Assembly (NCBI GenBank): GCA_965220085.1 | Contig: CBDCOZ010000003.1 | Coordinates: 1,024,001-1,088,000, forward strand | Reading direction: 5' to 3' | DNA length: 64,000 nucleotides | DNA from: Candidatus Oxydemutatoraceae bacterium | GTDB lineage: Bacteria; Pseudomonadota; Gammaproteobacteria; Poriferisulfidales; Oxydemutatoraceae | In this document: positions 1 through 64,000 of the stretch, one piece after another | Layout of the letters: every line of letters begins with the position of its first letter | Numbering within the stretch: the first letter of the stretch is position 1 | Program-made: the position numbers and the translations under genes | Notes under the pieces: model-generated | What the model was told of the DNA's origin: nothing | What the model saw: only the letters and a program-made list of their open reading frames with translations | Database searches by the model: none

Positions 1-182
1 CGGCCATCGTTCGCTTGGTTTTGTTTGTAAGGTCGTATTCTACATCATCTTGTTTGACAGCGCTCCGAAAGCGCTTTTGGCGTTGTATCCGCCGCCGTCG
101 GGTGTTTCCTATCGCGCGGTTTTGATATAGAATATATGGCTAATCCGCACACCAGTAACATGATGAGTACCCGATAAATCCA

Positions 183-1334
183 ATGGCCAAACTATTCACC
201 TCGGAATCGGTGTCCGAAGGACATCCGGATAAAATTTGCGATCAAATATCAGACGCCATTTTAGATGCCGCGCTGCGGCGTCATGAGCGCAGTCGCGTCG
301 CTTGCGAAGCCTTGGTCAAAGATGATCTGGTCGTCATTGCCGGTGAGATCACGATTCCGGGGCAGGATGCCGATCGGGTCATTGATTACGATGCGATCGT
401 GCTCGATGTGATTCGCGGCTGCGGTTACAACGACGAGTTCTATGGTTTTGATATCGATAAGTGTCGCATTGAAAAACACATTAGCGCGCAATCCGGCGAT
501 ATCGGCGGCGGTGTTGATCGGGAAGGGGCGGGCGATCAAGGCATGATGTTCGGCTACGCCACCGATGAGACCGATACGCTGATGCCGGCCCCGATACACT
601 ATGCGCACCGACTGGTTAAGCGGCATGCGGAGTTGCGGCGCAGCGGCGGTTTTGAATGGTTGGGGCCGGACGCGAAAGGGCAGTTGACGTTTGAATATGA
701 CGATGACAACCGCCCGCGCAAAGTCCGCGCGGTCGTTTTTTCAACCCAACACAGCGCGGGCAAAGAGCGGGAGGAAATCGCTTCCGTTGTCCGCCATGAA
801 ATCGCAGAGGCGGTATTGCCAAAAGAATTGCTGGACGACGACACCCCGTTTCATATAAATCCGACAGGCAGTTTTGTCGCCGGCGGCCCGGCGGCGGATT
901 GCGGCTTAACCGGGCGCAAAATTATCGTCGATACCTACGGCGGAATGGCGCGTCACGGCGGCGGCGCTTTTTCCGGCAAGGACCCGTCCAAGGTCGATCG
1001 CTCGGCGGCGTATGCGGCGCGCCATGTCGCCAAGAATGTCGTTGCGGCGGGTTTGGCAAGGCGCTGTGAGGTGCAGGTATCGTATGCCATCGGGGTGGCC
1101 GAACCGACCTCTGTCAGCGTCGATACTTTCGGTACCGGCGCGTTGCCCGATCGCGAGATCGATAAGCTGATTAGGCAGAATTTTGACTTGACGCCAAAGA
1201 GGATTATCGAAGGCTTGCGCCTGTTGCGACCCGTGTATCGCCAGACCGCCGCCTACGGTCATTTCGGCAGGGAAGGAGAAGACTTTACATGGGAGCATTA
1301 CGATAAGGCTGACGGACTTAAAAACGCAACATGA
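183..1334 (+). CDS. metK: S-adenosylmethionine synthetase
   Basis: [40 protein letters not shown] and [16 protein letters not shown] signatures. Confidence 0.98.
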
Positions 1335-1377
1335 AGCCGTCGCGAATTGCATACTATAAATAAGAGAGGTTATATAA

Positions 1378-2688
1378 ATGAGCGCCCCAATGCACAAAAT
1401 AGAATCGGACTATAAAGTCAAAGACATATCTCAGGCCGAGTGGGGCCGGCGGGAAATCGCTATTGCCGAAACAGAAATGCCGGGTTTGATGGCATTGCGC
1501 GAAAAGCACGCCGCCGAACAGCCGCTGCAAGGCGCTTGTATCGCGGGTTGTTTGCACATGACTATCCAGACAGCGGTGCTGATTGAGACCTTGCTTGCGC
1601 TCGGGGCCCGAGTAAGGTGGTCGTCGTGCAACATTTTTTCAACTCAGGATCACGCGGCGGCCGCCATGGCGACGGTCGGTGTGCCGGTGTTTGCATGGAA
1701 AGGCGAGAGCGAGTCGGACTACGACTGGTGCATCGAACAAACCATCATCGGGCCGGATTCGTGGACACCGAACCTATTGCTGGATGACGGCGGCGACTTG
1801 ACCAAAATGGTTCATAACCGCTTCCCGCAACTGTTTGAACACATACGCGGCCTGTCCGAGGAGACGACCACCGGCGTTAAGCGTCTCTATGAGATGATGG
1901 AGCGGGGAGAGCTCAAAACCGTCGCAATCAATGTTAACGACTCTGTCACCAAGTCCAAGTTTGACAACATATACGGTTGCCGCGAATCGCTGCTCGATGG
2001 CATCAAGCGGGCGACGGATACGATGATCGCGGGGAAAATCGCGGTGGTCTGCGGCTATGGCGATGTCGGCAAAGGGTGCGCGCAATCGCTTCGCGCACAA
2101 GGTTGCACGGTATTCATTACCGAGGTGGATCCTATCTGCGCCCTGCAAGCGTGTATGGAAGGTTACCGCGTTGTCACGGTTGAAGACATGGCGGAGCAGG
2201 CGGATATCTTTGTGACCGCAACCGGAAATTGCAATGTGATTACCCGCGACCATATGGCGAAGATGAAAAATCAGGCCATCGTTTGCAATATCGGGCACTT
2301 TGATAATGAGATCGATGTGGGCAGCTTGAGCGGCTGCGGCTGGGAAGAGATCAAGCCGCAAGCAGACCACGTCATCTTTCCCGACGGCAAGCGTATCATC
2401 TTGTTAGCCAAAGGGCGCTTGGTCAATTTGGGTTGCGCCACCGGTCATCCGAGTTTTGTCATGTCCAACTCGTTTACAAACCAGGTGTTGGCACAAATTG
2501 AACTGTGGCAAAATTCCGACCGCTATGGGATAGGCGTACATATTCTGGACAAGCGGTTGGACGAGGAAGTGGCGCGTTTGCACTTGGGCAAGATCGGCGC
2601 CCGCTTGACCAGACTGACACCCGAGCAGTCGGAGTATACCGGCACGCCGCAAGACGGGCCGTACAAGTCCTCCCATTACCGCTATTAA
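1378..2688 (+). CDS. ahcY: Adenosylhomocysteinase
   Basis: [47 protein letters not shown] motifs; C-terminal YRY. Confidence 0.98.
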
Positions 2689-2716
2689 GCGATAGCGCTC
2701 TTGCGACCGGAGCGCC

Positions 2717-3442
2717 GTGAGCAGAACGAACCGGGCATATTGCGAGCAAACTCTGCGCGTCGGCCGCGAGTTTGCGCTAAGCGGAGACGCCCATCACTAT
2801 TTGAGTCGCGTGCTCCGGCTGCGCGGCAAGGACGAGGTGTATTTCTTCAATCACGAAGGACGCGAATTTCTTTGCAAACTGATTGCGGCCGATCGCAAAA
2901 GCAGCGTATTCGCGTGCGAGCGCGAGGTCGATACGCTGGCGGAGGCCGCAATCGCAACCCGGCTCTATCTTGCCGTCTCAAAAAACGAGAGCATGGACTT
3001 TTCATTGCAAAAAGCGACCGAACTGGGCGTGAGCGCGGTACAGCCGTTATTGACCGCGCACAGCAGCCGCGCCGGCGATCGCCTCGGCCATTGGCGCGCG
3101 GTGGCGCGCAGCGCTTGTGAGCAGTGCGGTCGGGCAAAGTTACCCGAGATAAGAGAGCCGATTGCGATTGAGCGGATGGAGAAGGTTCCCGATCGCGTCG
3201 CCGCTTTTGTTTTGGATTTGCAATCCGACGGTGTTCTGGATGCGCAGTCGGAACATTCGCCGATGCCCGATGAAGTGCGTATTGCGGTCGGGCCCGAAGG
3301 CGATTGGCGGGATGACGAGGCGGCGATGCTGAACGAACTCGGTTTCAAATCGGTCTGTCTCGGCGCGCGTGTTTTGCGCTGCGATACGGCGGTTGTCGTT
3401 GCCTTGGGCATCGCGCAACACCAACTCGGCGCGCTGAAATAG
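2717..3442 (+). CDS. rsmE: 16S rRNA m3U1498 methyltransferase
   Basis: HYLSRVLRL, QKATELGV, ACEQCGR, VGPEG and LGARVLRCDTA SPOUT motifs; GTG start. Confidence 0.93.
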   Translation: MSRTNRAYCEQTLRVGREFALSGDAHHYLSRVLRLRGKDEVYFFNHEGREFLCKLIAADRKSSVFACEREVDTLAEAAIATRLYLAVSKNESMDFSLQKATELGVSAVQPLLTAHSSRAGDRLGHWRAVARSACEQCGRAKLPEIREPIAIERMEKVPDRVAAFVLDLQSDGVLDAQSEHSPMPDEVRIAVGPEGDWRDDEAAMLNELGFKSVCLGARVLRCDTAVVVALGIAQHQLGALK

Positions 3443-3704
3443 GGGGTGATATCTGACTCCGCCCGCCCGACAGCGGAGGTCGTTGCAAGTTGCGACTACG
3501 ACGGCACAGTCTGCAACAGCCCGTATCGCCGCGCGTGTTTTACGCTGCGATACGGCGGTTGTCGTTGCCTTGGGCATCGCGCAACACCAACTCGGCGCGC
3601 TGAAATAGGGGATGATATTTGACTCCGCTCGCCCGACAACGGAAGCCGTTGCCAGCCGCGACCGCGACGGCACAGTCTCAAACAGCTTGTCTCGCCGCGC
3701 GTGT
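3365..3704. repeat. Tandem duplication (2 x 166 bp) of the last 26 rsmE codons plus 88 bp of downstream DNA
   Basis: GCGCGTGT at 3365, 3531 and 3697; coding half differs at 1 site, non-coding half at about 16 sites. Confidence 0.95.
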
Positions 3705-3707
3705 CAC

Positions 3708-4940
3708 TCAATAGTTCTCGCTGACATATTTTTCCAGCAAGTCCTTAAAATCTTGCGCCAGCGTATCGCCCGACAAGGTGAGCGTATGTTTTCCATCGAC
3801 ATAGACCGGAGCGACAGGCTTCTCGCTGGTTCCCGGCAGGCTGATACCGATGTTTGCGTGGCGACTCTCTCCCGGGCCGTTGACGACGCATCCCATCACC
3901 GCCACTTTTATATCTTCGACTCCCCGATGATCTTTCTTCCATGCCGGCATTCGTTGACGAATGTAATCGCGCACTTCGGCGGTTAACACGCGGAAATAGT
4001 CGCTGTCGGTGCGACCGCATCCGGGGCAGGCGGTTATCGACGGCGCGAAAGATCGCAGGCCGAGGCTCTGCAAAATTTCTTGCGCAATGAACACCTCCTG
4101 CGTCCTGTCTTGCCCCGGTTCCGGCGTCAGGGATACGCGGATGGTATCGCCTATGCCTTCGTTGAGCAGGATGGCGATTGCGGCGCTCGATGCGACGGTT
4201 CCTTTGAGCCCCATGCCCGCTTCGGTCAGACCGAGGTGCAGCGGGTAATCGCATAAGCGCGCCAGTTTGCGATAGACCCGAATTAATTCTTGCACATCGC
4301 TGAGTTTGCACGATATGACAATCTGATCGTGTGCCAGACCGAGCTCTTCCGCCCGTTGCGCACTGCCGAGGGACGACTCGATCAGCGTTTCCCGGACAAT
4401 CGCCTCCAGCGAACGCGGTTGCTTCTGTTTTGCATTGCTGTCTAATCGCTTCTGTAGCAAGTCCTGATCCAAGCTGCCCCAATTGACGCCGATACGCACC
4501 GGCTTATTGAAACGGCATGCAATTTCAATCAGTTGGGCAAACTGTATGTCGTGTTTTGCCTTGCGCCCGACATTGCCGGGATTGATGCGCAGTTTGGAAA
4601 GCGCCTCGGCACACGCGGGGTTGTTGGCCAACAGCTTGTGTCCGTTGTAATGAAAGTCGCCGACTATCGGAACGGCAATGCCTCGCTGTGCGAGTTGCTC
4701 CGCAATATGCGGGACAGCCCGCGCGGCTTTCTCATTATTGACCGTCAGGCGCACTATTTCGGAACCGGCTTCGGCGAGAGCGGCGGTTTGCGCGACGGTC
4801 GCGCCGATATCCGCGGTATCCGTGCTGGTCATGGACTGCACCGCGACGGGCGTACCGCCGCCGATCGTCAGGCGCCCGATTTTTACCGCGACCGCATGGC
4901 GGCGGATTGGCAGGGATATTTCCGGTGGCATATTGGACAT
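3708..4940 (-). CDS. ispG: HMBPP synthase (GcpE)
   Basis: [56 protein letters not shown]. Confidence 0.97.
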
Positions 4941-4987
4941 AGCACTGATGACATTATAATACGAAGGGTATATCCGTTACGCATTGT

Positions 4988-5395
4988 TTGATGATAATAA
5001 CTACGATTACCCGCCGCACAACCGGCAGGGGGCCACACGAATTAACGCAACAAGTCCGAGACTTGATCCCGCCGGATAGCCAAGGGATTTGCCACCTGTT
5101 TATCCGCCATACCAGCGCTTCGTTAATCATCACCGAGAATGCCGACCCCGATGTGCATAAAGACTTGGAGCGTTTTATGTCTGATCTGGCGCCGGACGGG
5201 GATTCCCGCTTTTGCCATGTCGCAGAAGGCGCCGACGACATGTCGGCGCATATCAGGTCGGTTTTGACGCAAACTTCCTTGGCCATTCCGGTCGCAGGCG
5301 GGCGGTTGCAACTCGGCGTGTGGCAGGGAATCTATTTGTGGGAACATCGGACTTCCCCGCGCGAACGAAAGGTTGTGTTCGGCCTTCTCACATAA
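4988..5395 (+). CDS. yjbQ: YjbQ/UPF0047 family protein
   Basis: HTSASLIITENADPDV, DDMSAHIRS, LGVWQGIYLWEHR; exact start uncertain. Confidence 0.9.
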   Translation: MMIITTITRRTTGRGPHELTQQVRDLIPPDSQGICHLFIRHTSASLIITENADPDVHKDLERFMSDLAPDGDSRFCHVAEGADDMSAHIRSVLTQTSLAIPVAGGRLQLGVWQGIYLWEHRTSPRERKVVFGLLT

Positions 5396-5414
5396 GCCGC
5401 CATACATCGCAAAT

Positions 5415-6497
5415 ATGTCCGACCGAAGAGCACATGTAGATTTCCATGACGTCAGCAAACGCTATGGCAATTCGTGTGTGGTGGACAATCTCTCGTTGCG
5501 CGTCTACGACAGCGAATTCCTGACGATATTGGGGCCGTCCGGATCGGGCAAAACCACATGCCTGATGATGCTGGCCGGTTTTGAGAATGTGAGCTCCGGA
5601 TCCATCGCAATCCATGGCCGACGGGCGAATGATATTCCGCCGCACAAACGGAATATCGGCTTTGTCTTTCAGCACTACGCGCTTTTCCCGCATATGACGG
5701 TGGCGGACAACTTGGCTTTCCCGCTACAGGTGCGCAAGACCGCCCGCGCGACGATAAAAGAGCGTGTCGCCGAGACCTTGGAGATGGTCAAGCTCGGGGA
5801 TTTTGCCAAGCGTTTTCCGGCGCAACTCTCGGGCGGGCAACAACAACGGGTCGCGCTTGCCCGCGCCTTGATATTCCGCCCCGATCTGGTTTTGATGGAT
5901 GAGCCGCTCGGCGCGTTGGATAAGCGGCTCAGAGAGCGGATGCAGTATGAGATGAAGCGCTTGCACGAAGAGCTTCGCTTCACCGCGCTTTATGTCACGC
6001 ACGATCAAAACGAAGCGCTGGTTATGTCGGATCGAATCGCGGTATTTAACGAAGGCAAGATACAACAGATCGATGAGCCGGATGTGCTGTACGAATCCCC
6101 CGCCAACGCTTTTTCCGCCGCTTTCATCGGCGAGAATAATATGCTGAACGGCAGGTTGCTGCGGACATCCGGCGACACATGCGCGGTTGAGTTAGACAAC
6201 GATAATCGCCTGCAAGGCACCCCGGTTAATTTGCCGCCGGGGGCTTCGCAGGTAGCGGCGGCTATCCGGCCCGAGCGGATACTGATAAATCCCGACGATG
6301 GCTGCCGTAATATCTTGTCGGCAAAGGTGCGCCAGTCGGTTTATTTCGGGGACTATATGCGCGTAGTCGTCGCTCTGTCGCAGGAACAGGAACTGGCGAT
6401 TAAGCTTCCCAATGACAGAAGCAAGGGCAATCCGGCAATCGGGCAACGGGTTAAAATAGGCTGGCACCCGGGAGACTGCCGCGTGTTTGCAATCTGA
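5415..6497 (+). CDS. Polyamine-type ABC transporter ATP-binding subunit (PotA-like)
   Basis: Walker [33 protein letters not shown]-terminal TOBE-like region; ATG at 5415 chosen to avoid overlap with yjbQ. Confidence 0.92.
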   Translation: MSDRRAHVDFHDVSKRYGNSCVVDNLSLRVYDSEFLTILGPSGSGKTTCLMMLAGFENVSSGSIAIHGRRANDIPPHKRNIGFVFQHYALFPHMTVADNLAFPLQVRKTARATIKERVAETLEMVKLGDFAKRFPAQLSGGQQQRVALARALIFRPDLVLMDEPLGALDKRLRERMQYEMKRLHEELRFTALYVTHDQNEALVMSDRIAVFNEGKIQQIDEPDVLYESPANAFSAAFIGENNMLNGRLLRTSGDTCAVELDNDNRLQGTPVNLPPGASQVAAAIRPERILINPDDGCRNILSAKVRQSVYFGDYMRVVVALSQEQELAIKLPNDRSKGNPAIGQRVKIGWHPGDCRVFAI

Positions 6498-6527
6498 ATG
6501 TATCATTTAATAATCTGAGTCAAGCCA

Positions 6528-7625
6528 ATGCGCCATAACAACCTCTTTCGCGAAACATCTTTTGTTTCTATGTTCTTAAGCTTATTGCTTTGCGGCGCTC
6601 TTGCCGGAGCCGGCGAAGCGCTGACTGTCACATCGTGGGGCGGCGCGTATTCGCATAGCCAGATCAAGGCTTACCACGAACCGTTCACCGCCAAAACCGG
6701 CATCCGCATCAACGCCGAGGATTACAACGGCGGCCTGGCGGAAGTGCGGGTGCAAGCGCAGTCCGGCAATGTCACCTGGGATGTGGTCGATATGTCTCTG
6801 TCTTCGGTCATCCGCGGGTGCGAAGAAGGGTTGCTCCACGAGTTGGATCTCGCCGCCTTCCCGCCGGCGCCCGACGGCGCGCCGGCCGAGGAAGACTTTT
6901 TGCCCGAGACCCTGGTGTCGGAGTGCGGCGCGCCGCTGATTATCTGGTCGACTATTTTTGCTTATGACAAGAGCAAATTCCCGCAGCGCAAACCGCAGCA
7001 TCTGGAAGATTTCTTTGACTTGGAAAAATTTCCGGGGCGCAGGGCATTGCGCAAGTCGCCGCGCTCCACCCTTGAGTTTGCATTGATGGCAAGCGGCGTC
7101 GCCGCGGCGGACGCATACGCCGTGCTATCGACCCCGCAGGGGCTCAAACGCGCGTTTGCAAAGCTCGACACGATCAAAGAGCATACGGTGTGGTGGGAGG
7201 CCGGCGCGCAGCCGCCGTTATTGTTGTCCGACGGCGAAGTGGCGATGGCGACGGCCTATAACGGCCGCATTTTCAACGCCTACAACAAAGAGAAAAAGCC
7301 GTTTGAAATTGTCTGGGACAGACAAATCTGGTATCGCAACTACTATGCCATCGTCAAAGGCACGCCGCGCTATAAACAGGCTCTGGAATACGTAAAATTT
7401 GCATCAGCCGCCAAACAACTGGCCAATCAGGCGCGGCATATCTCCTATGGGCCGGCGCGGCAATCGTCTATGGCGATGATTGCGACGCATGCCGAAACAG
7501 GAATTGATATGCGACCGCACATGCCGACCGAACACTTTGAAAACGTGTTGGAGAACGATTTTGAATGGTGGGCGGATTACGAAGACGAGATGACCGACCG
7601 CTTTAACACCTGGCTCGCCAAATAG
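6528..7625 (+). CDS. ABC transporter periplasmic substrate-binding protein (PotD/PotF-like)
   Basis: Signal peptide, TSWGGAY, WDVVD, FFDLEKFPGRRAL, YNGR motifs; operon context. Confidence 0.88.
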   Translation: MRHNNLFRETSFVSMFLSLLLCGALAGAGEALTVTSWGGAYSHSQIKAYHEPFTAKTGIRINAEDYNGGLAEVRVQAQSGNVTWDVVDMSLSSVIRGCEEGLLHELDLAAFPPAPDGAPAEEDFLPETLVSECGAPLIIWSTIFAYDKSKFPQRKPQHLEDFFDLEKFPGRRALRKSPRSTLEFALMASGVAAADAYAVLSTPQGLKRAFAKLDTIKEHTVWWEAGAQPPLLLSDGEVAMATAYNGRIFNAYNKEKKPFEIVWDRQIWYRNYYAIVKGTPRYKQALEYVKFASAAKQLANQARHISYGPARQSSMAMIATHAETGIDMRPHMPTEHFENVLENDFEWWADYEDEMTDRFNTWLAK

Positions 7626-7674
7626 GCCCCGCCGCTTGTGACGACGGGAACGATCGGGGCGGCGGCAAAAATCG

Positions 7675-8889
7675 GTGAAGCTGGCTAAATTCATAACAGA
7701 AACCTCAAGCATCCATCACCGGGGCATGGCTGTCGTACTGGTCCTGCCGCTGCTGTTATTCCTCGTATTCACTTATATCGTGCCTTTGGCCGATATTCTG
7801 TTCTATAGCGTAGACAACACGCCGCTGGCAAAACACATGCCGCGCGCCGCCGCCGCTCTGTCCGAGTGGGACGGTCTGGCGCTGCCCGATGATGACATGT
7901 TCAATACTGTCGGCGAAGACTTGGCGCGCGCTTACCGCAACCATTCAATCGGGCAAGTCGCAAACCACATCAACCATAAGCTGAGCGGCATGCGGAGCTT
8001 TTTGATCCGCACGGCGCGTCGTCTGGCAAAGTCGGAAGACACGCCTCATCGCTCCGCAATGATAGCGATCGACGAGCGCTGGGGCAAGCGCGAAACATGG
8101 GCGGCGTTGAAAGACGCCGCGCCGCGGCTGACCGCCGACAACTATTTGACAGCGCTTGATTTGCGCGCCGCCGACGGTGAGATCGTCCGGCAACCGGAAG
8201 ACAAAAGGATTTACCTGAAGATATTCTGGCGCACCTTGTGGGTCAGTTTTGTCGTCACATTAATCTGCCTCTTGCTGGGCTTTCCGGTCGCATATCTGAT
8301 GGCAAGCCTGCCGTTGCGCATCAGCAATTGGCTCATGATTATGGTCCTGTTGCCTTTTTGGACTTCGCTTTTGGTGCGGGCGGTGAGTTGGATCGTATTG
8401 CTGCAATCCAGCGGCGTACTCAACAGCATACTGGTATGGAGCGGTCTGATAGACGACAGCGAGCGGGTGCGGCTCATATTCAACCTCACAGGCACCGTGA
8501 TCGTGATGTCGTACGTCTTGTTGCCGTTTATGGTCTTGCCGCTATACAGCGTGATGAAGACGATTCCAAAGACAGTCGCGCGGGTCGCTATCTCGCTGGG
8601 CGCGCATCCGGTCACAGCGTTTTATCGCGCCTATTTGCCGCAGGCGGCGCCGGGCATCGCCGCCGGCAGTCTGCTGGTATTTATGCTGGCGGCGGGTTAC
8701 TACATCACGCCGGCGCTGGTCGGCGGTCAGAGCGGGCAGTTGATCAGCAACTTCATCGTCTATCACATCAAGACTTCGTTGAATTGGGGGCTCGCCGCCG
8801 CAATCGGAATCATCCTGCTTCTGGTCGTGCTGCTCGCATACAGAATCTACAATAAAGTTGCGGGTGTCGGCAAAGTGAAAATGATATGA
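7675..8889 (+). CDS. ABC transporter permease (PotB-like)
   Basis: Multiple TM segments, LLPFWTSLLVR, SLGA loop, GYYITPALVGG. Confidence 0.9.
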   Translation: MKLAKFITETSSIHHRGMAVVLVLPLLLFLVFTYIVPLADILFYSVDNTPLAKHMPRAAAALSEWDGLALPDDDMFNTVGEDLARAYRNHSIGQVANHINHKLSGMRSFLIRTARRLAKSEDTPHRSAMIAIDERWGKRETWAALKDAAPRLTADNYLTALDLRAADGEIVRQPEDKRIYLKIFWRTLWVSFVVTLICLLLGFPVAYLMASLPLRISNWLMIMVLLPFWTSLLVRAVSWIVLLQSSGVLNSILVWSGLIDDSERVRLIFNLTGTVIVMSYVLLPFMVLPLYSVMKTIPKTVARVAISLGAHPVTAFYRAYLPQAAPGIAAGSLLVFMLAAGYYITPALVGGQSGQLISNFIVYHIKTSLNWGLAAAIGIILLLVVLLAYRIYNKVAGVGKVKMI

Positions 8890-9722
8890 GCGGCAAGGCC
8901 TGCAAGTTTGGCGCATCACTGGGACGGGGAATGTACCTGACATTTTGCGGTTTGGTTTTTGCTTTTCTGGTTCTGCCGCTGGCGGTTATCATCCCGCTTT
9001 CGTTCAATGCCGAACCATACTTCACGTTTACCCGCGAGATGCTGTCGCTTGAACCCGAAGCCTTCTCGTTGCGTTGGTATCGCGATATCGGCGTCAACCC
9101 GCAGTGGGGTTTGGCTTTTAAGAACAGCTTTATCATCGCGATAGCCGCCACCGTCTTATCCGTCGTCTTGGGAACGTGCGCCGCGCTGGGCCTGAACAAC
9201 CGCCATTTCCCGGCCCGGGCTTTCGTCATGAGCCTGCTTATCTCTCCCATCGTTGTCCCGATTATCATCTCCGCGGTCGGCATGTTCTTTTTTTACTCAT
9301 CGATTAACCTGTCCCAAACACTGACCGGGATCGTACTGGCGCACACCGTACTGGGTTCGCCGTTTGTCGTGATTACCGTGACAGCATCCTTGTCCCGTCT
9401 CAGCGAATCTCTGCCGTGTGCCGCTATGAGTTTGGGCGCTTCGCCGCCGCAGGCATTTTTCAAAGTCACTCTGCCGCAGATCACGCCGGGTATTTTTGCC
9501 GGAGGGTTATTCGCCTTTGCCACATCGTTTGACGAAGTGGTCGCGGTGTTGTTTTTGGCCGGCTTTGAACAACGCACGGTGCCGCGTCAGATGTGGGCCG
9601 GACTCAACGAGCAGATCAGCCCGACGATACTGGCGGTCGCGGTGTTATTGATCAGTGTTTCTATATTACTGATTATCGTAGCGGAGTTCCTGCGTCGGCG
9701 GGCACGGACAAGCGGCGACTAA
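8886..9722 (+). CDS. ABC transporter permease (PotC-like)
   Basis: FSLRWY, AAMSLGA, FATSFDEVV; ATGA overlap with the previous gene. Confidence 0.9.
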   Translation: MSGKACKFGASLGRGMYLTFCGLVFAFLVLPLAVIIPLSFNAEPYFTFTREMLSLEPEAFSLRWYRDIGVNPQWGLAFKNSFIIAIAATVLSVVLGTCAALGLNNRHFPARAFVMSLLISPIVVPIIISAVGMFFFYSSINLSQTLTGIVLAHTVLGSPFVVITVTASLSRLSESLPCAAMSLGASPPQAFFKVTLPQITPGIFAGGLFAFATSFDEVVAVLFLAGFEQRTVPRQMWAGLNEQISPTILAVAVLLISVSILLIIVAEFLRRRARTSGD

Positions 9723-9735
9723 AGCGGCGAAACCG

Positions 9736-9809
9736 CGCTCCCGACAGGAGTCGAACCTGTGACATCCTTCTTAGGAGGAAGGCGCTCTATCCGGCTGAGC
9801 TACGGGAGC
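9736..9809 (-). tRNA. tRNA-Arg (anticodon CCT), CCA not encoded
   Basis: Reverse complement GCTCCCG-TAGCTCAGCCGGATAGAGC-G-CCTTC-CTCCTAA-GAAGG-ATGTC-ACAGG-TTCGACT-CCTGT-CGGGAGC-G folds as a cloverleaf. Confidence 0.95.
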
Positions 9810-9856
9810 CATGCGGTTATTCCGTAATGATACCCGATTGCGGAAAATAAGGGCGA

Positions 9857-10231
9857 TCACCCCTGCTTTTCCCACCCGGCTTTTTTGTGCTCAATACGGG
9901 CGCTGGTTTGGATTCCGCCGCGGCGATTGAAATGCGCTTGCAAACACATATACCGCGGCGCGATCGCAGCGCACAGATGATCCAATATTTCATTGCTGAC
10001 CGCTTCGTGAAAAGCGCCGCGGTCTCTGAAAGTCCATATATAGTTTTTGAGGCTCTTGAGTTCTATGCACAACTTATCCGGAATATACTCTATTTTTATG
10101 CGGGCAAAATCCGGCTGCCCGGTCAGGGGGCAGAGACAGGTAAACTCAGGGATATCAATATAGATGGTATAATCTCTGCTATCCCTAGGGTTGTCAAAAG
10201 TCTCAATATTTTTATCCGGTCTGTTAGTCAT
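9857..10231 (-). CDS. queF: NADPH-dependent 7-cyano-7-deazaguanine reductase (short type)
   Basis: [29 protein letters not shown] motifs. Confidence 0.95.
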
Positions 10232-10297
10232 TTGGGCAATTCAATAATTGTAAAAATTCTTTGAGGCGATAGATTGTAACCCGATTCAAGCAATAAT

Positions 10298-13200
10298 ATG
10301 AAGGTCAAAAAGGTAAAACTGACTGGTTTTAAGTCTTTTGTAGATTCCACAACGATGGAAATCACATCGGGCATGACCGGCATCGTCGGCCCGAACGGCT
10401 GCGGAAAATCCAATATCATCGATGCGGTGCGCTGGCTGATGGGACAGTCCGCCCGCAATATTCGCGCAACCAACGTAGAAGATGTGATCTTCAACGGCAC
10501 CAGCGCGCGCAAGCCGGTCGGGCAGGCGTCGGTCGAACTGGTATTCGGCAATGAGGACGGCTCTTTTGGCGGGCGCTACGCATCCTTTGGCGAGATATCG
10601 GTCAAGCGCACCGCCGACCGGGCGCGGGATTCAAAGTACTTTATCAATAATGTCCGCTGTCGCCGGCGCGATGTCGCCGACCTGTTTCTGGGCACCGGTC
10701 TTGGCACGCACAGCTATGCGCTGGTCGAGCAGGGCATGATATCCAGAATCATCGAAGCGGACCCCAAAGAGATGCGGCGCTATGTCGAAGAAGCCGCCGG
10801 CATTTCAAAATATCACGAACGGCGGCGCGAGGCCGAGATACGCATACGCCACACGCGCGAAAACCTCGACCGCCTGCTTGATATCCGCGAAGAAGTGACA
10901 AAGCAGTTGGACAAACTCAAACGGCAGGCAAAGAGCGCGCAGAAGTTTAAGGAGTTGCGGCTTGAGAAAGACAAAATCTCGGCGACGATTGCGGCGCTGG
11001 AATTGCGCGCGCACAAGGAAAAATGCGACGACTGCGAACGTCAATTATCGGATTTGCGGGTTGAGGTCGAGCGCGAGCGGGCGCAGTTGCGCGGCAACGA
11101 AGCCGAGACGGAGGAGAAGCGTGTCGGCCAGACCGAATCAAACCGCAAGCTCAATGAAATACGCGAAGAATTTTACCGCCTCAATGCGAGCGTGGGAGGC
11201 GTGGAACAGGATATTGCGAATCGCCGCAAGAATGCGGAGCAGATCAAAGCGGAAGTGGCGGCGGTTGCCGAAGCGTTGCGCAAATGCGAAGAAAAAATAC
11301 GCGAACAGGAAAGCAAACATGCTCGGACAAAAACCAAACTCAGCGAGACCGAGGAGGAGGCGGCCGCTGCGAATAGCGAATTGGCGGAGATCGATAAGCG
11401 GTTAAAGGACGAGGAGGATGCCTTTGCCAAGGCGAGCCGCGAGTGGGAGCGCCAGCACAGCGACGCATCGGAGGCGAATGAGGCGCTTGAGGTCAGCGCG
11501 ATCAAAGCCGACTACTGCGACCGCGAATTGGAAGAGATAGCGCGCCAAGAGAAGGAGCTGAAGGAGAGCCGGGCGGGGTTGGATGCGGACGGTTTGAAGC
11601 GGCAAGTTGCGGACTTGTATGAATACCGCAACACGTGCCGCGCGGATATTGACAAGCGCGCGGAACAAATCAGCGACTTGCAAAATGCGGTGGCGGCCTG
11701 CCGCAAAGAGTTGAACGAGGCGGAGCAAGCGAGCGCGGATTCGCGGCAGAAACTGCACGAAGTGCGCGAGCAATTGGCGTCGCTCAAAGCCTTGCAAGAC
11801 GCCGACGGCGGCGAGGCTTTTTCCAAATGGCTGATGCGACACGATCTGGCCGAAGCGCCTCGTCTGGCGACCAAGTTGGAGTTGGATCAGAAATGGGCGA
11901 CGGCGGTTGAAACGGTGTTGGGCAATCTGCTGACTGCGGTGGAGGTCGATTCGCTGGAGCGTTATGCGAAGGACATCGGGCAATCGGATTTGGATATGCT
12001 CGTGATGTTTGAGAAGACAGAGGATGTAAAGGGCGAAGAGCGCTCTCTTGCGTCAAAGGTCAAAACCGACTGCGGCATTAACTCGTTGCTCGGGCAGATC
12101 GTGTTGGCGGACGATCTGGAACAGGCGCTCGCCATGCGCAAGGACTTTTCAAGCCGCCAGTCCGCCGTTACGCCGGACGGTTTCTGGGTCGGGCATAACT
12201 GGATTCGGGCGCATCGGCAGAGCGACAAGAAGAAGAGCATTCTGGCGCGCCAGCATATTATCGATGAGTTAAACGGGCAATACAAGGAACTCGGCGAGCA
12301 AGCCAAATCTTGCGAGGAAGAGGGGGGACGGGTCAAAGCGAAGTTAGCCGATAACGAAAACCGGCTTGAGCAAACGCAAAAGGAGCGGCTTGACTTGCTC
12401 GACCGGACATCGGCAGCGGAAGCGGATTGGCGGCGCGCGGAAGTGAAGCTGGATCACGCGCAGGATATGCTCGCTGAGCTCGATGACAAAGAGGTCCAAC
12501 TGAGCGAGTGGCGCAAGTCTATCGAAGCGCAACGCGCCGAACACGTGAAGTTGCGCGACGAGTTGATGGGTTCGGCGTCGGTTCAAAGCGCCAATCGCAG
12601 CACGATTAAAAATACCTATCTGGAATCCGAGAAAAAAGTTGCCGCGCTGAGAGAGAGTCTGCGTCTGGCCCAAGACACATTGCACAAAATTGAAATTGAA
12701 CGGCATTCGCTGACGACCTTGGCCGCGAGTCTGGGCGAGAGTTTGAACCACCTCCGCCATCAAAAAGAAGAGCTCAGCGCCCGCCGCCAATCGCTTGTCA
12801 ATACGGAGAAGGATTTCCATGATCCGATCGAATCCAAGCGCGGCGAATTGAAGCGGCTGATTGAACAGCGCCAGGAATGCGAGGAAAAAGTGCGGGAAAA
12901 GACCGCCGAACTGGACATGCTTCAGCGCGAGACAGACACGCTGGAAAGGCAGCGGCGCGACATAGAGACCTTGCACGGCGAGTTGTTGGAGAAGCGCGGC
13001 AAGATTCAAGTGGACTTGCGCGAAGGTCGCATGCGCAGCGAGGATGCCGAGGAGCGCATCAAAGCGCTGGACATGTCGGCTGATGAGATAGAAAAAGAAC
13101 TGACCGACGAAGACAGCCTCGACAGTCTGCAAGAGAAACTGACAAAAACAGAGCGGCGCATCGATCGCCTGGGCCCGATTAATCTGGTTGCCGATCAGGA

Positions 13201-13783
13201 ATTTTCCGACTTGGATGAGAGGAAGGAATACATTGACTCCCAGCACGCGGATCTGACCTCCGCTCTGGAGACCCTGGAAAAGGCGATGACCAAATTGGAT
13301 CGGGAAAGCAGAGAGCGGTTCAAAAACACATTCAATGATATCAACGCTCGCTTGGAAGAGCGGTTCGCCAAACTGTTCGGCGGCGGCAGCGCCCACCTTG
13401 AGTTGTTGGAAAACGATTGGCTGAAAAGCGGGGTCGCGGTGATGGTACGCCCGCCGGGCAAACGCCTGTCGTCCATCAAGTTATTGTCCGGCGGCGAAAA
13501 AGCGCTCGCTGCGATGGCGGTGGTCTTTACGATATTTGACCTCAACCCGGCTCCGTTTTGCATGCTGGATGAGGTCGATGCGCCGCTGGACGAAACCAAT
13601 GTCACGCGTTTTTGCGAAGTGGTGCGGGAGATGAGCCAGCGTGTGCAGTTTATTGTCATCACGCACAATCGCCTGACGATGGAGAGCATGTCGTGCTTGA
13701 TCGGCGTGACGATGGGAGAGCCCGGGGTCTCGCGCTTGGTATCGGTCAATGTGGACGAAGCGGCGGCGATGGTCGGCGAATGA
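10298..13783 (+). CDS. smc: Chromosome segregation protein SMC
   Basis: GFKSF, GPNGCGKSN, long coiled coils and hinge, LLSGGEK, LDEVDAPLD. Confidence 0.97.
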   Translation: MKVKKVKLTGFKSFVDSTTMEITSGMTGIVGPNGCGKSNIIDAVRWLMGQSARNIRATNVEDVIFNGTSARKPVGQASVELVFGNEDGSFGGRYASFGEISVKRTADRARDSKYFINNVRCRRRDVADLFLGTGLGTHSYALVEQGMISRIIEADPKEMRRYVEEAAGISKYHERRREAEIRIRHTRENLDRLLDIREEVTKQLDKLKRQAKSAQKFKELRLEKDKISATIAALELRAHKEKCDDCERQLSDLRVEVERERAQLRGNEAETEEKRVGQTESNRKLNEIREEFYRLNASVGGVEQDIANRRKNAEQIKAEVAAVAEALRKCEEKIREQESKHARTKTKLSETEEEAAAANSELAEIDKRLKDEEDAFAKASREWERQHSDASEANEALEVSAIKADYCDRELEEIARQEKELKESRAGLDADGLKRQVADLYEYRNTCRADIDKRAEQISDLQNAVAACRKELNEAEQASADSRQKLHEVREQLASLKALQDADGGEAFSKWLMRHDLAEAPRLATKLELDQKWATAVETVLGNLLTAVEVDSLERYAKDIGQSDLDMLVMFEKTEDVKGEERSLASKVKTDCGINSLLGQIVLADDLEQALAMRKDFSSRQSAVTPDGFWVGHNWIRAHRQSDKKKSILARQHIIDELNGQYKELGEQAKSCEEEGGRVKAKLADNENRLEQTQKERLDLLDRTSAAEADWRRAEVKLDHAQDMLAELDDKEVQLSEWRKSIEAQRAEHVKLRDELMGSASVQSANRSTIKNTYLESEKKVAALRESLRLAQDTLHKIEIERHSLTTLAASLGESLNHLRHQKEELSARRQSLVNTEKDFHDPIESKRGELKRLIEQRQECEEKVREKTAELDMLQRETDTLERQRRDIETLHGELLEKRGKIQVDLREGRMRSEDAEERIKALDMSADEIEKELTDEDSLDSLQEKLTKTERRIDRLGPINLVADQEFSDLDERKEYIDSQHADLTSALETLEKAMTKLDRESRERFKNTFNDINARLEERFAKLFGGGSAHLELLENDWLKSGVAVMVRPPGKRLSSIKLLSGGEKALAAMAVVFTIFDLNPAPFCMLDEVDAPLDETNVTRFCEVVREMSQRVQFIVITHNRLTMESMSCLIGVTMGEPGVSRLVSVNVDEAAAMVGE

Positions 13784-14439
13784 TGAACGCTTTGCCTTGG
13801 ATATTGCTGTTCATCGGCGTGGCGATCGTGATTGCGGTCTATCTGCACGCGCGATACCAGAGCGCGCGCAAAGACGATGCAACGCCCGCCGCAAAGCGCG
13901 CCGCAAAGCGCGCCGATCGCGAGATTTCGGAGGTGGAAACACTGGCGGTCGATGTGCCGTCGCAACCGCATTCGCTTCCGGCTCTGATATCCGATGACGA
14001 CGATGAAAAGACCGCCCGAGAAGAGGTCTTCATAATCTTGCATATTCGCGCGCGCGCCAACGAAGAATGGAGCGGCGATAAGATCATCCAATGCGCGGTT
14101 CGCGCCGGCTTGGAGTGCGGCGATAAGAATGTGTTTGAATGCTACGGCGACAAGGACGAAGCGCGCGGTCGCAAGCCTGTTTTTTACATCGCCAATTTCG
14201 TAAACCCCGGAACCTTTGATTGGGAAAACATGTCGCAGTTCAAGACCAAGGGCATGAGTTTGTTCATGCGTTTGCCGGGTCCGTGCGCGGCTGCCGACGG
14301 CTTTGAGAAGATGCTTGCTTGTTGCGGCTACATGGCCGACAAACTGGGCGCCGACATACTCAACAGCGAACGGGCGCCGCTGACCGACGAGCGCTTGCAA
14401 GAGATGCGCAAAATTTGCAAAGACTTTGATACGGAATAA
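13780..14439 (+). CDS. zipA: Cell division protein ZipA
   Basis: N-terminal TM helix, C-terminal ANFVNPGTF...SLFMRLP FtsZ-binding-type domain; smc-zipA-ligA synteny. Confidence 0.85.
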   Translation: MMNALPWILLFIGVAIVIAVYLHARYQSARKDDATPAAKRAAKRADREISEVETLAVDVPSQPHSLPALISDDDDEKTAREEVFIILHIRARANEEWSGDKIIQCAVRAGLECGDKNVFECYGDKDEARGRKPVFYIANFVNPGTFDWENMSQFKTKGMSLFMRLPGPCAAADGFEKMLACCGYMADKLGADILNSERAPLTDERLQEMRKICKDFDTE

Positions 14440-16873
<2,434 letters not shown>

Positions 16874-16884
16874 GGCGATAGCGG

Positions 16885-17751
16885 CTAGGATGCGCCGCCT
16901 ATCCGTCTTTGCATTTTCGCCGCCAGTATGGTGTTTCTTATCAGGCAAGCGACAGTCATCGGCCCGGTTCCGCCCGGCATCGGCGTGATCGCTCCGGCGA
17001 CTTTCGCGACCTCATCAAACAGCACATCGCCGTATATCTTGTCCCCCTTGCGCGTGATACCGACGTCAAAAACAGCGGCTCCGGGTTTGACATATTCGGC
17101 TGTCACAAGTTCGGGCATACCGCAGGCGGCGACGAGAATATCGGCGCGCCGGCAGACGTGAGGCAGTTGCTTCGTAGCCGAATGGCAGATCGTGACAGTG
17201 CAATCCGTTCCCTTGCGCCCCAGCAGCAGCGCCAGCGGAAGGCCGACCAAGTGCGAGCGCCCGATGACCGTCGCATTGCGCCCCTCGGTCGGTATGTCAT
17301 AGCGCTTGATCAGCTCCATCACCCCAAGCGGCGTGCAGGGCGACAAGCCGCCGCTATTGTTCAGCAAGCGTCCGAGGTTGTCGGCGCCAAGCCCGTCGAC
17401 ATCTTTGAGCGGCGGGATCAGATCAAGTATCGGCGCGACCTCAAGGTGTTTCGGCAACGGCAGTTGCAGCAAGATACCGTGCACGGTGTCATCGCGCGCC
17501 AGTTGCCGGATGGCATTTTCAACCGCATCTTGCGGCGCATCGTCGGGCAGTTCTATCAGGCGCGGTATCAGCCCTGTCTGCGCCGCCATTTTCAGTTTCA
17601 GGCCGATATAGACCCGGCTGGGAGGATAGTCGCCGACCAGAACAGTCGCCAGCGTTATCTCGCTATTGCCGCTGCGAGCGATATCGCTTGCTAATTCCGC
17701 GATGATCTTCTCTGCCGTACGTTTGCCGTCGAGCAGAATCGCCTCTTGCAT
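16885..17751 (-). CDS. folD: Bifunctional methylene-THF dehydrogenase/methenyl-THF cyclohydrolase
   Basis: HGILLQLPLP, KDVDG, PCTP, GRSHLVG, TPMPGGTGPMTV. Confidence 0.96.
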   Translation of the reverse strand: MQEAILLDGKRTAEKIIAELASDIARSGNSEITLATVLVGDYPPSRVYIGLKLKMAAQTGLIPRLIELPDDAPQDAVENAIRQLARDDTVHGILLQLPLPKHLEVAPILDLIPPLKDVDGLGADNLGRLLNNSGGLSPCTPLGVMELIKRYDIPTEGRNATVIGRSHLVGLPLALLLGRKGTDCTVTICHSATKQLPHVCRRADILVAACGMPELVTAEYVKPGAAVFDVGITRKGDKIYGDVLFDEVAKVAGAITPMPGGTGPMTVACLIRNTILAAKMQRRIGGAS

Positions 17752-17757
17752 CGTCCG

Positions 17758-18687
17758 CTATTCGCTTGCCGGTTGCTTGTCGGGATGCAGGTAGATAAAG
17801 CTCTTGCCGAGCCGCCCGCCGTAATTGCCGGCTGATATCATCAGCAGGTCGGGCGTGTCTTTTGCCGCATGGATAGCCGCCTGCGTGGCTTCAATGATGC
17901 AATCTATGCCATGCCCGTTCATGATGATTTCCATCACCGAGCCGACCCCCTCGGGCAACCCTTTTTCAACGCTCGGATCATCCTGCAACATCGGGCAGAA
18001 CTTTTCATAGGTGCTGGCAATGGAGAATTCATATTTGCTGCCGGCCTTTGAGCCGCTGCTGGCGATTCCGCCGGGAAAGGCGCAGATGACGCCGGCGACC
18101 GGCGCGATCGCGTCGACGCCTTTTTCCGCGGCGGCCAACGCGGATGTGGCATCCTTGCCAAAGAACCACAGGTTGCCCCCCATCAGCCCTTCGCGATAAC
18201 CGAGGCGCCGCTCCATCACGAACTCGCCGCCCAAAGTCGGTATCTGCCACATTTTGCGCCCATACCGCTCTATGCGCTTCTGATAACCGTTGCCGAAATA
18301 GGCGACCTTGCGCCCCATCTGATAATACGTATCCGAATCTGCCGCATTGAAGCACGAGGCGGTAGGGCAGGTCAGAATGTTCTGACTGATGCGCACCAGA
18401 GCCACCCGTTCCAGTTTGGGCACACGGTCTTTCCAGAATCTCGGCACATGGAATTGAACCAGCGCGCCCGGGCGTCCGTCCGGAGTGGTCACGCTGGCAT
18501 CGCCGCCGGGGCCGACATAGCGATCCAAGCCCGCTTCGCAGTCGCACAGAATCGTGCTGGACGCATTGCCGGCGCACGCATGAATCGCATGGTCAAGCCA
18601 CTTCCTGTTGTCGGCGGTAATCAGAACCTCGGTGTAGAGGCTCTTAAAAGCTTCGGCATAAGTATCGTCTATGATCGCCGCCATCAA
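17758..18687 (-). CDS. ftr: Formylmethanofuran-tetrahydromethanopterin N-formyltransferase family protein (Ftr/FhcD-like)
   Basis: DTYAEAF, CDCEAG, TPDGRPG, QNILTCPT, FGNGYQ, GGNL, FPGG..SGSK, EIIMNG, ISAGNYGGRLG match the recalled Ftr motif order. Confidence 0.9.
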   Translation of the reverse strand: MMAAIIDDTYAEAFKSLYTEVLITADNRKWLDHAIHACAGNASSTILCDCEAGLDRYVGPGGDASVTTPDGRPGALVQFHVPRFWKDRVPKLERVALVRISQNILTCPTASCFNAADSDTYYQMGRKVAYFGNGYQKRIERYGRKMWQIPTLGGEFVMERRLGYREGLMGGNLWFFGKDATSALAAAEKGVDAIAPVAGVICAFPGGIASSGSKAGSKYEFSIASTYEKFCPMLQDDPSVEKGLPEGVGSVMEIIMNGHGIDCIIEATQAAIHAAKDTPDLLMISAGNYGGRLGKSFIYLHPDKQPASE

Positions 18688-19316
18688 TCTCTCCCTTTGC
18701 CCTGATAGATTTCCTTTTCGGTGATCACTTTGTCCATGAAGACATCGTGCGGCCCGACCAGAATTTCCTCAAACAACTGGGCTTCGTAACAAATGGCAAT
18801 CAGCGGACAGTCGGGGCGGACTTTTTCCAACAAGCGGTCATAGTAGCCCTGACCGTTGCCCATCCGCCCGCCGGCGGGGTCAAAGCCGACGCCGGGGACC
18901 ATGACGATATCCAGCGCGGCCGGCTCGGCTTCCTTCTCCGGATTGCCCCACAGTTCGCGCGGCGGCTCCAGGATGCTCCACTTGCCGACGACCAACTCGT
19001 CAAAGTCTTCAAGCCGCCACAAACCCAGTTTGTTATCGCCGTTCTCGTCTTCGGTACAGTAAGGCACGATGATGGTTTTCTCGCCTTTCTCCACTTCCTG
19101 TCGCAGGTGTTTTTTCGTGCGGGTCTCGGAACGGCAATCTATGTACCACATCGCCACCTTGGCTTTTTGGTATTCGGGCAAGGCGATAAATTTTTCGCAA
19201 ATTCCCTCGCTGATGTTGTCTTTGTCTTCTTGCGCGGCGCGCGCATCATACGCTTTTCTGCGCATCGCATTTTTCTTTTCCATCAATTTTTCAAGTTCTT
19301 CGGGTGACAATGGCAT
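18684..19316 (-). CDS. 5-formyltetrahydrofolate cyclo-ligase
   Basis: N-terminal K..MR helix, ILEP, DIVMVPGVGFD, RMGNGQGYYDRLL, HDVFMDKVITE. Confidence 0.95.
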   Translation of the reverse strand: MPLSPEELEKLMEKKNAMRRKAYDARAAQEDKDNISEGICEKFIALPEYQKAKVAMWYIDCRSETRTKKHLRQEVEKGEKTIIVPYCTEDENGDNKLGLWRLEDFDELVVGKWSILEPPRELWGNPEKEAEPAALDIVMVPGVGFDPAGGRMGNGQGYYDRLLEKVRPDCPLIAICYEAQLFEEILVGPHDVFMDKVITEKEIYQGKGRD

Positions 19317-19374
19317 GGTTGCATACTCCTTATAAAAGTTATCTAAGTAATGGGGTGAAAAGTTTGGTCTGCGG

Positions 19375-19383
19375 ATTATAGCA
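19375..19383 (-). promoter_or_regulatory. Extended -10 promoter (TGcTATAAT) for the 5-FCL-ftr-folD operon
   Basis: Perfect TGnTATAAT about 60 bp upstream of the ATG, in an AT-rich gap, with an AAGGAG ribosome-binding site at 19327-19332. Confidence 0.6.
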
Positions 19384-19489
19384 AATTTTCCGATTGCAAG
19401 TCGCGCTCATTTTTTCGCTCGCCGATGGCCGCATATCCGTTGCGCATAAGGCGAGCGACCGCCGAGCGAACAGCGGCAAAATCGCCTCG

Positions 19490-21163
19490 TCAATCGGTGA
19501 TGGCCCCCTCGGACGCCGAGCGCACCAGCCGCGCGTACTTAGCCAGCGCCCCGTTGCGATAACGCAACGGCGGCGGCTTCCACGCCTTGAGTCGGCGTTT
19601 TATCTCGGCCTGCGGCAGTTTCAAGTCTATCGTGCGCCGCAGCGCATCGATTGTAATCTGGTCGCCGTTGCGCACGATGGCAAGCGGTCCGCCGAGCGCC
19701 GCTTCGGGCGTGATATGCCCGACGACAAAGCCGTGGCTGCCGCCGGAAAAACGACCGTCTGTAATCAGCGCGACCTCGGCGCCGAGCCCAAGCCCCATGA
19801 CAGCCGACGTCGGCGCGAGCATCTCGCGCATGCCGGGCCCGCCTTTGGGGCCTTCGTAGCGAATGACGATCACATGCCCGGGTTTGATCTTGTTGCCCAA
19901 GATATCTTTGAGCGCGGCCTCCTCGGACGCAAACACGCGAGCGCTGCCCGCAAAGCGCTGGCCTTCCTTGCCGGTAATCTTGGCCACCGCGCCTTCGGGC
20001 GCCAAGTTGCCGCGCAAGATGACGAAATGCCCGTCTTTTTTAATCGGCCTGTTGAACGGGCGGATGATTTTTTGTGTGCGCGGATAGGGCCGCGCCGAGC
20101 GCAGACTGTCGGCGAGCGTCTCGCCCGTGACGGTCAGGCAATCGCCGTGCAAAAGTTTTTTGTCGAGCAACCGCTTCATCAGCGGGCGGATGCCGCCGAT
20201 GCGCACCAACTCGGACATGACATAGCGCCCGCTCGGTTTGAGGTCGGCCAACACCGGCGTGCGCCGTCCGATGCGTGAGAACGCATCCAAGCTTAGTTTG
20301 ATGCCGCAAGCGCGCGCCATCGCGATCAGATGCAAGACGGCGTTGGTAGACCCCCCCAATGCGGTGACAACGGTGATGGCATTTTCAAACGCTTTGCGCG
20401 TCATGATATCGCGCGGGCGGATATTTTTTTCTATCATTCGCGCGACGATCTTGCCTGCCGCCGCGCAGTCATTGATTTTTTGCTTTGAGACGGCGTTTTG
20501 CGCCGAACTGCCGGGCGGACTCATGCCCATCGCCTCGATGGCGGAAGCCATCGTGTTCGCGGTGTACATCCCGCCGCACGAGCCCGGCCCCGGAATCGCG
20601 CGCGACTCTATCTCGTGCAACTCGCCGGCATCAATTTCCCCGCGCGCCCGCGCCCCGACCGCTTCAAATACGCTGACGATATCCACCTTTTTCCGCCCGA
20701 TCTGTCCGGGCATGATCGTGCCGCCATAGACAAAGACCGCCGGTCGGTTGAGGCGGGCGATGGCCATCATGCACGCAGGCATGTTCTTGTCACATCCGCC
20801 GATTGTGACCAGACCGTCAAAACCTTCGCAGGCGGTGACCGCTTCGATGGAGTCGGCGATAATTTCGCGCGACACCAGCGAATATTTCATGCCTTCGGTG
20901 CCCATGGAGATGCCGTCGGATACCGTAATCGTATTGAACGTGACCGCCTTGCAGCCGTTGCGATCGACACTGCGCGCGGTTTCCTCGGCGAGCCGGTTGA
21001 TGTGCATATTGCACGGCGTCACCTCGCTCCAGGTCGAAGCGATGCCGACCTGCGGTTTGCCAAAATCCTTGTCGGCGAACCCGACCGCCCGCAACATCGC
21101 GCGGCTCGGCGCACGTTCATACCCGTCGACGACGGGTGAGGAGAATATACGTTCTTTTTTCAT
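19490..21163 (-). CDS. ilvD: Dihydroxy-acid dehydratase
   Basis: PCNMH, SDGISMG, GCDKNMP, CGGMYTANTM, EGPKGGPGMREML, TDGRFSG; start moved to MKKERIFS. Confidence 0.97.
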   Translation of the reverse strand: MKKERIFSSPVVDGYERAPSRAMLRAVGFADKDFGKPQVGIASTWSEVTPCNMHINRLAEETARSVDRNGCKAVTFNTITVSDGISMGTEGMKYSLVSREIIADSIEAVTACEGFDGLVTIGGCDKNMPACMMAIARLNRPAVFVYGGTIMPGQIGRKKVDIVSVFEAVGARARGEIDAGELHEIESRAIPGPGSCGGMYTANTMASAIEAMGMSPPGSSAQNAVSKQKINDCAAAGKIVARMIEKNIRPRDIMTRKAFENAITVVTALGGSTNAVLHLIAMARACGIKLSLDAFSRIGRRTPVLADLKPSGRYVMSELVRIGGIRPLMKRLLDKKLLHGDCLTVTGETLADSLRSARPYPRTQKIIRPFNRPIKKDGHFVILRGNLAPEGAVAKITGKEGQRFAGSARVFASEEAALKDILGNKIKPGHVIVIRYEGPKGGPGMREMLAPTSAVMGLGLGAEVALITDGRFSGGSHGFVVGHITPEAALGGPLAIVRNGDQITIDALRRTIDLKLPQAEIKRRLKAWKPPPLRYRNGALAKYARLVRSASEGAITD

Positions 21164-21179
21164 GGGGATGTATTTTACA

Positions 21180-22340
21180 TTATCGGTCAAAAGCGAGTCT
21201 GACGCCGGCGAATATATGCCGTTTTTCGCGCGTGTGAAAATTCCTAAAACTAATCCTGCGGCACTCCGCCTCGCTGAAGCGGCTGGCCCCGCGCAAAGCA
21301 TAGTGCTTGTCGTCAAAAGCGGGGATGGAATATTCGGGATAAGGGAAAGGGCGGAAGTCGGGGTAGGGGTGGAAGGTGTTGTCGCACCACTCCCAAACAC
21401 AGTGCATTTTCTCAAGTTGCCCCGTATGCGCCGCTATTTCCCACTCGTATTCGTGCGGCAGGCGCGCGTTCGCATAGGCGGCAAACGCGCGCGCCTCGTA
21501 ATGGCTTATGCCGTGCACCGGCTCATCGGGCGCCAACGGGCGGCTGCCGTCGCAATGCGTTTGATGCCAACTCCCCCGCGCATCGCAAAACCACCCGTCG
21601 GGGGCGCTCACCTTGGCGGCGGCCAGCCAGCGGCGGCCGTTGCGGTCCCAATGCTCCGTGTTCCGATAGCCGCCGGCGCGGATGAAGGCGAGGTACTGCG
21701 CGTTGGTCACCGGCGTCCGGTTGATCGCAAACGCCTTCGGCGCCACCTCCTGTTGCGGCAACTCATTGTCAAAAGACCAATTATCGTTGCCGCCGACACG
21801 GGTCTGTTGGTGGTTGCCAAAGCAAACCGGCGCGTGTGTGATCGCAGCGGCCTGTGTCAGCCCCTTGCCGGCGCGGCCGCCGCCCTTGCGCGCAAACATC
21901 TGCGTCTTGATCATGCGCATCGTTTCAATGTGTTGCGCGTGATGCTGAATCAGGAACTTGAGCAAATAGTCCTGTCGCATCAACTCGTGCCGCAACAGTT
22001 TTGACGGCGCGGCTTTGAACAAAGCGATATTGTCTTGTTGCTTTTTGCGAATCTGTCGCAGCGCGTCATTCTTCGGCGGCAACTGTCCGCCGCGCTCGGA
22101 GTGCGGGCAATTTTCCGGAATGTACAGCCCCGACAGCGCCGTATCCGCCGGTTGCGCCTCCAGCACGCGCTCGCGCAACCACAGATTCTCTACGAACAAA
22201 GTGTGTCCGACATGCCAGCCGAGCGGACTCAAATGGTCGTGATAGCGATTGCGATACTCATCGTCGCTGACCCCCCGCAGCATGCCGATGAGCGTCGCAT
22301 GGATGGCGCCCAAGCGCGCGGTCAGCCGGTCGCGGTTCAT
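21180..22340 (-). CDS. egtB: EgtB-type sulfoxide synthase (DinB-like plus formylglycine-generating-enzyme-like domains)
   Basis: SPLGWHVGH, HHAQHIE metal motif, FDNELP, PVTNAQY, RLPHEYEWE, VWEW, FRNF; coupled to egtC. Confidence 0.8.
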   Translation of the reverse strand: MNRDRLTARLGAIHATLIGMLRGVSDDEYRNRYHDHLSPLGWHVGHTLFVENLWLRERVLEAQPADTALSGLYIPENCPHSERGGQLPPKNDALRQIRKKQQDNIALFKAAPSKLLRHELMRQDYLLKFLIQHHAQHIETMRMIKTQMFARKGGGRAGKGLTQAAAITHAPVCFGNHQQTRVGGNDNWSFDNELPQQEVAPKAFAINRTPVTNAQYLAFIRAGGYRNTEHWDRNGRRWLAAAKVSAPDGWFCDARGSWHQTHCDGSRPLAPDEPVHGISHYEARAFAAYANARLPHEYEWEIAAHTGQLEKMHCVWEWCDNTFHPYPDFRPFPYPEYSIPAFDDKHYALRGASRFSEAECRRISFRNFHTREKRHIFAGVRLAFDR

Positions 22341-23101
22341 AGCTTTATGACCCGCGCGGGTCGGTTGCGCTCGGCAATGAGGATGCTGTCTTCCGGCACC
22401 GCCTCCCACGCGGCGGAATCCGTCATGCGCTCGGAGGCGACGGTATGCGCGCCGGCCTCGTAATGCGCATACATCGTCAGCGCCGGCCCGCCGACGGCGG
22501 CGCGCATCACAAACAGCCTGTCGGCCTCGCTGACAATAAAATTCAGAAACGCCTCGCGTGTGCCGCGGCTGCGCAGCCACCGCCACGCCTTTTGCAGGGC
22601 ATCGGCGACGGTGTCGCCGGGGGCCTCGCGCAGGCATTGCCGAATGAGCGCGACGAGGTATTCCGAGTCGGTCAAACCGCCGATGCCCGCCGCGATATCC
22701 GGCTCCAGTATCTTGAGTATCTCGTGGCGCAGGCTGCGGCGGAAATCCGTGACAAAGCCGTTGTGGACATAGAGCCTGCCGCGGTCGCAAAAAGGCTGGC
22801 TGTTCTGCAGGCTGTTGTCAAAGCCCTCGGTGGCGCTTCGCACCATCGCAACCCACAGGTCGCGCTCCAGAGCGCTTGCCAGCCCCGCGAGGTTGCTATC
22901 GCTCCAGATCGGCATGGGGTTGCGATATGTCGCCGGCGCGCCGTCGTCTTGGTACCAACCGAAACCGAAGCCGTCGGCATTGAGTTTGGCGTAGCGGAGC
23001 TCTTTGGGCGCCCACGACTGAAGGTAGAGGCTGTGCTCGGGGGCGATGAGAAAATCCTTGAGCGGCAAGGGGTTTCCCAGATATGCTGCGAGACGACACA
23101 T
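22337..23101 (-). CDS. egtC: Class II glutamine amidotransferase, EgtC-like
   Basis: N-terminal MCRLAAYLG nucleophile Cys, NADGFGFGWY, PIWSD, HNG, TDSE. Confidence 0.88.
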   Translation of the reverse strand: MCRLAAYLGNPLPLKDFLIAPEHSLYLQSWAPKELRYAKLNADGFGFGWYQDDGAPATYRNPMPIWSDSNLAGLASALERDLWVAMVRSATEGFDNSLQNSQPFCDRGRLYVHNGFVTDFRRSLRHEILKILEPDIAAGIGGLTDSEYLVALIRQCLREAPGDTVADALQKAWRWLRSRGTREAFLNFIVSEADRLFVMRAAVGGPALTMYAHYEAGAHTVASERMTDSAAWEAVPEDSILIAERNRPARVIKL

Positions 23102-23210
23102 GGTTTGGCAAATCTGCGGAGTATGGAGTATGGGGAGTATGAAAAGAGTTATACCCGACTCGGAAGTGTGAGAACCGACTCCCGCGCAAGGGAGCGCCGG
23201 TCAGCGGATG

Positions 23211-24824
23211 CTATCGCAACGGCCCTTCCAAGAAGAGGCGCAGGCGCAAGCGTATATCAACCCCCAGGTGGATGGTCATCGTATAGGTTTCTGTGCTGTC
23301 TGCGGCGCCATCGTGTACTGTGAAGGTGAAACTGGCGAAGTCGGAGGCGGCGCGGGCGCCAGTCGGGGGATACCAAGTGAAAGTGCCATCCTCCAGATTG
23401 GCAGCGGTCACCGAGGCGCCGTTGGCCACTGCGGTACCGCCATTGCGCAAGGTGCCGGTGCCGGGTGCTATGGTCTCAATGATGGTGATCGCGACCAAGG
23501 CCGCGTTGTTATCATCATCCATGAACGGGAAGTCGGAGACCTTGAAGACGAAGGGCTCGGCTGAGGTTGTGGTTGTGGGCACCTTCACCGAATTGTCGGC
23601 GCTGGTAGGGGCATCGTTGACATTGGCGATGATGTTGCCTGTGGTGCAGCGTCGCTCGCTGTTGGGCGGCGTGAAGTTGTCCTCAAAGGATACGCACACC
23701 CGCACAAACTTGTCGACATGCGCCTGCAACGGCGTGAAAGTGGCGGCGGTGGCCCCGCCAATATCGGCGTAGTTGGGGGGCGCGTCATTGCCCGGAGGAT
23801 CAGCCTGTTGCCATTGCCAGGCGATGGTGGAGCGGTTAATACCAGCATTTCCGTCTGCGACAGTGCCGGTGGTTGCGGTGTGGGTCACATCCTCGTTCCA
23901 GACTGTGCTACCCGCGGGTACCTCCACAGCGGGCAGACCGATGGCCTCCACCTGCGTCGTCGGCCACACCAGGTCTATGGTGATGGTGGCGGAATTGGAA
24001 CTGTCACCAACATCAAGGAAAGTGCCAGCCCGCACAGTGCGCACTCTGAAATCAAAGCTAGTATAGTTGGCCATGGGTGCAGTGACATCATCGGGAAGGA
24101 GGTAGGTCAGGCCCCTGAAAGGGCCTGAAGTTGTCAGACCTGCCTTGGACACTACCGTGTTTGGGGCAAGTACCCTGCTTGATCCCGCATGCAGAGTGCC
24201 TCTGGCGGGTACAGTGGTCAGAGTTATGCGCTCCAGAGTAGCATTGCTATCTTCATCGCTAAAGAGGAAGACATCATCAAACGGGAGTATATAGTAACCA
24301 CCCGTTATAGGCACAGAGATGGTGTTGGGTAGCGCAACCGGGTCATCATTGACATTGGCCACAGCGGTGGCTATCTGCAGGCATCGCTCCTCCTCATTGG
24401 GGGTGGTGGCCATATCCATGAACGACGCGCAGACCTGCAGAAACTTGCCCACCTCATCATCGCCCGGAGTGAATGCGGCATTGGTCGCGCCGGCTATGTC
24501 GGTGTAAGTGCCGCCGTTGGTGTTGGCCGCACTCCATTGCCAGCTGAGGGTGCCCAGGCCATCGGGGTCGGCTATGGTGCCCTGAGCCGCGGTGATGGCG
24601 GAGTCCTCAGTGGGGGTGTTGCCACTGGCGTAGGTGACGGCGGGTGTGCCGGTGGCCGGGCTGTTGGTCTGCGCCTGGGCCGGGTTTGCATACGGCAATG
24701 CAATCAGGGCGAGCAACATCAGCGACCACAGACTCCCGCGGATTCGTGTTGCCCACCATTGCGCGGGAGTCATATCGAAAATTTGACAGATCATATCTAC
24801 GGTTTTAATAACGACATGTTTCAT
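23211..24824 (-). CDS. Secreted Ig/cadherin-like repeat protein ending LRLRLFLEGPLR
   Basis: Hydrophobic signal ending AQA|Q; two WQW..YxDIxGAT..F.P..VCxSF modules alternate with two F.DxD..L..IT..GTL modules; start uncertain. Confidence 0.8.
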   Translation of the reverse strand: MKHVVIKTVDMICQIFDMTPAQWWATRIRGSLWSLMLLALIALPYANPAQAQTNSPATGTPAVTYASGNTPTEDSAITAAQGTIADPDGLGTLSWQWSAANTNGGTYTDIAGATNAAFTPGDDEVGKFLQVCASFMDMATTPNEEERCLQIATAVANVNDDPVALPNTISVPITGGYYILPFDDVFLFSDEDSNATLERITLTTVPARGTLHAGSSRVLAPNTVVSKAGLTTSGPFRGLTYLLPDDVTAPMANYTSFDFRVRTVRAGTFLDVGDSSNSATITIDLVWPTTQVEAIGLPAVEVPAGSTVWNEDVTHTATTGTVADGNAGINRSTIAWQWQQADPPGNDAPPNYADIGGATAATFTPLQAHVDKFVRVCVSFEDNFTPPNSERRCTTGNIIANVNDAPTSADNSVKVPTTTTSAEPFVFKVSDFPFMDDDNNAALVAITIIETIAPGTGTLRNGGTAVANGASVTAANLEDGTFTWYPPTGARAASDFASFTFTVHDGAADSTETYTMTIHLGVDIRLRLRLFLEGPLR

Positions 24825-24844
24825 GCATGCACGATTAGTGCCCT

Positions 24845-25080
24845 ACTATACCATAAAACGCGCGTCATCCGCTCATGTCTTTGTATCTTGCCGCATCCCT
24901 TGTGCGCACAGCACACGAACCCAATCGCCTTGGACCGCTCATGCCTTTGTATCCTGCCGCATCCCTTGTGCCTCCCCCTGACATTCCCTTCTCCCTGCGG
25001 GATATTCGCAATCGCCGTTTTACAACAGTTTCCGCTGTCGGGCGGACGAGTCGCATACGCAAGCCCCTATTCCGATTATG
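24845..25080 (-). promoter_or_regulatory. Conserved leader element upstream of the LEGPLR gene, ending in candidate extended -10 TGgTATAGT
   Basis: Shares GGGAATGTC.GGG...ACAAGG.AT...GGATAC with 28475-28645, 43021-43135 and 58671-58785; internal 37-bp direct repeat at 24869 and 24935. Confidence 0.6.
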
Positions 25081-25090
25081 CTTGATGGCT

Positions 25091-26013
25091 GCTTGATACC
25101 ATGACATGTCGGACACCCAGAGCAATATTGCGAGCCTCACGACCGCTTGAAGCTGTGACATGTCGGACACCCAGAGCAATATTGCGAGCCTCACGACCGC
25201 TTGAAGCTGTGACATGTCGGACACCTAGAGCAATGTTGTGTGCCTCACGACCACTTGAAGCCACGACACATCGGACACCTAGAGCAATGTTGTGTGCCTC
25301 ACGACCGCTTGAAGCCACGACACATCGGACACCTAGAGCAGTATCGTGTGCCTCATGGTTGCATGAAGCCACGACACATCGGACACCCAGAGCAACATTG
25401 TGCGCCTCACGTCCGCTTGAAGTCACGACATGCCGGACACCTAGAGCAATATCGTGTGCCTCACGGTTGCTTGAAGCCACGACACATCGGACACCTAGAG
25501 CAATATTGCGAGCCTCACGGACGCTTGAAGCTGTGACATGTCAGACACCCAGAGCAACATTGTGCGCCTCACGTCCGCTTGAAGTCACGACATGCCGGAC
25601 ACCTAGAGCAAACATTGTGTGCCTCACGGTTGCTTGAAGCCACGACACATCGGACACCCAGAGCAACATTGTGCGCCTCACGACCACTTGAAGCCGCGAC
25701 ACATCGGACACCCAGAGCAAACATGTGCCTCATGGCCGCTTGAAGCCACGACACATCGGACACCTAGAACAATACCGTGTGCCTCACGGCTGCTTGATGC
25801 CACGACACATCGGACACCTAGAGCAGTATCGTGTGCCTCATGGTTGCATGAAGCCACGACACATCGGATACCTAGAGCAAACATGTGCCTCACGACTGCT
25901 TGAAGCCACGACACATCGGACACCCAGAGCAAATGCTGTATGCCTCACGACCACTTGATGCCACGACACATCGGACACCTAGAGCAAACATGTGCCTCAC
26001 GGCTACTTGATGC
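25091..26013. repeat. Minisatellite, about 17 copies of a 52-55 bp (mostly 54 bp) unit
   Basis: Core TTGAAGCCACGACACATCGGACACCYAGAGCA recurs at 25111, 25165, 25219 and onward to 25973. Confidence 0.95.
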
Positions 26014-26283
26014 TTCGGTTCGCAGTGTGCTCCCTTCGTGGTGGTGTCAAACCATAACAGAATTCATGACAACTCGTGTTGATGTCGGCAAACCAAAATG
26101 TTTCCGGCATCATTCAGAAAAAATCACGCCGTGAATCGGCGCTATTAGACCGTTCGTCAGGCAATCAATGCCGCCTGTCTATGGGTTGATCGCGGTCGCC
26201 GAATGAGCGCTATTATCCGGCACGAAGGTTATTGACCATAACCTCTTAATTAGTATTATTATTACAACCCGGAGGGAATAATC

Positions 26284-27084
26284 ATGAAGAAACCAAAAAA
26301 TTTAAAAGCGGAAGATGCGGCGGTTGCTGCTTATGGCTCCGTCGAGAACTTGACCGACGCAGGCTTTGACAAGGAGAAAGCGCGCGCGATTGCCAGCGAT
26401 CTATCCGCACTGTTGCGCAGACACCTGAGCGCTCTGGCAACGAAAAGCGAATTTGCCGAGTTTGAATCAGCGATTAGAGAAAAAATTGCCGAGTTTGAAT
26501 CGGCGATTAGAGAAAAAATTGCCGAGTCTGAATCAGAGATTGGAGAAAAGTTTGCCGAGTTTAAATCAGAGATTGTAGAAAGACTTGCCGAGTTTGAATC
26601 AGCAATCAGAGAGGAACTTGCCCAGCATAGGTCGGAAATCAAAAAAGAAACAGATGAGTTGAAAGCAACAGTAACTAAGTTGCAAGTAACAGTAGCTGAG
26701 TTGAAAGTAATGATAGCCGAGTCCGGGGCAAAAACCCAAAAACAAATAGATGAGTTGAGAGTGCTGATAGCCGAGTCTGGGGCAAAAACACAAAAACAAA
26801 TAGATGAGTCCGGGGCAAAAACCCAAAAACAAATAGATGAGTTGAGAGTGCTGATAGCCGAGTCTGGGGCAAAAACACAAAAACAAATAGATGAGTTGAG
26901 AGTACTGATAGCCGAGTCCGGGGCAAAAACCCAAAAACAAATAGATGAGTCCGGGGCAAAAACACAAAAACAAATAGATGAGTTGAGAGTAATGATATCT
27001 GAGCACACAGCAAAAATCACAACTCTGTTCGTGATAGTCTCCCTTGGGTTAGCGGCTCTTGTTATTGCGGCGCTAACTATATAG
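26284..27084 (+). CDS. DUF1640/CCDC90-like membrane-anchored coiled-coil protein with internal repeats
   Basis: Head L..AGF..EKARAI, LATK neck, repeats AEFESAIREKI and AESGAKTQKQIDELRVLI, C-terminal TM helix; GGAGG RBS; AT-richer than its neighbours. Confidence 0.75.
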   Translation: MKKPKNLKAEDAAVAAYGSVENLTDAGFDKEKARAIASDLSALLRRHLSALATKSEFAEFESAIREKIAEFESAIREKIAESESEIGEKFAEFKSEIVERLAEFESAIREELAQHRSEIKKETDELKATVTKLQVTVAELKVMIAESGAKTQKQIDELRVLIAESGAKTQKQIDESGAKTQKQIDELRVLIAESGAKTQKQIDELRVLIAESGAKTQKQIDESGAKTQKQIDELRVMISEHTAKITTLFVIVSLGLAALVIAALTI

Positions 27085-27221
27085 TCTCCCTTGGGTTAGC
27101 GGCTCTTGTTATTGCGGCGCTAACTATATAGTCTCCCTTGGGTTAGCGGCTCTTGTTATTGCGGCGCTAACTATATAGTCTCCCTTGGGTTAGCGGCTCT
27201 TGTTATTGCGATGCTATCTAT
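27034..27221. repeat. Tandem array (4 x 47 bp) of the 3' end of the coiled-coil gene
   Basis: ATAGTCTCCCTTGGGTTAGCGGCTC at 27034, 27081, 27128 and 27175. Confidence 0.96.
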
Positions 27222-27355
27222 ATTTATTGCACTCTCCGCTTAGGCCTGTGCCGTATCTTGTTCGCGCCGACAGAGAGGGGGCATGTTTCACAGACAGCGC
27301 TCCCTCTCCGGCGTAGCGCAACTGCGCCGACTCTCCCTCGCGGGGAGCGCTCGCG

Positions 27356-27397
27356 CTATCGCAACGGGCATTCAAGGAAGAGGCGCAGCCGCAACTG
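27356..27397 (-). pseudogene. Orphan decayed tail of a LEGPLR-family gene (QLRLRLFLECPLR*)
   Basis: Reverse complement cag ttg cgg ctg cgc ctc ttc ctt gaa tgc ccg ttg cga tag, followed by CGCGAGCGC.CCCCGCG as after 43020 and 58670. Confidence 0.85.
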
Positions 27398-27408
27398 TGC
27401 GGCGGATT

Positions 27409-28314
27409 TCAAGGTCTGCGTTCCCCGTCCATCCACGACAGATCCCGGGATATGACAAGTTCGGTCATGGTTGCGTGGCGGGTGTTTTTCATCGCCACGG
27501 GTCGGGATTCAAAGCCGTATTTGTCGACCAGTTGCCGCACCTCATCGGCATTGTTGTAGGTCATCACGAAGTCGCCGGGCAATTCGGCGCAGAGCGCGAA
27601 CAGCCTGTCATGGTCCAAGCTGTGGTGCGTATACAGGCGGCTACCGGCGTTTTTGCCGCCGACGGTGTATGGCGGGTCTGTGAAGAATGCCGCATCGCCA
27701 TCGCCCATATGGCGGCGGATGCAGGCCATGGCATCGCCATGCTCAAAGCGCAGGCAATGGCGCGCGCGGTCTATGGCGCACAGCCTTTTGGCCAGAGTCT
27801 GCGGATACCATCCGGACATCAGCCCTCTGCCGCCTTCGCCGGTTTTTATCAGCCCGGAGCCACCGGCCAATATGCCGCCGCGCAGGGTGCGATTGCGCAC
27901 TATGGTCTGGAAGGCGCGTTCCCTGACGGAGCCGGGTTGTGCGGATATGACTGCGGTGACCGCATCTCTGGACATCTCAAATGACAGTATGCGCCGGGCC
28001 AGCCATTCGGCATCGCCCGCCATCAGCGTCTGCCAGACCGCCGCTACCGCATCGTCCAGCTCCACCATCAGGGCGCGCCCGGTCAGGCCCTCAAACACCG
28101 CTGTCAGCGAGATGATGCCGCCCCCGGCAAAAGGTTCCACCAGCAATGCCGGCCGCGCCCGACGACCGCCCAGCCATTGCCGCAAGCGCGGCACAAACCA
28201 GGTCTTGCCGCCCGCATAGCGAAAGGGGCTGCGATGCGGCACAGATGCCACATTCACAGGATTGGCAGATACGGAATCCGCATGCGCACCGGCAAAAAGG
28301 GCGACTTGTTGCAT
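27409..28314 (-). CDS. D12-class (Dam-family) N6-adenine DNA methyltransferase
   Basis: SPFRYAGGKTW, EPFAGGG (motif I), DPPY (motif IV), ELVI. Confidence 0.92.
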   Translation of the reverse strand: MQQVALFAGAHADSVSANPVNVASVPHRSPFRYAGGKTWFVPRLRQWLGGRRARPALLVEPFAGGGIISLTAVFEGLTGRALMVELDDAVAAVWQTLMAGDAEWLARRILSFEMSRDAVTAVISAQPGSVRERAFQTIVRNRTLRGGILAGGSGLIKTGEGGRGLMSGWYPQTLAKRLCAIDRARHCLRFEHGDAMACIRRHMGDGDAAFFTDPPYTVGGKNAGSRLYTHHSLDHDRLFALCAELPGDFVMTYNNADEVRQLVDKYGFESRPVAMKNTRHATMTELVISRDLSWMDGERRP

Positions 28315-28316
28315 AG

Positions 28317-28478
28317 TTAATTGCCTCCCAGAGGGGAATCCATGCGCTTGTTCACAGGTTCGGCTTCCAACTTCTCGTCCGCTTTGGCTTGCAAGGTATC
28401 AACAAACACATCCATTTTGCCCACTTTTGGCCGGGTTATGCCACGCAGAGCGGCATCAAATTTTGTATACAGAATCAT
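28317..28478 (-). pseudogene. Probable C-terminal remnant of the cognate restriction endonuclease (recalled resemblance to NotI-family C-termini)
   Basis: 53-aa frame YTKFDAAL..IT.P..G.M..F...LQ.K.DE.LE stops 2 bp before the MTase start; the family call is from memory and unverified. Confidence 0.4.
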
Positions 28479-28645
28479 AAAGCGCGAGCCATCCGCAATG
28501 TCTTGGGTATCCGGTCTCGCCCCTGTATCCCTTGTATGCCCCCCGACATTCCCTTTCCGCCGGCGGGACATTCGCAATCGCCGTTTTACAACGGTTTCCG
28601 TTGTCGGCGGGCGGGGCGCGTACGCATGCCCCTCTTCCGATTATG
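28475..28645 (-). repeat. Second copy of the leader element
   Basis: GACATTCCCTT...TTCGCAATCGCCGTTTTACAAC.GTTTCCG.TGTCGG...GCCCCT.TTCCGATTATG is shared with about 24950-25080. Confidence 0.85.
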
Positions 28646-28705
28646 TATCCGCGACCCTATCATGCTAATATAGAGGGCATATCATCCGACAGAAACCCTT
28701 CTCTC

Positions 28706-29710
28706 ATGACAGACAGCACTCAGCCGTCGCTTCATACGTTGCAGAATATCGATGCGGAAGCTTGCGCGCCTTCTTTGCGCGACGATGTGTTGCAAGGGCT
28801 TTTCGCCGATCAAAAAACGTTGCCGTCAAAATACTTCTATGACGAGAAGGGTATGCGGATATTCGCGCGGATTTGTCAGTCGGACGAATACTATCTGACC
28901 CGCGCCGAGAACCGAATGTTGAAGGAGAAGGCCGCGGCGATCATCGCTTCCGCACAACCTCAGAATATCATTGAGTTGGGCAGCGGCTCATCGGACAAGA
29001 TACGCTTTTTTCTGGACGCTTGCGGTCGGCGCAACATACGCTGCAAGTATTGGCCGTTGGATGTGTGTTCGGAAGCGCTGGCGACGATGACCGGCATCTT
29101 GGCGGCGGAGTACCCGTGGTTGCGTATCAACGCTTTGGTCGGAGATTACGGCAATGGCTTGGAGGCCGTCGGCCTGCCGCAAAACGAGCGCAATCTGGCG
29201 CTGTTTATGGGCAGTACGATCGGCAATCTGACCCATCCTCAGGCGGTTTCCTTTTTGCGCCGGATTCGGCTCTTGGTCGGCGCGCAAGGGCGGTTGTTGG
29301 TCGGCATGGATCGGGTGAAAGATGTCGCGACGCTGACCGCCGCGTATAACGACGCGCAGGGTTTGACCGCGCAATTCAACATGAACATTCTTGAAGTGCT
29401 GAATGGTCGCATGGGGGCGAACTTTGAAGCGGACAAGTTTGAGCACCGCGCGGTGTATAACGAATCGCAAAGCCGGATAGAGATGCACCTTGTTTCAAAG
29501 GAAGAGCAGAGCGTGTATTTTGAAAGTTTGGACAAGCGCCTCGCTCTGCGGCGGGACGAAACGATTCGCACCGAGATCAGTCGCAAATTTTGCGATGACG
29601 AAATTGAATCGTTGCTGAGCGAAAGCGGATTTGCGTTTGAGCGACACTATGTGTCCGATAACGGTTATTTTTCTTTGGCGCTGGCCAAGAATGCGGGGGA
29701 GGAGGCTTGA
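28706..29710 (+). CDS. egtD: L-histidine N-alpha-trimethyltransferase
   Basis: KTLPSKYFYDEKG, EYYLTRAE, ELGSG, GSTIGN, AYNDAQG, RIEMHL, TEISRKF. Confidence 0.95.
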   Translation: MTDSTQPSLHTLQNIDAEACAPSLRDDVLQGLFADQKTLPSKYFYDEKGMRIFARICQSDEYYLTRAENRMLKEKAAAIIASAQPQNIIELGSGSSDKIRFFLDACGRRNIRCKYWPLDVCSEALATMTGILAAEYPWLRINALVGDYGNGLEAVGLPQNERNLALFMGSTIGNLTHPQAVSFLRRIRLLVGAQGRLLVGMDRVKDVATLTAAYNDAQGLTAQFNMNILEVLNGRMGANFEADKFEHRAVYNESQSRIEMHLVSKEEQSVYFESLDKRLALRRDETIRTEISRKFCDDEIESLLSESGFAFERHYVSDNGYFSLALAKNAGEEA

Positions 29711-29711
29711 G

Positions 29712-30410
29712 ATGGCCGAAGTGCTTGTCGTCGATGATGATCCGTCCATATGCGATATGCTTTGCTTCTTGTTGGGCAGCGAAGGGTATCGGGTGCGCAA
29801 GGCGTATGACGCTCGCGAGGCGTTGCGGCGCGTCGGAGAAAAGGTTCCGGATCTCGTGCTGGTCGATTGGATGATGCCCGGCATGAACGGGGTTGAGTTG
29901 ATTCGCTGTTTGCGCTCCGAGCCGACCACACGGCGGTTGCCGATCATCATGCTCACCGCCAAAGACAGCGAGAGCGACAAAGTCGAAGGGCTGGTCGTCG
30001 GCGCCGATGACTATATCCTGAAGCCGTTTTCCAATCGCGAACTGTGCGCGCGTGTCAAAGCCCTTTTGCGCCGCGCCAAGCCGCACAAGACGCAAGAGAA
30101 AGTCGTCTGCAAAGACATGACCCTGGACCCGCAGTTGCATAGCGTCAATATCAACGGGGAGGATATTGTCATCCCGGCGACAGAGTTTCGTTTGTTGCAC
30201 TTCTTGACCGCCCACGAAGGCCTGGTATTTTCCCGCCGCCAGTTGTTGGACGGCGTTTGGGGCACGGAGAGATTTGTCGAGGATCGCACGGTCGATGTGC
30301 AGGTCGGCAGGTTGCGCAAAACATTGGCGCAGAACGGCAAGCGGCATATCGCCCAAAAGGTTCGGACTATCAGGGGCATCGGTTACAGTTATCGCGGCGA
30401 TGGCGCTTGA
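29712..30410 (+). CDS. phoB: Phosphate regulon response regulator
   Basis: DWMMPG, PIIMLTAK, GADDYILKPFS, RTVDVQVGRLRK, TIRGIGY; next to phoR and pst. Confidence 0.9.
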   Translation: MAEVLVVDDDPSICDMLCFLLGSEGYRVRKAYDAREALRRVGEKVPDLVLVDWMMPGMNGVELIRCLRSEPTTRRLPIIMLTAKDSESDKVEGLVVGADDYILKPFSNRELCARVKALLRRAKPHKTQEKVVCKDMTLDPQLHSVNINGEDIVIPATEFRLLHFLTAHEGLVFSRRQLLDGVWGTERFVEDRTVDVQVGRLRKTLAQNGKRHIAQKVRTIRGIGYSYRGDGA

Positions 30411-30460
30411 AGCAACGATGCCTCTTGCCAATCGGCTATGATGTTTGCCACCGCTTTGTT

Positions 30461-31564
30461 ATGAAAATTCTCTCGCATTTGCGGCAGCGGTTTGCATTGC
30501 CGTCGGAAGATGTTCCCGCCTCCGGCGGGCGGGATGCGGCGGCGCTTGATCGCGAGCTGTTATTGGTTGCCGGTCTTGAATCGGCGGGCGACGGTTGCGG
30601 CCTGATTCTGGTCAAAGACAAGGGCAACATCGTCTGGTTTAATGAGCCGAGTCGCCGCTGGTTTGCTTTGTCCCGGGCGCGGGATATAGGCGAGAACATT
30701 ACCCATCTGATTCGCAACCCGACATTCTTGGAACGCTTTAAGCAAGGAAACTTTGGCGAGATGATGATATTCAGAGAGATTAACCCCGGTCTGAGCGCGG
30801 GCATCAGCATCTTGCCGTGGAGCGCCGATTACCGGTTGATCATCGTCCATGATTTTTCTCAGCGGCAGAGGCTTGAGGACTCCGGTCGCGAGATCATGGC
30901 GAATCTGTCGCACGAGTTGCGTTCTCCGTTGACGGTGATCAAGGGCTATCTCGATACCCTGAGTACGATCTATGACAGCGGCAAAGACAAGGATATTTCC
31001 GCCGCGCTCCGCAACATGCTCAAGCAGTGCGTGCGGATGCAGCAGTTGGTCGAGGATACCTTGTTGCTCGGACGCTTGGAAACGAGCGAGGTGCGCGCGG
31101 ATGAACTTGAGACGGTGGACATTCCGCTGCTTGTCGACGGCCTGACCGGCGACTTGCAAGAAGTGTGGCCGGGGCGGGAGATTGAGATCAGCGGCGAGAG
31201 GCATAGCATGAATTGCATCCGCGCCGACATATACAGCGTGCTGAGCAATCTGCTGAGCAACGCGCTCAACTATTCTGGCGCCGACAGCACGGTGCGATTG
31301 GAGTGGCACACACGGGACGACGGTTTTTATTTTGCTGTGACGGATCGGGGAATCGGGATTGAGGCGACACATATCCCGTACCTGAGCGAGAGGTTTTACC
31401 GCGTGGACAAAGCGCGGTCAAACGCTACCGGCGGCGTCGGTCTGGGCTTGGCAATCGTCGCCCGCACCCTCGACCGTTACGGCGCTCGGCTCAGAATCGA
31501 CAGCGAATACGGCGTCGGCAGCACCTTCTCGTGCATCTTTCCGCGCGAGCATATCGTCCGCTGA
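30461..31564 (+). CDS. phoR: Phosphate regulon sensor kinase (no obvious TM segment)
   Basis: PAS-like IVWFN..HLIRNPTF, SHELRSPLTVIKGY, NLLSNA, ERFYRVDKARS, GLGLAIV; alternative TTG start at 30407. Confidence 0.88.
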   Translation: MKILSHLRQRFALPSEDVPASGGRDAAALDRELLLVAGLESAGDGCGLILVKDKGNIVWFNEPSRRWFALSRARDIGENITHLIRNPTFLERFKQGNFGEMMIFREINPGLSAGISILPWSADYRLIIVHDFSQRQRLEDSGREIMANLSHELRSPLTVIKGYLDTLSTIYDSGKDKDISAALRNMLKQCVRMQQLVEDTLLLGRLETSEVRADELETVDIPLLVDGLTGDLQEVWPGREIEISGERHSMNCIRADIYSVLSNLLSNALNYSGADSTVRLEWHTRDDGFYFAVTDRGIGIEATHIPYLSERFYRVDKARSNATGGVGLGLAIVARTLDRYGARLRIDSEYGVGSTFSCIFPREHIVR

Positions 31565-32199
31565 CGGCGCATAGAATCGCCGGCGGCGTCGGTTTGCGCT
31601 TGGCAATCGTCGCCCGCACCCTCGACCGCTACGGCGCTCGGCTCAGAATCGACAGCGAATACGGCGTCGGCAGCACCTTCTCGCGCATCTTTCCGCGCGA
31701 GCATATCGTCCGCTGACGGCGCATAGAATCGCCGGCGGCGTCGGTTTGGGCTTGGCAATCGTCGCCCGCACCCTCGACCGTTACGGCGCTCGGCTCAGAA
31801 TCGACAGCGAATACGGCGTCGGCAGCGCCTTCTCGCGCATCTTTCCGCGCGAGCATATCGTCCGCTGACGGCGCATAGAATCGCCGGCGGCGTCGGTCTG
31901 GGCTTGGCAATCGTCGCCCGAACCCTCGACCGCTACGGCGCTCGGCTCAGAATTGACAGCGAATACGGCGTCGGCAGCGCCTTCTCGCGCATCTTTCCGC
32001 GCGAGCATATCGTCCGCTGACGGCGCATAGAATCGCCGGCGGCGTCGGTCTGGGCTTGGCAATCGTCGCCCGAACCCTCGACCGTTACGGCGCTCGGCTC
32101 AGAATCGACAGCGAATACGGCGTCGGCAACACCTTCTCGCGCATCTTTCCGCGCGAGCATATCGTCCGCTGACGGCGCATAGAATCGCCGGCGGCGTCG
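31428..32199. repeat. Tandem array (5 x 152 bp) of the phoR 3' end including its stop codon
   Basis: CCGGCGGCGTCG at 31428, 31580, 31732, 31884, 32036 and a terminal copy at 32188. Confidence 0.97.
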
Positions 32200-32201
32200 C
32201 T

Positions 32202-33014
32202 TCAGCCAAATCTCCCGGTGATGTAGTCTTCGGTCAACTTGTGCTTGGGATTGGTAAATAGGTTCTGGGTATAGCCGACCTCGACCAAATAACCCAGGTG
32301 GAAGTAAGCCGTGCGCTGGGAGACCCGGGCGGCTTGTTGCATGGAGTGGGTGACGATGACGATCGCATAGTTTCTTCTCAACTCGTCTATCAATTCTTCT
32401 ATCCGCGCCGTTGCAATCGGGTCCAGCGCGGAACAGGGTTCGTCCATCAAAATCACTTCGGGGTTGATGGCGATGGCCCGGGCGATGCACAGGCGTTGTT
32501 GCTGCCCGCCGGACAGACTGAGGCCCGAGTCGTTTATATTGTCTTTGACTTCTTCCCACAGTCCGGCTTTTTGCAAACTGGTTTCCACAATCCCGTCCAA
32601 CTCGGAGCGCGAATCTGTCAAGCCGTGGATGCGCACGCCGTAGGCGACATTGTCGTAGATCGATTTCGGGAAAGGGGTCGGCTTCTGGAACACCATGCCG
32701 ACGCGGGCGCGCAACTCGACGATGTCGATCTCCTTGCTGTTGATGTCTTTGCCATCCAGAGTGATTCGGCCGCTTACCTTGCAGTCGTGAATGGTGTCGT
32801 TCATGCGGTTGAAGCAACGCAGGAAAGTGGATTTGCCGCAGCCGGAAGGTCCGATCATGGCCAGCACCTCATGGTTTTTTATCTTGATGCTGACGTCTTT
32901 GATGGCGTGTTTCTTGCCGTAGCGAACATGGATGCGCTCCGCTGTCATATACGGGTTGCCGACTTCGGTGGAGTCTATGGTGCGGAAGTTTTCCAAATTG
33001 GTTTGCAGTGTCAT
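32202..33014 (-). CDS. pstB: Phosphate ABC transporter ATP-binding protein
   Basis: [49 protein letters not shown]. Confidence 0.97.
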
Positions 33015-33043
33015 GGCGTCGGGTTTGAGCAGGAAATGTCGAA

Positions 33044-34327
33044 TTACAGTTTGCGTTCAAAGCGGTTGCGGAGTATGACGGCGCTCAGGTTCATGACGAT
33101 GAGAAAGGTCAGCAGCACCAGTATCGCGCCCGCCGTACGTTCGGCAAAAGCGCGTTCCGGGCTGTCCGCCCACAGGTATATCTGCACCGGCAAGGCGGTT
33201 GCCGGATCGGTAATGCCCTGCGGCGCATCGACGATAAACGCCACCATCCCGATCATCAGCAGGGGCGCCGTTTCCCCCAGCGCCTGTGCCATGCCGATCA
33301 CGCTGCTGGTCAGTATGCCGGGCATGCCGAGGGGCAATACGTGATGAAAGACCGCTTGGGTCTTTGATGCGCCGAGGCTGAGCGCGGCTTCGCGAATGGA
33401 GTCGGGCACCATTTTTAATGCGGCGCGACCGGCAATGATGATGGTCGGCAACGTCATCAAAGACAGTACGATGCCGCCGACTAACGGGGTCGAGCGCGGC
33501 AAGCCGGCAAAATTCAACAGCGCCGCCAGCCCCAGCAAGCCGAAGATGATGGAGGGCACCGCCGCCAGGTTGTTGATACTGATCTCTATGATGTCTGTCA
33601 GCCAATTTTGCGGCGCAAACTCTTCCAAGTATATGACGGTCGCAATGCCAATCGGAAATGCCAACACAAACGCGATGATGAGCGCATACAAAGAGCCCTT
33701 GAGCGCAACCAGTATTCCGGCTTGCTCGGCTTCTCTGGAATCGCCGCTGGTGAAAAAGGTTTTGTTGAAGCGCTTTCCCAGCCGCTCCTGCGCCTCAAGG
33801 GTTTGCAGCAGGGCAATCTGATCGTCTTTGAGCCGGCGGTCGTCTTCGGGCAGCGTCAAGTCTATATGCCCCTTTGCGTATAAGTCGACTTCGTCATCGG
33901 CGATAGCCTTAAACGCAATGGTGCGGCCGATCAATTCGGGGTCTGCTTTGACCATCGCGGCCAACTCATATTCCGCGCCGTTGCTGACCAGCGAGTACAG
34001 CGTTCTTTTCTGCCGCCGTGTGTTTGTGTTCGGGAAAATATCATGCAACGACGCGCGTATCATCTTTTGATAATTGGCATTCGCGATCGCTTCTTGCGCT
34101 GTGTCGCCTGTCGCAAATTCTTCTTCCGCCAACTCAACGTCCAGTTTGACATAGGTCTGGACGAATGTGCCTTTGCCCATGTCTATCAGCGTCGCAAAGA
34201 AGACCAGCAGAAAGAGCAGCCCGATGAGAACCGAAGCGCCCGAGACGATTCTCAATCCGGTCTCAATGTAATAACGCCGCTTCAGCGAAGCGCGAATCTT
34301 CTTTTGTTGCGGTATCAGCTCACTCAT
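33044..34327 (-). CDS. pstA: Phosphate ABC transporter permease
   Basis: [34 protein letters not shown]. Confidence 0.95.
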
Positions 34328-35540
34328 ATTTTTCGCGATAGTGTCGCACGGTTACCAGCGCGGTAATATTCAACAGCAGGGTGGAAACAAACAGAGTTAA
34401 TCCGAGCGCGAAGGAGGCCAAAGTCTTGGCGCTGTCAAATTCGTGGTCGCCGACTAACAGCGTGGTAATCTGCACGGTTACGGTCGTCATCGCATCGAGC
34501 GGATTGCCGCTTAGTTTCGCCATCAGGCCGGCGGCCATGACGACGATCATCGTTTCTCCGATGGCGCGCGAGATCGCCAGCAGAAAACTGCCGATGATGC
34601 CGGGCAGGGCCGCGGGCAGGATCACTTTTATGATCGTTTCCGACCGGGTAGCCCCCATTGCATAGGAACTGTCGCGCAGACTGTTCGGCACGGCGGCGAT
34701 GACATCATCGGACAACGAGCAGATGAAAGGGATCAACATGATTCCCATTACCAATCCCGCCGCCAGCGCGCTTTCCGACGAGGCTTCCAGACCGAGGGCA
34801 AACGCCGCATCTCTGATCCGGGGGGCGACCCATAGCGCCGCAAAAAAGCCGTACACGACGGTCGGTATGCCGGCCAGAATTTCCAGCGCCGGTTTTGCGA
34901 TGGCTCTGATTTTTGCCGGCGCGTATTCGCCCAAAAAGATTGCCGATAAGAATCCGATCGGGGAGGCGACCATCATCGCGATGAAAGAAATCATCATCGT
35001 GCCGGCAAATAACGGCACGAACCCGAAGGCTCCGGAACCGCCGACCTGATCTTCTCTGATGGCCGTTTGCGGGTTCCAGCGCAGACCGAACAGAAACTCT
35101 TGCAGCGGATACAACTTAAAGAAGCGCATGCTTTCAAACAACACCGACAGCACGATTCCGAGCGTGGTCAGAATGGCGACGACGGAGCAAATAATCAGCG
35201 CGCAATGAATCAATTTCTCAATGCTTTTGCGGGCGTTGTGCCGCGGCCGCAAATGGCGCCAGGCAAAGGCAAAACCGAGCAAGGCAACGGCGCTCGCAAT
35301 CCAGACGCAAGCAAACTGTCCGCCGAAGATCGCGCTCGGCAAGCGCGCGTCAAGTCCGGCCACAACGAACAGACTCAGCGCCGCCGGCAGTCCCGTCCAC
35401 AGTGCGACATACCAAGCCGAGTAGGAGGCATTGGCATGGCGCGCGCGCTTGCCGGCGGCGGGGCGTGTCACTTTTTTTGCTCCGGCAACGTATGCGATGC
35501 TGCTGATAATGGCGATGACTGTTAGTGTGAGTTCCAGCAT
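34320..35540 (-). CDS. pstC: Phosphate ABC transporter permease
   Basis: LEILAGIPTVVYGFF, SRAIGETMIV, LFVSTLLLN. Confidence 0.95.
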   Translation of the reverse strand: MLELTLTVIAIISSIAYVAGAKKVTRPAAGKRARHANASYSAWYVALWTGLPAALSLFVVAGLDARLPSAIFGGQFACVWIASAVALLGFAFAWRHLRPRHNARKSIEKLIHCALIICSVVAILTTLGIVLSVLFESMRFFKLYPLQEFLFGLRWNPQTAIREDQVGGSGAFGFVPLFAGTMMISFIAMMVASPIGFLSAIFLGEYAPAKIRAIAKPALEILAGIPTVVYGFFAALWVAPRIRDAAFALGLEASSESALAAGLVMGIMLIPFICSLSDDVIAAVPNSLRDSSYAMGATRSETIIKVILPAALPGIIGSFLLAISRAIGETMIVVMAAGLMAKLSGNPLDAMTTVTVQITTLLVGDHEFDSAKTLASFALGLTLFVSTLLLNITALVTVRHYREKYE

Positions 35541-35669
35541 GTTCGTTCGGTTTCTAAAGTTTGTTCGGCGCCGCAGCGGATGATTCGCCCGCGCATCGTG
35601 TTGCCGAAAATCATGGCATGGATTATGCCGTCCCCTCCTATTAAGAGGCTATCAGACTATGCCATAAAC

Positions 35670-35687
35670 ATGACAGTTTTATTACAT
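35670..35687 (-). promoter_or_regulatory. Pho box upstream of pstC
   Basis: Reverse complement ATGTAAT-AAAA-CTGTCAT matches the CTGTCAT-4 nt A/T-CTGTCAT 11-bp repeat; TAGTCT lies 10 nt downstream. Confidence 0.75.
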
Positions 35688-35967
35688 ACGGGTTGCTTCA
35701 CAAAAGTACCGGCATATCAATATGATAGGTCGGCCTTGGCCGACAGCGGAACCCGGGCGGATGCGATTTGAAGCCCGTATGCCAGAGGGCCTCGTCACAG
35801 AGACGGGCACAGCGTCGCAGGAGATATTGACGGGGCTATGCGATTGTGGCCGACTGTCTGTTAAGGGCAAGCCCCCATCTGTGCGAAGGCGCGGGGCGAT
35901 CTACCCGTTTGGCGACAGGGAACATTCTTCTGCCGCTCACCCGCCGCCGTTGCGTCTGTGTTTCCCG

Positions 35968-36828
35968 CTACCGCAACGGGCCTTCCAGGAAGAGGCGCAG
36001 GCGCAGATTGATCGCGTCCCCGATTATCCGGACGCCGTCGGAGCACAACGGCCCCTCGTTGCCGGGAGTGGTATGCCTGTCCATAAAGCTGATGCAGACC
36101 CTGATGTACATCCACGCCTGATCATCCGCGGGGACAAATATTCTGTTGGTCGCGCCGCTGATGTCGGCATATGCGCCGGTGCGGGCGGGGGATTGTTGCC
36201 ATTGCCAACTCTGGGTGAGAATGTTGATGATATTGAGGTCAACAACATCGGAACTATCGTCCGTCAGTTGCTGACCTCTGTCGTATGTTCTCCGGGGAGG
36301 CGAGCCCGGGGCGATTATCGTGGGCGCGCCGGTGGCTTTTTGTTGCTGGGATGCGCGAAGATGGATGGTGGCCGTGGCGGTACGGGATTCATCGCCGCCG
36401 GCAGTGATGCTGTATGTAAAGGCGGTGTAGTTCAATTGCGCGCTCTGGCTCGGTTGCGGGTAGTAGGTGATGGTGTTGATACTGCCTTCTGCCACATTCT
36501 GGCCTGCGGTGGCGGCGGAGTTGCCTACCCGCATGGTGCCAAGGAGCGGCAGGCTCTTTATCGTGATGTGGTCCAAGGGATCGGAATCTGCGTCAAGAAA
36601 AGGGAAGTCGCTTTTCACGAAGCTGTCCGGGCTGGCGGCGGTGGCGTTGTGCGGCACCCATATTGCGGTGTCCCTGGCCGCCGGTCCGGCCTGTGCGACT
36701 GGCGCGGTCGGGTCTGCGGTGTTGTGCGGTTGGTCGCTATGTGCCTGACCGCAGACGGCAATCAGGACGAGCAACCAGAGGGCGCGACCATCGCTGTTGC
36801 CCGTCGGTTGCGTCAAGGGAGTAAACAT
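35968..36828 (-). CDS. Secreted two-domain Ig/cadherin-like protein ending LRLRLFLEGPLR
   Basis: Signal LWLLVLIAVCGQAHS; same two module types as 23211-24824; TATAAT at 36863-36868 and AAGGA RBS. Confidence 0.8.
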   Translation of the reverse strand: MFTPLTQPTGNSDGRALWLLVLIAVCGQAHSDQPHNTADPTAPVAQAGPAARDTAIWVPHNATAASPDSFVKSDFPFLDADSDPLDHITIKSLPLLGTMRVGNSAATAGQNVAEGSINTITYYPQPSQSAQLNYTAFTYSITAGGDESRTATATIHLRASQQQKATGAPTIIAPGSPPRRTYDRGQQLTDDSSDVVDLNIINILTQSWQWQQSPARTGAYADISGATNRIFVPADDQAWMYIRVCISFMDRHTTPGNEGPLCSDGVRIIGDAINLRLRLFLEGPLR

Positions 36829-37175
36829 GATTCGGTATCCTTATGAAGTTTATGCGCAAGATATTATACAAAGTATTCGCACAGCTGCGCATTCGCCCGC
36901 GGTGATGTCCGCATTCCCTCACGCGTACGAAGGGAGTGTGCGGGCGCGAATGACAGACTGCCATCCGTCGGCAAACACAAGCGGCGGCGGGTGCGCATCA
37001 GAAAACGCTCCCCGCGCCAGGCGGGCAGGCCGCGCCCGCGCCTCCGCATGGATGCGGGACTTGTCCTGACAGCCGGTCGGCCCGCCGTATACGCCCCTGC
37101 GCTATGTGTTGGCCGCATATCTTTGTACAATACTCCTTCGCTGATTCCTGCTTACCTCTATTTGGAGTACCTCTT

Positions 37176-38171
37176 ATGACAGAACCTAAACGCCCCATAA
37201 AAGTCGCAATAACCGGCGCGACCGGAAATATCGGCTATTCGCTGCTCTTTAGAATCGCTTCGGGAGAAATGCTGGGCGCCGACCAGCCGATCATGTTGAC
37301 GCTGATCGACAGGAACGCGGTATGCAAACCTCTGCAAGCGGCGATGATGGAGCTTGAAGATTGCGCCTGCCCGCTGCTTGTAAGTTGCGACACAACGGCT
37401 GATCTCAGTCAGGGGTTTCGCGATGCCGACATTGTGATTCTTCTCGGCGCCAAGCCGCGCTCGGCCGGCATGGAACGCAAGGACTTGCTGAGAGTGAACG
37501 GCGAGGTGTTCAAAACGCAGGGGCAAGTATTAAACGATGTCGCGGCGCGCGATGTAAAAGTCCTGATAGTCGGCAACCCGGCAAACACCAACGCTCTGAT
37601 CGCATTGTCAAACGCGCCCGATCTCAGCCCCAAGCAATTCAGTTGCCTGACCCGGCTGGATCACAATCGGGCGGTCGCCTTGCTTGCAAAGACGCTCGGG
37701 CGACCGGTCTCTGAGATTCGCAAGATGATTATCTGGGGGAATCATTCCTCTACCCAGTTTCCCGATTTGTTACACAGCGAGACGGACGCCGGCAAGGTTG
37801 CGGTCGATAAGAACTGGTTTGAAGGGGAATTTATTTCTGCCGTGCAGAAGCGCGGCGGCCAAGTGATTGAGATGCGCGGTCTGTCTTCGGCGGCATCGGC
37901 CGCTTCCGCCGCGATCGATCACATCAGAGATTGGCGCGAGGGCACGCCGCCCGACGATTGGACGAGCATGGGTGTGTTGTCCGACGGCAGTTATGGGGCG
38001 ACAGCCGATTTGATGTTTTCTTATCCGGTTACGATTGAGAACGGCGATTGGAATATCGTAGCGGGCATAGAACTCGGCGAATTTGAAAAGCGGCTGATTC
38101 GCAAAACCGATGCCGAACTGCGCGAGGAGCGCGACGCCGTGGCGGACTTGCTCGGCAAAGCGCTCGCTTAG
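37176..38171 (+). CDS. mdh: Malate dehydrogenase
   Basis: [50 protein letters not shown]; GGAG RBS before ATG 37176. Confidence 0.96.
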
Positions 38172-38175
38172 CGGC

Positions 38176-38628
38176 CTAGCCGAAGTATTTGAGCGCTCGG
38201 CTCAAAGCGGAGTTGGCGGCCCATTTCTCGGCTAATGCGGAGTGTCTGCGCGGCATCGGCGGCAGAAACCTTTGCGCCGGCGCGGGACGACCTGTCCGGA
38301 TTGCGGCGGGCCACGGCGGCAATACTTCCATCTGCCCGGCATCGTGGTAGGCGCGCACCTTGAGTTGTAGCAGCGGCAACGGCTTTCGCATCTTCGCGTC
38401 TTGAAAAGCGCAGACGAAATCAAAGGTCTCGGTATACGGGGTCTTTTGCGGTGCGCGCAGCCACAGGCGGTAATGGTCTTTTTGTGCCGAGGCCGTCTTC
38501 GCGCCGGCGTCTGTTTCCATAGCCTGGAACAAGATGTAGTTTGCCTGATACAGATGCATCAGATAGCGGAAGTACCGCGTCGCCGAAAGCGCCGGTTTAG
38601 GGGCGGCGTATAAGATGTTCTTGTGCAT
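38176..38628 (-). CDS. DUF1249 (YqiB-like) protein
   Basis: LY..NY, PYT, VRAYHDA..EV, EKW..N..L pattern. Confidence 0.65.
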   Translation of the reverse strand: MHKNILYAAPKPALSATRYFRYLMHLYQANYILFQAMETDAGAKTASAQKDHYRLWLRAPQKTPYTETFDFVCAFQDAKMRKPLPLLQLKVRAYHDAGQMEVLPPWPAAIRTGRPAPAQRFLPPMPRRHSALAEKWAANSALSRALKYFG

Positions 38629-38637
38629 GTCTCTGTT

Positions 38638-39087
38638 TCACCGATGACGCATTGCATGACGGTCGCGGTATTGCAACGCAAAACTGCGCAACACCCTGAA
38701 GGCATCGGCATCGATCGCGTCCGCAAAGATATGTATCCGTTCTTCGCCTCTGTTTTCCACTTGTAAGCGCATTGCAAGATAATAGCAAATAATCCGTTCA
38801 AACTTTAATATTTCGGCCGAGCGCGCCCGCCCGCGCAAGTCCCGTATTGTAACTTTTTGCTCCGGATCTATTTGTAACCGCCGAATACACAAACTGTTAC
38901 GGCGCTTTTGTCGGCGGGCAAAGGCAAAGAGCAATACGATTGCGAGCAAGCCGATTTTAGTCGCAACCGGGAAATGGGCTATGAATATTGCCGCCGTGCC
39001 CGCCGCATAGAGCGAGGCGACCAGCGCTTGCCCGACGGCGGAGGGGGCGAGATCAACGGCGATAGTTTGTGCGGATGATGTCGGCAA
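38638..39087 (-). CDS. ygfX: YgfX/CptA-family membrane protein
   Basis: Two TM helices and D....AFR.LR near the C-terminus; overlaps sdhE as in the known sdhE-ygfX pair. Confidence 0.65.
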   Translation of the reverse strand: MPTSSAQTIAVDLAPSAVGQALVASLYAAGTAAIFIAHFPVATKIGLLAIVLLFAFARRQKRRNSLCIRRLQIDPEQKVTIRDLRGRARSAEILKFERIICYYLAMRLQVENRGEERIHIFADAIDADAFRVLRSFALQYRDRHAMRHR

Positions 39088-39298
39088 TATCGCGAATCTC
39101 CGGATCGGCGCTGCGGTGACCGTAGATCAGAATATCTTGCAGGTCGGGGTCGCTCATTTGCAACAGCCGCAGAAACGTGTCTTTCTGTTCCTGCGGCGCA
39201 TCATCATAGAGGCGGTTCAGATAATACGACGCCATCTGATCGAGCTCTTTGGCGCCGCGCCGGCACATCCAGACCAGTTGTTTCTTATCCGGGTTCAT
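39053..39298 (-). CDS. sdhE: Succinate dehydrogenase assembly factor
   Basis: WMCRRGAKELD (RGxxE), LL..SDPDL. Confidence 0.92.
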   Translation of the reverse strand: MNPDKKQLVWMCRRGAKELDQMASYYLNRLYDDAPQEQKDTFLRLLQMSDPDLQDILIYGHRSADPEIRDIADIIRTNYRR

Positions 39299-39332
39299 CC
39301 GACTCGGCTAGTCCTGCGCGCGCGCCCAAGCG

Positions 39333-40109
39333 CTACAGGCTGCGCGCGACCAGCAGCTTTTTGATCTGCGCGATGGCCTTGGCCGGATTGAGATTTTTGG
39401 GGCAGGTATCGGCGCAATTCATGATGGTATGACAGCGGTAGAGCTTAAACGGGTCTTCCAGCGCGTCCAGCCGCTCGCCGGTCGCCTCATCGCGGCTGTC
39501 GGCAATCCAACGATACGCTTGCAGCAGGGTGGCGGGGCCGAGATAGCGGTCGCTGTTCCACCAATAACTCGGGCAACTCGCGGAACAACACGCGCATAAG
39601 ATGCATTCTTCAAGGCCTTTGATCTGTTCGCGGCTCTCGGGCGATTGCAATCTCTCGCGGTCGGCGAGCGGGGTCTGTGTTTGCAGCCAAGGTTTGATCG
39701 ACGCATATTGCGCGTAGAAATGGGTCAGGTCGGTGACGAGGTCTTTTATCACCGACATATGCGGCAGCGGAAAGACTTTGACCGCGCCCTTGATATCTGC
39801 GATCGCTTTGGTGCAGGCCAGCGTGTTGCGCCCGTCGATGTTCATGGAGCACGAGCCGCAGATACCTTCGCGGCACGAGCGTCGGAAAGTCAATGTCGGA
39901 TCAATCTCATCCTTCGCCTTTATCAGCGCGTCCAACACCATCGGGCCGCAATCATCAAGATGCAGCTCGTACGTATCGGTGCGCGGGTTTTTCCCCGAGT
40001 CGGGATCGTAGCGATAGACGACGAACGTCTTCTTATCGCCTTCGCCGTCGGCGGCAAAGTGTTTGCCTTTCTTTACGATCGAGTTTGCCGGCAGGGTGAA
40101 TTGCGCCAA
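39333..40109 (-). CDS. sdhB: Succinate dehydrogenase Fe-S subunit
   Basis: [39 protein letters not shown]. Confidence 0.98.
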
Positions 40110-40142
40110 TGTCGTCTCTCCTTATAATCAACAAATAATCAT

Positions 40143-41942
40143 TTAATAAACTCTCGCCTGAGGAGCGATTGTATCAACCTCGTCGGTCAAGGTCTGTAAG
40201 CGTACCGGGCGAAACCCTATTTCCGCATCCGCCCCGGGGGTTTGGGTGTCCAGACGGGTCAGCGAATGTTTCATCCAATTCTCATCGTCGCGCTGCGGGA
40301 AATCATCGCGCGCATGGGCGCCGCGGCTCTCCTGCCGCCGCAAGGCCGCGGCCACGGTGCAGACGGCTTGCGCGAGCAGGTTATCGAGTTCGAGTGTTTC
40401 GACCAAATCGGTATTCCATATCATAGAGCGGTCTTTGACCGAGATGTCGGCAAACTTTTGTCGCAGCGCGCGCAACTTCTCAAGACCTTGCGCAAGACTC
40501 TCGCCGGTGCGAAAGACCGCGGCATATTTTTGCATGACCTTTTGCATTTCAACCCGCACCGCCGCCGTCGGGTATTCGCCGTCGGCGTGACGCAGCTTAT
40601 CAAAGCGCGCCAGACAAAAATCCAACCGCTCTTTGCGGCAGGGGCGCGCCTGTGTCTTGTCTTGTTTGATCAGGGTCACGGCGCGTTGCGCCGCCGCGCG
40701 TCCGAATACGATCAGGTCGAGCAAGGAGTTGGAGCCGAGGCGGTTTGCCCCGTGTACCGATACGCAAGCCGCTTCGCCGATGGCCATCAGGCCCGGCACA
40801 ACGTGATTCGGATCATCGCCTTTCGGCACGACAACCTGTCCGCGATAGTCGGTCGGGATGCCCCCCATGTTGTAGTGCACCGTCGGCAGAACCGGTATCG
40901 GTTCTTTGCTTACATCCACGCCGGCAAAAATGCGCGCCGACTCGGCGATGCCGGGCAGGCGTTCGTCGATGACGTCTTTGCCGAGGTGCTCAAGGTGCAA
41001 ATGGATATGATCTTTCTCGGGCCCGACCCCGCGCCCTTCGTTGATCTCTATCGTCATGGAGCGGCTGACCACATCGCGCGAAGCGAGGTCCTTGGCGTTC
41101 GGCGCATAGCGCTCCATAAAGCGTTCGCCATCGGCGTTGGTCAGGTAACCGCCTTCGCCTCGCGCGCCTTCGGTAATCAGGCAACCCGACCCGTAGATGC
41201 CGGAAGGGTGGAACTGAACGAATTCCATGTCCTGCAACGGCAAGCCCGCGCGGATAGCCATCGCGTTGCCGTCGCCGGTGCAGGTATGCGCCGATGTGCA
41301 CGAGAAATAAGCGCGGCCATAGCCGCCCGTTGCGAGTATCGTGAGGGCCGCTTTGAAGACATGCAGTTTGCCGGTCGCCAATTCCCACGCCAGCGCGCCG
41401 CAACACCCGCCGTCATCGTCGGTCAGCAAATCCAACGCAAAGTATTCAATGAAGAACTGCGCGTTGTGTTTGAGCGATTGTTGATACAAGGTGTGGAGAA
41501 TGGAATGCCCGGTGCGATCGGCCGCGGCGCAAGTCCGCTGGGCGATGCCTTTGCCGAAGTCGGTGGTCATGCCGCCGAAGGGGCGCTGATAGATGCGGCC
41601 GCTTTCGGTTCTTGAGAACGGCACCCCGTAGTGCTCCAGTTCTATCACCGATGCCGGCGCTTCTTTGCACATATACTCAATCGAGTCCTGATCGCCGAGC
41701 CAGTCCGAACCTTTGACCGTGTCGTACATATGCCAGCGCCAGTCGTCCCGTCCCATGTTGCCAAGCGCCGCGCTGATGCCGCCTTGCGCCGCCACCGTGT
41801 GGCTGCGGGTCGGAAATACTTTTGTCAGGCAAGCGGTTTTCAGACCTTCGCTTGCCATCCCGAAAGTCGCCCGCAAGCCGGCTCCGCCGGCTCCGACAAC
41901 GACGACATCGCATTGATGTTCTTCAAGAGGGTAAGAATTCAT
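40143..41942 (-). CDS. sdhA: Succinate dehydrogenase flavoprotein
   Basis: [41 protein letters not shown]. Confidence 0.98.
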
Positions 41943-42319
41943 AGCGCTATTTTTATAATGGCATAAAGCCCGCCGATAGCAAGCAGTATTGACCAGAAGT
42001 TTGCCGCAACAATGACCGCGACCTTAAGCGGGACAGAGCGGATATAGTCTTCTGCGATGATGCGCAACCCAAGCGCTTGATGGTAACAAACCGTGATCAC
42101 AGATGCCGCGATCAAAATGGCGACCGGCGGTTGTTGCAGCCACCCCTTCAGCGCCGCATGACTCAGGCTCGGCAGCATCGCAACCGAGAAGCTGAGCCAG
42201 AGTACGAGCGGCGCCAGCGCGACAGATGTCAGTCGTTGTAACCGCCAGTGCGCCGTGCCTTCGCGCGCCGCCCCAAGGCCTTTTGCTTTGGATAGCGGGG
42301 TGTCTAATCGCGTATTCAT
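41939..42319 (-). CDS. sdhD: Succinate dehydrogenase hydrophobic anchor
   Basis: [19 protein letters not shown]...IAEDY; ATGA-coupled start. Confidence 0.92.
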
Positions 42320-42693
42320 AGCGCTATCGCAATCAGCCAGGTCGCCGCGGTGAGTACGACGGTGCCGACAAGAGTCAATATATTTGCCAGTCGTCCCGCC
42401 GCTTTTGAATACCCTATGGCGGCATCCCAAAGCAGGTGGCGGATGCCGTGACAAAAATGAAAATAGAGCGCCGCCGTCCATAACACCAGCAGGCTTTGCC
42501 CCGGCCAACCGGCGAGCGCTCCGTGTATCGCTTCATAACTTGTTCTGTCGGTCGCGGCGATGAGCAGGATAATGATCAGCGCCGATACCCCGATACTCAG
42601 AACGACCGAGGTCAGGCGATGCGTGATTGAGAAAATCGCGGTCAGCGGCAGGCGATATACCTGCAGATGCGGAGAGGTCGGGTGTTCTTGCAT
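42316..42693 (-). CDS. sdhC: Succinate dehydrogenase cytochrome b556
   Basis: PTSPHLQVYR, SITHRLT, HFCHGIRHLLWD. Confidence 0.93.
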   Translation of the reverse strand: MQEHPTSPHLQVYRLPLTAIFSITHRLTSVVLSIGVSALIIILLIAATDRTSYEAIHGALAGWPGQSLLVLWTAALYFHFCHGIRHLLWDAAIGYSKAAGRLANILTLVGTVVLTAATWLIAIAL

Positions 42694-42990
42694 TCTTTCT
42701 ATTGTCCGGCCAACACTTGAGTGCGACCGCTTCATATCGGTTAGTCGGAGGGTATCTTAACACAAGGCGATGCGGTTCAGGGACATCGGGCTTGTTTGCC
42801 GACTGCCGCGCTCGCCCTTGGGCTTCCCTTGCGCTTCTTTGACTCGTGCTTGCCGGGTTCCTTGCCAGCCGGATAAACCGCGTTCCTTTCAATACAACCC
42901 GACAGATTGCCATCATCCTCGCATGTCTCTCGGCAGGCGCCGAACCTCGCCGCGACCGCGTTTCTTTCATGGATCGGTTTTCCGTGCCCG

Positions 42991-43020
42991 CGCCTCTTCT
43001 TTGAAGGCCTGTTGCAATAG
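42991..43020 (+). pseudogene. Orphan decayed tail of a LEGPLR-family gene (RLFFEGLLQ*)
   Basis: cgc ctc ttc ttt gaa ggc ctg ttg caa tag, followed by about 140 bp homologous to 58671-58812. Confidence 0.8.
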
Positions 43021-43124
43021 CGCGAGCGCCCCGCGGCGAAGGAGGGGAATGTCAGGGAATGCACAGGGGATGAGGCAGGATACTAAAGGGATTTGGGCAT
43101 TTAGTAATCATCTGATAGACTGTC

Positions 43125-43133
43125 TGCTATGAT
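43125..43133 (+). promoter_or_regulatory. Candidate extended -10 (TGcTATGAT) of the giant gene leader
   Basis: Conserved as TGtTATGAT at 58775-58783 after the identical TAATCATCTGATAGACTGTC. Confidence 0.45.
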
Positions 43134-43533
43134 TCAATACTTGATAACCATACTGCGGAGCAGCGCCCGTGGCGAGATTACTGTAGGGTTATGATTCGAT
43201 ACTTGACAACCATACTGCGGAGCAGCGCCCGTGGCGAGATTACTGTAGGGTTATGATTCGATACTTGACAACCATACTGCGGAGCAGCGCCCGTGGCGAG
43301 ATTACTGTAGGGTTATGATTCGATACTTAACAACCACGCTGCGGAGTAGCACCCGTGGCGAGATTACTGTAGGGTTATGATTCGATACTTAACAACCACG
43401 TTGCGGAGCAGCGCCCGTGGCGAGATTACTGTAGGGTTATGATTCAATACTTAACAACCATACTGCGGAGCAGCGCCCGTGGCGAGATTACTGTAGGGTT
43501 ATGATTCGATACTTAACAACCACGTTGCGGAGC
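43128..43533. repeat. Tandem array, about 6.5 x 62 bp, in the leader of the giant gene
   Basis: TATGATTCRATACTTRACAACCA...GGCGAGATTACTGTAGGGT at 43128, 43190, 43252, 43314, 43376, 43438 and 43500 (partial). Confidence 0.97.
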
Positions 43534-43712
43534 GCTTGCATGATGTCAATGACACCAATCGCACAACGTTTGACTCAGGTGTTCAATATGTCTTGGCATC
43601 ATACATCTTGCAATCCAACACTCGGCACAATAATGAGAAGCCGCCTTCAGGTCGCCCGCAGGATAATTACTGAATTTAAGATCACCGAGATGCTTAGTAA
43701 AATAATGAAAAA

Positions 43713-46700
43713 ATGCCCCTCCCCCTATTTTTACGAAGGAGAAGTAATCGGAGAGGACGACACGCATGCTACTTTGTTTGTCGCTTCATGCGAATGGGGA
43801 GCAAGGGGGTGACCGGCGTTCGGCATCGCTTGTTGCTTGGCGCATTCGCTATTGCCACAACGGTTTTGGCGTACCCCGTCGCGGCACAGACAGACTACGA
43901 CAGCGACGACGACGGTCTGATAGAGATTACGACACTGGAGCAGCTCGACGCAATCCGGTTTGACTTTGACGGCGACGGAGTGCCCGGCGAGAGCACACCG
44001 ACATATGCGGAGGCATTTCCCGATGCTGCTGACAATATGGTCCAAATGGGTTGCCCGGGCGGAATTTGTAGCGGTTATGAGTTGATGAATGATCTGGACT
44101 TTGACGATCCGACCAGCTATGCCGCGAGCACAGCGAACACAGCCTGGACAAGCGACGCCGGGTGGCCAGCGATCGGAAACGCGACGGACAGCTTCTCAGC
44201 GACGTTTAACGGCAATGGTCATACGATTGCCAACCTGCATATCGACGATAGCACAAGGTTGCAAGGCTTGTTCGGTTACGTGAGCGGCACGGTGTCAAAC
44301 ATCGGCGTGACCGGGGCGGCATCGGTCTTTACCGGCGGCGGCGTGGCGGGCCTGTTGCGCGACGGCACGGTAGAGCGTTCTTATTCAACGGTGTCGGTGA
44401 ACGGTGACAGTTCGGTAGGTTCGTTGCTGGGCCTCCTTGTCCCCGGCACGGTGCGACTGAGTTATGCGACCGGTGTTGTCTTCGTCTCTGCGGGTCTCGG
44501 CGGCGCCAGCGGCGGCTTGCTCGGCGCCAGCTCCGATGATGACCCCTCTGGCAGCAACAAGGCGGAGCATGTCTATGCGACCGGTTTTGTCGATAGAGAC
44601 AGAGGGGGTGCCAACAACTCTGCCGGCGGTTTGCTGGGCTCTCCGGGTCTGTTAGAGTTGCAATACGCTTACACCACCGCCTTGGTTGGCGGCAGCGGAG
44701 GGCAAAGCGGCGGTTTGGCCGGCGGCAATGACGATGACTTTTCGGCGACAGCGGTGTATTGGGATACCGAGGCATCGGGCCGGGCTGTGGCGATTCCGTC
44801 GGCGGCTAAAACCGGCGTTGATGGGCGGACCGCCGCCGAGTTGCAAGCGCCGACGACCTATGCCGGCATCTACGCCAACTGGGACGAAGGCGACACCGCA
44901 GACTACTGGGACTTCGGCAACGCCTCGCAATACCCGGCATTAAAGATCGACTTTGACAACAACAGCGACGCGAGTTGGGAAGAATTCGGTTATCAGTTGC
45001 GCGAGGGCCCGCGCCTGCGCGAAGGCTTGCAACGCGTGACACAAGACAAGATTGACTTTGACCTGCGCTGGAGCGCGCCGGATACTTCGCACTGGGACAG
45101 CCCGCCGCAGATCAGTTACCGTATCTACCGTGACGGTTCGGCCTTGGAGATCGGGGCCGATGACATCGGCGAGACCCTCGATGCGAACGGCGATACTGTC
45201 TATTCCTATGCCGATGCGGGTCTGTCAGGCGACACTGTTCATATCTATCACATCGCCGCGGTCGTGGGCGGCGGCGAGCCGAGCCGCAGCGCGATCGTAT
45301 TTGAAGCAGACTACGACCGCGACGACGACGGTCTGATAGAAATCAACACACTGGAACAACTCAACGCCATCCGCTGGGACCCGGACGGCGACGGAAAACC
45401 CGCGAACGCAAGCTCACGGACCTACGCGGAAGCCTTCCCCGGCATCACGGACAACACGGGTTGTCCGGACACTTGCGGCGGCTATGAGCTAATCAACGAT
45501 TTGGACTTTGAAGACCCGCGCAGTTACGCCGTCGCCGACCCCTTGGACTATGACTGGATTGATAACCCCGACGATGGCAATGCGGAAGAAGGCTGGCCGC
45601 CGATTTCGGGCTTCACGGCGACTTTCAACGGCAACGGCCATGCCGTTTACAACCTGTATGTCAGCCGCAATGCAAACGACCAGGGCCTGTTCGGTTCCGT
45701 TAGCGGCACGATTACAAACATCGGCATCACCGGTTTGATCGTGTCCCCGGTTTTCTTTGCCGGCGGCTTGGCGGGCCAGTTGAACAACGGCGGCATGATA
45801 GAGAAATCTTACTCTGCGGTAGCGGTGGAAGACGGCATATGGAGCGGTTCCTTGGCGGGCATGATGAACGGCGGCGCGGCGGTGCGACTGAGCTATGCGA
45901 GCGGTGTTGTCAACGCCTCTGCGAACGCCGGCGGGTTGCTGGGCGTCACTTTGGATGCGCTTATTCCTAACACGACCACAGAGACTTTGGAGCATGTCTA
46001 TGCGACCGGCTTTGTCGATGCATCCGATGCCGGCAACGCCGGCGGCTTGACCGCCACAGTAGGGGCGTTGCGACTGAAATATATCTATGCCACCGCCTTG
46101 GTGAGCGGCAGCGGGGAGGGGAGCAGCGGTTTGGGCGGCTATGACGAAGCAGGCTTCGCAGCGACGGCGGTATATTGGGATACCGAGACCTCGAACCAGA
46201 GTGTCGGGGTTGCCACACGCTCGGGGATGCCTGTGACCGGCGTTGAAGGCAAGACGACCGCCGAGTTGCAAGCGCCGACGACCTACACCGGCATCTACGC
46301 CAACTGGGACGAAGGCGACACCGCCGACTACTGGGACTTCGGCACCGCGGAACAATACCCGGCATTGAAGATTGACTTTGACAACAACGATATGGCGAGA
46401 TGGCAGGAGTTCGGTTATCAATTACGCGAAGGCCCGCAAAATGTGGAAATCTCCGCCGCCAGCGCTACCGGCATAACACTGAGTTGGACTGCGCCCGATA
46501 CCTCGCACTGGGACAACCCGCCGTCGGTGACTTACGCCCTCTACCGTGACGGCGCGCCCTTGAGCCTTGCCGCCGATGCCATCGCCGAGACTGCCGATGC
46601 GAACGGCGATGTTGTCTATTCCTATGCCGATTTGGGCGCATCCGCCGACACTGCGTATCGCTACCACATCGCCGCAACCGTTAACGGCGGCGAGCCGAGT

Positions 46701-49700
46701 CGTTCCTATGTGTTTGCCGGACGGCTGGGGGTGACGGACAGAGACGCCGCCTTAAACACAATTGCCGAGAGCGGTACGACGGGCACGGCGGTTTCGGGGT
46801 TGCGGTTGTCGGTAACAGAGATGGGCGCGGCGCCGTTTGGCGACGTGATTTGGGGTTTGGATGATCCGACCGACACCTTCGGGATCAGCGCTGCCAGCGC
46901 CGAGATCGGCTTGCTCGCGAGTGACACGCTGGATTACGCAAGCACGCGAACTTATTCCGTAGCGGTGACGGCAACGCTGGACGGAACGGAATTGCCCCCG
47001 CTGCCACTGACGATAAACGTTTTGAATGACATAGAGAATGTTCGGGTTCAGGATGACGACCCGTCGCCGAACCGGGTTCTTGAGAACACGCCGATAGACA
47101 CGCCGATATCGGGCTTGTCGCTGGCGGCGTATGAAATGCCCGCTTCCGGCGGGTCTGTCGAGTTGGAACAAGCGACATGGAGCTTGGCGGATAATGCCGA
47201 TTTTGACCCGTACACGGGCGGCATATTTGCGATTGATGCCGCCGCCGGCACATTAACTTTGGTCGCTGCGGCGGATTACGAAACCTCGTCGCAACATTCT
47301 GTGTGGGCGGTCGCCGCCGTAACGCATCCCATAACAGGCGATGTGTTGCGAGGAGGCGAGCGCTTTGAGGTGCGGGTTGTCAACATACCGGAGACGTTGA
47401 CGATTATGGATGGCGACCCCGCCGCCAACACCATCGCCGAGAATGCGACAACCGGCACGGCGGTGACCGGTATCGCCTTGCAAGCGCACGAAGATGATCT
47501 GCCCCTGACCGGCGGCGCGGATTTCAGATGGGAGTTGACAGATACCGCTGCCGACCTGTTCGCGATTGACCCTGTTAGCGGCGAGATAACATTAGTTGCG
47601 AGTGGCATGCTGAACTACGAAGACATCGGCGCTCGCACCCATAGCGTGACGGTGCGGGCTGTGGCAGGCGCCGTGGTATCCGATGACTTGGAGCTGACGA
47701 TAAGCGTTTTGAATGTGCCGGATACCTTGACGATTATTGATAGCGATATGAACGCCAATACCATCGCCGAGAATGCGGTGGCGAACATGCCGGTGACCGG
47801 CATTGTCCTGAGCGCAAGCGATGAAGCGGGCGCTACGGTGAGCGCTGTGACTTGGAGCGTAGCGAGTAGCCCGACCGATCTGTTCACGATAGATGCAGGC
47901 GGCGCTGTCAGGCTGAGTGCTTCGGACACTTTGGATTACGAGACGACAACGATGCATACGATAGAGGTGCGGGGCATGGCGGACGGCATACGGTCCGACA
48001 CATTGTCCCTGACAATCGTCGTGACCGACTTTGATGAGACGATCGTCCCGCCGACCGTGACCGACGCCGACCCTGCCGCCAACACCATTGCTGAGAACAG
48101 TACGGACACGGCAGTCAGCGGGGTGGCGTTGGCGGCGATACGGGACGGCAACCAGCTAAGCGACATCACATGGATACTGACCGACGATGCCGACGGCCTG
48201 TTCGTGATTGCCACCGACACCGGCGTCATCAAAACCGCGACCGATCGCGCGCCGGATTACGAAGCGGCTGTGAGACATGCTGTGACGGCGGTCGCCATCG
48301 CCGCCGACGGCAGCATCGTCGCGCTTGATTTGCCGATAGAGGTGCGAAATGTGCCGGAGAGCCTGACGATTGCGGATAGCGATACGAACGCCAACGCCAT
48401 CGCCGAGAACGCGACGACGGGCACCGAGGTAGCGGGCATCAATCTGACGGTGACCGACGAGGGTGGCGATGGGGTAAGCGGAGTGAGCTGGAGCTTGGAG
48501 AGCACCCCGACCGGTTTGTTCGGGATTGATACCGACGGTGTCATCACTTTGGCAGCGAGCGGCAGGCTGGACTACGACGCGGGTGCGCGCAACCATAGCG
48601 TAATGGTAACCGCCGCCGCCGCCGGTTATCAGTCTGCCACAGCGACATTGACAATAAACGTAACGAATGTGCTGGAGGAGCTGAAGATAGCGAACAGAAG
48701 CACGGGTACTACGATAGCGCTTGCCGAGGATGCGACAACCGGCACCGGCACCGTGGTACCGGGCATCGATCTGGAAGTGACCGACGAAGCGGATAGGGAA
48801 GTGACAGAAGGGCTGACTTGGAGTTTGGTGACGAATCCGGGCAACTTGTTCGCGATAAGCACGACCAGTGGCGAGATTACATTAGCCGGCAAATTGAATT
48901 ACGAGGCGGCAACGCAACACACAGTGATGGTGCAAGCCGCCAAAGGCGAAATAAATTCCGCTCCGTTCTCGCTGACGATAAGGGTGACCGTTTCCTGCGC
49001 CGCGCCGGCGACATTGAACTCAGCGACGAATGTTTGCGAGTGCAGTGCGCCGAATGTGGGAATGGGTTCGGATTGTCAAGCGCCAAGCGTACAGGTTTGC
49101 GGGGCTTTGATGCCGCCGAAGTTTTTCAGAGAGACAGCCTGCGTTGATTTTGTTTTCTGCGACGCACCGATGGTATTAGACGCAATGACGAATACGTGCG
49201 TGCCGCCGCAGTTGCGGATTGCGGACACCGCTGAGGGCGCAAACGAGATAGCCGAGACTGCGACGACGGACACTGAGATAGCGGGTGTGACATTGGAAGC
49301 GCAATACCCCGCTGGCGTTGCGGTGAGCGGTGTGACTGTGACCTGGGGCTTGAGCGATAATGCCGACGGCTTGTTCACAATAGGCAGCGCCAGCGGTGTC
49401 ATCACTTTGGCAGCGAGCGGCAGGCTGGACTACGACGCGGGTGCGCGCAACCATAGCGTAATGGTAACCGCCGCCGCCGCCGGTTATCAGTCTGCCACAG
49501 CGACATTGACAATAAACGTAACGAATGTGCTGGAGGAGCTGAAGATAGCGAACAGAAGCACGGGTACTACGATAGCGCTTGCCGAGGATGCGACAACCGG
49601 CACCGGCACCGTGGTACCGGGCATCGATCTGGAAGTGACCGACGAAGCGGATAGGGAAGTGACAGAAGGGCTGACTTGGAGTTTGGTGACGAATCCGGGC

Positions 49701-52700
49701 AACTTGTTCGCGATAAGCACGACCAGTGGCGAGATTACATTAGCCGGCAAATTGAATTACGAGGCGGCAACGCAACACACAGTCACGGTGCAAGCCGCCA
49801 AAGGCGAAATAAACTCCGCTCCGTTCTCGCTGACGATAAGGGTGACCGTTTCCTGCGCCGCGCCGGCGACATTGAACTCAGCGACGAATGTTTGCGAGTG
49901 CAGTGCGCCGAATGTGGGAATGGGTTCGGATTGTCAAGCGCCAAGCGTACAGGTTTGCGGGGCTTTGATGCCGCCGAAGTTTTTCAGAGAGACAGCCTGC
50001 GTTGATTTTGTTTTCTGCGACGCACCGATGGTATTAGACGCAATGACGAATACGTGCGTGCCGCCGCAGTTGCGGATTGCGGACACCGCTGAGGGCGCAA
50101 ACGAGATAGCCGAGACTGCGACGACGGGCACTGAGATAGCGGGCGTGACATTGGAAGCGCAATACCCCGCTGGCGTTGCGGTGAGCGGTGTGACTGTGAC
50201 CTGGGGCTTGAGCGATAATGCCGACGGCTTGTTCACAATAGGCAGCACCAGCGGTGTCATCACTTTGGCAGCGAGCGGCAGGCTGGACTACGACGCGGGT
50301 GCGCGCAACCATAGCGTAATGGTAACCGCCGCCGCCGCCGGTTATCAGTCTGCCACAGCGACATTGACAATAAACGTAACGAATGTGCTGGAGGAGCTGA
50401 AGATAGCGAACAGAAGCACGGGTACTACGATAGCGCTTGCCGAGGATGCGACAACCGGCACCGGCACCATGGTACCGGGCATCGATCTGGAAGTGACCGA
50501 CGAAGCGGATAGGGAAGTGACAGAAGGGCTGACTTGGAGTTTGGTGACGAATCCGGGCAACTTGTTCGCGATAAGCACGACCAGTGGCGAGATTACATTA
50601 GCCGGCAAATTGAATTACGAGGCGGCAACGCAACACACAGTGACGGTGCAAGCCGCCAAAGGCGAAATAAATTCCGCTCCGTTCTCGCTGACGATAAGGG
50701 TGACCGTTTCCTGCGCCGCGCCGGCGACATTGAACTCAGCGACGAATGTTTGCGAGTGCAGTGCGCCGAATGTGGGAATGGGTTCGGATTGTCAAGCGCC
50801 AAGCGTACAGGTTTGCGGGGCTTTGATGCCGCCGAAGTTTTTCAGAGAGACAGCCTGCGTTGATTTTGTTTTCTGCGACGCACCGATGGTATTAGACGCA
50901 ATGACGAATACGTGCGTGCCGCCGCAGTTGCGGATTGCGGACACCGCTGAGGGCGCAAACGAGATAGCCGAGACTGCGACGACGGACACTGAGATAGCGG
51001 GTGTGACATTGGAAGCGCAATACCCCGCTGGCGTTGCGGTGAGCGGTGTGACTGTGACCTGGGGCTTGAGCGATAATGCCGACGGCTTGTTCACAATAGG
51101 CAGCGCCAGCGGTGTCATCACTTTGGCAGCGAGCGGCAGGCTGGACTACGACGCGGGTGCGCGCAACCATAGCGTAATGGTAACCGCCGCCGCCGCCGGT
51201 TATCAGTCTGCCACAGCGACATTGACAATAAACGTAACGAATGTGCTGGAGGAGCTGAAGATAGCGAACAGAAGCACGGGTACTACGATAGCGCTTGCCG
51301 AGGATGCGACAACCGGCACCGGCACCGTGGTACCGGGCATCGATCTGGAAGTGACCGACGAAGCGGATAGGGAAGTGACAGAAGGGCTGACTTGGAGTTT
51401 GGTGACGAATCCGGGCAACTTGTTCGCGATAAGCACGACCAGTGGCGAGATTACATTAGCCGGCAAATTGAATTACGAGGCGGCAACGCAACACACAGTG
51501 ATGGTGCAAGCCGCCAAAGGCGAAATAAATTCCGCTCCGTTCTCGCTGACGATAAACGTATTGAATGTGCTGGAGGAATTGAAGGTAGCGAACGGCGGCA
51601 GCGGCGAGATAGCGCTTGCCGAGAATGCGACAATCGACACCGTGGTACCGGGCATCGCTCTGGAAGTGACCGACGAGGACGATAACACAGTGAGCGGCGT
51701 AGAGTGGAGCTTGGCGAGCGCCCCGAGCGGTTTGTTTGCAATAGGCAGTACCAGCGGTGTCATCACTTTGGCAGCGAGCGGCAGGCTGGACTACGACGCG
51801 GGTGCGCGCAACCATAGCGTAACGGTAACCGCCGCCGCCGCCGATTATGAGCCTTCCACACTGACACTGATAATAAACGTATTGAATGTGTTGGAAGAGT
51901 TGGCGATATCCGACAGCGATGCGGCTGCCGCGATGATATCGGAGGCGGCGGTCTTTGGTTCCGCGCTAACGGGCGTGGCCTTGACAGTCTCGGCGGAAGA
52001 GGGAGGAACGATTCCGGATTTAACCTGGAGATTGTCGCGCAATCCGAACAGAGCATTTGCAATAGCCTCGACCAATGGCGCGATTACGTTGGCACGAGAG
52101 GGCGTATTGGATTTTGAGACGGCTCCGAGCATAGACATAGAGGTTATAGCGACACCGCGGAATATAAGGACCGAAGTGCCGGAGTCAAACCCATTCCCAA
52201 TCACGGTGACGGTGACGAATGCCTTGGAGACATTGGAGGTTGACGATACCGCCCGCGCCGATAACAGTATCTCTGAGAACGCTGCGACAGGTACGGCGGT
52301 AGCGGGCGTTGTTCTGGAAGCAACCGACGAAGACGCCAATCTGGTGAGCGGAGTGACCTGGATCTTGAAGAGCACCCCGGCCGATCTGTTCACGATAGAC
52401 AACAATCCGGGCGTAATCCGCTTGGTTGCCGGCGGCAGGTTGGATTTTGAGACCACGCCGAGCGTCGCAGTGATGGTGCAAGCCGCCAAAGGCGAAATAG
52501 AGTCCGCTCCGCTCTCGCTGACGATAGCGGTGGAGGATGCCTTGGAGAATCTGACAGTTCGCGACAGCAACGCCGACGCGAACAGGATTGCCGAAGATGC
52601 GGCGACCGGTACGCAAGTTCTGGGTATCGCACTGAGTGCAAGCGAAACCGATAATCCGGTGAGCGGCGTGAAGTGGAGCCTGAGCGATGCGAGCGGTCTG

Positions 52701-55700
52701 TTCGCAATAGGCGCCGATACGGGCGTAATCAGTCTGATTGCCGGCGGCAGTTTGGATTTTGCGACCACGCCGAGCGTCGCAGTGATGGTTCAAGCCGAAA
52801 AAGACGAAATCACTTCGGATCCGCTTGATCTGACAATCACGGTGCTGGATACCGATGAGAATATCCGGATTGTTGACACCGCCGGCGATGACCTCTTCGC
52901 GGCGATAGACGAAGATGCGGAGGCGGGCGATGCGCTGTCCGGTTTGGCTCTTGTCGCAAGAGACGCCGCCGCTAACGTCTTGACCGGCGTGGTTTGGAGC
53001 CTGAACGATGATGCCGACAGCCGGTTTGCGATTGCGACTGACACGGGTGTGATTACGGTGGCCGGCATGTTGGATTATGAGACGACCCCGACCCACACGG
53101 TGGTGATTCGGGCGACACACGAGGGGAATTCAAGCGACTTTGTATTGCAGGTGAATGTGGGGAATGTCTTGGAGACCTTGGCTGTGACAGACTCCGACGA
53201 TGATGCCAACACGATAACGGAGAACGCGACTTCGGGCACCGCGGTGAGCGGTATCGCATTGAGAGTGACCGACGAAGGCAGCAGGCCGGTGACAGAAGGG
53301 CTGGATTGGATCTTGGCGTCCGACCCGAGCGGCTTGTTTGCGATTTCAACCGACGGCGCAATCACCGCGACCGCGCCATTGGATTATGAGACGACCCCGA
53401 CGACCCACACGGTGATGGTTCAAGTCGCAAAAGGCGACATCACTTCGTCGGCGGTTGAACTGACGATAGATGTGGGGAATGTCTTGGAGCTCTTGACTGT
53501 GACCGACTCCGACGAAGATGACAACACGATAGCGGAGACGGCGACTTCGGGTACCGCGGTGGCCGGCATAGCTTTGGCAGTGACCGACGAAGGCGGCAGG
53601 CCGGTGACAGAAGGGCTGACTTGGAGCTTGGTGACGAACCCCGGCAACTTGTTCGCGATAAGCGTGAGCGGCGGCGAGATTGCCTTGGCCGGCGAAGCGG
53701 ACTATGAGACGACCCCGACCCATGTGCTGAGGGTGGCGGCAGCGGCGGATGGCATAAGCGATGCGATAGAGTTAACGGTAGAGGTTCAAAACGCGCTGGA
53801 GACATTGATGATCTCCGACAGAGACGACGATGCGAACGAGATTGTCGAGAATGTGGCAACGGCCACGGCGGTGTCGGGCATAGATTTGGCGGCGCTTGAC
53901 GAAGCGGGCACGGAAGTGACAGACGGACTGGTCTGGAGACTGACCGAGAATGCGGACGGCAGGTTTGCAATTGATTCGGATAGCGGCGTCATCACCGCGG
54001 GCCGGGCGTTTGATTATGAGACATCAACTCAGACGAGTTTCTCGGTAACGGTTGCGGTCACAAAAGACGGGGTGGATTCGGCCCCGCTGAGTCTGTCGAT
54101 AGCCCTGAGGAATGTGTTGGAGAGCCTGACCTTGGAAGACATTAACGCGGCGGCAAACGGCATCGATGAGAATGCATTGGCGGGCGTTGCGGTGTCGGGC
54201 ATTAGCTTTGTGGCAAGGGATGAAGCGGGCAATGAGGTCACCGCCGGCCTGACATGGACTCTGCCCGAAAGCGCCGGCGATTTGTTTGTGATAAGCAACC
54301 AAGGCGTGATCAGCGTAACGAAGGTAACGAGCGAGGCTCTGGATGCCGAGAATGTTGCCGACTACGCATTGCAAGCGCGGGTATCAAAAGACGGGGTGGA
54401 TTCAAACATAGCGGATGTGCCCGTTGTTGTGCGGAATTTGTTGGAGGAATTGACGATAGCGAACGGCGGTAGCGGCGCGATAGCGCTTGCCGAGGATGCG
54501 ACAACCGGCGCCGTGGTGCCCGGCATCGCTCTGACCGCGACCGATGAGGGCGGCAATGCGGTAAGCAGCGCGACCTGGAGCCTGACCGATGCGAGCGGTC
54601 TGTTCGCAATCAGCGCCGATACGGGCGTCATCAGTCTGATTGCCGCAAACACATTGGACTATGATATTGAGGCGTTGCGGAGTCATACGGTGAGGGCGCA
54701 AGCGAGCAAAGACGGCGTGGTTTCGGGCCCGTTTGCGCTGACGATAGATGTCACGGACGTGTTGGAGACCTTGCAAATTGTCGATAACAATCCCGCCGAG
54801 GATACGATTATTGAGAACGCGGCGAGCGGCACGGCGGTGTCGGGCATAGAGTTGGCGGCAGAAAATGAAGCGGGCGATTCGGTGCGCGATGTGCTTTGGA
54901 GTCTGACCGATAATGCGGGCGGCTTGTTTGCGATTTCAACCGCCGGCGCAATCACCGCGACCGCGCCATTGGATCATGAGACGACCCCGACCCACGCGGT
55001 CATAGTGCGAGCCGAGAAAGACGGAATAAATTCCGCTCCGTTCTTGCTGACGATAGCGGTCGGGGATGTGTTGGAGAGACTGACGGTTGCCGACGGCAAC
55101 GCTGATGCGAACAGGATTGCCGAAGATGCGACGTCCGGCACGCAAGTTCTGGGCATCACACTGAGCGCAAGCGACGAAAAATCAGAGGCGGTGACCGATG
55201 TGACCTGGAGCCTGAGCGATGATGCCGGCGGTCGGTTCGCGATCAGCGCCGATACGGGCGTAATCAGTCTGATTGCCGACAGCGGTTTGAATTTTGCGAC
55301 CACGCCGAGCGTCGCAGTGACGGTTCAAGCCGAAAAAGACGGCGTTCATTCGGCTGGGTTTGAGTTGCCAATCACGGTGCTGGAGGTCAATGAGAATGTT
55401 CTGATTGTTGACATCGAGGGCGATGACGCCTTTGCGACGATAGACGAGGATGCGACGACAGGCACGATGCTATCCGGCGCGCGTCTGGTCGCGCGAGATG
55501 CCGACTCTGCCGAGTTGATGACCGGCGTGACTTGGAGTCTGAGCGATGCCGCCGGCGGCCTGTTTGCGATTGCGACTGACACGGCCGTGATTACGTTGAC
55601 CGGCATGTTGGATTACGAGACGACCCCGACCCACACGGTGGTGATTCGGGCGACACACGAGGGGAATTCAAGCAACTTTGTATTGCAGGTCAATGTCGGG

Positions 55701-58670
55701 AATGTCTTGGAGAGCCTGACTGCGACAGACTCCGACGAGGATGCCAACACGATAGCGGAGACGGCGACTACGGGTACCGCGGTGGCCGGCATAGTTTTCG
55801 CGGCGACCGACGAAGGCGGCAGGCCGGTGACAGAAGGGCTGACTTGGAGCTTGGCGGCTGATCCGAGCGGCTTGTTTGCGATTAGCACCGGCGGCGAAGT
55901 GACATTGATTGGCACGGCGGACTACGAGACGACCCCGACCCACACGGTGATGGTTCAAGTCGCAAAAGGCGGCACCACTTCGTCGGCGGTCGCACTGACG
56001 ATAGATGTGACGAATATTCCGGAGACACTGACCGTAACAAATGCCGACAGCACGGGGACAGCCATGATTGCGGTCGCGGAGAACGCAATCATAGGCACCA
56101 GGGTGCCGGGCATCCGGCTTATCGTGACCGACGAAGCGGGCACGGAAGTGGCGGAAGGGCTGACTTGGAGTTCAACCAGCACCTTGTTTATGGTCAATCC
56201 GGCTACCGGCGTGATTGCGACAAGCGCCGCATTGGATTATGAGACTGCGACGAGCCACACGATAACAGTCACGGCGGCTTCCGGCGGTGTCAGCGGCAGC
56301 ATCGGCTTGACGATAGATGTGGAGGATGTGCTGGAGACGCTGGCGATTACAGACGACGATCCTGCCGCTAATACAATTCCCGAGAATGCGTCGATTGCCT
56401 CAGTGGCGGGTGTGGATTTGACCGTGGCGGATGAAGGCGGCAATCCCGTAACCGGAGTGGCCTGGGCCCTGACCGATAACGCCGGCGGCAGGTTTGAAAT
56501 CAATCCGAACTTTGACTTGATTACAGCGACAGCGCCGTTGGATTATGAATCATCGACAAACTTCGTGATAATGGTTCGCGCCACAAGCGACGGGGTGAAT
56601 TCCGCCTCGTTCCCGATGACGATAGAGGTGACGAATGTATTTGAGACCTTGAAAATTGTTGATAACAATGCCGCTGACAATACGATTGCCGCAAACGCCG
56701 ACACAGGCGCCATAGTTGACGGTGTTGAACTGGAGGCAATCCCTGACATCGACGAAGGTCGCTCCATAGCATGGATGTTGGTCGATAACTCCGAGGGGCT
56801 GTTCCAAATAGATGCGCACACCGGTGTCATCAGCCTGATGAGCGGCGGCGCGCTGGATTATGATGCGAGGCAGAGCCACACTGTGAGAGTGCAAGCTCAG
56901 GCAGTCGGCGGTCCTGAAGGCAGCGAGGATGTGCGGTCCAATGTGTTGGAAGTGATAATTGCAGTAGGGACAGACTACGACCGTGACGACGATAACCTGA
57001 TAGAAATCACGACACTGGAACAACTCGACGCGGTGCGCTACGATCTGGATGGCGACGGCAAGCCGTCTACGGGCAGCCAGACTGCTTATGAAATGGCATT
57101 CCCCGACGCCGCCGTTGCCATGGGTTGTGCCAGCGCCTGCACCGGATATGAATTATTGAACGGGCTTGATTTCGCCGCCACGACGAATACGGCATGGACA
57201 AGCGGCGAAGGTTGGGAGCCGATTGGCGATGGCGGCAATCACTTTACGGCGATATTCAATGGCAATGGCAATACGATTGCCAACCTGCATATCAACCGCA
57301 ACGCGGACAGCCAAGGCTTGTTCGGCGTGATTGGCGGCAATGGCACGGTAACAAATGTCGGCGTGACCGGTTCGGTGACTAGCGATGGCTATATTTACGC
57401 CGGCGGCTTGGCAGGCCGATCGTATGGCGGCGCGATAGAGCGGTCTTACTCAACAGTGTCAGTGAATATTGACGATGGGATAGCCGGCTCATTGCTGGGC
57501 TTTGGCACCGGCGGCGAGGTGCGCGCAAGTTATGCGACCGGCAATGTGCATAGCGGCGGTTCTTATGCGGGCGGTTTAATCGCCGGTACTAATGCTGACA
57601 GCAGGGCAGAGCATGTCTATGCAACCGGATATGTAAACGTGACCGATTCGGATCGTGGATTAGTTGGCGGTTTATTTGGCGCCTTCACTAATCGACTCAG
57701 CCTGATTAATTATGCTTACTCCACCGCGTTTGTTAATCCTACTGCGCGATTCAGAGGCGGTATCAGCGGAGGAAACGAGTCCAGTAACAGCATATTTGCC
57801 TCTGTTTATTGGGATACCGAAACCTCCGGTGTGACTGCTGCAGTCGGAGCGGGCGTTTCCGACGGTATCACGGCGCAGACAACCGCCGGATTGCAAACTC
57901 CGACAACCTACACCGGCATCTATGCCAACTGGAACGCGAATGATGCCGATGGCAATCCGACCGATTATTGGGACTTCGGTGAGAACGACGAATACCCGGC
58001 ATTGAAGATTGACTTTAACAACGACGACAGGGCGAGCTGGCAGGAGTTTGGTTGTCAGTTGCGCCAAGGCCCGATAGGGTTGGGAATTGCGCCTGGCAAT
58101 ACGGACACGGCAATATTGAACTGGACAGCGCCCGACACATCGCATTGTGCTAACGCGGGGATTACGTATCGCGTCTATCGTGGCGGGGTGGCGCTCGCAT
58201 CGACTGCGGCTGTAACATATACGGCGCCCGGGGCAACGGAAGGCGCCACATACTATGTCGCGGCGGTTATCAACGGCGGCGAGGCGAGTCGCTCCGCAAT
58301 AGCTTACAGTCCGCCCATCCCCCCGGCATTGACGATTGCGGATAGCAACGATGCTGACAATGCCATCGCCGGAGATGCGGCGGCAGGTACGGAGGTATCC
58401 GGCATTGAACTGATTGTGCGCGATGAGAACGGCGCGGATGTGACGGATGATGTGAGCTGGGAGTTGACCGATAACGCGGACGGCATGTTCGCAATAAACG
58501 CCGAGGGCGTAATCACTGTCGCAGGCGCGTTGACCGCAGGAGATCAAACGATAACGGTTCAAGCCGAAAGGGACGGAGTGACTTCGGATCCGTTTGAGTT
58601 GATAATAACTGTGGAAGCCAGCGTGCTGAGGTTGCGTCTGCGCCTCTTCTTGGAAGGCCCGTTGCGATAG
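43713..58670 (+). CDS. Giant secreted adhesin-like protein: 3 GLUG-type modules, roughly 30 cadherin-like repeats, 3 Cys-rich modules, ending LRLRLFLEGPLR
   Basis: Signal ending PVAA|Q; DYDxDDDGLIEI..LEQL, FNGNGH..GLFG and GGL.G repeats; ..I.ENA..GT.V..W.L..LFAI..G.I..LDYE cadherin repeats; true start may be GTG 43809. Confidence 0.88.
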   Translation: MPLPLFLRRRSNRRGRHACYFVCRFMRMGSKGVTGVRHRLLLGAFAIATTVLAYPVAAQTDYDSDDDGLIEITTLEQLDAIRFDFDGDGVPGESTPTYAEAFPDAADNMVQMGCPGGICSGYELMNDLDFDDPTSYAASTANTAWTSDAGWPAIGNATDSFSATFNGNGHTIANLHIDDSTRLQGLFGYVSGTVSNIGVTGAASVFTGGGVAGLLRDGTVERSYSTVSVNGDSSVGSLLGLLVPGTVRLSYATGVVFVSAGLGGASGGLLGASSDDDPSGSNKAEHVYATGFVDRDRGGANNSAGGLLGSPGLLELQYAYTTALVGGSGGQSGGLAGGNDDDFSATAVYWDTEASGRAVAIPSAAKTGVDGRTAAELQAPTTYAGIYANWDEGDTADYWDFGNASQYPALKIDFDNNSDASWEEFGYQLREGPRLREGLQRVTQDKIDFDLRWSAPDTSHWDSPPQISYRIYRDGSALEIGADDIGETLDANGDTVYSYADAGLSGDTVHIYHIAAVVGGGEPSRSAIVFEADYDRDDDGLIEINTLEQLNAIRWDPDGDGKPANASSRTYAEAFPGITDNTGCPDTCGGYELINDLDFEDPRSYAVADPLDYDWIDNPDDGNAEEGWPPISGFTATFNGNGHAVYNLYVSRNANDQGLFGSVSGTITNIGITGLIVSPVFFAGGLAGQLNNGGMIEKSYSAVAVEDGIWSGSLAGMMNGGAAVRLSYASGVVNASANAGGLLGVTLDALIPNTTTETLEHVYATGFVDASDAGNAGGLTATVGALRLKYIYATALVSGSGEGSSGLGGYDEAGFAATAVYWDTETSNQSVGVATRSGMPVTGVEGKTTAELQAPTTYTGIYANWDEGDTADYWDFGTAEQYPALKIDFDNNDMARWQEFGYQLREGPQNVEISAASATGITLSWTAPDTSHWDNPPSVTYALYRDGAPLSLAADAIAETADANGDVVYSYADLGASADTAYRYHIAATVNGGEPSRSYVFAGRLGVTDRDAALNTIAESGTTGTAVSGLRLSVTEMGAAPFGDVIWGLDDPTDTFGISAASAEIGLLASDTLDYASTRTYSVAVTATLDGTELPPLPLTINVLNDIENVRVQDDDPSPNRVLENTPIDTPISGLSLAAYEMPASGGSVELEQATWSLADNADFDPYTGGIFAIDAAAGTLTLVAAADYETSSQHSVWAVAAVTHPITGDVLRGGERFEVRVVNIPETLTIMDGDPAANTIAENATTGTAVTGIALQAHEDDLPLTGGADFRWELTDTAADLFAIDPVSGEITLVASGMLNYEDIGARTHSVTVRAVAGAVVSDDLELTISVLNVPDTLTIIDSDMNANTIAENAVANMPVTGIVLSASDEAGATVSAVTWSVASSPTDLFTIDAGGAVRLSASDTLDYETTTMHTIEVRGMADGIRSDTLSLTIVVTDFDETIVPPTVTDADPAANTIAENSTDTAVSGVALAAIRDGNQLSDITWILTDDADGLFVIATDTGVIKTATDRAPDYEAAVRHAVTAVAIAADGSIVALDLPIEVRNVPESLTIADSDTNANAIAENATTGTEVAGINLTVTDEGGDGVSGVSWSLESTPTGLFGIDTDGVITLAASGRLDYDAGARNHSVMVTAAAAGYQSATATLTINVTNVLEELKIANRSTGTTIALAEDATTGTGTVVPGIDLEVTDEADREVTEGLTWSLVTNPGNLFAISTTSGEITLAGKLNYEAATQHTVMVQAAKGEINSAPFSLTIRVTVSCAAPATLNSATNVCECSAPNVGMGSDCQAPSVQVCGALMPPKFFRETACVDFVFCDAPMVLDAMTNTCVPPQLRIADTAEGANEIAETATTDTEIAGVTLEAQYPAGVAVSGVTVTWGLSDNADGLFTIGSASGVITLAASGRLDYDAGARNHSVMVTAAAAGYQSATATLTINVTNVLEELKIANRSTGTTIALAEDATTGTGTVVPGIDLEVTDEADREVTEGLTWSLVTNPGNLFAISTTSGEITLAGKLNYEAATQHTVTVQAAKGEINSAPFSLTIRVTVSCAAPATLNSATNVCECSAPNVGMGSDCQAPSVQVCGALMPPKFFRETACVDFVFCDAPMVLDAMTNTCVPPQLRIADTAEGANEIAETATTGTEIAGVTLEAQYPAGVAVSGVTVTWGLSDNADGLFTIGSTSGVITLAASGRLDYDAGARNHSVMVTAAAAGYQSATATLTINVTNVLEELKIANRSTGTTIALAEDATTGTGTMVPGIDLEVTDEADREVTEGLTWSLVTNPGNLFAISTTSGEITLAGKLNYEAATQHTVTVQAAKGEINSAPFSLTIRVTVSCAAPATLNSATNVCECSAPNVGMGSDCQAPSVQVCGALMPPKFFRETACVDFVFCDAPMVLDAMTNTCVPPQLRIADTAEGANEIAETATTDTEIAGVTLEAQYPAGVAVSGVTVTWGLSDNADGLFTIGSASGVITLAASGRLDYDAGARNHSVMVTAAAAGYQSATATLTINVTNVLEELKIANRSTGTTIALAEDATTGTGTVVPGIDLEVTDEADREVTEGLTWSLVTNPGNLFAISTTSGEITLAGKLNYEAATQHTVMVQAAKGEINSAPFSLTINVLNVLEELKVANGGSGEIALAENATIDTVVPGIALEVTDEDDNTVSGVEWSLASAPSGLFAIGSTSGVITLAASGRLDYDAGARNHSVTVTAAAADYEPSTLTLIINVLNVLEELAISDSDAAAAMISEAAVFGSALTGVALTVSAEEGGTIPDLTWRLSRNPNRAFAIASTNGAITLAREGVLDFETAPSIDIEVIATPRNIRTEVPESNPFPITVTVTNALETLEVDDTARADNSISENAATGTAVAGVVLEATDEDANLVSGVTWILKSTPADLFTIDNNPGVIRLVAGGRLDFETTPSVAVMVQAAKGEIESAPLSLTIAVEDALENLTVRDSNADANRIAEDAATGTQVLGIALSASETDNPVSGVKWSLSDASGLFAIGADTGVISLIAGGSLDFATTPSVAVMVQAEKDEITSDPLDLTITVLDTDENIRIVDTAGDDLFAAIDEDAEAGDALSGLALVARDAAANVLTGVVWSLNDDADSRFAIATDTGVITVAGMLDYETTPTHTVVIRATHEGNSSDFVLQVNVGNVLETLAVTDSDDDANTITENATSGTAVSGIALRVTDEGSRPVTEGLDWILASDPSGLFAISTDGAITATAPLDYETTPTTHTVMVQVAKGDITSSAVELTIDVGNVLELLTVTDSDEDDNTIAETATSGTAVAGIALAVTDEGGRPVTEGLTWSLVTNPGNLFAISVSGGEIALAGEADYETTPTHVLRVAAAADGISDAIELTVEVQNALETLMISDRDDDANEIVENVATATAVSGIDLAALDEAGTEVTDGLVWRLTENADGRFAIDSDSGVITAGRAFDYETSTQTSFSVTVAVTKDGVDSAPLSLSIALRNVLESLTLEDINAAANGIDENALAGVAVSGISFVARDEAGNEVTAGLTWTLPESAGDLFVISNQGVISVTKVTSEALDAENVADYALQARVSKDGVDSNIADVPVVVRNLLEELTIANGGSGAIALAEDATTGAVVPGIALTATDEGGNAVSSATWSLTDASGLFAISADTGVISLIAANTLDYDIEALRSHTVRAQASKDGVVSGPFALTIDVTDVLETLQIVDNNPAEDTIIENAASGTAVSGIELAAENEAGDSVRDVLWSLTDNAGGLFAISTAGAITATAPLDHETTPTHAVIVRAEKDGINSAPFLLTIAVGDVLERLTVADGNADANRIAEDATSGTQVLGITLSASDEKSEAVTDVTWSLSDDAGGRFAISADTGVISLIADSGLNFATTPSVAVTVQAEKDGVHSAGFELPITVLEVNENVLIVDIEGDDAFATIDEDATTGTMLSGARLVARDADSAELMTGVTWSLSDAAGGLFAIATDTAVITLTGMLDYETTPTHTVVIRATHEGNSSNFVLQVNVGNVLESLTATDSDEDANTIAETATTGTAVAGIVFAATDEGGRPVTEGLTWSLAADPSGLFAISTGGEVTLIGTADYETTPTHTVMVQVAKGGTTSSAVALTIDVTNIPETLTVTNADSTGTAMIAVAENAIIGTRVPGIRLIVTDEAGTEVAEGLTWSSTSTLFMVNPATGVIATSAALDYETATSHTITVTAASGGVSGSIGLTIDVEDVLETLAITDDDPAANTIPENASIASVAGVDLTVADEGGNPVTGVAWALTDNAGGRFEINPNFDLITATAPLDYESSTNFVIMVRATSDGVNSASFPMTIEVTNVFETLKIVDNNAADNTIAANADTGAIVDGVELEAIPDIDEGRSIAWMLVDNSEGLFQIDAHTGVISLMSGGALDYDARQSHTVRVQAQAVGGPEGSEDVRSNVLEVIIAVGTDYDRDDDNLIEITTLEQLDAVRYDLDGDGKPSTGSQTAYEMAFPDAAVAMGCASACTGYELLNGLDFAATTNTAWTSGEGWEPIGDGGNHFTAIFNGNGNTIANLHINRNADSQGLFGVIGGNGTVTNVGVTGSVTSDGYIYAGGLAGRSYGGAIERSYSTVSVNIDDGIAGSLLGFGTGGEVRASYATGNVHSGGSYAGGLIAGTNADSRAEHVYATGYVNVTDSDRGLVGGLFGAFTNRLSLINYAYSTAFVNPTARFRGGISGGNESSNSIFASVYWDTETSGVTAAVGAGVSDGITAQTTAGLQTPTTYTGIYANWNANDADGNPTDYWDFGENDEYPALKIDFNNDDRASWQEFGCQLRQGPIGLGIAPGNTDTAILNWTAPDTSHCANAGITYRVYRGGVALASTAAVTYTAPGATEGATYYVAAVINGGEASRSAIAYSPPIPPALTIADSNDADNAIAGDAAAGTEVSGIELIVRDENGADVTDDVSWELTDNADGMFAINAEGVITVAGALTAGDQTITVQAERDGVTSDPFELIITVEASVLRLRLRLFLEGPLR
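48536..51555 (+). repeat. Near-identical intragenic tandem repeat, about 3.5 x 858 bp
   Basis: Identical shadow ORFs at 48629, 49487, 50345 and 51203; the 286-aa unit is two cadherin-like domains plus an 8-Cys module. Confidence 0.96.
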
Positions 58671-58900
58671 CGCGAGTACCCCGCGGCGAAGGAGGGGAAT
58701 GTCAGGGGATGTACAAGGAATAAGGCGGGATACCCAAGGCATTCGGGCATTTCATAATCATCTGATAGACTGTCTGTTATGATTTAATACTTAACAACCA
58801 TATTACGGAGCGCTGTATGATATCAATGACACCCATCGCACAATATTTGATTCATGTGTCCAAGTATGTCTTGGCATCAGATGCCTTGCAATCCGACGCC

Positions 58901-59135
58901 CGGCGAAACAACGAGAAACCGCCTTCAAGTCGCTCGCACAATCATGAAGGCGCTATCGAGCGCTACAACGCCCGGCGAAACAACGAGAAGCCGCCTTCAA
59001 GTCGCCCGCAAAATCATGAGGGCGTTGCCTTGCGCCGCAACACTCGGCGAAACAACGAGAAGCCGCCTTCAAGTCGCCCGCAAAATCATGAGGGCGTTGC
59101 CTTGCGCCGCAACACTCGGCAAAACAACGAGAAGC
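58901..59135. repeat. Tandem array, about 3.3 x 72 bp, in the leader of the second giant gene
   Basis: CGGCRAAACAACGAGAA at 58901, 58973, 59045 and 59117. Confidence 0.93.
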
Positions 59136-59193
59136 CACCGCAAGACAATGAAGGAACTAATGAGAACTGTAATGCTGTGCATAATAACAGAAA

Positions 59194-62100
59194 ATGCCCC
59201 CCCCCCCCCCCCCCCCCTGTACGTACAAAGAGAATGATGGAAAGGGACAATACGCGAACCACTTTGTCTGCCGCTCCATGCGAAAGGGGAGCAAGAGGGT
59301 GACCGGCATTCGGCATCTGCTTGGCACACTCGCTATTGCGACGGCAGTTTTGGCACATCCCGTCGCGGCACAGACAGACTACGACACCGACGACGACAAC
59401 CTGATAGAAATCACCAAGTTGGAGCAACTCAATATGCTCCGTCACGACCTGGATGGCGACAGTTCTGTCGCCGCGGATGTTCTTGACGATTACCAGGCGG
59501 CATTTGTCGATTCCATCAGCGACATGGGTTGCCCGGACACGTGCATGGGTTACGAGCTCCGCGCCGATCTGGACTTCAACAACGACAACGACTACCGCGA
59601 CACCGACAACAAAAGCGCTTGGACCACCGGCGCCGGCTGGATGCCGATAGGCGATCTGGACTCCCCGTACGCCGCCGTACTCAACGGCAACGGCCACACC
59701 GTTCGCAACTTGCATATCGCTCGCGACAGGAGCGACCAAGGTTTGTTCGGCGTCATCAGCGGCGCGACGATTCGCAACATCGGCGTGACCGGGACAGTCG
59801 GCGCACTCGACAGCAACCGTATCGGCGGTCTGGTCGGCTACGGCAGCGACAGCGTGATAGCGGACAGCTACTCGGCGGTCGCGGTCGAAGGCGGACAACA
59901 TGTCGGTTCGTTGGCCGGCCTTACCGCGGCAGGCTCGGCCATCCGCCGCAGTTACGCCACCGGCAATGTCTATGCTAACTTTGAGTCGGGCGGTCTGCTC
60001 GGCGCGGACGACCACCGCGCGACGCCCGGAATCGTCGAGTACGCCTACGCCGCCGGCTATGTGGATCTGACCCGCGGCGGCGACATGGCGAGGGGCGGCG
60101 GCCTGATCGGCAACCTGGGCGATGTGCGCGTTCTATATAGCTACTCCGTCGCCCTGCTCAACCCGGGCGCAAGCGTAAGCGGCGGTATCGGCGGCATTGC
60201 CGATGACATATCTTGTCTGTCTTTTTCGTCTTCAATTCTTTCATCGTGTATTGATCCTACGGACGATGGCGACCGTCTTGCGGACATCGCCATAGCCATC
60301 GCCGTCTACTCGGATAGCGAGACATCGGGCAAGATCAATGCGCTCGGAACCTTTGTGCCGTCGCTCGCCGGCATCACCGGCAGGACGACCGCGCAACTCC
60401 AAAACCCGACCGCATACGCCGGCATCTATGCTAACTGGGACGACGATGGCAACGATTACTGGGACTTCGGCAGCGCCGAGCAATACCCGGCGCTGAAGAT
60501 TGACTTTGACAACGACGACACGGCGACTTGGCAAGAATTCGGTTATCAGTTGCGCGAAGGCCCGCGCTTCTTCAGAAAGCGCGGCAGCGGCGCCTCCAGA
60601 ACGCTGAGTTGGTCCGCGCCAATCACATCGCACTGGAGCAATCCGCCGCCGGTGACCTACGCCCTCTATCGTGACGGGGTGGCATTGAATGTCGGCGCGA
60701 ACGCAATCACAGAGCGCGTCGGCGCCGACGGCGTCACCGTCTATTCCCACACCGATAGCGGCTTGCGCGCCGACGCCGTCTACGATTACAACATCGCGGC
60801 TGTCATAAACGGCGGCGAAGCATCGCGCAACATCACAGAGCGCGTCGGCGGCGCCGCCGACTACGATCGCGACGACGACGGGCTGATAGAAATCACGACA
60901 TTGGAACAACTCGCCGCAATCCGCTACGACTTAAACGGCGATGGCGCCGTCGCCAGAGGGGCGTGGCCGGACTACGCGGCGGCCTTCGTCGATGCCATGG
61001 TCGGCATGGGTTGCCCCGGCGACTGTATCGGCTATGAGTTGCAAAACGATCTGGACTTCGACAACGACGATGACTACCGCGACCTCGCCAACAAAAGCGC
61101 TTGGACCGCCGGCGCCGGCTGGGCGCCGCTCGGAAGCGCTGACGAACCCTTTGCGGCGACGTTTGACGGCGGCGGTCACACGATCCGCTCCCTCTTCATC
61201 GCCCGCAGCGCGCAACGTCAAGGGTTGTTCGGATATGCCGTCAATGCGACGATCCGCAACGTCGGCGTGACCGGTTCCGTCGATGCGGATGACCATCTCT
61301 ATGTCGGCGGTCTGGTCGCGCAAAGCGACGCCGGCACGATAGAGGGCAGCTACTCGGCGGCGGAAGTCGAAGGCCGAGCCTATGTCGGTTCGCTGGTCGG
61401 CTTCGCCAGCGCCGGCTCTGCCATCGTGCGCAGTTATGCGACCGGCAACGCATATGCCGACACCGAAGCGGGCGGTTTGCTCGGCAGAGACAACCACCAC
61501 CGGGCGCGCGGAACCGTCACGCACAGCTACGCCACCGGCTATGTCGATGTCACCCGCGGCGGCAGCCTGGCGAGTAGCGGCGGTCTGATCGGCAACCTGG
61601 GCGATGCGGCGGTGCGCTACGGCTATGCCACCGGGCTGGTTCGCCCCGGCGACGCCAGCGGCGGCTTCGGCGGTATGCGTGACGATGCCGCCGAAGCCGT
61701 TGCCGTCTACTGGGACCGCGAGACCTCGGGCCGGAGCAACGCGCTCGGCCGAGGCGACCTCGCCGGCGTTGAGGGCAAGACCGCCGCCGAACTCCAAGCC
61801 CCGACGACCTACACCGGCATCTACGCCGGCTGGAATAGCGACGGCAGCGACTACTGGGACTTCGGCAGCGCCGAACAATACCCGGCGCTGAAGATCGACT
61901 TTGACGGCGACGGCACAGCGAGTTGGCAAGAATTCGGCTACCAGTTGCGCGAAGGCCCGCGCGATGCGACGGCGATACGCGTCGATCACGCCAACGTGCT
62001 GGTCTGGAACGCGCCCGATACAAGCCACTGGCCTTCGCTGTCAGCCGTCGCGTATGCCGTCTATCGCGATGGCGCGGTGATAAGCGAAGCGGAAAATATC

Positions 62101-64000
62101 CTCGCGACCACATACGTTGACACGGCGCGCACCGACGGCGTGACGCACGCTTATGTGGTGGCGGCGCTCGTCAATGGCGGCGAGGCGGCTCGCAGCGTGG
62201 CCGCACGTCCGCGAGCCGAAGACATTGATTACGATCGCGATGACGACGGTCTGATAGAAATCAACACACTGGAACAACTCAACGCCATCCGCTGGGACCC
62301 GGACGGCGACGGAAAGCCCGCGAACGCAAGCTCACGGACCTACGCGGAAGCCTTCCCCGGCATCACGGACAACACGGGTTGTCCGGACACTTGCGGCGGC
62401 TATGAGCTAATCAACGATTTGGACTTTGCAGACCCGCGCAGTTACGCCGTCGCCGACCCCTTGGACTATGACTGGATTGATAACCCCGACGATGGCAATG
62501 CGGAAGAAGGCTGGCCGCCGATTTCGGGCTTCGCGGCGACTTTCAACGGCAACGGCCATGCCGTTTACAACCTGTATGTCAGCCGCAATGCAAACGACCA
62601 GGGCCTGTTCGGTTCCGTTAGCGGCACGATTACAAACATCGGCATCACCGGTTTGATCGTGTCCCCGGTTTTCTTTGCCGGCGGCTTGGCGGGCCAGTTG
62701 AACAACGGCGGCATGATAGAGAAATCTTACTCTGCGGTAGCGGTGGAAGACGGCATATGGAGCGGTTCCTTGGCGGGCATGATGAACGGCGGCGCGGCGG
62801 TGCGACTGAGCTATGCGAGCGGTGTTGTCAACGCCTCTGCGAACGCCGGCGGCTTGCTGGGCGTCACTTTGGATGCGCTTATTCCTAACACGACCACAGA
62901 GACTTTGGAGCATGTCTATGCGACTGGCTTTGTGGATGCATCCGATGCCGGCAACGCCGGCGGCTTGACCGCCACAGTAGGGGCGTTGCGACTGAAATAT
63001 ATCTATGCCACCGCCTTGGTGAGCGGCAGCGGGGAGGGGAGCAGCGGTTTGGGCGGCTATGACGAAGCAGGCTTCGCAGCGACGGCGGTATATTGGGATA
63101 CCGAGACCTCGAACCAGAGTGTCGGGGTTGCCACGCGCTCGGGGATGCCTGTGACCGGCGTTGAAGGCAAGACGACCGCCGAGTTGCAAGCGCCGACGAC
63201 CTACACCGGCATCTACGCCAACTGGGACGAAGGCGACACCGCCGACTACTGGGACTTCGGCACCGCGGAACAATACCCGGCATTGAAGATTGACTTTGAC
63301 AATGACGGCACGGCGAGTTGGCAAGAATTCGGCTATCAGTTGCGCGAGGGCCCGCGGGGGGCGGCAATCTCCGCCGCGAACGCCCTGATCTGGAGCGCGC
63401 CGGATACCTCGCACTGGGACAATCCTCCGCCGATCAGCTACCGCGTCTATCGTGACGGCTTGGCGCTGAGCGCCGATAGCGCTTACTCTTATCTCGATGC
63501 GAGCGCATCCACCGGCACCGAGCATATCTACCATATCGCCGCGGTCGTGGGCGGCGGCGAGGCGGCTCGCACCGCGTTTGCGCATGCCTATGCGCGAGTC
63601 GGACGCGATTACGATACCGACGACGACGGTCTGATAGAGATCGCGACATTGGAACAACTCAACGCAATCCGCTGGGACTTGGACGGCGACGGGGCGCCCG
63701 CGAACGCAAGCTCACCGACCTACGCGGAGGCATTCCCTGATGCCGTTATCGGCATGGGTTGCCCGGACGATGTTTGCGCCGGCTACGAATTGATCAAGGA
63801 CTTGGACTTTGGCGATGCCGCCGACTACGCCTCGGGCACAGCGAACACCGATTGGACGAGCGGCGAGGGCTGGATGCCGCTCGGCGGCATCGCCGAAGGC
63901 TTTGCCGCCGTATTCAACGGCAACGGTCATACCGTCCGCAACCTGCATATCAGACGCAGTGCGTTCTATCAGGGCTTGTTTGGCATCGTCGGCGAGGATG
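59194..64000 (+). CDS. Second giant secreted paralog (partial, runs off the window): at least 4 GLUG-type modules
   Basis: Missing from the ORF track because it has no stop; manual translation MPPPPPPPC...LAIATAVLAHPVAA|QTDYDTDDDNLIEITKLEQL, and the spot-checked frame is still coding at 64000 (QGLFGIVGED); alternative GTG start at 59299. Confidence 0.88.
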   Translation, partial: MPPPPPPPCTYKENDGKGQYANHFVCRSMRKGSKRVTGIRHLLGTLAIATAVLAHPVAAQTDYDTDDDNLIEITKLEQLNMLRHDLDGDSSVAADVLDDYQAAFVDSISDMGCPDTCMGYELRADLDFNNDNDYRDTDNKSAWTTGAGWMPIGDLDSPYAAVLNGNGHTVRNLHIARDRSDQGLFGVISGATIRNIGVTGTVGALDSNRIGGLVGYGSDSVIADSYSAVAVEGGQHVGSLAGLTAAGSAIRRSYATGNVYANFESGGLLGADDHRATPGIVEYAYAAGYVDLTRGGDMARGGGLIGNLGDVRVLYSYSVALLNPGASVSGGIGGIADDISCLSFSSSILSSCIDPTDDGDRLADIAIAIAVYSDSETSGKINALGTFVPSLAGITGRTTAQLQNPTAYAGIYANWDDDGNDYWDFGSAEQYPALKIDFDNDDTATWQEFGYQLREGPRFFRKRGSGASRTLSWSAPITSHWSNPPPVTYALYRDGVALNVGANAITERVGADGVTVYSHTDSGLRADAVYDYNIAAVINGGEASRNITERVGGAADYDRDDDGLIEITTLEQLAAIRYDLNGDGAVARGAWPDYAAAFVDAMVGMGCPGDCIGYELQNDLDFDNDDDYRDLANKSAWTAGAGWAPLGSADEPFAATFDGGGHTIRSLFIARSAQRQGLFGYAVNATIRNVGVTGSVDADDHLYVGGLVAQSDAGTIEGSYSAAEVEGRAYVGSLVGFASAGSAIVRSYATGNAYADTEAGGLLGRDNHHRARGTVTHSYATGYVDVTRGGSLASSGGLIGNLGDAAVRYGYATGLVRPGDASGGFGGMRDDAAEAVAVYWDRETSGRSNALGRGDLAGVEGKTAAELQAPTTYTGIYAGWNSDGSDYWDFGSAEQYPALKIDFDGDGTASWQEFGYQLREGPRDATAIRVDHANVLVWNAPDTSHWPSLSAVAYAVYRDGAVISEAENILATTYVDTARTDGVTHAYVVAALVNGGEAARSVAARPRAEDIDYDRDDDGLIEINTLEQLNAIRWDPDGDGKPANASSRTYAEAFPGITDNTGCPDTCGGYELINDLDFADPRSYAVADPLDYDWIDNPDDGNAEEGWPPISGFAATFNGNGHAVYNLYVSRNANDQGLFGSVSGTITNIGITGLIVSPVFFAGGLAGQLNNGGMIEKSYSAVAVEDGIWSGSLAGMMNGGAAVRLSYASGVVNASANAGGLLGVTLDALIPNTTTETLEHVYATGFVDASDAGNAGGLTATVGALRLKYIYATALVSGSGEGSSGLGGYDEAGFAATAVYWDTETSNQSVGVATRSGMPVTGVEGKTTAELQAPTTYTGIYANWDEGDTADYWDFGTAEQYPALKIDFDNDGTASWQEFGYQLREGPRGAAISAANALIWSAPDTSHWDNPPPISYRVYRDGLALSADSAYSYLDASASTGTEHIYHIAAVVGGGEAARTAFAHAYARVGRDYDTDDDGLIEIATLEQLNAIRWDLDGDGAPANASSPTYAEAFPDAVIGMGCPDDVCAGYELIKDLDFGDAADYASGTANTDWTSGEGWMPLGGIAEGFAAVFNGNGHTVRNLHIRRSAFYQGLFGIVGED
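59197..59217 (+). repeat. C21 homopolymer directly after ATG 59194
   Basis: 21 consecutive C; the paralogous position at 43716 reads CCCCTCCCCC. Confidence 0.95.
62238..63300 (+). repeat. About 1.06-kb near-identical copy of 45320-46382
   Basis: Constant offset of 16918 bp; near-identical shadow ORFs 45508/62426 and 45967/62885. Confidence 0.93.

Follow-up and report, generated by a model that had tools for sequence, protein, structure and literature searches.

Four genes in the window (i.e. the whole stretch of 64,000 nucleotides analysed here) are followed by tandem copies of their own ends, each time at a junction with a gene on the opposite strand. Which process builds such arrays, and are the copies that lie beyond the working gene end free to decay?

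Four arrays in the window

TRF recovered all four arrays described in the initial annotation, with the unit sizes and copy numbers listed in Table 1, and detected none at the convergent junctions potC/tRNA-Arg and mdh/DUF1249, as had also been noted. The gene symbols are our interpretation of Pfam families, and Pfam supports the DUF1640/CCDC90-like assignment only weakly (E 4e-6, below the cut-off).

Table 1. Genes and tandem arrays at the four junctions (positions in the window).
Feature	Position	Strand	Basis and remarks
rsmE-type RNA methyltransferase gene	2717..3442	+	Pfam; last 83 nt within first repeat unit
rsmE array	3360..3704	+	TRF 166 bp x2.1
ispG/gcpE, convergent partner of rsmE	3708..4940	-	Pfam; stop 3 nt past array
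ligA, NAD-dependent DNA ligase	14464..16470	+	Pfam; last 92 nt (BRCT domain end) in first unit
ligA array	16379..16873	+	TRF 99 bp x5.0
folD, convergent partner of ligA	16885..17751	-	Pfam
DUF1640/CCDC90-like coiled-coil gene	26284..27084	+	Weak Pfam match; multicopy family member
DUF1640-like array	27034..27223	+	TRF 47 bp x4.0
D12-class adenine methyltransferase-like gene, convergent partner of DUF1640-like gene	27409..28314	-	Pfam
phoR-type histidine kinase	30461..31564	+	Pfam; last 137 nt in first unit
phoR array	31428..32199	+	TRF 152 bp x5.1
pstB-type ABC ATPase, convergent partner of phoR	32202..33014	-	Pfam; stop 2 nt past array

The terminal codons and stop were thought to be repeated in all four arrays. 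This holds for rsmE, ligA and phoR, where the unit consists of the gene tail, the stop and a further 83 nt (spacer), 7 nt and 15 nt, respectively, and where the ancestral gaps to ispG, folD and pstB were 99, 18 and 29 nt. It does not hold for the DUF1640-like array, because the stop of this gene lies outside the ancestral unit. Here, the 47-bp unit lies inside the last codons of the gene and was duplicated out of frame; the repeat junction creates a TAG at 27082-27084, the old stop is found at 27241-27243, and the gene is now 6 residues shorter at its end. An array of this unit (x3) also occurs in a paralog at a co-directional junction (C3:1318324-1318466 of G000, the genome from which the window derives). 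Terminal microhomology was 9-13 nt in the rsmE array and 12 nt in the phoR array, and no clear microhomology was found at the unit ends of the ligA array. Recounting the variable coding sites in the rsmE, ligA and phoR copies reproduced the earlier tally of 9 synonymous sites out of 16, with 7 missense sites and no indels. Four of the 7 variable sites in the mosaic ligA copies and 4 of the 8 variable coding sites in phoR were synonymous.

An assembler might have concatenated alleles of mixed strains as tandem copies, and such an artefact would give a dN/dS like that of expressed alleles. We consider this very improbable, because contigs from a separate assembly of the reads end at the edges of the arrays, the flanks are invariant and a second genus carries the same kind of arrays. 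The read-derived contigs stop at 16472 and resume at 16844 in the ligA array; in the phoR array, one contig stops at 31457, after the first 30 nt of copy 1. No strain diversity was seen: long read-derived contigs matched the flanks with 0 differences, and the pieces listed for a second sample matched with 0 differences as well. Moreover, an assembler is blind to gene orientation and reading phase, and six single-contig relatives had 0 such arrays per 200 kb, whereas others had 1-12. The comparison with other genomes extended the arrays to a second genus, though never at the same junctions, and sister species had 0 of 12, 0 of 9 and 0 of 4 array-bearing orthologous junctions in common.

Distribution by orientation and phase

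Genome-wide, there were 324 tandem arrays with a period of at least 25, of which 231 were outside called genes and 84 captured a gene end. The presence of 84 junction arrays in a gammaproteobacterial genome of 2.49 Mb bears out the suggestion of a general process. They were found at 45 of the 209 convergent, 38 of the 1171 co-directional and one of the 206 divergent junctions. Hence, the predicted enrichment at convergent 3' ends was confirmed (odds ratio 8.2, p 7e-18), and it persisted at matched gap length (odds ratio 7 vs co-directional junctions), whereas the absence from co-directional junctions, as noted for the window, was not. Arrays occupy 21.5% of the convergent junctions in the genome but four of the six in the window, which is therefore unusually rich (binomial P about 0.02, calculated by hand). 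Such arrays are present in a host-associated bacterium and some of its relatives, mostly where genes end facing each other.

In the window all arrays belong to + strand genes, but among the 45 convergent arrays of the genome the longer captured tail came from the leading-strand gene in 22 cases and from the lagging-strand gene in 23. The co-directional arrays showed no replichore bias either (24 leading of 810, 14 lagging of 361). Because of this lack of a leading/lagging bias, head-on fork collision, one of the sources proposed earlier, is unsupported. The idea of alternative C-termini acting as a functional switch is also unsupported, because the genes are housekeeping genes (captured tails include ligA, rsmE, phoR and mutS), the variation is purifying rather than diversifying, and 23 of the 119 captured gene ends are 5' ends.

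Each array unit copies its own flanking gene ends, and the sole unit found to be shared is that of paralogs within a single gene family. Microhomology of at least 8 nt occurred in 16 of 59 arrays, compared with 0.2% by chance, and no common breakpoint motif was apparent by eye in 63 junctions. Among the co-directional arrays that include both gene ends, 15 were evaluable and 11 of these were in phase; convergent arrays had no bias in readthrough phase (periods 16/17/12). The period of intragenic arrays was divisible by 3 in 93 of 93 cases, which is partly so by construction. Tight gaps were not significantly preferred over gaps of 31-400 nt (p 0.21; gaps >400 nt set aside). Where tight junctions carried arrays, hairpins were stronger (p 0.01) and codon usage was more typical (p 0.002), and in 10 of 30 tight convergent arrays, against 6 expected, the breakpoint was at most a tenth of a unit from the junction (p 0.06).

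Selection signature in silent copies

The untranslated copies are not decaying, and bear the same purifying signature as the translated copy. We calculated dN/dS from gapped alignments in which mismatch clusters and gap edges were masked, excluding 3 of 119 tails. In G000, dN/dS of silent-only variants was 0.51 (0.38-0.69), with 0 stops against 8.5 expected, and two-copy arrays gave 0.37 (0.26-0.56). Frame-shifted controls gave 1.6 and 1.4. The silent-copy ratio was 0.43 (0.32-0.59) with trinucleotide-matched strata and 0.58-0.67 against four-fold sites alone, with one interval up to 1.02. The signature was replicated in four other genomes (G009, G004, G013 and G012), with a silent dN/dS of 0.55 (0.40-0.75), 3 stops against 16.8 expected, and 0.29 (0.18-0.50) in two-copy arrays. 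Expressed tails compared between sister species gave 0.38-0.43. Hence, the test of dN/dS over all arrays, proposed in the initial annotation, revealed that silent copies bear a purifying signature. Literature searches turned up no study of how selection acts on silent gene-tail copies, nor any of arrays of this kind in the family; that the silent copies are not decaying is new here.

Without masking, dN/dS was 0.48-0.58 with 3 stops. A crude ungapped count, which took in 63 of the 84 arrays, gave equal 0-fold and 4-fold rates, but misaligned indels had entered it (15% divergence between copies four units apart).

Position in the array had little influence. Private variants had a dN/dS of 0.53 in expressed, 0.56 in internal and 0.52 in distal copies. 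The distal copy was thus not cleaner than internal ones, contrary to what import refreshing the flank would predict. Along the unit, dN/dS showed no gradient (0.44 close to the breakpoint, 0.58 far from it), and the BLOSUM shift of missense variants had p values of 0.06 and 0.13. Polarisation with an outgroup placed ancestral states on both the expressed and the silent side; variants derived only in silent copies had a dN/dS of 0.61-0.72, in a small sample with intervals up to 1.2-1.3. Copies were mosaic: the four-gamete test could be applied to 27 tails and was violated in 11. Divergence was 2.7% between adjacent vs 3.7% between distant copies (38 vs 19 tails), and neighbouring copies differed at 5-6% of synonymous sites.

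Candidate processes and known repeat systems

That spare copies seem to be under selection as careful as that on working ends hints at a supply from other strains' DNA. Among the candidate processes, uptake of allelic DNA appears to fit the low dN/dS best, and our best guess is that natural competence stocks the silent copies with alleles of other strains. The full reading combines duplication, a filter on orientation and phase, and silent copies as alleles imported via competence; we give it a probability of about 0.5. The lineage makes head-to-tail duplications of 50-330 bp at many sites, often at short microhomologies, and these are amplified through misaligned exchange between copies, two steps that are visible in outline. 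The counts show statistically that arrays survive where they leave both neighbours intact and do not interfere with expression, and they are therefore mostly convergent, less often co-directional and almost never at promoters. Co-directional survivors are usually in a phase that would relay ribosomes to the real start. Copy differences would mostly be alleles expressed in other strains, deposited when imported DNA recombines out of register with a unit. The candidate engine is short-homology recombination of the RarA type in cells without Pol III chi and exonuclease I, and the arrays would be a by-product, not a switch. More tentatively, competence and RarA-type recombination may add alleles beside the resident gene end in several lineages, making arrays in-place stacks of once-expressed alleles, in which about 100 loci would record population diversity and the genome would be inflated against deletion bias.

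The gene content of the family is compatible with this reading. comEC was present in all 19 family genomes and dprA in 18 of them, array-free relatives included; both genes are intact in G000. Exonuclease I was found in none of 19 genomes and holC in none of 13. The one gene that tracked arrays was rarA, found in each of the three array-bearing genera but not in the three array-free ones, which is a lead only, as six genera and about 17 genes were tried. Loss of a repair gene was rejected as a cause for mutS, mutL, xseA, recA, AddAB/RecB-type nucleases, recG, mfd-like, dnaQ, ruvC, recF, uvrD-like, rho and rnhA, which are all in G000, and for recJ and recQ, which are missing from G000 but whose presence does not track arrays.

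Several findings weigh against the full reading. Neither strain diversity nor donor alleles were seen, the intervals of the polarised ratio and one of those for four-fold sites extend beyond 1, the distal copy is no cleaner than the internal ones, and comEC and dprA are not confined to genomes with arrays. Nor does a pure filter need the 7-fold convergent excess at equal gap length, the hairpins or the codon usage.

Plain slippage with survivorship, in which harmless duplications decay passively and the low dN/dS results from expressed-copy changes and analysis bias, is a rather unlikely alternative. It explains orientation and phase, agrees with the slightly greater similarity of adjacent copies, and can point to the polarised interval that includes 1 and to the upper limit for four-fold sites; tandem 101-bp repeats in E. 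coli rearrange by RecA-independent template switching, as outlined in PMC8378479. However, silent-only dN/dS was near 0.5 and stops were nearly absent in two lineage sets, whereas toy single-lineage models of slippage, conversion and copying from the expressed copy gave 0.79-0.95 for silent-only variants and 0.55-0.82 for two-copy arrays. Gene conversion within one lineage, as suggested earlier, thus did not produce the low dN/dS in these simulations, which leave aside the population effect of second-order selection.

Such selection is central to a still less likely reading, in which collapse and conversion expose silent copies within one lineage so often that harmful variants are purged, and arrays may serve as spacers between facing transcripts. 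The copies are indeed exchangeable in dN/dS and mosaic, and depletion is strongest for stops, the class that does most harm. Yet exchange able to purge missense variants would presumably homogenise the copies, contrary to their synonymous differences, the distance gradient is lacking, and tight gaps are not significantly preferred. Even more doubtful is a mutational hotspot, where duplications would be set off specifically at convergent ends, either by forks or by converging transcription (supercoiling, polymerase collision, hairpins, R-loops). The 7-fold excess at matched gap length, the hairpins and codon usage, and the breakpoints near the junction favour it; the missing strand bias and motif, and the intact rho, rnhA, mfd-like and uvrD-like genes, do not. 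A hotspot leaves dN/dS unexplained, and may add to the filter rather than replace it.

The closest known analogue is Ehrlichia ruminantium, a host-associated bacterium with a small genome and low coding density, in which numerous locus-specific tandem repeats expand and contract in non-coding regions. Many of these repeats reportedly overlap gene ends. Here, too, locus-specific repeats are numerous outside coding regions and at the ends of genes, but, unlike in Ehrlichia, the units demonstrably span junctions and copy the ends of housekeeping genes, they are sorted by orientation and phase, and the silent copies bear a purifying signature. Duplications by microhomology and template switching in E. 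coli, as summarised in PMC8378479 and PMC12448304, resemble our arrays in unit size (near 100-300 bp), in short microhomology at many ends and in RecA-independent exchange, possibly mediated by RarA; those repeats are described as unstable and deleted at high frequency, whereas the arrays here persist to about 3% divergence at tens per genome. The MIRU repeats of mycobacteria, in the account of PMC12548453, also occupy co-directional junctions and couple a small ORF to the next start, as only our co-directional subset does. However, MIRUs form one dispersed, apparently mobile family, whereas the units here are unrelated local copies, mostly at convergent junctions. In Streptococcus pneumoniae, competence makes tandem duplications by out-of-register pairing, and the resulting merodiploids, according to the description in PMC3784515, span 100-900 kb and need dispersed repeats, in contrast to our arrays of 50-330 bp, in which competence may have a role. 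The vlsE/vls system of Borrelia, as presented in PMC11499132, likewise has one expressed copy beside silent partial copies with mosaic sequence. In contrast, our arrays concern cytoplasmic housekeeping genes, with one array per gene, no dedicated locus and purifying change (dN/dS about 0.5, stops depleted) instead of a diversifying surface antigen.

The proliferation of intergenic tandem repeats is familiar from small host-associated genomes. The family studied here is a natural experiment, because arrays occur in some of its closely related genera but not in others, those at orthologous junctions are specific to a lineage, and selection is measurable in untranslated DNA. If the copies are imported alleles, one uncultured genome would reveal how strains mix and how diverse their population is, and genomes would have a real route of growth in the additive integration of short homologous DNA. 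If they are not imported, the arrays still read out which junctions tolerate insertion, i.e. convergent ones, then in-phase co-directional ones, and almost never promoters.

Arrays in the window and across the genome

All four arrays listed in the initial annotation were recovered by Tandem Repeats Finder, and the flanking genes were backed by Pfam matches. Within each array the copies have identical length and differ by substitutions only, and 9 of the 16 variable coding sites in the rsmE, ligA and phoR copies are synonymous, the latter as claimed. The units of rsmE, ligA and phoR carry the terminal 83, 92 and 137 nt of their genes, respectively, together with the stop and part of the former spacer, and end 3, 11 and 2 nt before the facing stop. 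Repetition of gene tail and stop holds for these three genes. It does not hold for the DUF1640-like gene, where the unit is internal to the gene and the repeat junction creates a new TAG at the cost of six residues; its single-copy paralogs possess the longer C-terminal end. This array also occurs in a paralog, there at a co-directional junction.

Repeat arrays in the window (positions in nt)
Feature	Position	Unit and copies	Detection
rsmE array	3360-3704	166 bp x2.1	Tandem Repeats Finder
ligA array	16379-16873	99 bp x5	Tandem Repeats Finder
DUF1640-like array	27034-27223	47 bp x4	Tandem Repeats Finder
phoR array	31428-32199	152 bp x5.1	Tandem Repeats Finder
Entirely intergenic, upstream of DUF1640-like gene	25091-26001	54 bp x17 (83% alike)	
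In-frame repeats within DUF1640-like gene	26453-26997	33, 54 and 87 bp	
Intergenic, just upstream of giant ORF (~4960 aa, from 43794)	43128-43533	62 bp x6.5	
Intergenic, just upstream of giant ORF (4188 aa, from 59299, continuing past the window)	58899-59136	72 bp x3.3	

A relative of the 54-bp unit lies near the DUF1640-like paralog at C3:1.317 Mb; the 62-bp and 72-bp units have no second location in the genome. The 72-bp array is followed by a run of ~21 C near 59197. A formylmethanofuran-tetrahydromethanopterin formyltransferase gene (17758-18684) separates folD from a 5-formyltetrahydrofolate cyclo-ligase gene. The DUF1640/methyltransferase insert is flanked by an EgtB-like gene (DinB_2 and sulfatase-modifying domains; 21180-22340) and an EgtD-like histidine methyltransferase gene (28706-29710), which, named from their Pfam families, we take to be a probable ergothioneine synthesis pair.

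The source genome (G000; 2.49 Mb, three contigs, 99% complete) is the only member of its genus; the same study includes Hi-C sequencing of an organism with a large genome, which suggests that the sample was host-associated. Genes were called with a purpose-built dicodon model (1779 genes), which matched Pfam-supported ORFs across most of the window. In total, 324 merged arrays of period at least 25 were found, of which 93 were intragenic, all 93 with periods divisible by 3. Junction arrays were defined by a period of 40-500, identity of at least 85% and at least 20 nt of gene end, for genes of at least 300 nt. The 84 junction arrays, contributing 35.8 kb (1.4% of the genome), were spread over convergent (45 of 209), co-directional (38 of 1171) and divergent (1 of 206) junctions. 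Hence, the proposed enrichment at convergent 3' ends was confirmed genome-wide (odds ratio 8.2, p = 7e-18), but arrays are not restricted to convergent junctions. Nor do they always lie on the + strand gene, which is the leading strand in the window by GC skew: genome-wide, the longer tail belonged to the leading gene in 22 convergent arrays and to the lagging gene in 23, without replichore bias. Captured ends were 3' in 96 cases and 5' in 23. At gaps of 31-400 nt, arrays were present at 16 of 72 convergent versus 17 of 437 co-directional junctions. Tight array-bearing junctions showed more stable folding (p = 0.01) and more typical codon usage in the surrounding genes (p = 0.002), both confounded comparisons. 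The 3' end of mutS, itself intact, is amplified eightfold at a convergent junction (147-bp unit; C3:1208323-1209495).

The breakpoint analysis covered 59 clean arrays whose residual was at most 40 nt. Terminal microhomology was at least 3 nt in 25 arrays (chance 6%), at least 8 nt in 16 (chance 0.2%) and at most 2 nt in 34; no motif common to the breakpoints was evident. In 11 of the 15 evaluable co-directional arrays with both gene ends, the copied start is fused in frame to the copied tail (P ~0.002, hand calculation), and the resulting mini-ORF terminates at the former stop. This bias is direct evidence for a selective filter. Periods of convergent arrays lacked phase bias. Given the convergent excess at gaps of 31-400 nt and the folding and codon-usage contrasts above, the filter may not be the whole explanation of placement.

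Recurrence in relatives and repair genes

Independent contigs from the best-matching read run, which may be the source sample and in which rare variants are lost, matched 2.5, 6.4 and 3.0 kb of array flank without a single difference and broke at the array edges (16472, 16844 and 31457). Together with the arrays in relatives, these contigs argue against an assembly artefact. In 200-kb samples from ten related genomes, junction arrays numbered 12 in G009, 6 in G004, 2 in G012, 1 in G003 and 0 in G001, G002, G005, G006, G015 and G019; two matched G000 samples contained 8 and 5. Larger samples had arrays at 8/39 convergent, 21/261 co-directional and 2/39 divergent junctions in G009, at 7/36, 3/225 and 0/39 in G004, and at 0/10, 6/46 and 1/10 in G013. 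G009 and G004 (89% amino-acid identity) shared 0 of 12 array-bearing orthologous junctions, and the remaining pairs of sister species 0 of 9 and 0 of 4. As none of these orthologous junctions had an array in common, each array is a recent copy, specific to its lineage, of a junction that was ancestrally single.

The backbone of the ligA tree was not resolved, and G000 formed no supported clade with the second array-bearing genus (G009/G004). The ligA tail was amplified independently in G013 (L213:3366-4521, 290 bp x4), and G009 carries a diverged ligA tail copy (C1:79288-79677); both are unrelated to the 99-bp unit. Also in G009 are partial duplicates of the recG tail (C1:2075368-2075712) and the dnaQ head (C1:1633007-1633519), and five DprA-like domains clustered at C1:1445910-1456528; this 3.0-Mb genome appears colinear with G004 (1.9 Mb). 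In the sister family (G019, G022, G024, G026, G028, G030), the ligA match is split in two inside a single open reading frame of 881-1031 aa, reflecting a large in-frame insertion that is possibly an intein.

G000 possesses mismatch repair, RecA, RecG, RuvC, RecF, DnaQ, Rho and RNase H. Within its family, exonuclease I was found in 0 of 19 and Pol III chi in 0 of 13 genomes searched, comEC was retained in 19 of 19, and rarA, recJ and recQ were patchy by genus. RarA has been proposed as a mediator of RecA-independent template switching (PMC12448304). Its gene was found in G000 as well as in all sampled genomes of the two other array-bearing genera (5/5 and 3/3), versus 0/4, 0/5 and 0/1 in array-free genera. 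With six genera and ~17 genes tried, this association is a lead; one rarA-positive genus has few arrays, and both rarA and chi occur in the sister family, whose single sampled genome was array-free.

A purifying signature in silent copies and its possible sources

The main analysis covered 116 tails and 300 silent copies of G000 (gapped alignment, bootstrap over tails). Silent-only variants gave a dN/dS of 0.51 (0.38-0.69; 125 missense, 120 synonymous), with 0 stops versus 8.5 expected and 14 indels. Values were 0.55 (0.38-0.85) at convergent arrays alone, 0.37 (0.26-0.56) in two-copy arrays and 0.43 (0.32-0.59) with mutation type and neighbours matched, versus 1.61 and 1.38 in shifted-frame controls. 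With four-fold sites as sole reference, silent copies gave 0.58 (0.40-0.85) or 0.67 (0.47-1.02). An unmasked first pass gave 0.48-0.58 with 3 stops. A crude ungapped count found 0-fold and 4-fold sites alike, but was misaligned by indels. In a replicate set of 61 tails (G009, G004, G013, G012), dN/dS was 0.55 (0.40-0.75) for silent-only variants, with 3 stops versus 16.8 expected, and 0.29 (0.18-0.50) in two-copy arrays; indels were commoner (86, mainly 1 nt). Both sets of tails thus yielded a purifying signature, and neutral decay does not describe the silent copies.

The silent-copy values are at the level of expressed tails (0.38-0.43 for G009 versus G004); private variants of the pooled sets gave 0.53 in expressed, 0.56 in internal and 0.52 in distal copies. 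Toy simulations of a single lineage modelled four regimes (copies that never exchange, slippage, conversion, and new copies made from the expressed one), with either 10% or 40% of missense changes allowed to persist. Set up without population-level purging, they produced higher values of 0.79-0.95 for silent-only variants and 0.55-0.82 for two-copy arrays. As the simplest source, silent variants would be alleles expressed in other strains, with donor alleles imported via natural competence. G000 and almost all of its family have intact comEC and dprA, and tandem duplications can arise in transformation through alternative pairing (PMC3784515). However, strain diversity was not visible in two samples, and array-free genera also carry competence genes. 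The main rival is that intermittent exposure purges harmful variants from silent copies, an explanation strained by the 5-6% synonymous divergence of neighbouring copies.

The copies are mosaic, since 11 of 27 tails violated the four-gamete test, and similarity between copies fell mildly along the array. Silent-copy alleles agreed with sister species above chance (26 vs 11 synonymous, 17 vs 6 missense). Polarised variants derived in silent copies alone gave a dN/dS of 0.61-0.72, with intervals reaching 1.3.

The nearest known parallel is found in Ehrlichia ruminantium, where tandem repeats in non-coding DNA grow and shrink (PMC10710844). In Portiera, repeats proliferated following repair-gene loss, but their units are much shorter (PMC3673631). 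Co-directional arrays act like MIRUs (PMC12548453) without being a dispersed family, and the G000 arrays are not antigenic-variation cassettes. New here are a purifying signature in the silent copies that recurred in the replicate set, the specificity of arrays to their lineage when sister species are compared, the inability of single-lineage models to yield the observed dN/dS and, as a lead, the rarA association.

Gene-body dN/dS between G009 and G004 was high (~0.33), which suggests weak selection in symbiont-like genomes. Between-copy differences in G000 arrays were 76% transitions genome-wide, and T-to-C differences peaked after G (0.076 vs 0.012-0.033 per missense site).

Follow-up and report, generated by a model that had tools for sequence, protein, structure and literature searches.

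To our knowledge, textbook accounts of methylotrophy connect the methanopterin oxidation branch with folate assimilation only via free formate and formate-tetrahydrofolate ligase (FtfL). In serine-cycle methylotrophs, for example Methylorubrum extorquens, the FtfL-Fch-MtdA route leads from formate to methylene-tetrahydrofolate (methylene-H4F), and in known methylotrophs ftfL, fch and mtdA hold the place of H4F entry in serine-cycle gene clusters. Mutants of M. extorquens in ftfL are unable to grow on methanol. The role known for 5-formyltetrahydrofolate cyclo-ligase (5-FCL; MTHFS or YgfA) is the repair or salvage of a side product. A side reaction of serine hydroxymethyltransferase (SHMT) yields N5-formyl-H4F, and SHMT flux is high in a serine-cycle organism. 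Cyclisation of N5-formyl-H4F requires ATP, whereas that of N5-formyl-tetrahydromethanopterin (N5-formyl-H4MPT) proceeds without it. There is a precedent for ATP-free formyl transfer at N5 of H4F: the glutamate formyltransferase activity of formimidoyltransferase-cyclodeaminase moves a formyl group between this position and a primary amine. That enzyme belongs to another protein family than the one described here, uses another amine and has a catabolic role in animals.

Formylmethanofuran:H4MPT formyltransferases (Ftr/FhcD) have been solved from M. extorquens (6S6Y), M. kandleri (1FTR, 2FHJ) and A. fulgidus (1M5H). Second Ftr paralogues occur in archaea, namely Ftr2 of ANME, Archaeoglobales and Methanopyrus and EhaT of Methanothermobacter, and the consulted parts of two reports present them as uncharacterised (bioRxiv 10.1101/2021.09.25.461819; PMC3087415). 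Like the protein described here they are divergent extra copies, of unknown role, next to a canonical one; unlike for our protein, those parts of the two reports mention no linkage to 5-FCL. In this study we analysed a window of 64,000 nucleotides from a Candidatus Oxydemutatoraceae bacterium, in which a divergent member of this family, here called Ftr2, is encoded between 5-FCL and FolD. We found no description of a 5-FCL/Ftr2 gene pair, or of the formyl bridge proposed below, in the portions of the literature covered by topical searches.

Gene arrangement and gene calls

The three open reading frames for 5-FCL, Ftr2 and FolD lie tightly packed on the minus strand (Table 1), in agreement with a preliminary description of the locus. 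The spacing of 6 given there for ftr and folD is also correct: 6 nt separate the TAG of ftr from the ATG of folD. The 'ATGA' overlap of 5-FCL and ftr had to be corrected. The junction reads ...GATTGATGGCG, where the TGA stop of 5-FCL has 1 base in common with the ATG of ftr (TGATG), or 4 if a TTG start is assumed (TTGA). The TTG at 18687 would give a protein of 309 aa (17758-18687) and the ATG at 18684 one of 308 aa; we favour the ATG because an identical database protein has 308 aa.

Table 1. Position of genes and putative control elements at the 5-FCL-ftr-folD locus (numbering of the window)
Feature	Position	Strand	Remarks
5-FCL (5-formyltetrahydrofolate cyclo-ligase family, FCL)	18684-19316	minus	210 aa; PF01812, TIGR02727
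Ftr2 (divergent formylmethanofuran:H4MPT formyltransferase family)	17758-18684	minus	308 aa from ATG; PF01913 + PF02741
FolD (methylene-H4F dehydrogenase / methenyl-H4F cyclohydrolase)	16885-17751	minus	288 aa; PF00763 + PF02882
Shine-Dalgarno-like AAGGAG	19326-19331	minus	9 nt ahead of 5-FCL ATG
Promoter-like extended -10 TGCTATAAT	19375-19383	minus	59 nt ahead of 5-FCL ATG

One strong promoter had been proposed for the three genes. An extended -10 element, TGCTATAAT, is indeed present, and it is plausible that it is a strong one; a consensus scan of positions 16200-19800, however, yielded 0 promoter-like sites and no sigma-70-type site, and the element was read by eye. TTGCAA, also read in the sequence, lies only 13 nt from it; at this short distance it does not qualify as a -35 with correct spacing, and for the same reason the scan missed the extended -10. 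The motif TGNTATAAT is matched at 2 places in the window, one of them this -10, where 0.58 would be expected, and 14 of 100 shuffles reach two; the motif count alone is not significant. Of 71 related loci, 17 have a TATAAT at a distance of 38-82 nt ahead of the start of 5-FCL, and in none of these is the TG present. We infer that the extended -10 acts as promoter upstream of 5-FCL and that the three genes are co-transcribed.

5-FCL resembles MTHFS/YgfA. It matches PF01812 over the full length (1-186 of 186; 129 bits) and lies above the equivalog cut-off of TIGR02727 (122.3 bits vs 84.9), and the catalytic core motif PGxxFDxxGxRxGxGxGYYDR is kept and aligns to the solved 5-FCLs 1SOU, 1YDM and 3HXT. 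A specialised extra copy was ruled out: the gene is the sole copy in this genome (tblastn), and none of 50 genomes with Ftr2 contains a second PF01812 match. Across 31 orthologues from two phyla, 78 of the 210 columns are invariant and mean column identity is 83%, which is conservation far beyond the family norm. FolD, again the sole copy in this genome by tblastn, contains both of its domains (PF00763, 99.9 bits; PF02882, 203.3 bits), with all matched NCBIfam FolD models below their own strict cut-off (best 297.4 vs 396).

Ftr2 as a separate clade

Both lobes of the Ftr/FhcD architecture are present in Ftr2 over the full length (PF01913, 138.5 bits; PF02741, 159.2 bits), and the solved proteins are matched at E values of 1e-50 to 1e-65. 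The GGIxxSGSK motif and the catalytic Glu are conserved together with 10 other family-invariant residues. This Glu, E252 in Ftr2, corresponds to the E in the ...EIVING motif of 1FTR and 6S6Y_D, and none of the 51 aligned family members deviates at this position; the catalytic residue of FhcD is named Glu252 in the part of PMC6926001 consulted. The cut-offs of two models were barely passed (TIGR03119 fhcD, 293.5 bits vs 292.6; NF002554, 311.5 vs 297), and databases label Ftr2-type genes plainly as 'formylmethanofuran--tetrahydromethanopterin N-formyltransferase'. It is conceivable that Ftr2 retains an unchanged H4MPT specificity, since it scores just above the fhcD equivalog cut-off and has kept the catalytic residue.

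Despite these likenesses Ftr2 is set apart from the canonical proteins. It is 36% identical to the FhcD of its own genome, and when 56 full-length family members are placed in a tree, the 15 Ftr2-type rows form a clade (SH-aLRT 100, stem 0.69) from which the other 41 rows, including this FhcD, are separate. A grouping with canonical FhcD, which the preliminary description had regarded as an argument against a new function, was hence not observed. Bit scores to solved structures are higher for archaeal Ftr (1M5H, 222; 1FTR, 217) than for FhcD (6S6Y_D, 174). Ftr2 orthologues from Gammaproteobacteria and Planctomycetota show 72-82% identity and share 59 fixed clade-specific positions, defined by a residue found in at least 90% of 34 Ftr2 rows and in no more than 12% of the 17 canonical rows. 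Near-invariant canonical residues are changed at R19E (R in 16/17), N226Y (N in 14/17) and M151L (M in 14/17), and the alignment contains an Ftr2-specific insert of 3 residues, K85-D86-R87. N40 and P237 are further residues specific to the clade. A complex prediction for two Ftr2 with 5-FCL from our own alignments (score 0.00, mark 0.32) was uninformative either way.

Conservation of the gene pair

In related genomes Ftr2 is a stable neighbour of 5-FCL. The two genes adjoin in 77 of 80 related loci. In 76 of these 5-FCL immediately precedes Ftr2 in the same orientation, and in 1 it is inverted; unlike canonical FhcD, Ftr2 was never found in an fhcCDAB cluster. FolD follows in 59 of the 80 loci and is a looser partner than 5-FCL. 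On the same strand sga, with mcl, mtkA, mtkB and hpr, comes next in 54 of 80, and four further loci from a class sample show the same order of FCL-Ftr2-FolD and serine-cycle genes. For the window locus itself linkage to the serine cycle was ruled out, the respective cluster being located ~140 kb away in this genome. In Planctomycetota conservation is limited to the 5-FCL/Ftr2 pair, which has unrelated flanks and no serine-cycle gene nearby. The pair is thus found in two phyla. Pairwise identities of 5-FCL and of Ftr2 correlate with r 0.67, a value reached in 0 of 2000 permutations. The pair is a conserved unit, and in this order it is kept even at a genome size of ~1 Mb. In the related loci, including those of Planctomycetota, it has no conserved neighbour that would form a donor, be it of the formamidase type or another.

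Cofactor pathways and scarcity of FtfL

The absence of fhcABC, mch, mtd and fae that had been noted before is true of the window but not of the genome. Elsewhere in the genome we found fhcA-D-C, mch, fae, two mtd-type genes, beta-RFAP synthase and mfnB, with the fhcA-fhcD-fhcC cluster at C3:~978-981 kb; all further matches to FTR, MCH, Fae and Mpt_N in genome-wide family searches are located outside the window. The genome search therefore revealed a complete H4MPT/Fhc pathway, an outcome that the preliminary description itself had counted against its proposal, and this organism possesses a full H4MPT/methylofuran system. The same tendency is seen among the 50 Ftr2 genomes: Mch is present in 49, the sole miss being a 0.9 Mb bin, and canonical FhcD occurs alongside Ftr2 in 49. 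In G308, a single chromosome of 2.6 Mb, Ftr2 is the only Ftr-family gene, and FhcA was found neither by protein search nor with TIGR03121. This genome keeps mfnB, and its mptG-mtd-mch-fae island lies directly beside hpr, sga and FCL-Ftr2-FolD. Since G308 is a metagenome bin, the missing fhc cluster could reflect assembly loss.

The genome under study is 99% complete and carries a PQQ methanol-dehydrogenase-type gene and serine-cycle genes; neither FtfL nor RuBisCO was found by genome search. In this order FtfL is present in 3 of 53 genomes, compared with 50 of 53 each for Ftr2 and Mcl. Class-level genomes with canonical FhcD only contain FtfL in 25 of 29 cases (23 of 27 when the unpublished genomes G039 and G141 are left out). 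FtfL and Ftr2 are not strict alternatives, because both are present in 7 of the 50 Ftr2 genomes and in 3 of the 7 Ftr2 genomes of the class sample (one of them, G296, unpublished). All these co-occurrence counts come from related genomes in overlapping samples and hence represent few independent events.

Discussion

The best explanation of these findings might be that the operon serves as a formate-independent bridge, in which Ftr2 brings the formyl group from methylofuran or H4MPT to N5 of H4F and 5-FCL, with ATP, and FolD complete the way into the folate pool. Judging from the gene content and the gene order, we give this reading about an even chance of being right. Formaldehyde produced by the PQQ methanol dehydrogenase would be oxidised on H4MPT by Fae, Mtd and Mch to N5-formyl-H4MPT, and canonical FhcD would hand the formyl group to methylofuran. 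Ftr2, as a stand-alone archaeal-like paralogue, would then use tetrahydrofolate in place of H4MPT as acceptor and load the formyl group onto its N5, although Ftr2 may accept both pterins. The translationally coupled 5-FCL would close N5-formyl-H4F to 5,10-methenyl-H4F at the cost of one ATP, spent because N5-formyl-H4F is a thermodynamic sink. Finally, FolD would reduce methenyl-H4F to methylene-H4F for SHMT and the serine cycle, or alternatively open it to 10-formyl-H4F for biosynthesis. Substrates and direction of flow are here deduced from the genes, and the choice of H4F as acceptor is the point at which Ftr2 would depart from all solved Ftr/FhcD proteins. An ATP-dependent cyclo-ligase as partner seems sensible only for a folate-type product, because the H4MPT counterpart cyclises without ATP.

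Such a bridge would resemble the FtfL-Fch-MtdA route in several respects. Both would supply methenyl- and then methylene-H4F to the serine cycle for one ATP, and the Ftr2 locus adjoins serine-cycle genes in 54 of 80 related loci, though not in the window. The enzymes are unrelated, however; the Ftr2 route would release no free formate and enter at N5 of H4F, not at N10, and FtfL is absent here and from most Ftr2 genomes, where the bridge would replace FtfL and Fch. Compared with MTHFS/YgfA, 5-FCL would act as a main-line pathway step and not in salvage. The preliminary idea of a C1 entry through Ftr, 5-FCL and FolD gains from the occurrence of the pair in two phyla, from the serine-cycle genes at 54 of 80 loci and from the scarcity of FtfL; its views on the formyl donor and on Mch have to be revised. 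5-FCL had been thought to stand in for Mch, but mch is present in this genome and in nearly all Ftr2 genomes, and 5-FCL probably works beside Mch rather than replacing it. Because of the full H4MPT/methylofuran system and the retention of Mch in 49 of 50 genomes, the donor is most likely formyl-methylofuran or formyl-H4MPT and not an unknown N-formyl compound. For M. extorquens, the consulted part of PMC6926001 describes methylofuran as a prosthetic group that Fhc binds tightly, with 97% of it attached to protein. For this reason formyl-methylofuran might be out of reach for a free-standing Ftr2, unless the protein can dock on Fhc or this organism has a different cofactor.

The original version, in which Ftr2 moves a formyl group from another N-formyl donor such as formamide or an N-formyl amino acid to H4F independently of methylofuran and H4MPT, is in our opinion highly improbable. 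Nothing specific speaks for it, apart from some clade-specific changes that may be credited to the methylofuran cleft; Ftr2 without Mch was seen only in the one 0.9 Mb bin (1/50), mfnB is retained even in G308, which has neither FhcA nor FhcD, and no donor-forming gene accompanies the pair. Another possibility is that Ftr2 is an ordinary, free-standing formyl-methanofuran:H4MPT isoenzyme and 5-FCL a housekeeping enzyme that clears SHMT-made N5-formyl-H4F, the genes being neighbours for co-regulation only. Given that 5-FCL is single-copy in every genome and FolD single-copy here, both must also meet housekeeping needs, and they could be mere housekeeping genes that lie in a serine-cycle cluster by chance; with the SHMT side reaction, 5-FCL in such a cluster would be sensible on its own. 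Family membership, catalytic Glu and motifs of Ftr2 are intact, and as the only Ftr of G308 it must handle N5-formyl-H4MPT there. On the other hand, the pair persists in Planctomycetota away from serine-cycle genes, and canonical FhcD is already present in 49 of 50 Ftr2 genomes. This account also leaves unexplained the length of the stem, the 59 positions specific to the clade, among them a charge reversal at a near-invariant Arg, the unusual conservation of 5-FCL (78/210 invariant columns), and the methylene-H4F supply of a serine-cycle methylotroph lacking FtfL. We regard it as unlikely, though worth keeping in mind.

The pair might also act wholly within the H4MPT system, with Ftr2 forming N5-formyl-H4MPT and the cyclo-ligase converting it with ATP to methenyl-H4MPT, as a counterpart of Mch that works in one direction only and serves reductive flow from formate. 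A 5-FCL homologue is encoded in methanogens that have no folate, and for this protein Kaster et al. suggested 5-formyl-H4MPT as a possible substrate (PMC3087415, in the part consulted). The closeness of Ftr2 to archaeal Ftr rather than FhcD would fit as well. With Mch in 49 of 50 genomes and H4MPT cyclisation free of ATP, however, this step would be superfluous, and with oxidative flow going on at the same time it would be futile; in addition, 5-FCL passes the bacterial equivalog model as the sole copy per genome, and the next genes, FolD and those of the serine cycle, use H4F. We therefore see little probability in this arrangement. The reverse transfer is improbable too: here Ftr2 would take the formyl group from inhibitory N5-formyl-H4F to methylofuran or H4MPT for oxidation to formate, a salvage next to 5-FCL that needs no ATP. 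One would expect the transfer to be close to equilibrium, by comparison with the +4.4 kJ/mol given for formyl-H4MPT to methylofuran in the consulted part of PMC6926001, and dependence on the H4MPT system is compatible with both directions. Such a salvage would, however, duplicate the job of the translationally coupled 5-FCL, and it explains neither the scarcity of FtfL nor the position ahead of FolD and assimilatory serine-cycle genes.

Coming back to the formyl bridge, its widest form would be that Ftr2 accepts H4F, alone or together with H4MPT, and with its dedicated cyclo-ligase provides a formate-free, ATP-driven connection. This could be the main C1 route into the serine cycle in a whole marine and sponge-associated order and a general feed of C1 units into folate in some Planctomycetota. 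On the basis of comparative genomics we hold this wider claim tentatively, at slightly less than an even chance. These small-genome marine bacteria have, throughout the order, methanol dehydrogenase, the H4MPT pathway and serine-cycle genes and almost never FtfL; a genome with methanol dehydrogenase and serine cycle but without FtfL has a gap that the Ftr2 route would fill. If the proposal is true, N5-formyl-H4F would be a genuine pathway intermediate and not a side product, and 5-FCL would have a main-line metabolic role. It would also mean a new enzyme specificity in a family thought to be tied to the cofactors of methanogens, and it would change how C1 assimilation is deduced from metagenomes, in which such genes currently carry plain Ftr labels. 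A strongly driven entry into folate that is free of formate could furthermore serve the engineering of synthetic methylotrophy.

RESULTS

An operon in the window and one-carbon genes around it

Three ORFs, encoding 5-formyltetrahydrofolate cyclo-ligase (FCL), a divergent Ftr-family protein (Ftr2, a name also used for its clade) and FolD, stand in a head-to-tail row in the window, with ilvD upstream and a convergent ligA downstream. As the preliminary description had it, 6 nt separate the Ftr2 stop from the folD ATG, and the window holds no further tetrahydromethanopterin (H4MPT) genes. The ATGA overlap of FCL and Ftr2 that it reported was misread: stop and start have one base in common (TGATG), or four with a TTG start. 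A single promoter driving the operon is plausible given TGCTATAAT upstream, but the claim has to be weakened to that, since a consensus scan called no promoter and the count of this motif in the window is not significant taken alone.

Between the convergent ligA and folD, a 99-bp unit is present in 5.0 copies (window 16379-16873; 96% match). This unit is the ligA 3' end including the stop codon; hence the coding sequence for the LigA C-terminal tail recurs four more times past the real gene end at 16470. Ergothioneine-type biosynthesis is suggested by two minus-strand ORFs upstream of ilvD (window 21180-23101), whose sequences, judged by eye, resemble an EgtB-type sulfoxide synthase and a class-II amidotransferase.

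The genome carrying the window (G000; 2.49 Mb, 99% complete; window = G000:C3:1024001-1088000, where C3 is the contig) encodes a full methanopterin system. It was argued earlier that the formyl donor must be something unknown; with these genes present outside the window, that conclusion does not follow. G000 also has a PQQ methanol-dehydrogenase-type gene (734.6 bits, cut-off 480). Genome searches found no RuBisCO and no formate-tetrahydrofolate ligase (FtfL) above cut-off. FolD and FCL are single-copy, both being the operon copies.

Operon features (window coordinates) and one-carbon genes of G000 (contig coordinates)
Feature	Position	Strand	Remark
FCL	18684-19316	minus	full-length PF01812; TIGR02727, 122.3 bits (cut-off 84.9)
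Ftr2, two-lobe Ftr-family protein	17758-18684	minus	PF01913 and PF02741; TIGR03119, 293.5 bits (cut-off 292.6)
FolD	16885-17751	minus	both domains matched
TGCTATAAT	19375-19383	minus	5' of FCL, read from sequence
AAGGAG	19326-19331	minus	5' of FCL, read from sequence
fhcA-fhcD-fhcC cluster with second, canonical Ftr-family gene	~C3:978-981 kb		outside window
mch	C3:995877		outside window
fae	C3:998696		outside window
Two Mpt_N dehydrogenases	C3:993878 and C3:685349		outside window
beta-RFAP synthase	C3:992841		outside window
mfnB	C3:1838492		outside window
Serine-cycle genes sga-mcl-mtkA-mtkB-hpr	C3:895451-900779		G000

FCL and Ftr2 form a conserved unit

A scan using one genome per species gave 390 stretches encoding relatives. 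The best 80 loci, 72-80% identical, come from Planctomycetota and gammaproteobacterial bins (labels include Candidatus Porisulfidus, Candidatus Oxydemutatoraceae and Thiotrichales). FCL adjoins Ftr2 in 77 of these 80, being immediately upstream and co-oriented in 76 and inverted in one; the other three comprise a locus cut inside Ftr2 and two from Pirellulaceae with no FCL inside 6 kb. FolD follows the pair in 59 loci; 54 have Sga downstream in the same orientation, in most cases accompanied by Mcl, MtkA, MtkB and Hpr (Pfam identities). What is conserved as a unit is the FCL-Ftr2 pair, usually with genes of folate metabolism and the serine cycle beside it. At the Planctomycetota loci the flanking genes are unrelated, which indicates that the pair alone travels together. 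In eight Planctomycetota bins (L013, L038, L079, L080, L082, L083, L085, L086), Ftr2 is 72-79% and FCL 62-68% identical to the window genes, a closeness well beyond that of the two phyla; hence the pair has probably moved as a unit between Planctomycetota and Gammaproteobacteria, with some short contigs possibly mis-binned. FCL orthologues are unusually conserved (78 of 210 columns invariant, mean column identity 83%), and pairwise identities of FCL and Ftr2 correlate (r 0.67, reached in 0 of 2000 permutations), as a shared history of linked genes predicts.

Ftr2 is a separate clade of the Ftr family

By its sequence, the window protein is a member of a separate clade. It is 36% identical to the canonical FhcD of its own genome. 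Among 1.84 billion cluster representatives, 966 family members were recovered at E ≤0.001; 44 of the best 150 (280-340 aa) were kept, 106 fragments or fusions being dropped, and joined with 10 Ftr2 orthologues, the window protein and its own FhcD in a quick IQ-TREE search of 56 rows, with branch support by SH-aLRT only. The Ftr2 clade takes up 15 rows (branch length 0.69, support 100), and the own FhcD is placed among the other 41. The deepest full-length member of the clade (P0121, 62% identity) bears Planctomycetota labels; database names across the clade are all the generic Ftr name. Ftr2 scores higher against archaeal stand-alone Ftr structures (1M5H, 222 bits; 1FTR/2FHJ, 217; 1M5S, 211) than against the complex-bound FhcD 6S6Y_D (174). 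An alignment of 34 Ftr2 sequences, drawing on 32 of the 80 loci, with 17 canonical ones has 11 invariant columns. One of them, E252, lines up with the catalytic Glu that PMC6926001 names. In the same alignment, 59 positions are fixed in Ftr2 (≥90%) and rare in the other sequences (≤12%); clade-specific changes include R19E, F/Y40N, M151L, N226Y, V237P and an insert, K85-D86-R87.

Ftr2 and FtfL across genomes

Fifty Ftr2 genomes were sampled from those behind the 80 loci. All had exactly one FCL family match, 49 had Mch (the single miss is a 0.9 Mb bin), 49 had the canonical FhcD type beside Ftr2, and seven had FtfL. Among 53 species genomes from the order of G000, 41 of them high quality and some of ~1 Mb, Ftr2 (at least 70% identity) was present in 50 (41/41 high quality), malyl-CoA lyase (Mcl) in 50 (40/41) and FtfL in three (3/41). 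At class level, an FTR-family match was present in 36 of the 301 genomes sampled, and seven of the 36, set by identity, carried Ftr2 (G000, G254, G052, G150, G119, G131, G296). FtfL occurred in three of the seven (2/6 once the unpublished G296 is removed) and in 25 of the 29 with canonical types only (23/27 without the unpublished G039 and G141). Ftr2 and FtfL can clearly coexist; the scarcity of FtfL where Ftr2 is present and its frequency beside canonical-only types are suggestive, as a pattern in overlapping samples of related genomes and not a statistical test. In G118 and G295 (class sample) and in G336, the FtfL match contains a single in-frame TGA or falls into two pieces; the gene may be broken, or the codon may be decoded as selenocysteine or read through.

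DISCUSSION

N5-formyl-H4MPT cyclises without ATP, in the Mch reaction, and ATP is required to cyclise N5-formyl-tetrahydrofolate (N5-formyl-H4F). An obligate partner that spends ATP, FCL, therefore points to a folate-type product of Ftr2. We propose, with the balance about even, a putative bridge in which formyl groups formed on H4MPT would pass via methylofuran to N5 of H4F by Ftr2, the stable N5-formyl-H4F would be closed to methenyl-H4F by FCL at ATP expense, and FolD would reduce this to methylene-H4F, supplying the serine cycle. The main obstacle to such a bridge would be protein-bound methylofuran: according to PMC6926001, the M. extorquens cofactor is a prosthetic group held tightly by Fhc (97% protein-bound), so that the bridge would require either docking of Ftr2 on Fhc or a cofactor that is free in G000.

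It is unlikely that Ftr2 is an ordinary isoenzyme and FCL a housekeeping enzyme. A cyclo-ligase specific for H4MPT, of a kind once suggested for methanogens (PMC3087415), seems quite improbable beside the ATP-free Mch reaction. We give a similarly small chance to the same transfer run in reverse, in the salvage direction, and a formyl donor other than methylofuran appears very improbable.

A lead on the bridge comes from one bin, a metagenome-derived single 2.6 Mb chromosome (G308, locus L027). Its sole Ftr-family gene is Ftr2; FhcD was not found, nor was FhcA with a protein query or TIGR03121, the one weak match being a dihydroorotase. An mptG-mtd-mch-fae island directly adjoins hpr, sga and FCL-Ftr2-FolD, and mfnB is retained. 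If the assembly is complete, Ftr2 there would have to take formyl from N5-formyl-H4MPT, and a furan cofactor would still be made. This gene set fits an Ftr2 serving two pterins, with the methylofuran half-reaction kept. The same genome has an FhcC/FwdC-like gene (TIGR03122, 261 bits) directly before NuoE/F-like and FdhA-like genes of an NAD-type formate dehydrogenase (L091:6793-12996), where the FhcC scaffold may serve another purpose.

Literature searches by topic and by taxon names gave no description of the FCL-Ftr2 pair; a preprint (bioRxiv 10.1101/2021.09.25.461819) mentions divergent Ftr2 paralogues of archaea that are uncharacterised. The families are known. A new specificity is probable, and we would rate the FCL-Ftr2-FolD pathway topology, as proposed, as new.

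Follow-up and report, generated by a model that had tools for sequence, protein, structure and literature searches.

A 14-residue C-terminal peptide that looks like a previously undescribed kind of protein-sorting tag in a gammaproteobacterial family

The window, i.e. the whole stretch of 64,000 nucleotides that was analysed, contains three genes whose products share the C-terminus LRLRLFLEGPLR, directly followed by a stop codon, which is TAG in all three genes. The first gene (23211..24824, minus strand) encodes a protein of 537 aa with an extended signal peptide and cadherin/Ig-like passenger modules; its tag, IRLRLRLFLEGPLR, lies at 23214-23255 (minus strand) and its stop at 23211-23213. 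The second (35968..36828, minus strand) encodes a protein of 286 aa with a signal peptide, two Ig/cadherin-like beta-sandwich domains, a variable linker and the tag INLRLRLFLEGPLR (35971-36012, minus strand). The third (43713..58670, plus strand) encodes a giant protein of 4985 aa with cadherin repeats and a GLUG motif, and ends in the tag LRLRLRLFLEGPLR (58626-58667, plus strand; stop 58668-58670). By eye, the signal peptides are of Sec type and end, in the order 537, 286 and 4985 aa, in ...LIALPYANPAQAQ, ...LIAVCGQAHS and ...TTVLAYPVAAQ, with T, D and T as the next residues. All three proteins, with their signal peptides and the common C-terminal peptide at a TAG stop, had been described in an earlier note on this DNA and were found again here.

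A 26-nt consensus of the tag, allowing at most three mismatches, occurs five times in the window, whereas 100 shuffles give an expectation of 0.00. Three of these are the intact copies and two are orphans without a cargo reading frame, both of them with the replacements that the earlier note had pointed out. The first orphan (27360..27385, minus strand) reads ...QLRLRLFLECPLR before its stop, with the replacement FLECPLR; a methyltransferase-like gene ends immediately beside it. The second, degenerate copy (42991..43016, plus strand) reads ...PRLFFEGLLQ before its stop, i.e. FFEGLLQ in place of the usual end. The flank 3' of this copy resembles the flank after the tag of the 4985-aa gene, so it is taken to be the remnant of the 3' end of a former upstream paralogue. 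Another giant gene of the family begins at a poly-C tract of 21 nt (59197-59217), and its 5' part occupies 59194..64000 (plus strand); this gene exits the window, has an apparent frameshift and reaches its tagged end at window coordinate 76172.

In the whole 2.49 Mb genome, 212 stop-to-stop reading frames end in the motif, far above the three of the window, and these frames make up 19.8% of the genome. The stop that follows is TAG in 133, TAA in 52 and TGA in 27 of them. The tag has about 14 residues: an amphipathic beta-strand of about 10 residues, in which hydrophobic and basic residues alternate, and then G-[PA]-L-x. Across the family its consensus reads [IVL]R[LVI]R[LVIA][RK][VL]FLEG[PA]L[RQE]-COOH, in short form [IVL]R.R.[RK][VL]FLEG[PA]L[RQE]-stop. 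The final residue varies by lineage (R, Q, E or P), so a PDZ-like carboxy-terminal pocket is no obvious reader.

Selection acts on the tag at the peptide level. Over nine codons, 514 differences between copies are synonymous and 70 non-synonymous, where the possible changes stand at 24:57, so that, scaled to the sites available, non-synonymous change stands to synonymous change at a ratio of about 0.06. The stop codon follows directly in 197 of 201 copies defined at the DNA level, and the conservation profile is codon-periodic. About 9 nt beyond the stop codon are likewise conserved. The synonymous differences among the intact window copies, from which selection on the peptide had been proposed earlier, are thus borne out and quantified across the whole genome.

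The tagged proteins, about 200 in number and for the most part adhesin-like, are of exported type. A heuristic detects a signal-peptide-like region in 175 of the 189 tagged reading frames of at least 120 aa; among the 14 without one, at least two have a signal peptide by eye, and there are fragments as well. A leader motif is common to 35 of these 189 frames, compared with 2 of 1842 untagged ones. The domains found in the cargo are cadherin, Big_9, fn3, PPC, subtilase S8 and Calx-beta, and judging by them the cargo is extracellular in type. Its length ranges from 130 to 15,193 aa in this genome, and about 42 tagged proteins are cysteine-rich, with up to 105 Cys.

In an alignment of 21 unrelated tagged C-termini, only the last 13-14 columns are in common. 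The tag occurs behind at least six unrelated sequence contexts, and the linker before it varies by 2-9 residues. The model of the 286-aa protein is a tandem Ig/cadherin-like sandwich. In the AlphaFold model the last domain strand ends at residue 269 and the tail with the tag is a coil with a pLDDT of about 60, compared with more than 90 in the adjoining domains. A modular tag on signal-peptide proteins of differing domains, as first proposed from three proteins, is what the 175 exported-type frames and the 21 unrelated C-termini display. The Arg-rich C-termini of P0132 and P0136 were considered as analogous tags and rejected, since they are probably frameshifted gene calls.

No Pfam model matches the tag in the 13 tagged proteins scanned, an NCBIfam scan of three tagged proteins at E<=10 gave no match at the C-terminus, and our literature search found no description of it. 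A profile search against 1.84 billion representatives (E<=0.001) returned no Bacteroidota protein of the kind in which a 'VFLEGP' strand starts a domain. Sequence and domain scans agree with the earlier statement that the tag has no transmembrane helix, autotransporter barrel, terminal aromatic residue, RTX repeats or domain of T9SS size.

Among known C-terminal signals, the tripartite ones with their sortase-like enzymes (LPXTG, PEP-CTERM, GlyGly-CTERM and MYXO-CTERM, among others) also sit at the extreme C-terminus in many copies with an invariant signature, on proteins with N-terminal signal peptides and diverse cargo. Of the attributes given for such signals in a preprint (10.1101/2023.06.07.544157), numbers 1, 2, 3 and 6 describe the tag as well. 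However, the tag lacks a hydrophobic transmembrane helix, the protein ending three residues past E-G-P, and it lacks the terminal cluster of 2-5 basic residues, its Arg alternating inside the strand instead. It also matches no NCBIfam model of this kind, and no candidate intramembrane protease was found. The T9SS C-terminal domain is likewise a helix-free signal on many Sec-exported surface proteins that is read in the periplasm or outer membrane, as we suppose for the tag. However, that domain (PF18962/TIGR04183) is folded, has a length of about 70-100 residues and belongs to Bacteroidota, whereas the tag has 13-14 residues and belongs to a gammaproteobacterium; the search of the genome with PF18962 gave no match, and the control genomes were silent too. 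Substrates of type I secretion are free of Sec signals, carry RTX repeats and go with HlyD/HlyB, while the tagged proteins mostly have the signal-peptide-like region and none of the 13 scanned matches PF00353 (RTX); HlyD (TIGR01843) was above the cut-off in 0 of 19 family genomes. Finally, donor-strand complementation, as in chaperone-usher and type V pili, also uses an alternating-hydrophobic terminal strand, a likeness of sequence pattern only. An usher (PF00577) gave no match in the genome, with a positive E. coli control, a strand-lacking acceptor was not identified, and the cargo consists of cadherin/Ig-like repeats and enzymes rather than pilins.

The tag is found in one family. Its profile has matches in 11 of 18 relatives of the same family, 0 in 34 genomes of the order's other families and 0 in 400 genomes across the class. 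Of 30 inspected matches, 29 are exact C-termini, many on reading frames of 4,000-16,000 aa. The longest tagged frame in the relatives has 16,069 aa, and giant proteins end in the tag in at least five other genomes among those inspected. Other genera encode the same peptide by different codons, e.g. AGA, GGT and CCA in the relative G011, and BamA is only 45-52% identical between such genera; only two named relatives of BamA were found, uncultured Gammaproteobacteria at 34-39% identity. A strict DNA pattern with CGN as the last codon gave 0 matches in the genome contigs, the metagenome contigs and 40 relatives. These zeros concern the strict form only and are false negatives, as the relatives end the tag in Q, E, P or an AGA-encoded Arg. 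The Q-ending DNA form is absent from the metagenome contigs too. The distribution is best explained by a tag whose home is a single family of Gammaproteobacteria with small genomes, where it ends giant repeat proteins.

Comparison with homologues reveals what the tag stands in for. None of 65 external homologues of the cargo is tagged, and those with complete ends carry the PF03797 barrel behind the same passenger; this includes the homologues of the 537-aa protein. P0008, P0011, P0036, P0048 and a further set have a passenger as in the cargo together with PF03797, and the closest autotransporter passengers are 45-53% identical to the cargo. PF03797 itself has no match in this genome and none in the 13 tagged proteins scanned. 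A lineage-specific profile detects two decayed barrel relics. In the second, a tag with its stop codon immediately precedes the barrel remnant, which retains its own last barrel strand. In this genome the tag has taken the place of the barrel of classical autotransporters. Of 41 external homologues of the second, cysteine-rich cargo family, 32 have a CRGLF...NPFFCG module at the end, which was not found in this genome, and the best explanation is that the tag replaced this module as well. That two or more unrelated cargo families carry the tag here is best explained by its spread through recombination. Relatives without autotransporters carry the tag, which implies that it predates the barrel replacement.

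The tagged proteins thus resemble type Va autotransporters in several respects: much of the cargo is homologous to passengers, the long signal peptides are similar, and the tag, itself a strand of alternating hydrophobic residues and Arg, sits where linker and barrel sit. They differ in having neither barrel nor terminal aromatic residue, in the size of the C-terminal element (14 residues compared with about 280 for the barrel), and in that the tag is also found on cargo unrelated to autotransporters and in relatives without them. The outer-membrane beta-signal has a terminal aromatic as the last residue of a barrel, while the last residue of the tag is R, or Q or E in relatives, outside any barrel. 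The last barrel strand of the homologues, [YL]RL[RQ]ARLRW, alternates Arg and Leu as the tag does. The idea that the tag is this very strand minus its Trp is weakened by the second relic, where the barrel's own last strand persists downstream of the tag, and by the tags of the relatives without autotransporters.

We suggest, with a probability of roughly two in three, that we are dealing with a genuine tag for protein sorting, of new architecture and read in trans after Sec export. The tagged protein would be exported by Sec with its C-terminal strand remaining free. A machine of the envelope would then read this strand in trans, most plausibly by beta-strand augmentation, much as the earlier note had proposed with its docking by strand complementation. 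It would bring the protein to the outer membrane or through it, or hold it there. The cargo would need no barrel of its own. The sequences establish that the tag exists, how many copies there are, that selection acts on the peptide, its modularity, the replacement of the barrel and the distribution in the family; localisation, trans-acting partner and mode of docking are what we infer. It can be speculated further that this is an unrecognised pathway of export and display at the outer membrane, in which the strand of about 14 residues alone suffices in trans to display Sec-exported proteins of 130 to more than 15,000 residues on the surface, and that the lineage dropped its barrels and re-tagged about 200 phase-variable proteins; for this stronger form we find the odds to be against it, although not heavily.

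Which machine could read the tag? The genome contains a complete type II secretion (T2SS) operon, and GspC occurs in 19 of 19 genomes of the family versus 0 of 22 in other families. However, T2SS is likewise present in seven family genomes without detected tags, and the co-distribution at the level of the clade is in effect a single evolutionary event. Cysteine-rich proteins would not pass a T5 barrel, and the roughly 42 cysteine-rich tagged proteins therefore count toward T2SS. Surface-retained T2SS substrates are, like the cargo, Sec-dependent folded exoproteins or adhesins (subtilase, PPC-domain and cysteine-rich proteins), and T2SS is universal in the clade. They differ in that they have no known linear signal and that the giant tagged cargo is without precedent among them, a length of 15,193 aa (16,069 aa for open frames in relatives) lying far beyond known T2SS substrates. 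T2SS is the leading candidate, but a tentative one.

Only one Omp85 is encoded in the genome, BamA, and TamB has no match; a search for Slam had no match either, with the control genomes silent as well. The outer-membrane candidates with a terminal aromatic residue are TonB receptors, FadL, porins and CopB, i.e. ordinary ones, and two outer-membrane candidates without a Pfam match are conserved in the family. No neighbour gene is common to the tagged genes of G011 and G012, two genomes with few copies of the tag. A coiled-coil tail-anchored family was considered as the partner, as it lies near tagged genes in 10 of 13 cases, and was rejected since its presence does not track the tag across the family. 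A complex prediction with BamA 345-765, GspC 60-283 and a tagged C-terminus (160-286) scored 0.00 and gives no verdict.

The tag could instead imitate the beta-signal and pair with an open barrel edge, be it BamA's first strand or another one, and the cargo would then be threaded out from C to N as in T5 secretion without a barrel of its own. The length and alternation of the tag match a membrane beta-strand, its position is exactly that of the linker and barrel of the homologues, whose last strand also alternates, and BamA stands there as the one Omp85 without TamB or another T5 translocator. Yet the tag has no terminal aromatic residue and continues with G-P after the strand, and it also ends cysteine-rich, presumably disulfide-bonded, cargo. 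It is older than the barrel replacement, and in the second relic the tag must be something other than the last strand. BamA has four lineage-specific substitutions only and a normal first strand, and a stably docked strand would presumably block BAM. On balance we regard this explanation as unlikely.

We give less credit to a pure surface anchor, in which the proteins would be exported by another route and a cationic amphipathic strand, bound to the outer leaflet or to LPS, would then retain soluble exoproteins on the cell. A beta-strand of alternating basic and hydrophobic residues such as the tag may resemble known lipid A-binding loops, and the barrel that it replaced is an anchoring domain. 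However, this would leave the passage of 200 diverse proteins through the outer membrane unexplained, and the invariant FLEG[PA]L core suggests that the reader is a protein rather than a lipid.

The position beside the stop at the extreme C-terminus, the richness in Arg, the G-P and the failure to find a partner gene beside the tagged genes are also compatible with a signal of quality control or translation. It would be either a degron recognised by a periplasmic protease or an element of the nascent chain that delays termination and so couples the synthesis of long proteins to export. This is improbable, as one would hardly expect a fifth of the coding capacity to carry a degron and the tag replaces export or anchor domains in two families.

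The arrays, the orphan copies and the second relic show that exchange at the DNA level is active as well. The tag could then be a recombination handle, with its 3' end and the 5' leader shuffling cassettes for antigenic variation and the peptide having no role in sorting. Tandem arrays, orphans without cargo, the roughly 9 conserved nt past the stop, the leader motif and the poly-C tracts would all fit, as would the second relic, where a tag cassette entered a barrel gene by recombination. Such a handle would not be expected to show the ratio of about 0.06, to encode the same peptide by other codons in distant genera, or to sit exactly at the stop, and as the sole explanation it is very improbable. 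That the tag is the last beta-strand of a preceding Ig-like domain, which the earlier note had named as the case that would speak against it, can hardly be right: the tag is strand-like and many cargo domains are beta-sandwiches, but unrelated domains precede it, a linker with indels separates the two, and the tail is modelled as a coil beyond the domain's final strand.

Returning to the sorting tag, many of the tagged genes lie behind poly-C tracts, about 83 of which are found in the genome and which look phase-variable. Apparently a larger organism was sequenced together with the bacterium, in a study that includes a Hi-C library. Over five of the tracts, the Hi-C reads have almost no depth except for artefactual piles of poly-C, and contigs break at the tracts.

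If the main reading is true, the tag would be a new route for diderm bacteria to or beyond the outer membrane that uses no membrane helix, folded C-terminal domain or barrel. It would likewise amount to a natural experiment, with autotransporter passengers freed from their own translocator, and such passengers bear directly on the barrel's contribution to type V secretion, a question of long standing. A portable display tag of 14 residues would be useful for surface-display engineering. For annotation, the tag accounts for a fifth of this genome and for the giant genes of the whole family, and may serve as a marker for the surface proteome. Together, the tag and the poly-C tracts point to a candidate repertoire of phase-variable surface proteins that is, per megabase, among the largest.

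The three open reading frames named in the earlier note exist and end in IRLRLRLFLEGPLR (23211-24824(-), 537 aa), INLRLRLFLEGPLR (35968-36828(-), 286 aa) and LRLRLRLFLEGPLR (43713-58670(+), 4985 aa), each followed by TAG, and the claimed N-terminal signal peptides are, by eye, of Sec type in all three. A 26-nt consensus with at most three mismatches matches the window five times, compared with 0.00 expected from 100 shuffles. The five comprise the three intact tag copies and the two orphans (27360-27385(-) and 42991-43016(+)), which are indeed cargo-less remnants and do carry the replacements noted. Scanning all six frames of the source genome (2,492,841 bp, 3 contigs, 99% complete; the window spans C3:1024001-1088000) yields 212 ORFs, counted from stop to stop, with the motif at the end, and a degenerate DNA pattern finds the same 212, with 0 for the reversed control. 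They stop at TAG (133), TAA (52) or TGA (27), with end peptides including LRLRLFLEGPLR (n=136), LRLRIFLEGPLR (n=33) and LRLRVFLEGPLR (n=24). Their summed length is 493,422 nt, i.e., 19.8% of the genome, and they include proteins of 15,193, 14,212, 13,236, 9,776, 6,024 and 4,985 aa.

Selection on the peptide had also been claimed, and this is borne out by 201 copies defined from DNA only (up to five mismatches). Within the nine codons of the search pattern, 514 of the differences from the consensus are synonymous and 70 non-synonymous, while the possible single changes are 24:57. The five codons upstream, beyond the pattern, show 418 synonymous versus 220 non-synonymous differences (possible 15:30). 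A stop follows directly in 197 of the 201 copies, and the codon-periodic conservation fades about 14 codons 5' of the stop and about 9 nt 3' of it. Judged from these codon differences, the peptide is the target of selection. The roughly 9 conserved bases just 3' of the stops (e.g. 58671-58679; consensus CGCGAG, 63-82% per position) suggest that the unit exchanged between genes reaches slightly past the coding end.

Among 21 tagged C-termini with unrelated upstream sequence, only the last 13-14 alignment columns are in common, and 21 paralogues of the 286-aa protein have, between the final conserved residues of the domain and the tag, a linker that differs in length and contains indels. The AlphaFold2 model of this protein (mean pLDDT 80.1) has two beta-sandwich domains with pLDDT above 90; its last strand is residues 266-269, and residues 271-286 are coil with pLDDT around 60. 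Foldseek aligns the model to tandem Ig/cadherin-like domains, namely Sap S-layer domains 4-5 (E 1e-5) and N-cadherin EC1-2 (2e-4). The unrelated upstream sequences, the variable linker and the coil tail thus rule out that the tag is the final strand of the preceding fold.

No known family describes this C-terminus in the searches made: NCBIfam gives no match there for three tagged proteins at E<=10, Pfam none for 13, and a full-text literature search with motif strings returned no relevant paper. The only match to the string 'lflegp' is a paper on duck liver proteomics. Known small C-terminal sorting signals are described in 10.1101/2023.06.07.544157 as tripartite, with a signature motif, a transmembrane helix and an Arg cluster in that order. 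Helix and Arg cluster are both missing from the tag, and the absence of the helix agrees with the earlier note.

The cargo is of exported type. Of the 189 tagged ORFs with 120 aa or more, a simple heuristic assigns a signal-peptide-like region to 175, and in 134 there is an in-frame start upstream of it as well; among the other 14, inspection by eye shows a signal peptide in at least two, and several ORFs are fragmentary. The leader motif M[NK]RQ.F[ND]T is carried by 35/189 tagged versus 2/1842 untagged crude ORFs, on cysteine-poor and cysteine-rich cargo alike. A Pfam scan of 13 tagged proteins gives Cadherin, subtilase (Peptidase_S8), Calx-beta, PPC and DUF5006 over the curated cut-off, and Cadherin_3, Cadherin_4, Big_9, fn3, GLUG and the RGI-lyase beta domain under it. 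Six have no match at all, and none of the 13 matches a cytoplasmic-type family. At C1:153259-166492 of the source genome, two tagged proteins of subtilase type that contain Calx-beta domains (1356 and 2037 aa) are encoded after the gene for a TonB-dependent receptor.

Many tagged genes are preceded by homopolymers. The source genome contains 90 poly-C/poly-G tracts that reach 9 nt or more (13-28 nt in most cases; e.g. window 59197-59217, C3:96394, 99748 and 103074) and only two A/T runs. Eighty-three of the 90 are found no more than 400 nt from a tagged ORF's 5' end; the coding strand always has the C residues, which encode a poly-proline stretch of a long leader. An in-frame start lies upstream of the tract in 29 of these ORFs and not in 53, and in 34 of the 53 no start codon precedes the signal-peptide region either. 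From their sequence, the poly-C-led ORFs look like ON/OFF contingency loci. The giant gene after the 4985-aa gene is split by an apparent frameshift into 59194-71865 (4223 aa) and 71826-76172 (1448 aa, past the window end), with the tag on the second ORF only. A coiled-coil, C-terminally membrane-anchored family (26284-27084(+) and 12 paralogues elsewhere in the genome; conserved N-terminus MKKPKNLKAEDAA...DAGFDK; weak CCDC90-like Pfam match) has 10 of its 13 members at most two genes away from a tagged one; among relatives it is not distributed in step with the tag. Two short ORFs of tandem peptide repeats (TCRTPRAILRASRPLEAV...; ...KPRHIGHPEQ...), located between a tagged gene and that for the coiled-coil protein, suggest a tandem DNA repeat at 25101-25903(+).

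The origin of part of the cargo is evident from homologues of the 537-aa protein, 34 from the source genome and 65 external (99 in total). All but one of the 34 are tagged, while 0 of the 65 are. The complete external ends P0008, P0011 and P0048 share the passenger '...TMTINLVPP' followed by a linker and a PF03797 autotransporter barrel; P0036 is truncated. A search with an external barrel gave 29 proteins, on contigs up to 830 kb, several of the barrel-bearing proteins having poly-proline leaders. Of 29 ends examined (27 of these proteins, P0048 and P0125), 26 are ...L[RLH]W, with the consensus [YL]RL[RQ]ARLRW. P0125 is a subtilase with a barrel fragment from the barrel-bearing lineage.

Pfam PF03797 has no match in the source genome; a profile built from the external barrels finds two relics. 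Relic 1 (C3:835474-836034) is an open 190-aa frame ending in WRLQARVRW and a stop, with 64-70% identity to the final two-thirds of the barrel. Its frame differs from that of the passenger in a poly-C-led gene, the lone untagged homologue, which is therefore a pseudogene through internal deletion. Relic 2 (C3:1518860-1518535(-)) comprises about 100 residues from the end of a barrel, frameshifted, and retains its own last strand DLRLRARLRW directly downstream of ...ITINLAEHLLLRLRIFLEGPLR and its stop. As read from this junction, relic 2 shows the tag cassette in the place of the linker and the front of the barrel.

High cysteine content (>3.5%, with a maximum of 105 Cys in 1,566 aa) marks about 42 of 189 tagged ORFs; in 26 barrel-bearing homologues Cys content is 0.2-1.2%. 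External homologues of the cysteine-rich family have neither barrel nor tag. Many start with poly-proline, and 32 of 41 end in a conserved module, CRGLFKHLR.CN...NPFFCG..C, that is absent from the source genome. Together with the barrel case, this indicates that the tag replaced two unrelated C-terminal modules. The module has about 45 residues (...FPCRGLFKHLRSCNLEFNRKALNPFFCGEKCG...C) in P0133-P0172, which come from other uncultured bacteria and are external homologues of the cysteine-rich query L082; it could be a further, so far uncharacterised C-terminal module of phase-variable proteins.

Outside the source genome, a strict pattern demanding a last CGN Arg codon, which is too narrow, gave 0 matches. 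With this codon relaxed, the 53 genomes of the order give 214 in the source genome, 4 in G012 and 1 in G011, none in the other three families (34 genomes) and none for the reversed control; 400 genomes sampled over the class give 0. A profile of 21 C-termini against 1.84 billion representatives gave 72 matches (E<=0.001): 69 from the source genome, one spurious, and two truly external, P0228 (...LLLRLRLFLEGPLQ; best match in the source genome 34.5% identity) and P0230 (...LRLRLRVFLEGPLQ). Profile matches (E<=0.05) occur in 11 of 18 family relatives, by genus g3 5/5, g4 4/5, g2 2/4, g5 0/3 and g6 0/1. Of 30 best matches inspected in five relatives, 29 end exactly at a C-terminus, with a stop right after it. 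Examples are ...IRVRVKVFLEGPLR (G011), ...IRLRIKVFLEGPLQ with its variants (G002 and G007) and ...RLRIRVFLEGALE (G016 and G018), and many of the matches lie in open frames spanning 4,292-16,069 aa. G012 was inspected via its pattern matches; G003, G006, G010, G015 and G017 are profile matches alone. BamA identity to the tag-bearing relatives is 42-52%, so the tag has persisted through deep divergence, with different codons.

We consider that the tag is probably an export or display signal read in trans (probability about 0.65); none of the candidates examined was identified as its partner. The source genome has one Omp85, which is BamA, one TolC, and two secretins, of which one belongs to a complete T2SS operon and the other to pilMNOPQ. 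TamB and usher were not found in it, and 0 of 19 family genomes has a HlyD-type T1SS protein over the cut-off. The T2SS is its sole recognised route for folded periplasmic proteins and suits the cysteine-rich cargo, but the giant cargo sizes speak against it; that it would read the tag in trans is a tentative proposal, which holds the largest single share of that probability. Docking to BamA or another barrel edge fits the chemistry of the strand, but is ill-suited to folded cargo and the terminal aromatic is missing; it is less likely than the T2SS. Anchoring to LPS is a slighter prospect still, and the remainder falls to some other machine.

GspC is found in 19/19 family genomes versus 0/22 of other families, and PF03797 over the cut-off in 11/11 genomes of family f2, one of f3 and none of the tag-bearing family f1. 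The sister families f1 (GspC in 18/18 relatives, no PF03797 over the cut-off) and f2 (no GspC, up to 32 PF03797 copies in a 2.0 Mb genome) have mutually exclusive outer-membrane export styles. Passenger homologues number 0 in the 18 family relatives. By all sequence indications, this is a real, strongly selected and family-restricted C-terminal tag of new architecture that appears to have taken over functionally from autotransporter barrels. Tag and T2SS can both be read as native to the family, and the autotransporter-type cargo would then have been re-tagged in the source lineage.

Follow-up and report, generated by a model that had tools for sequence, protein, structure and literature searches.

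Analysis of a 64,000-nucleotide stretch of DNA (the window) revealed a solitary methylase gene derived from a decaying Type II restriction–modification (R-M) system. The sole oddity of the locus is its frame, which consists of repeats from a very large and unrelated family of surface-protein genes: a conserved leader with part of the family promoter on one side, and an orphan copy of the family's C-terminal LEGPLR tail on the other. In our judgement it is rather probable that the body of a family gene was lost through illegitimate recombination, either when the R-M unit arrived or when it was later trimmed. The locus alone matters little; its value is as an indicator of the rearrangements that this genome undergoes. 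About one-fifth of the genome length consists of 225 genes with one C-terminal tag, 30 of which have a common promoter core, and the tail and promoter repeats both sit at break points of local rearrangements.

The restriction–modification remnant

The leader, the 53-aa frame, the intact methyltransferase gene, the 11-nt spacer, the orphan tail and the motif downstream of it were all found on the minus strand where the preliminary description had placed them (Table 1). Two nucleotides separate the 53-codon frame from the 301-aa methylase ORF. The methylase stop codon (27411-27409) is followed, after the 11-nt spacer, by the first codon of QLRLRLFLECPLR (27397), and CGCGAGCGCTCCCCGCG comes directly after the stop of the orphan tail. 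A 30-nt tail probe gave three matches within the window and none in 100 shuffles. The neighbouring 537-aa unit is an intact example of the complete leader-to-tail arrangement.

Table 1. Features of the locus and copies of the leader (window positions unless prefixed C2 or C3)
Feature	Position	Strand	Remarks
egtB-like gene	21180-22790		Pfam
egtC-like gene	22337-23101	-	Pfam
Lineage-specific island, ~5.6 kb	23150-28650		Between egtC-like and egtD-like genes
Gene for 537-aa LEGPLR-tailed protein	23211-24824	-	Weak cadherin-like match
Leader-B	24935-25154	-	Promoter intact; precedes the 537-aa family gene; 54-bp x 16.9 tandem array (25091-26001) upstream
Coiled-coil gene	26284-27084	+	~12-copy family; 47-bp x 4 array (27034-27223) overlaps 3' end
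Post-tail hairpin (CGCGAGCGCTCCCCGCG...) and repeated 3' flank of convergent coiled-coil gene	27175-27355	-
Orphan LEGPLR tail QLRLRLFLECPLR with stop, 13 codons	27356-27397	-
Junction filler, 27 nt	27398-27424	-	Holds the new methylase stop codon
D12-class N6-adenine DNA methyltransferase gene, 301 aa, intact	27409-28314	-	PF02086
R-M fragment	27425-28472	-	Extent set by homology to C2:119073-118026
53-codon frame	28317-28478	-	ATG 28478-28476 inside the leader's TTTATGAT; stop 28319-28317
Conserved leader (leader-A)	~28473-28650	-	Composite intergenic repeat; precedes the R-M piece
egtD-like gene	28706-29710	+	ATG 28706; PF10017, E 2.7e-103
Leader copy	C3:1319438		Itself cut; precedes HIT-family gene; no tail downstream
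Leader copy	C3:1580326		Precedes frameshifted paralogue of the 537-aa gene

A Pfam profile search assigned the 301-aa methyltransferase to PF02086 (32 bits against a cut-off of 22, E = 1.3e-7), and its score with the NCBIfam Dam model TIGR00571 was 25 bits, below the cut-off of 114.85. The enzyme had been called a Dam-family methyltransferase, which is right at the level of the D12 class but not in the sense of a Dam orthologue. A search against 5.8 billion proteins scored 8000 candidates, 6505 of them with E <= 0.001; the best 120 homologues listed (own protein excluded) are 56-81% identical to the query, 276-356 aa long and cover 90-100% of it and, where they are named, are called 'DNA adenine methylase'. 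In a 10-sequence alignment, the protein retains all the columns that are invariant among nine homologues, including F62-A63-G64-G65-G66 (FxGxG, in EPFAGGG) and D213-P214-P215-Y216 (DPPY), and its C-terminus lies four residues past the conserved SWMDG, like that of P0057. By these comparisons the gene is full length relative to its homologues, and GGGAGG stands 8 nt ahead of its ATG.

A BLAST search with 22000-30000 against the whole genome revealed a second copy of the unit: window positions 28472-27425 align with C2:119073-118026 at 85.2% identity over 1048 nt, ungapped. The C2 methylase gene encodes 315 aa and has two overlapping endonuclease ORFs upstream, which match PF12183 at profile positions 8-140 and 146-238 with 102 and 104 bits, respectively (cut-off 22). 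By their sequence, these two ORFs read as a single endonuclease gene interrupted by a frameshift within a short G run. Neither a leader nor a tail was found next to the C2 copy.

A homology search with the 53-aa frame matched the C-terminus of this NotI-family endonuclease (80% identity over 51 aa), which identifies the frame as the 3' end of such a gene, fused in frame to an ATG supplied by the leader. The 86-aa ORF containing the frame matched no Pfam or NCBIfam family, because the remnant lies C-terminal of the PF12183 domain. The cargo between leader and tail is thus what decay has left of a Type II R-M unit in which a NotI-family endonuclease gene preceded a D12-class adenine methylase gene. 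An intact endonuclease gene is absent beside the window methylase, where the last 53 codons alone remain, and the frameshifted C2 copy is the only other endonuclease fragment found genome-wide; restriction function has been lost. In the relative G003, a homologous endonuclease gene carrying an internal stop lies directly upstream of the methylase gene, and in L006, L008 and L009 the methylase gene is present with no endonuclease gene within 1.5 kb. Loss of the endonuclease with retention of the methylase is therefore recurrent in this group.

Comparison of the two methylase copies gave a dN/dS of 0.26 with a dS of 0.40. The former is consistent with continued selection for methylation, and the latter makes the R-M copies too diverged for a recent internal duplication. 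The 51 codons compared for the endonuclease remnant show 10 non-synonymous and 8 synonymous differences, numbers too small for their dN/dS of 0.36 to be interpreted. At columns otherwise conserved in 8/8 sequences, the window methylase has five changes (H145R, R168G, A218V, A263V and H279R) and the C2 methylase three. Since both copies are changed at conserved columns, methylase activity is not assured. A relative-rate test of the two copies at conserved columns found no asymmetry (8 versus 10 changes, p = 0.81). Activity and expression of the enzyme are predictions, and the gene probably persists as a solitary methylase.

The R-M piece had also been described as foreign. It is indeed unrelated to the adhesin family, but it is not compositionally alien: its GC content is 60.5% (genome, 55.8%) and its GC3 of 0.715 falls among the values of neighbouring genes (0.675-0.72), so that composition gives no mark of a recent foreign origin.

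The LEGPLR tail family and its promoter

The striking feature of this genome is the tail family with its shared promoter. A six-frame scan found 225 ORFs ending in x[LI]RLRLR[LIV]FLEGPLR and a stop codon, 213 of them with the exact FLEGPLR ending. They have a median length of 385 aa and a maximum of 15193 aa, and sum to 160,491 residues (~19% of the genome). The stop codon is TAG in 145 cases, TAA in 52 and TGA in 28, and the synonymous positions of the tail vary freely, which places the conservation at the protein level. Directly after the tail, CGCGAG is found in 65 and YGCGAR in 95 of the 225.

A degenerate DNA pattern for the tail gave 157 matches in this genome, none in reversed-pattern controls and none in 40 genomes of the same family or order. 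A search of 5.8 billion proteins with the C-terminal 42 residues of the 537-aa protein yielded 10 matches from 12 candidates, all from this genome. This hints that the tail is rare beyond this genome, with the reservation that most tails of this very genome also escaped the filter of the protein search. A full-text search for the string FLEGPL within words found no paper.

Short copies of the tail are common. There are 38 tail ORFs under 100 aa, 18 of which lie in tandem gene-end arrays, a frequent arrangement in this genome, and 20 of which are isolated. No same-strand family body was found within 1.5 kb upstream of 11 of the 20 isolated tails, the window tail included; the window's tail-frame ORF is 26 aa long, and blastx detected no family protein in the 1.5 kb upstream of it. 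Another stray tail, at C3:1245322, lies 221 nt after an ORF that by eye reads as translation factor IF-1 (infA). With 11 bodiless stray tails, an orphan tail is not special in this genome.

Four full copies of the leader are present in the 2.49-Mb genome, counting leader-A, to which the others are 83-86% identical; two precede family genes, one the R-M piece and one a HIT-family gene. The leader was not found in the 20 relatives searched. Its 5' part (~28643-28576 in leader-A) is a hairpin-bearing element, a small repeat with separate copies elsewhere. Its 3' half (~28575-28490) is the same element as that found after the stop codons of certain LEGPLR tails: it aligns after the tail of a 4985-aa giant gene at 58670 and after a decayed tail at 43020, and at E<1e-3 a leader-like element follows 6 of the 225 tails. 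The 54-bp unit found upstream of the other three copies is missing from leader-A.

Two further interpretations of the leader were rejected. There is no case for a structured RNA: an Rfam scan of 24500-29000 gave no match at E<=1, and none of the 29 pairs predicted by consensus folding of the four leaders showed a compensatory change. A fossil tail within the leader (GGAAAC.GTTG compared with GGAAGGCCCGTTG) was discarded as well, the similarity being short and overlapping the hairpin of an independent repeat.

Leader-A ends in the -35 side of the family promoter and is cut at the -10 box. The promoter module consists of a -35-like TTGCA or TTGCG, about 16 nt, and then TGGTATAGT or TGGTAGAGT. 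Nine other aligned loci run uninterrupted through ...GCGCGTTTTATGGTATAGT into the 5'UTR, whereas leader-A stops at TTTATGAT. With the break, the family -10 box (TATAGT) is gone and only 14 nt separate TTGCGG from a chance TATGAT, a spacing that predicts a poor promoter. A consensus promoter scan returned five sites in total (3.1 expected), with a single match on the minus strand near the leader, TTAGCA-17-CATAAT at 28668-28640, the -35 part of which is unconserved in the other leader copies. Because the family -10 box is lost, expression of the methylase from the family promoter is doubtful, and the proposal of an orphan methyltransferase under that promoter appears rather unlikely.

Junctions and origin of the arrangement

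In three of the four relatives examined, the orthologues of the egtC-like and egtD-like genes lie next to each other in divergent orientation, separated by 124 bp (G001), 346 bp (G003) and 151 bp (G008); in the fourth, G006, the distance is ~1.4 kb. In the window they are separated by 5.6 kb, with phoB and phoR next after the egtD-like gene. Read along the minus strand, this island contains leader-A, the R-M remnant, the tail and the 3' flank with the convergent coiled-coil gene and its 47-bp array, followed by the 54-bp array, leader-B and the 537-aa family gene. Judged by its translation, the coiled-coil gene ends in a hydrophobic C-terminus that is a putative membrane anchor.

Parts of the island recur elsewhere. 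The flank that follows the tail is repeated at C3:1318155, 704981, 859518, 1300296 and other places, and C3:1318155-1319581 holds a second copy, 83-96% identical, of the whole segment running from the tail to leader-B. This second block, flanked by ccmA and a HIT-family gene, has an adhesin gene on neither side and opens with a decayed orphan tail, RWRRRIFPECPLR and a stop codon, with no gene upstream. Both this tail and the window tail have the unusual Cys of ECPLR, and the high identity of the two blocks begins partway through the tail, suggestive of a crossover within it. In five relatives no HIT gene was found within 1.5 kb of ccmA; as the two genes are not adjacent there, the second block is not demonstrable as an insertion.

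At the 5' junction, the similarity to the leader extends through ...GCGCTTTATGAT and the C2 homology begins at CTGtATACAAAATTTGATG (28472), with at most a few bases common to leader and C2. At the 3' junction, the C2 homology stops at ...TGGATGGACGG (27425), just past the conserved methylase core ...SWMDG, where the homologues turn variable. The 27 nt that follow match neither partner, although the final 10 nt (ATCCGCCGCA) could be a corrupted tail start, and the tail is cut near the start of its conserved part. Both junctions are thus non-homologous and show, at most, microhomology of a few bases.

In the scenario that we regard as rather probable, a family gene would once have stood between leader-A and the tail, as in 30 intact units of this genome. 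Illegitimate recombination, either at the arrival of the R-M unit or in its later trimming, would have stripped this gene of its -10 box, its 5'UTR and its coding sequence apart from the final 13-16 codons, and would also have removed most of the endonuclease gene while sparing the methylase core on both sides. The event is a one-off that left a solitary methylase from a dying R-M system. We infer the former family gene from its two ends only, because no remnant of a gene body or signal peptide survives, and the order of events is likewise reconstructed. Of the preliminary proposal that an R-M fragment took the place of an adhesin gene body, the replacement stands as the best reading, and expression from the family promoter is the doubtful part.

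Both breaks lie near the edges of recognisable repeats, which would be improbable for two random cuts and speaks against replacement of a gene body; such positions would fit equally well repeats landing beside an R-M unit. A further observation against body replacement is that another block of this genome (C3:1318155-1319581) likewise opens with a bare tail.

A different order of events, unlikely in our view although worth weighing, would place the R-M unit first. A mobile R-M unit would have inserted between the egtC-like and egtD-like genes, and dispersed family repeats would have arrived later and separately, a leader fragment on one side and a block comprising tail, coiled-coil gene, leader-B and adhesin gene on the other, truncating the endonuclease gene; no family gene body would ever have been replaced. 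The second block, with its bare tail at the start and leader at the end, fits such arrivals, as do the stray tails adjoining unrelated genes (the one at C3:1245322, for example) and the missing 54-bp unit upstream of leader-A. Against this, at least two independent events would be needed, each ending exactly at an edge of the methylase piece, and leader-A, whose break falls within a module left unbroken in nine other loci, has the look of a truncated resident promoter rather than of a mobile piece at its natural end. Moreover, no transposase or recombinase that could move such blocks was found among the large ORFs searched.

If leader and tail were fixed ends enclosing replaceable cargo, as one of the preliminary proposals held, other pairs should enclose unrelated genes. 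The intact promoter core YGCRYWTTRTGRTAKART occurs in 30 copies, and in all 30 the next tail on the same strand lies 941-3593 nt downstream. A tail-bearing ORF fills at least 74% of this interval in 26 cases, and the remaining four intervals gave blastx matches to family proteins, with frameshifts, late starts or two successive genes. No interval of the 30 holds unrelated cargo. The preliminary description had named such an outcome as the sign of a one-off insertion-deletion, and this is what we take the window locus to be.

It is very unlikely that the promoter module and the tail with its hairpin act as portable homology that slots unrelated genes into surface-protein sites through repeat-anchored illegitimate recombination, with the methylase as the first gene captured. 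Were it so, surface-protein control would extend to the methylase and would couple genome methylation to the regulation of adhesins.

A dedicated cassette-capture system, with leader and tail as fixed recombination ends and the R-M piece as a captured cassette, has a slightly lower probability still. Family sequence does closely bracket the cargo on both sides, and the 3' half of the leader is the same element, in direct orientation, as that found after tails, so that a repeat-mediated exchange is conceivable. One Logan contig of run X1 also joins 27273 to 28578, near those repeats; its shorter side is 24 letters and its depth is single-copy depth. The joint is most likely a repeat-induced join from elsewhere, but no locus matching it was found in the assembly. 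No alternative form of the window locus was confirmed. Against capture stand the 30 promoter units, all holding family sequence, the rarity of the leader-like element after tails (just 6 of 225) and the C2 copy with no adjoining leader or tail. The junctions are non-homologous and share no recombination site, the 5' one lying inside the -10 box of the promoter and the 3' one 27 nt before the tail, and a scan of the 15 large neighbouring ORFs (16.9-41.9 kb) found no recombinase or integrase family.

Least probable of all is a chimeric repeat join made during assembly, since even in a genome full of dispersed and tandem repeats contigs from run X1, possibly the sample from which the window was assembled, cross both the 3' (27252-27911) and the 5' junction (28439-29000), and a contig from run X2, a second sample, crosses the 5' junction (28392-28542), each with 0 differences, which shows that the adjacency is not an artefact of one assembly.

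Comparison with known systems

Illegitimate and homology-facilitated illegitimate recombination occur at dispersed repeats. The window locus resembles their products in having junctions with little or no homology, beside repeats that offer homology nearby. It differs in that neither a donor molecule nor an anchor homology is identifiable, and the mechanism is deduced from the junctions.

The likeness to integrons and gene-cassette systems is outward only, a conserved promoter side and a conserved far side around unrelated cargo; here there is no integrase, no shared junction site, no array and no second cargo.

As a PF12183 and PF02086 gene pair, the window locus matches the C2 copy and the G003 locus in its endonuclease-then-methylase order and its 2-nt gap between the genes, and methylase homologues at ~60% identity, annotated 'DNA adenine methylase', are widespread. 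It differs from such pairs in that its endonuclease gene has been cut to 53 codons beyond the Pfam domain.

Orphan or solitary methylases with no restriction partner are described as widespread in a review (PMC12707154). The locus resembles solitary methylases that arise by decay of Type II R-M systems in its whole methylase gene and truncated cognate endonuclease gene, and the likeness extends to the decayed endonucleases of the C2 copy (frameshift) and of G003 (internal stop). What sets it apart is that the ends of the deletion fall within repeats belonging to an unrelated and very large family of surface-protein genes, so that the remnant looks framed by the promoter and the C-terminal tag of that family.

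LEGPLR-tailed genes and their upstream core

Analysis of the source genome (2.49 Mb) revealed a total of 225 ORFs closed by the sequence x[LI]RLRLR[LIV]FLEGPLR*, the C-terminal tag of the large surface-protein family. Summed, these ORFs amount to ~160,000 residues, roughly 19% of the genome, the longest reaching 15193 aa. At the DNA level, 157 matches to the tail pattern were found in this genome. Because synonymous sites vary, the tail is a protein-level signal. The pattern had no match in 40 genomes from the same family or order.

Thirty LEGPLR-tailed genes have in common an upstream promoter-like core, YGCRYWTTRTGRTAKART (30 sites, genome-wide), in which a -35-like TTGCA is followed, after about 16 nt, by TGGTATAGT. 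A tail is present on the same strand 0.9–3.6 kb downstream of the core in 30 out of 30 cases.

Stray tails were also observed. A decayed one, IGFPCPRLFFEGLLQ*, precedes the 4985-aa family gene, about 700 nt from its start, and the same post-tail element follows both this decayed copy and that gene's own tail at 58670. A second stray tail, RLLLRLRIFLEGALR*, is located on contig C3, 221 nt past a candidate infA ORF, which reads as translation initiation factor IF-1 (named by eye, with no profile).

Features of the window and related loci of the source genome (window positions unless a contig is named)
Feature	Location	Strand	Remarks
One-carbon gene cluster	16885-19316	-
LEGPLR-tailed ORF	23211-24824	-
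Promoter-like core, window copy	about 24845-24870	-
54-bp array	25091-26001		16.9 units, 83% matches
Coiled-coil protein gene	26284-27084	+	hydrophobic C-terminus; internal 33/54/87-bp repeats
47-bp array	27034-27223		4 units
152-bp array	31428-32199		5.1 units, 97% matches
LEGPLR-tailed ORF	35968-36828	-
Stray decayed tail	42975-43020	+
LEGPLR-tailed ORF	43713-58670	+
Stray tail	G000:C3:1245322	-
Second tail/coiled-coil/leader block	L002 (G000:C3:1312000-1324000), 6156-7581
Paralogue of the 537-aa gene	L003 (G000:C3:1574000-1584000), 4431-6106	-
Defence-type neighbourhood	L001 (G000:C2:112000-125000), about 5600-10600

Coiled-coil gene, leaders and arrays

The coiled-coil gene belongs to a family with about 12 copies, and a LEGPLR tail often adjoins the 170-nt 3' flank of the genes of this family. 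Its stop codon falls within the 47-bp array, and the hydrophobic C-terminus of its product, judged from sequence, may be read as a membrane anchor. The block formed by tail, coiled-coil gene and leader has a second copy (L002), flanked by ccmA and a HIT-family gene, in which the tail is decayed (RWRRRIFPECPLR*) and the leader breaks off ahead of the -10 box.

The 54-bp array separates the coiled-coil gene from leader-B, the leader repeat preceding the 537-aa gene; two other leaders are each preceded by a single copy of the same unit. Leader copy 2 stands before a paralogue of the 537-aa gene that is broken into two overlapping ORFs of 304 and 290 aa (L003), a split that is either a frameshift or an assembly error.

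The 152-bp unit contains the last codons of phoR, and this array, of the gene-end type, yields a row of short ORFs ...GVGSTFSRIFPREHIVR. Elsewhere in the window, genes for methylene-tetrahydrofolate dehydrogenase/cyclohydrolase, formylmethanofuran-tetrahydromethanopterin formyltransferase and 5-formyl-THF cyclo-ligase are clustered, which hints at one-carbon (methylotroph-type) metabolism.

A contig joint and the paralogous R-M unit

A single Logan contig of sequencing run X1 fuses position 27273 to 28578 (depth 34.5, with a shorter side of 24 letters), omitting the tail, the R-M piece (endonuclease remnant and D12-class methylase gene) and part of leader-A, the leader before that piece. No locus matching this joint was found in the assembly.

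The paralogous unit lies on contig C2, in the defence-type neighbourhood (L001). There, the NotI-like endonuclease gene is frameshifted in a G run and is partnered by a methylase gene. The pair starts directly where a truncated AAA_14 ATPase gene ends (151 aa, versus 398 aa for a paralogue nearby), and a GmrSD-type endonuclease gene adjoins the two genes.
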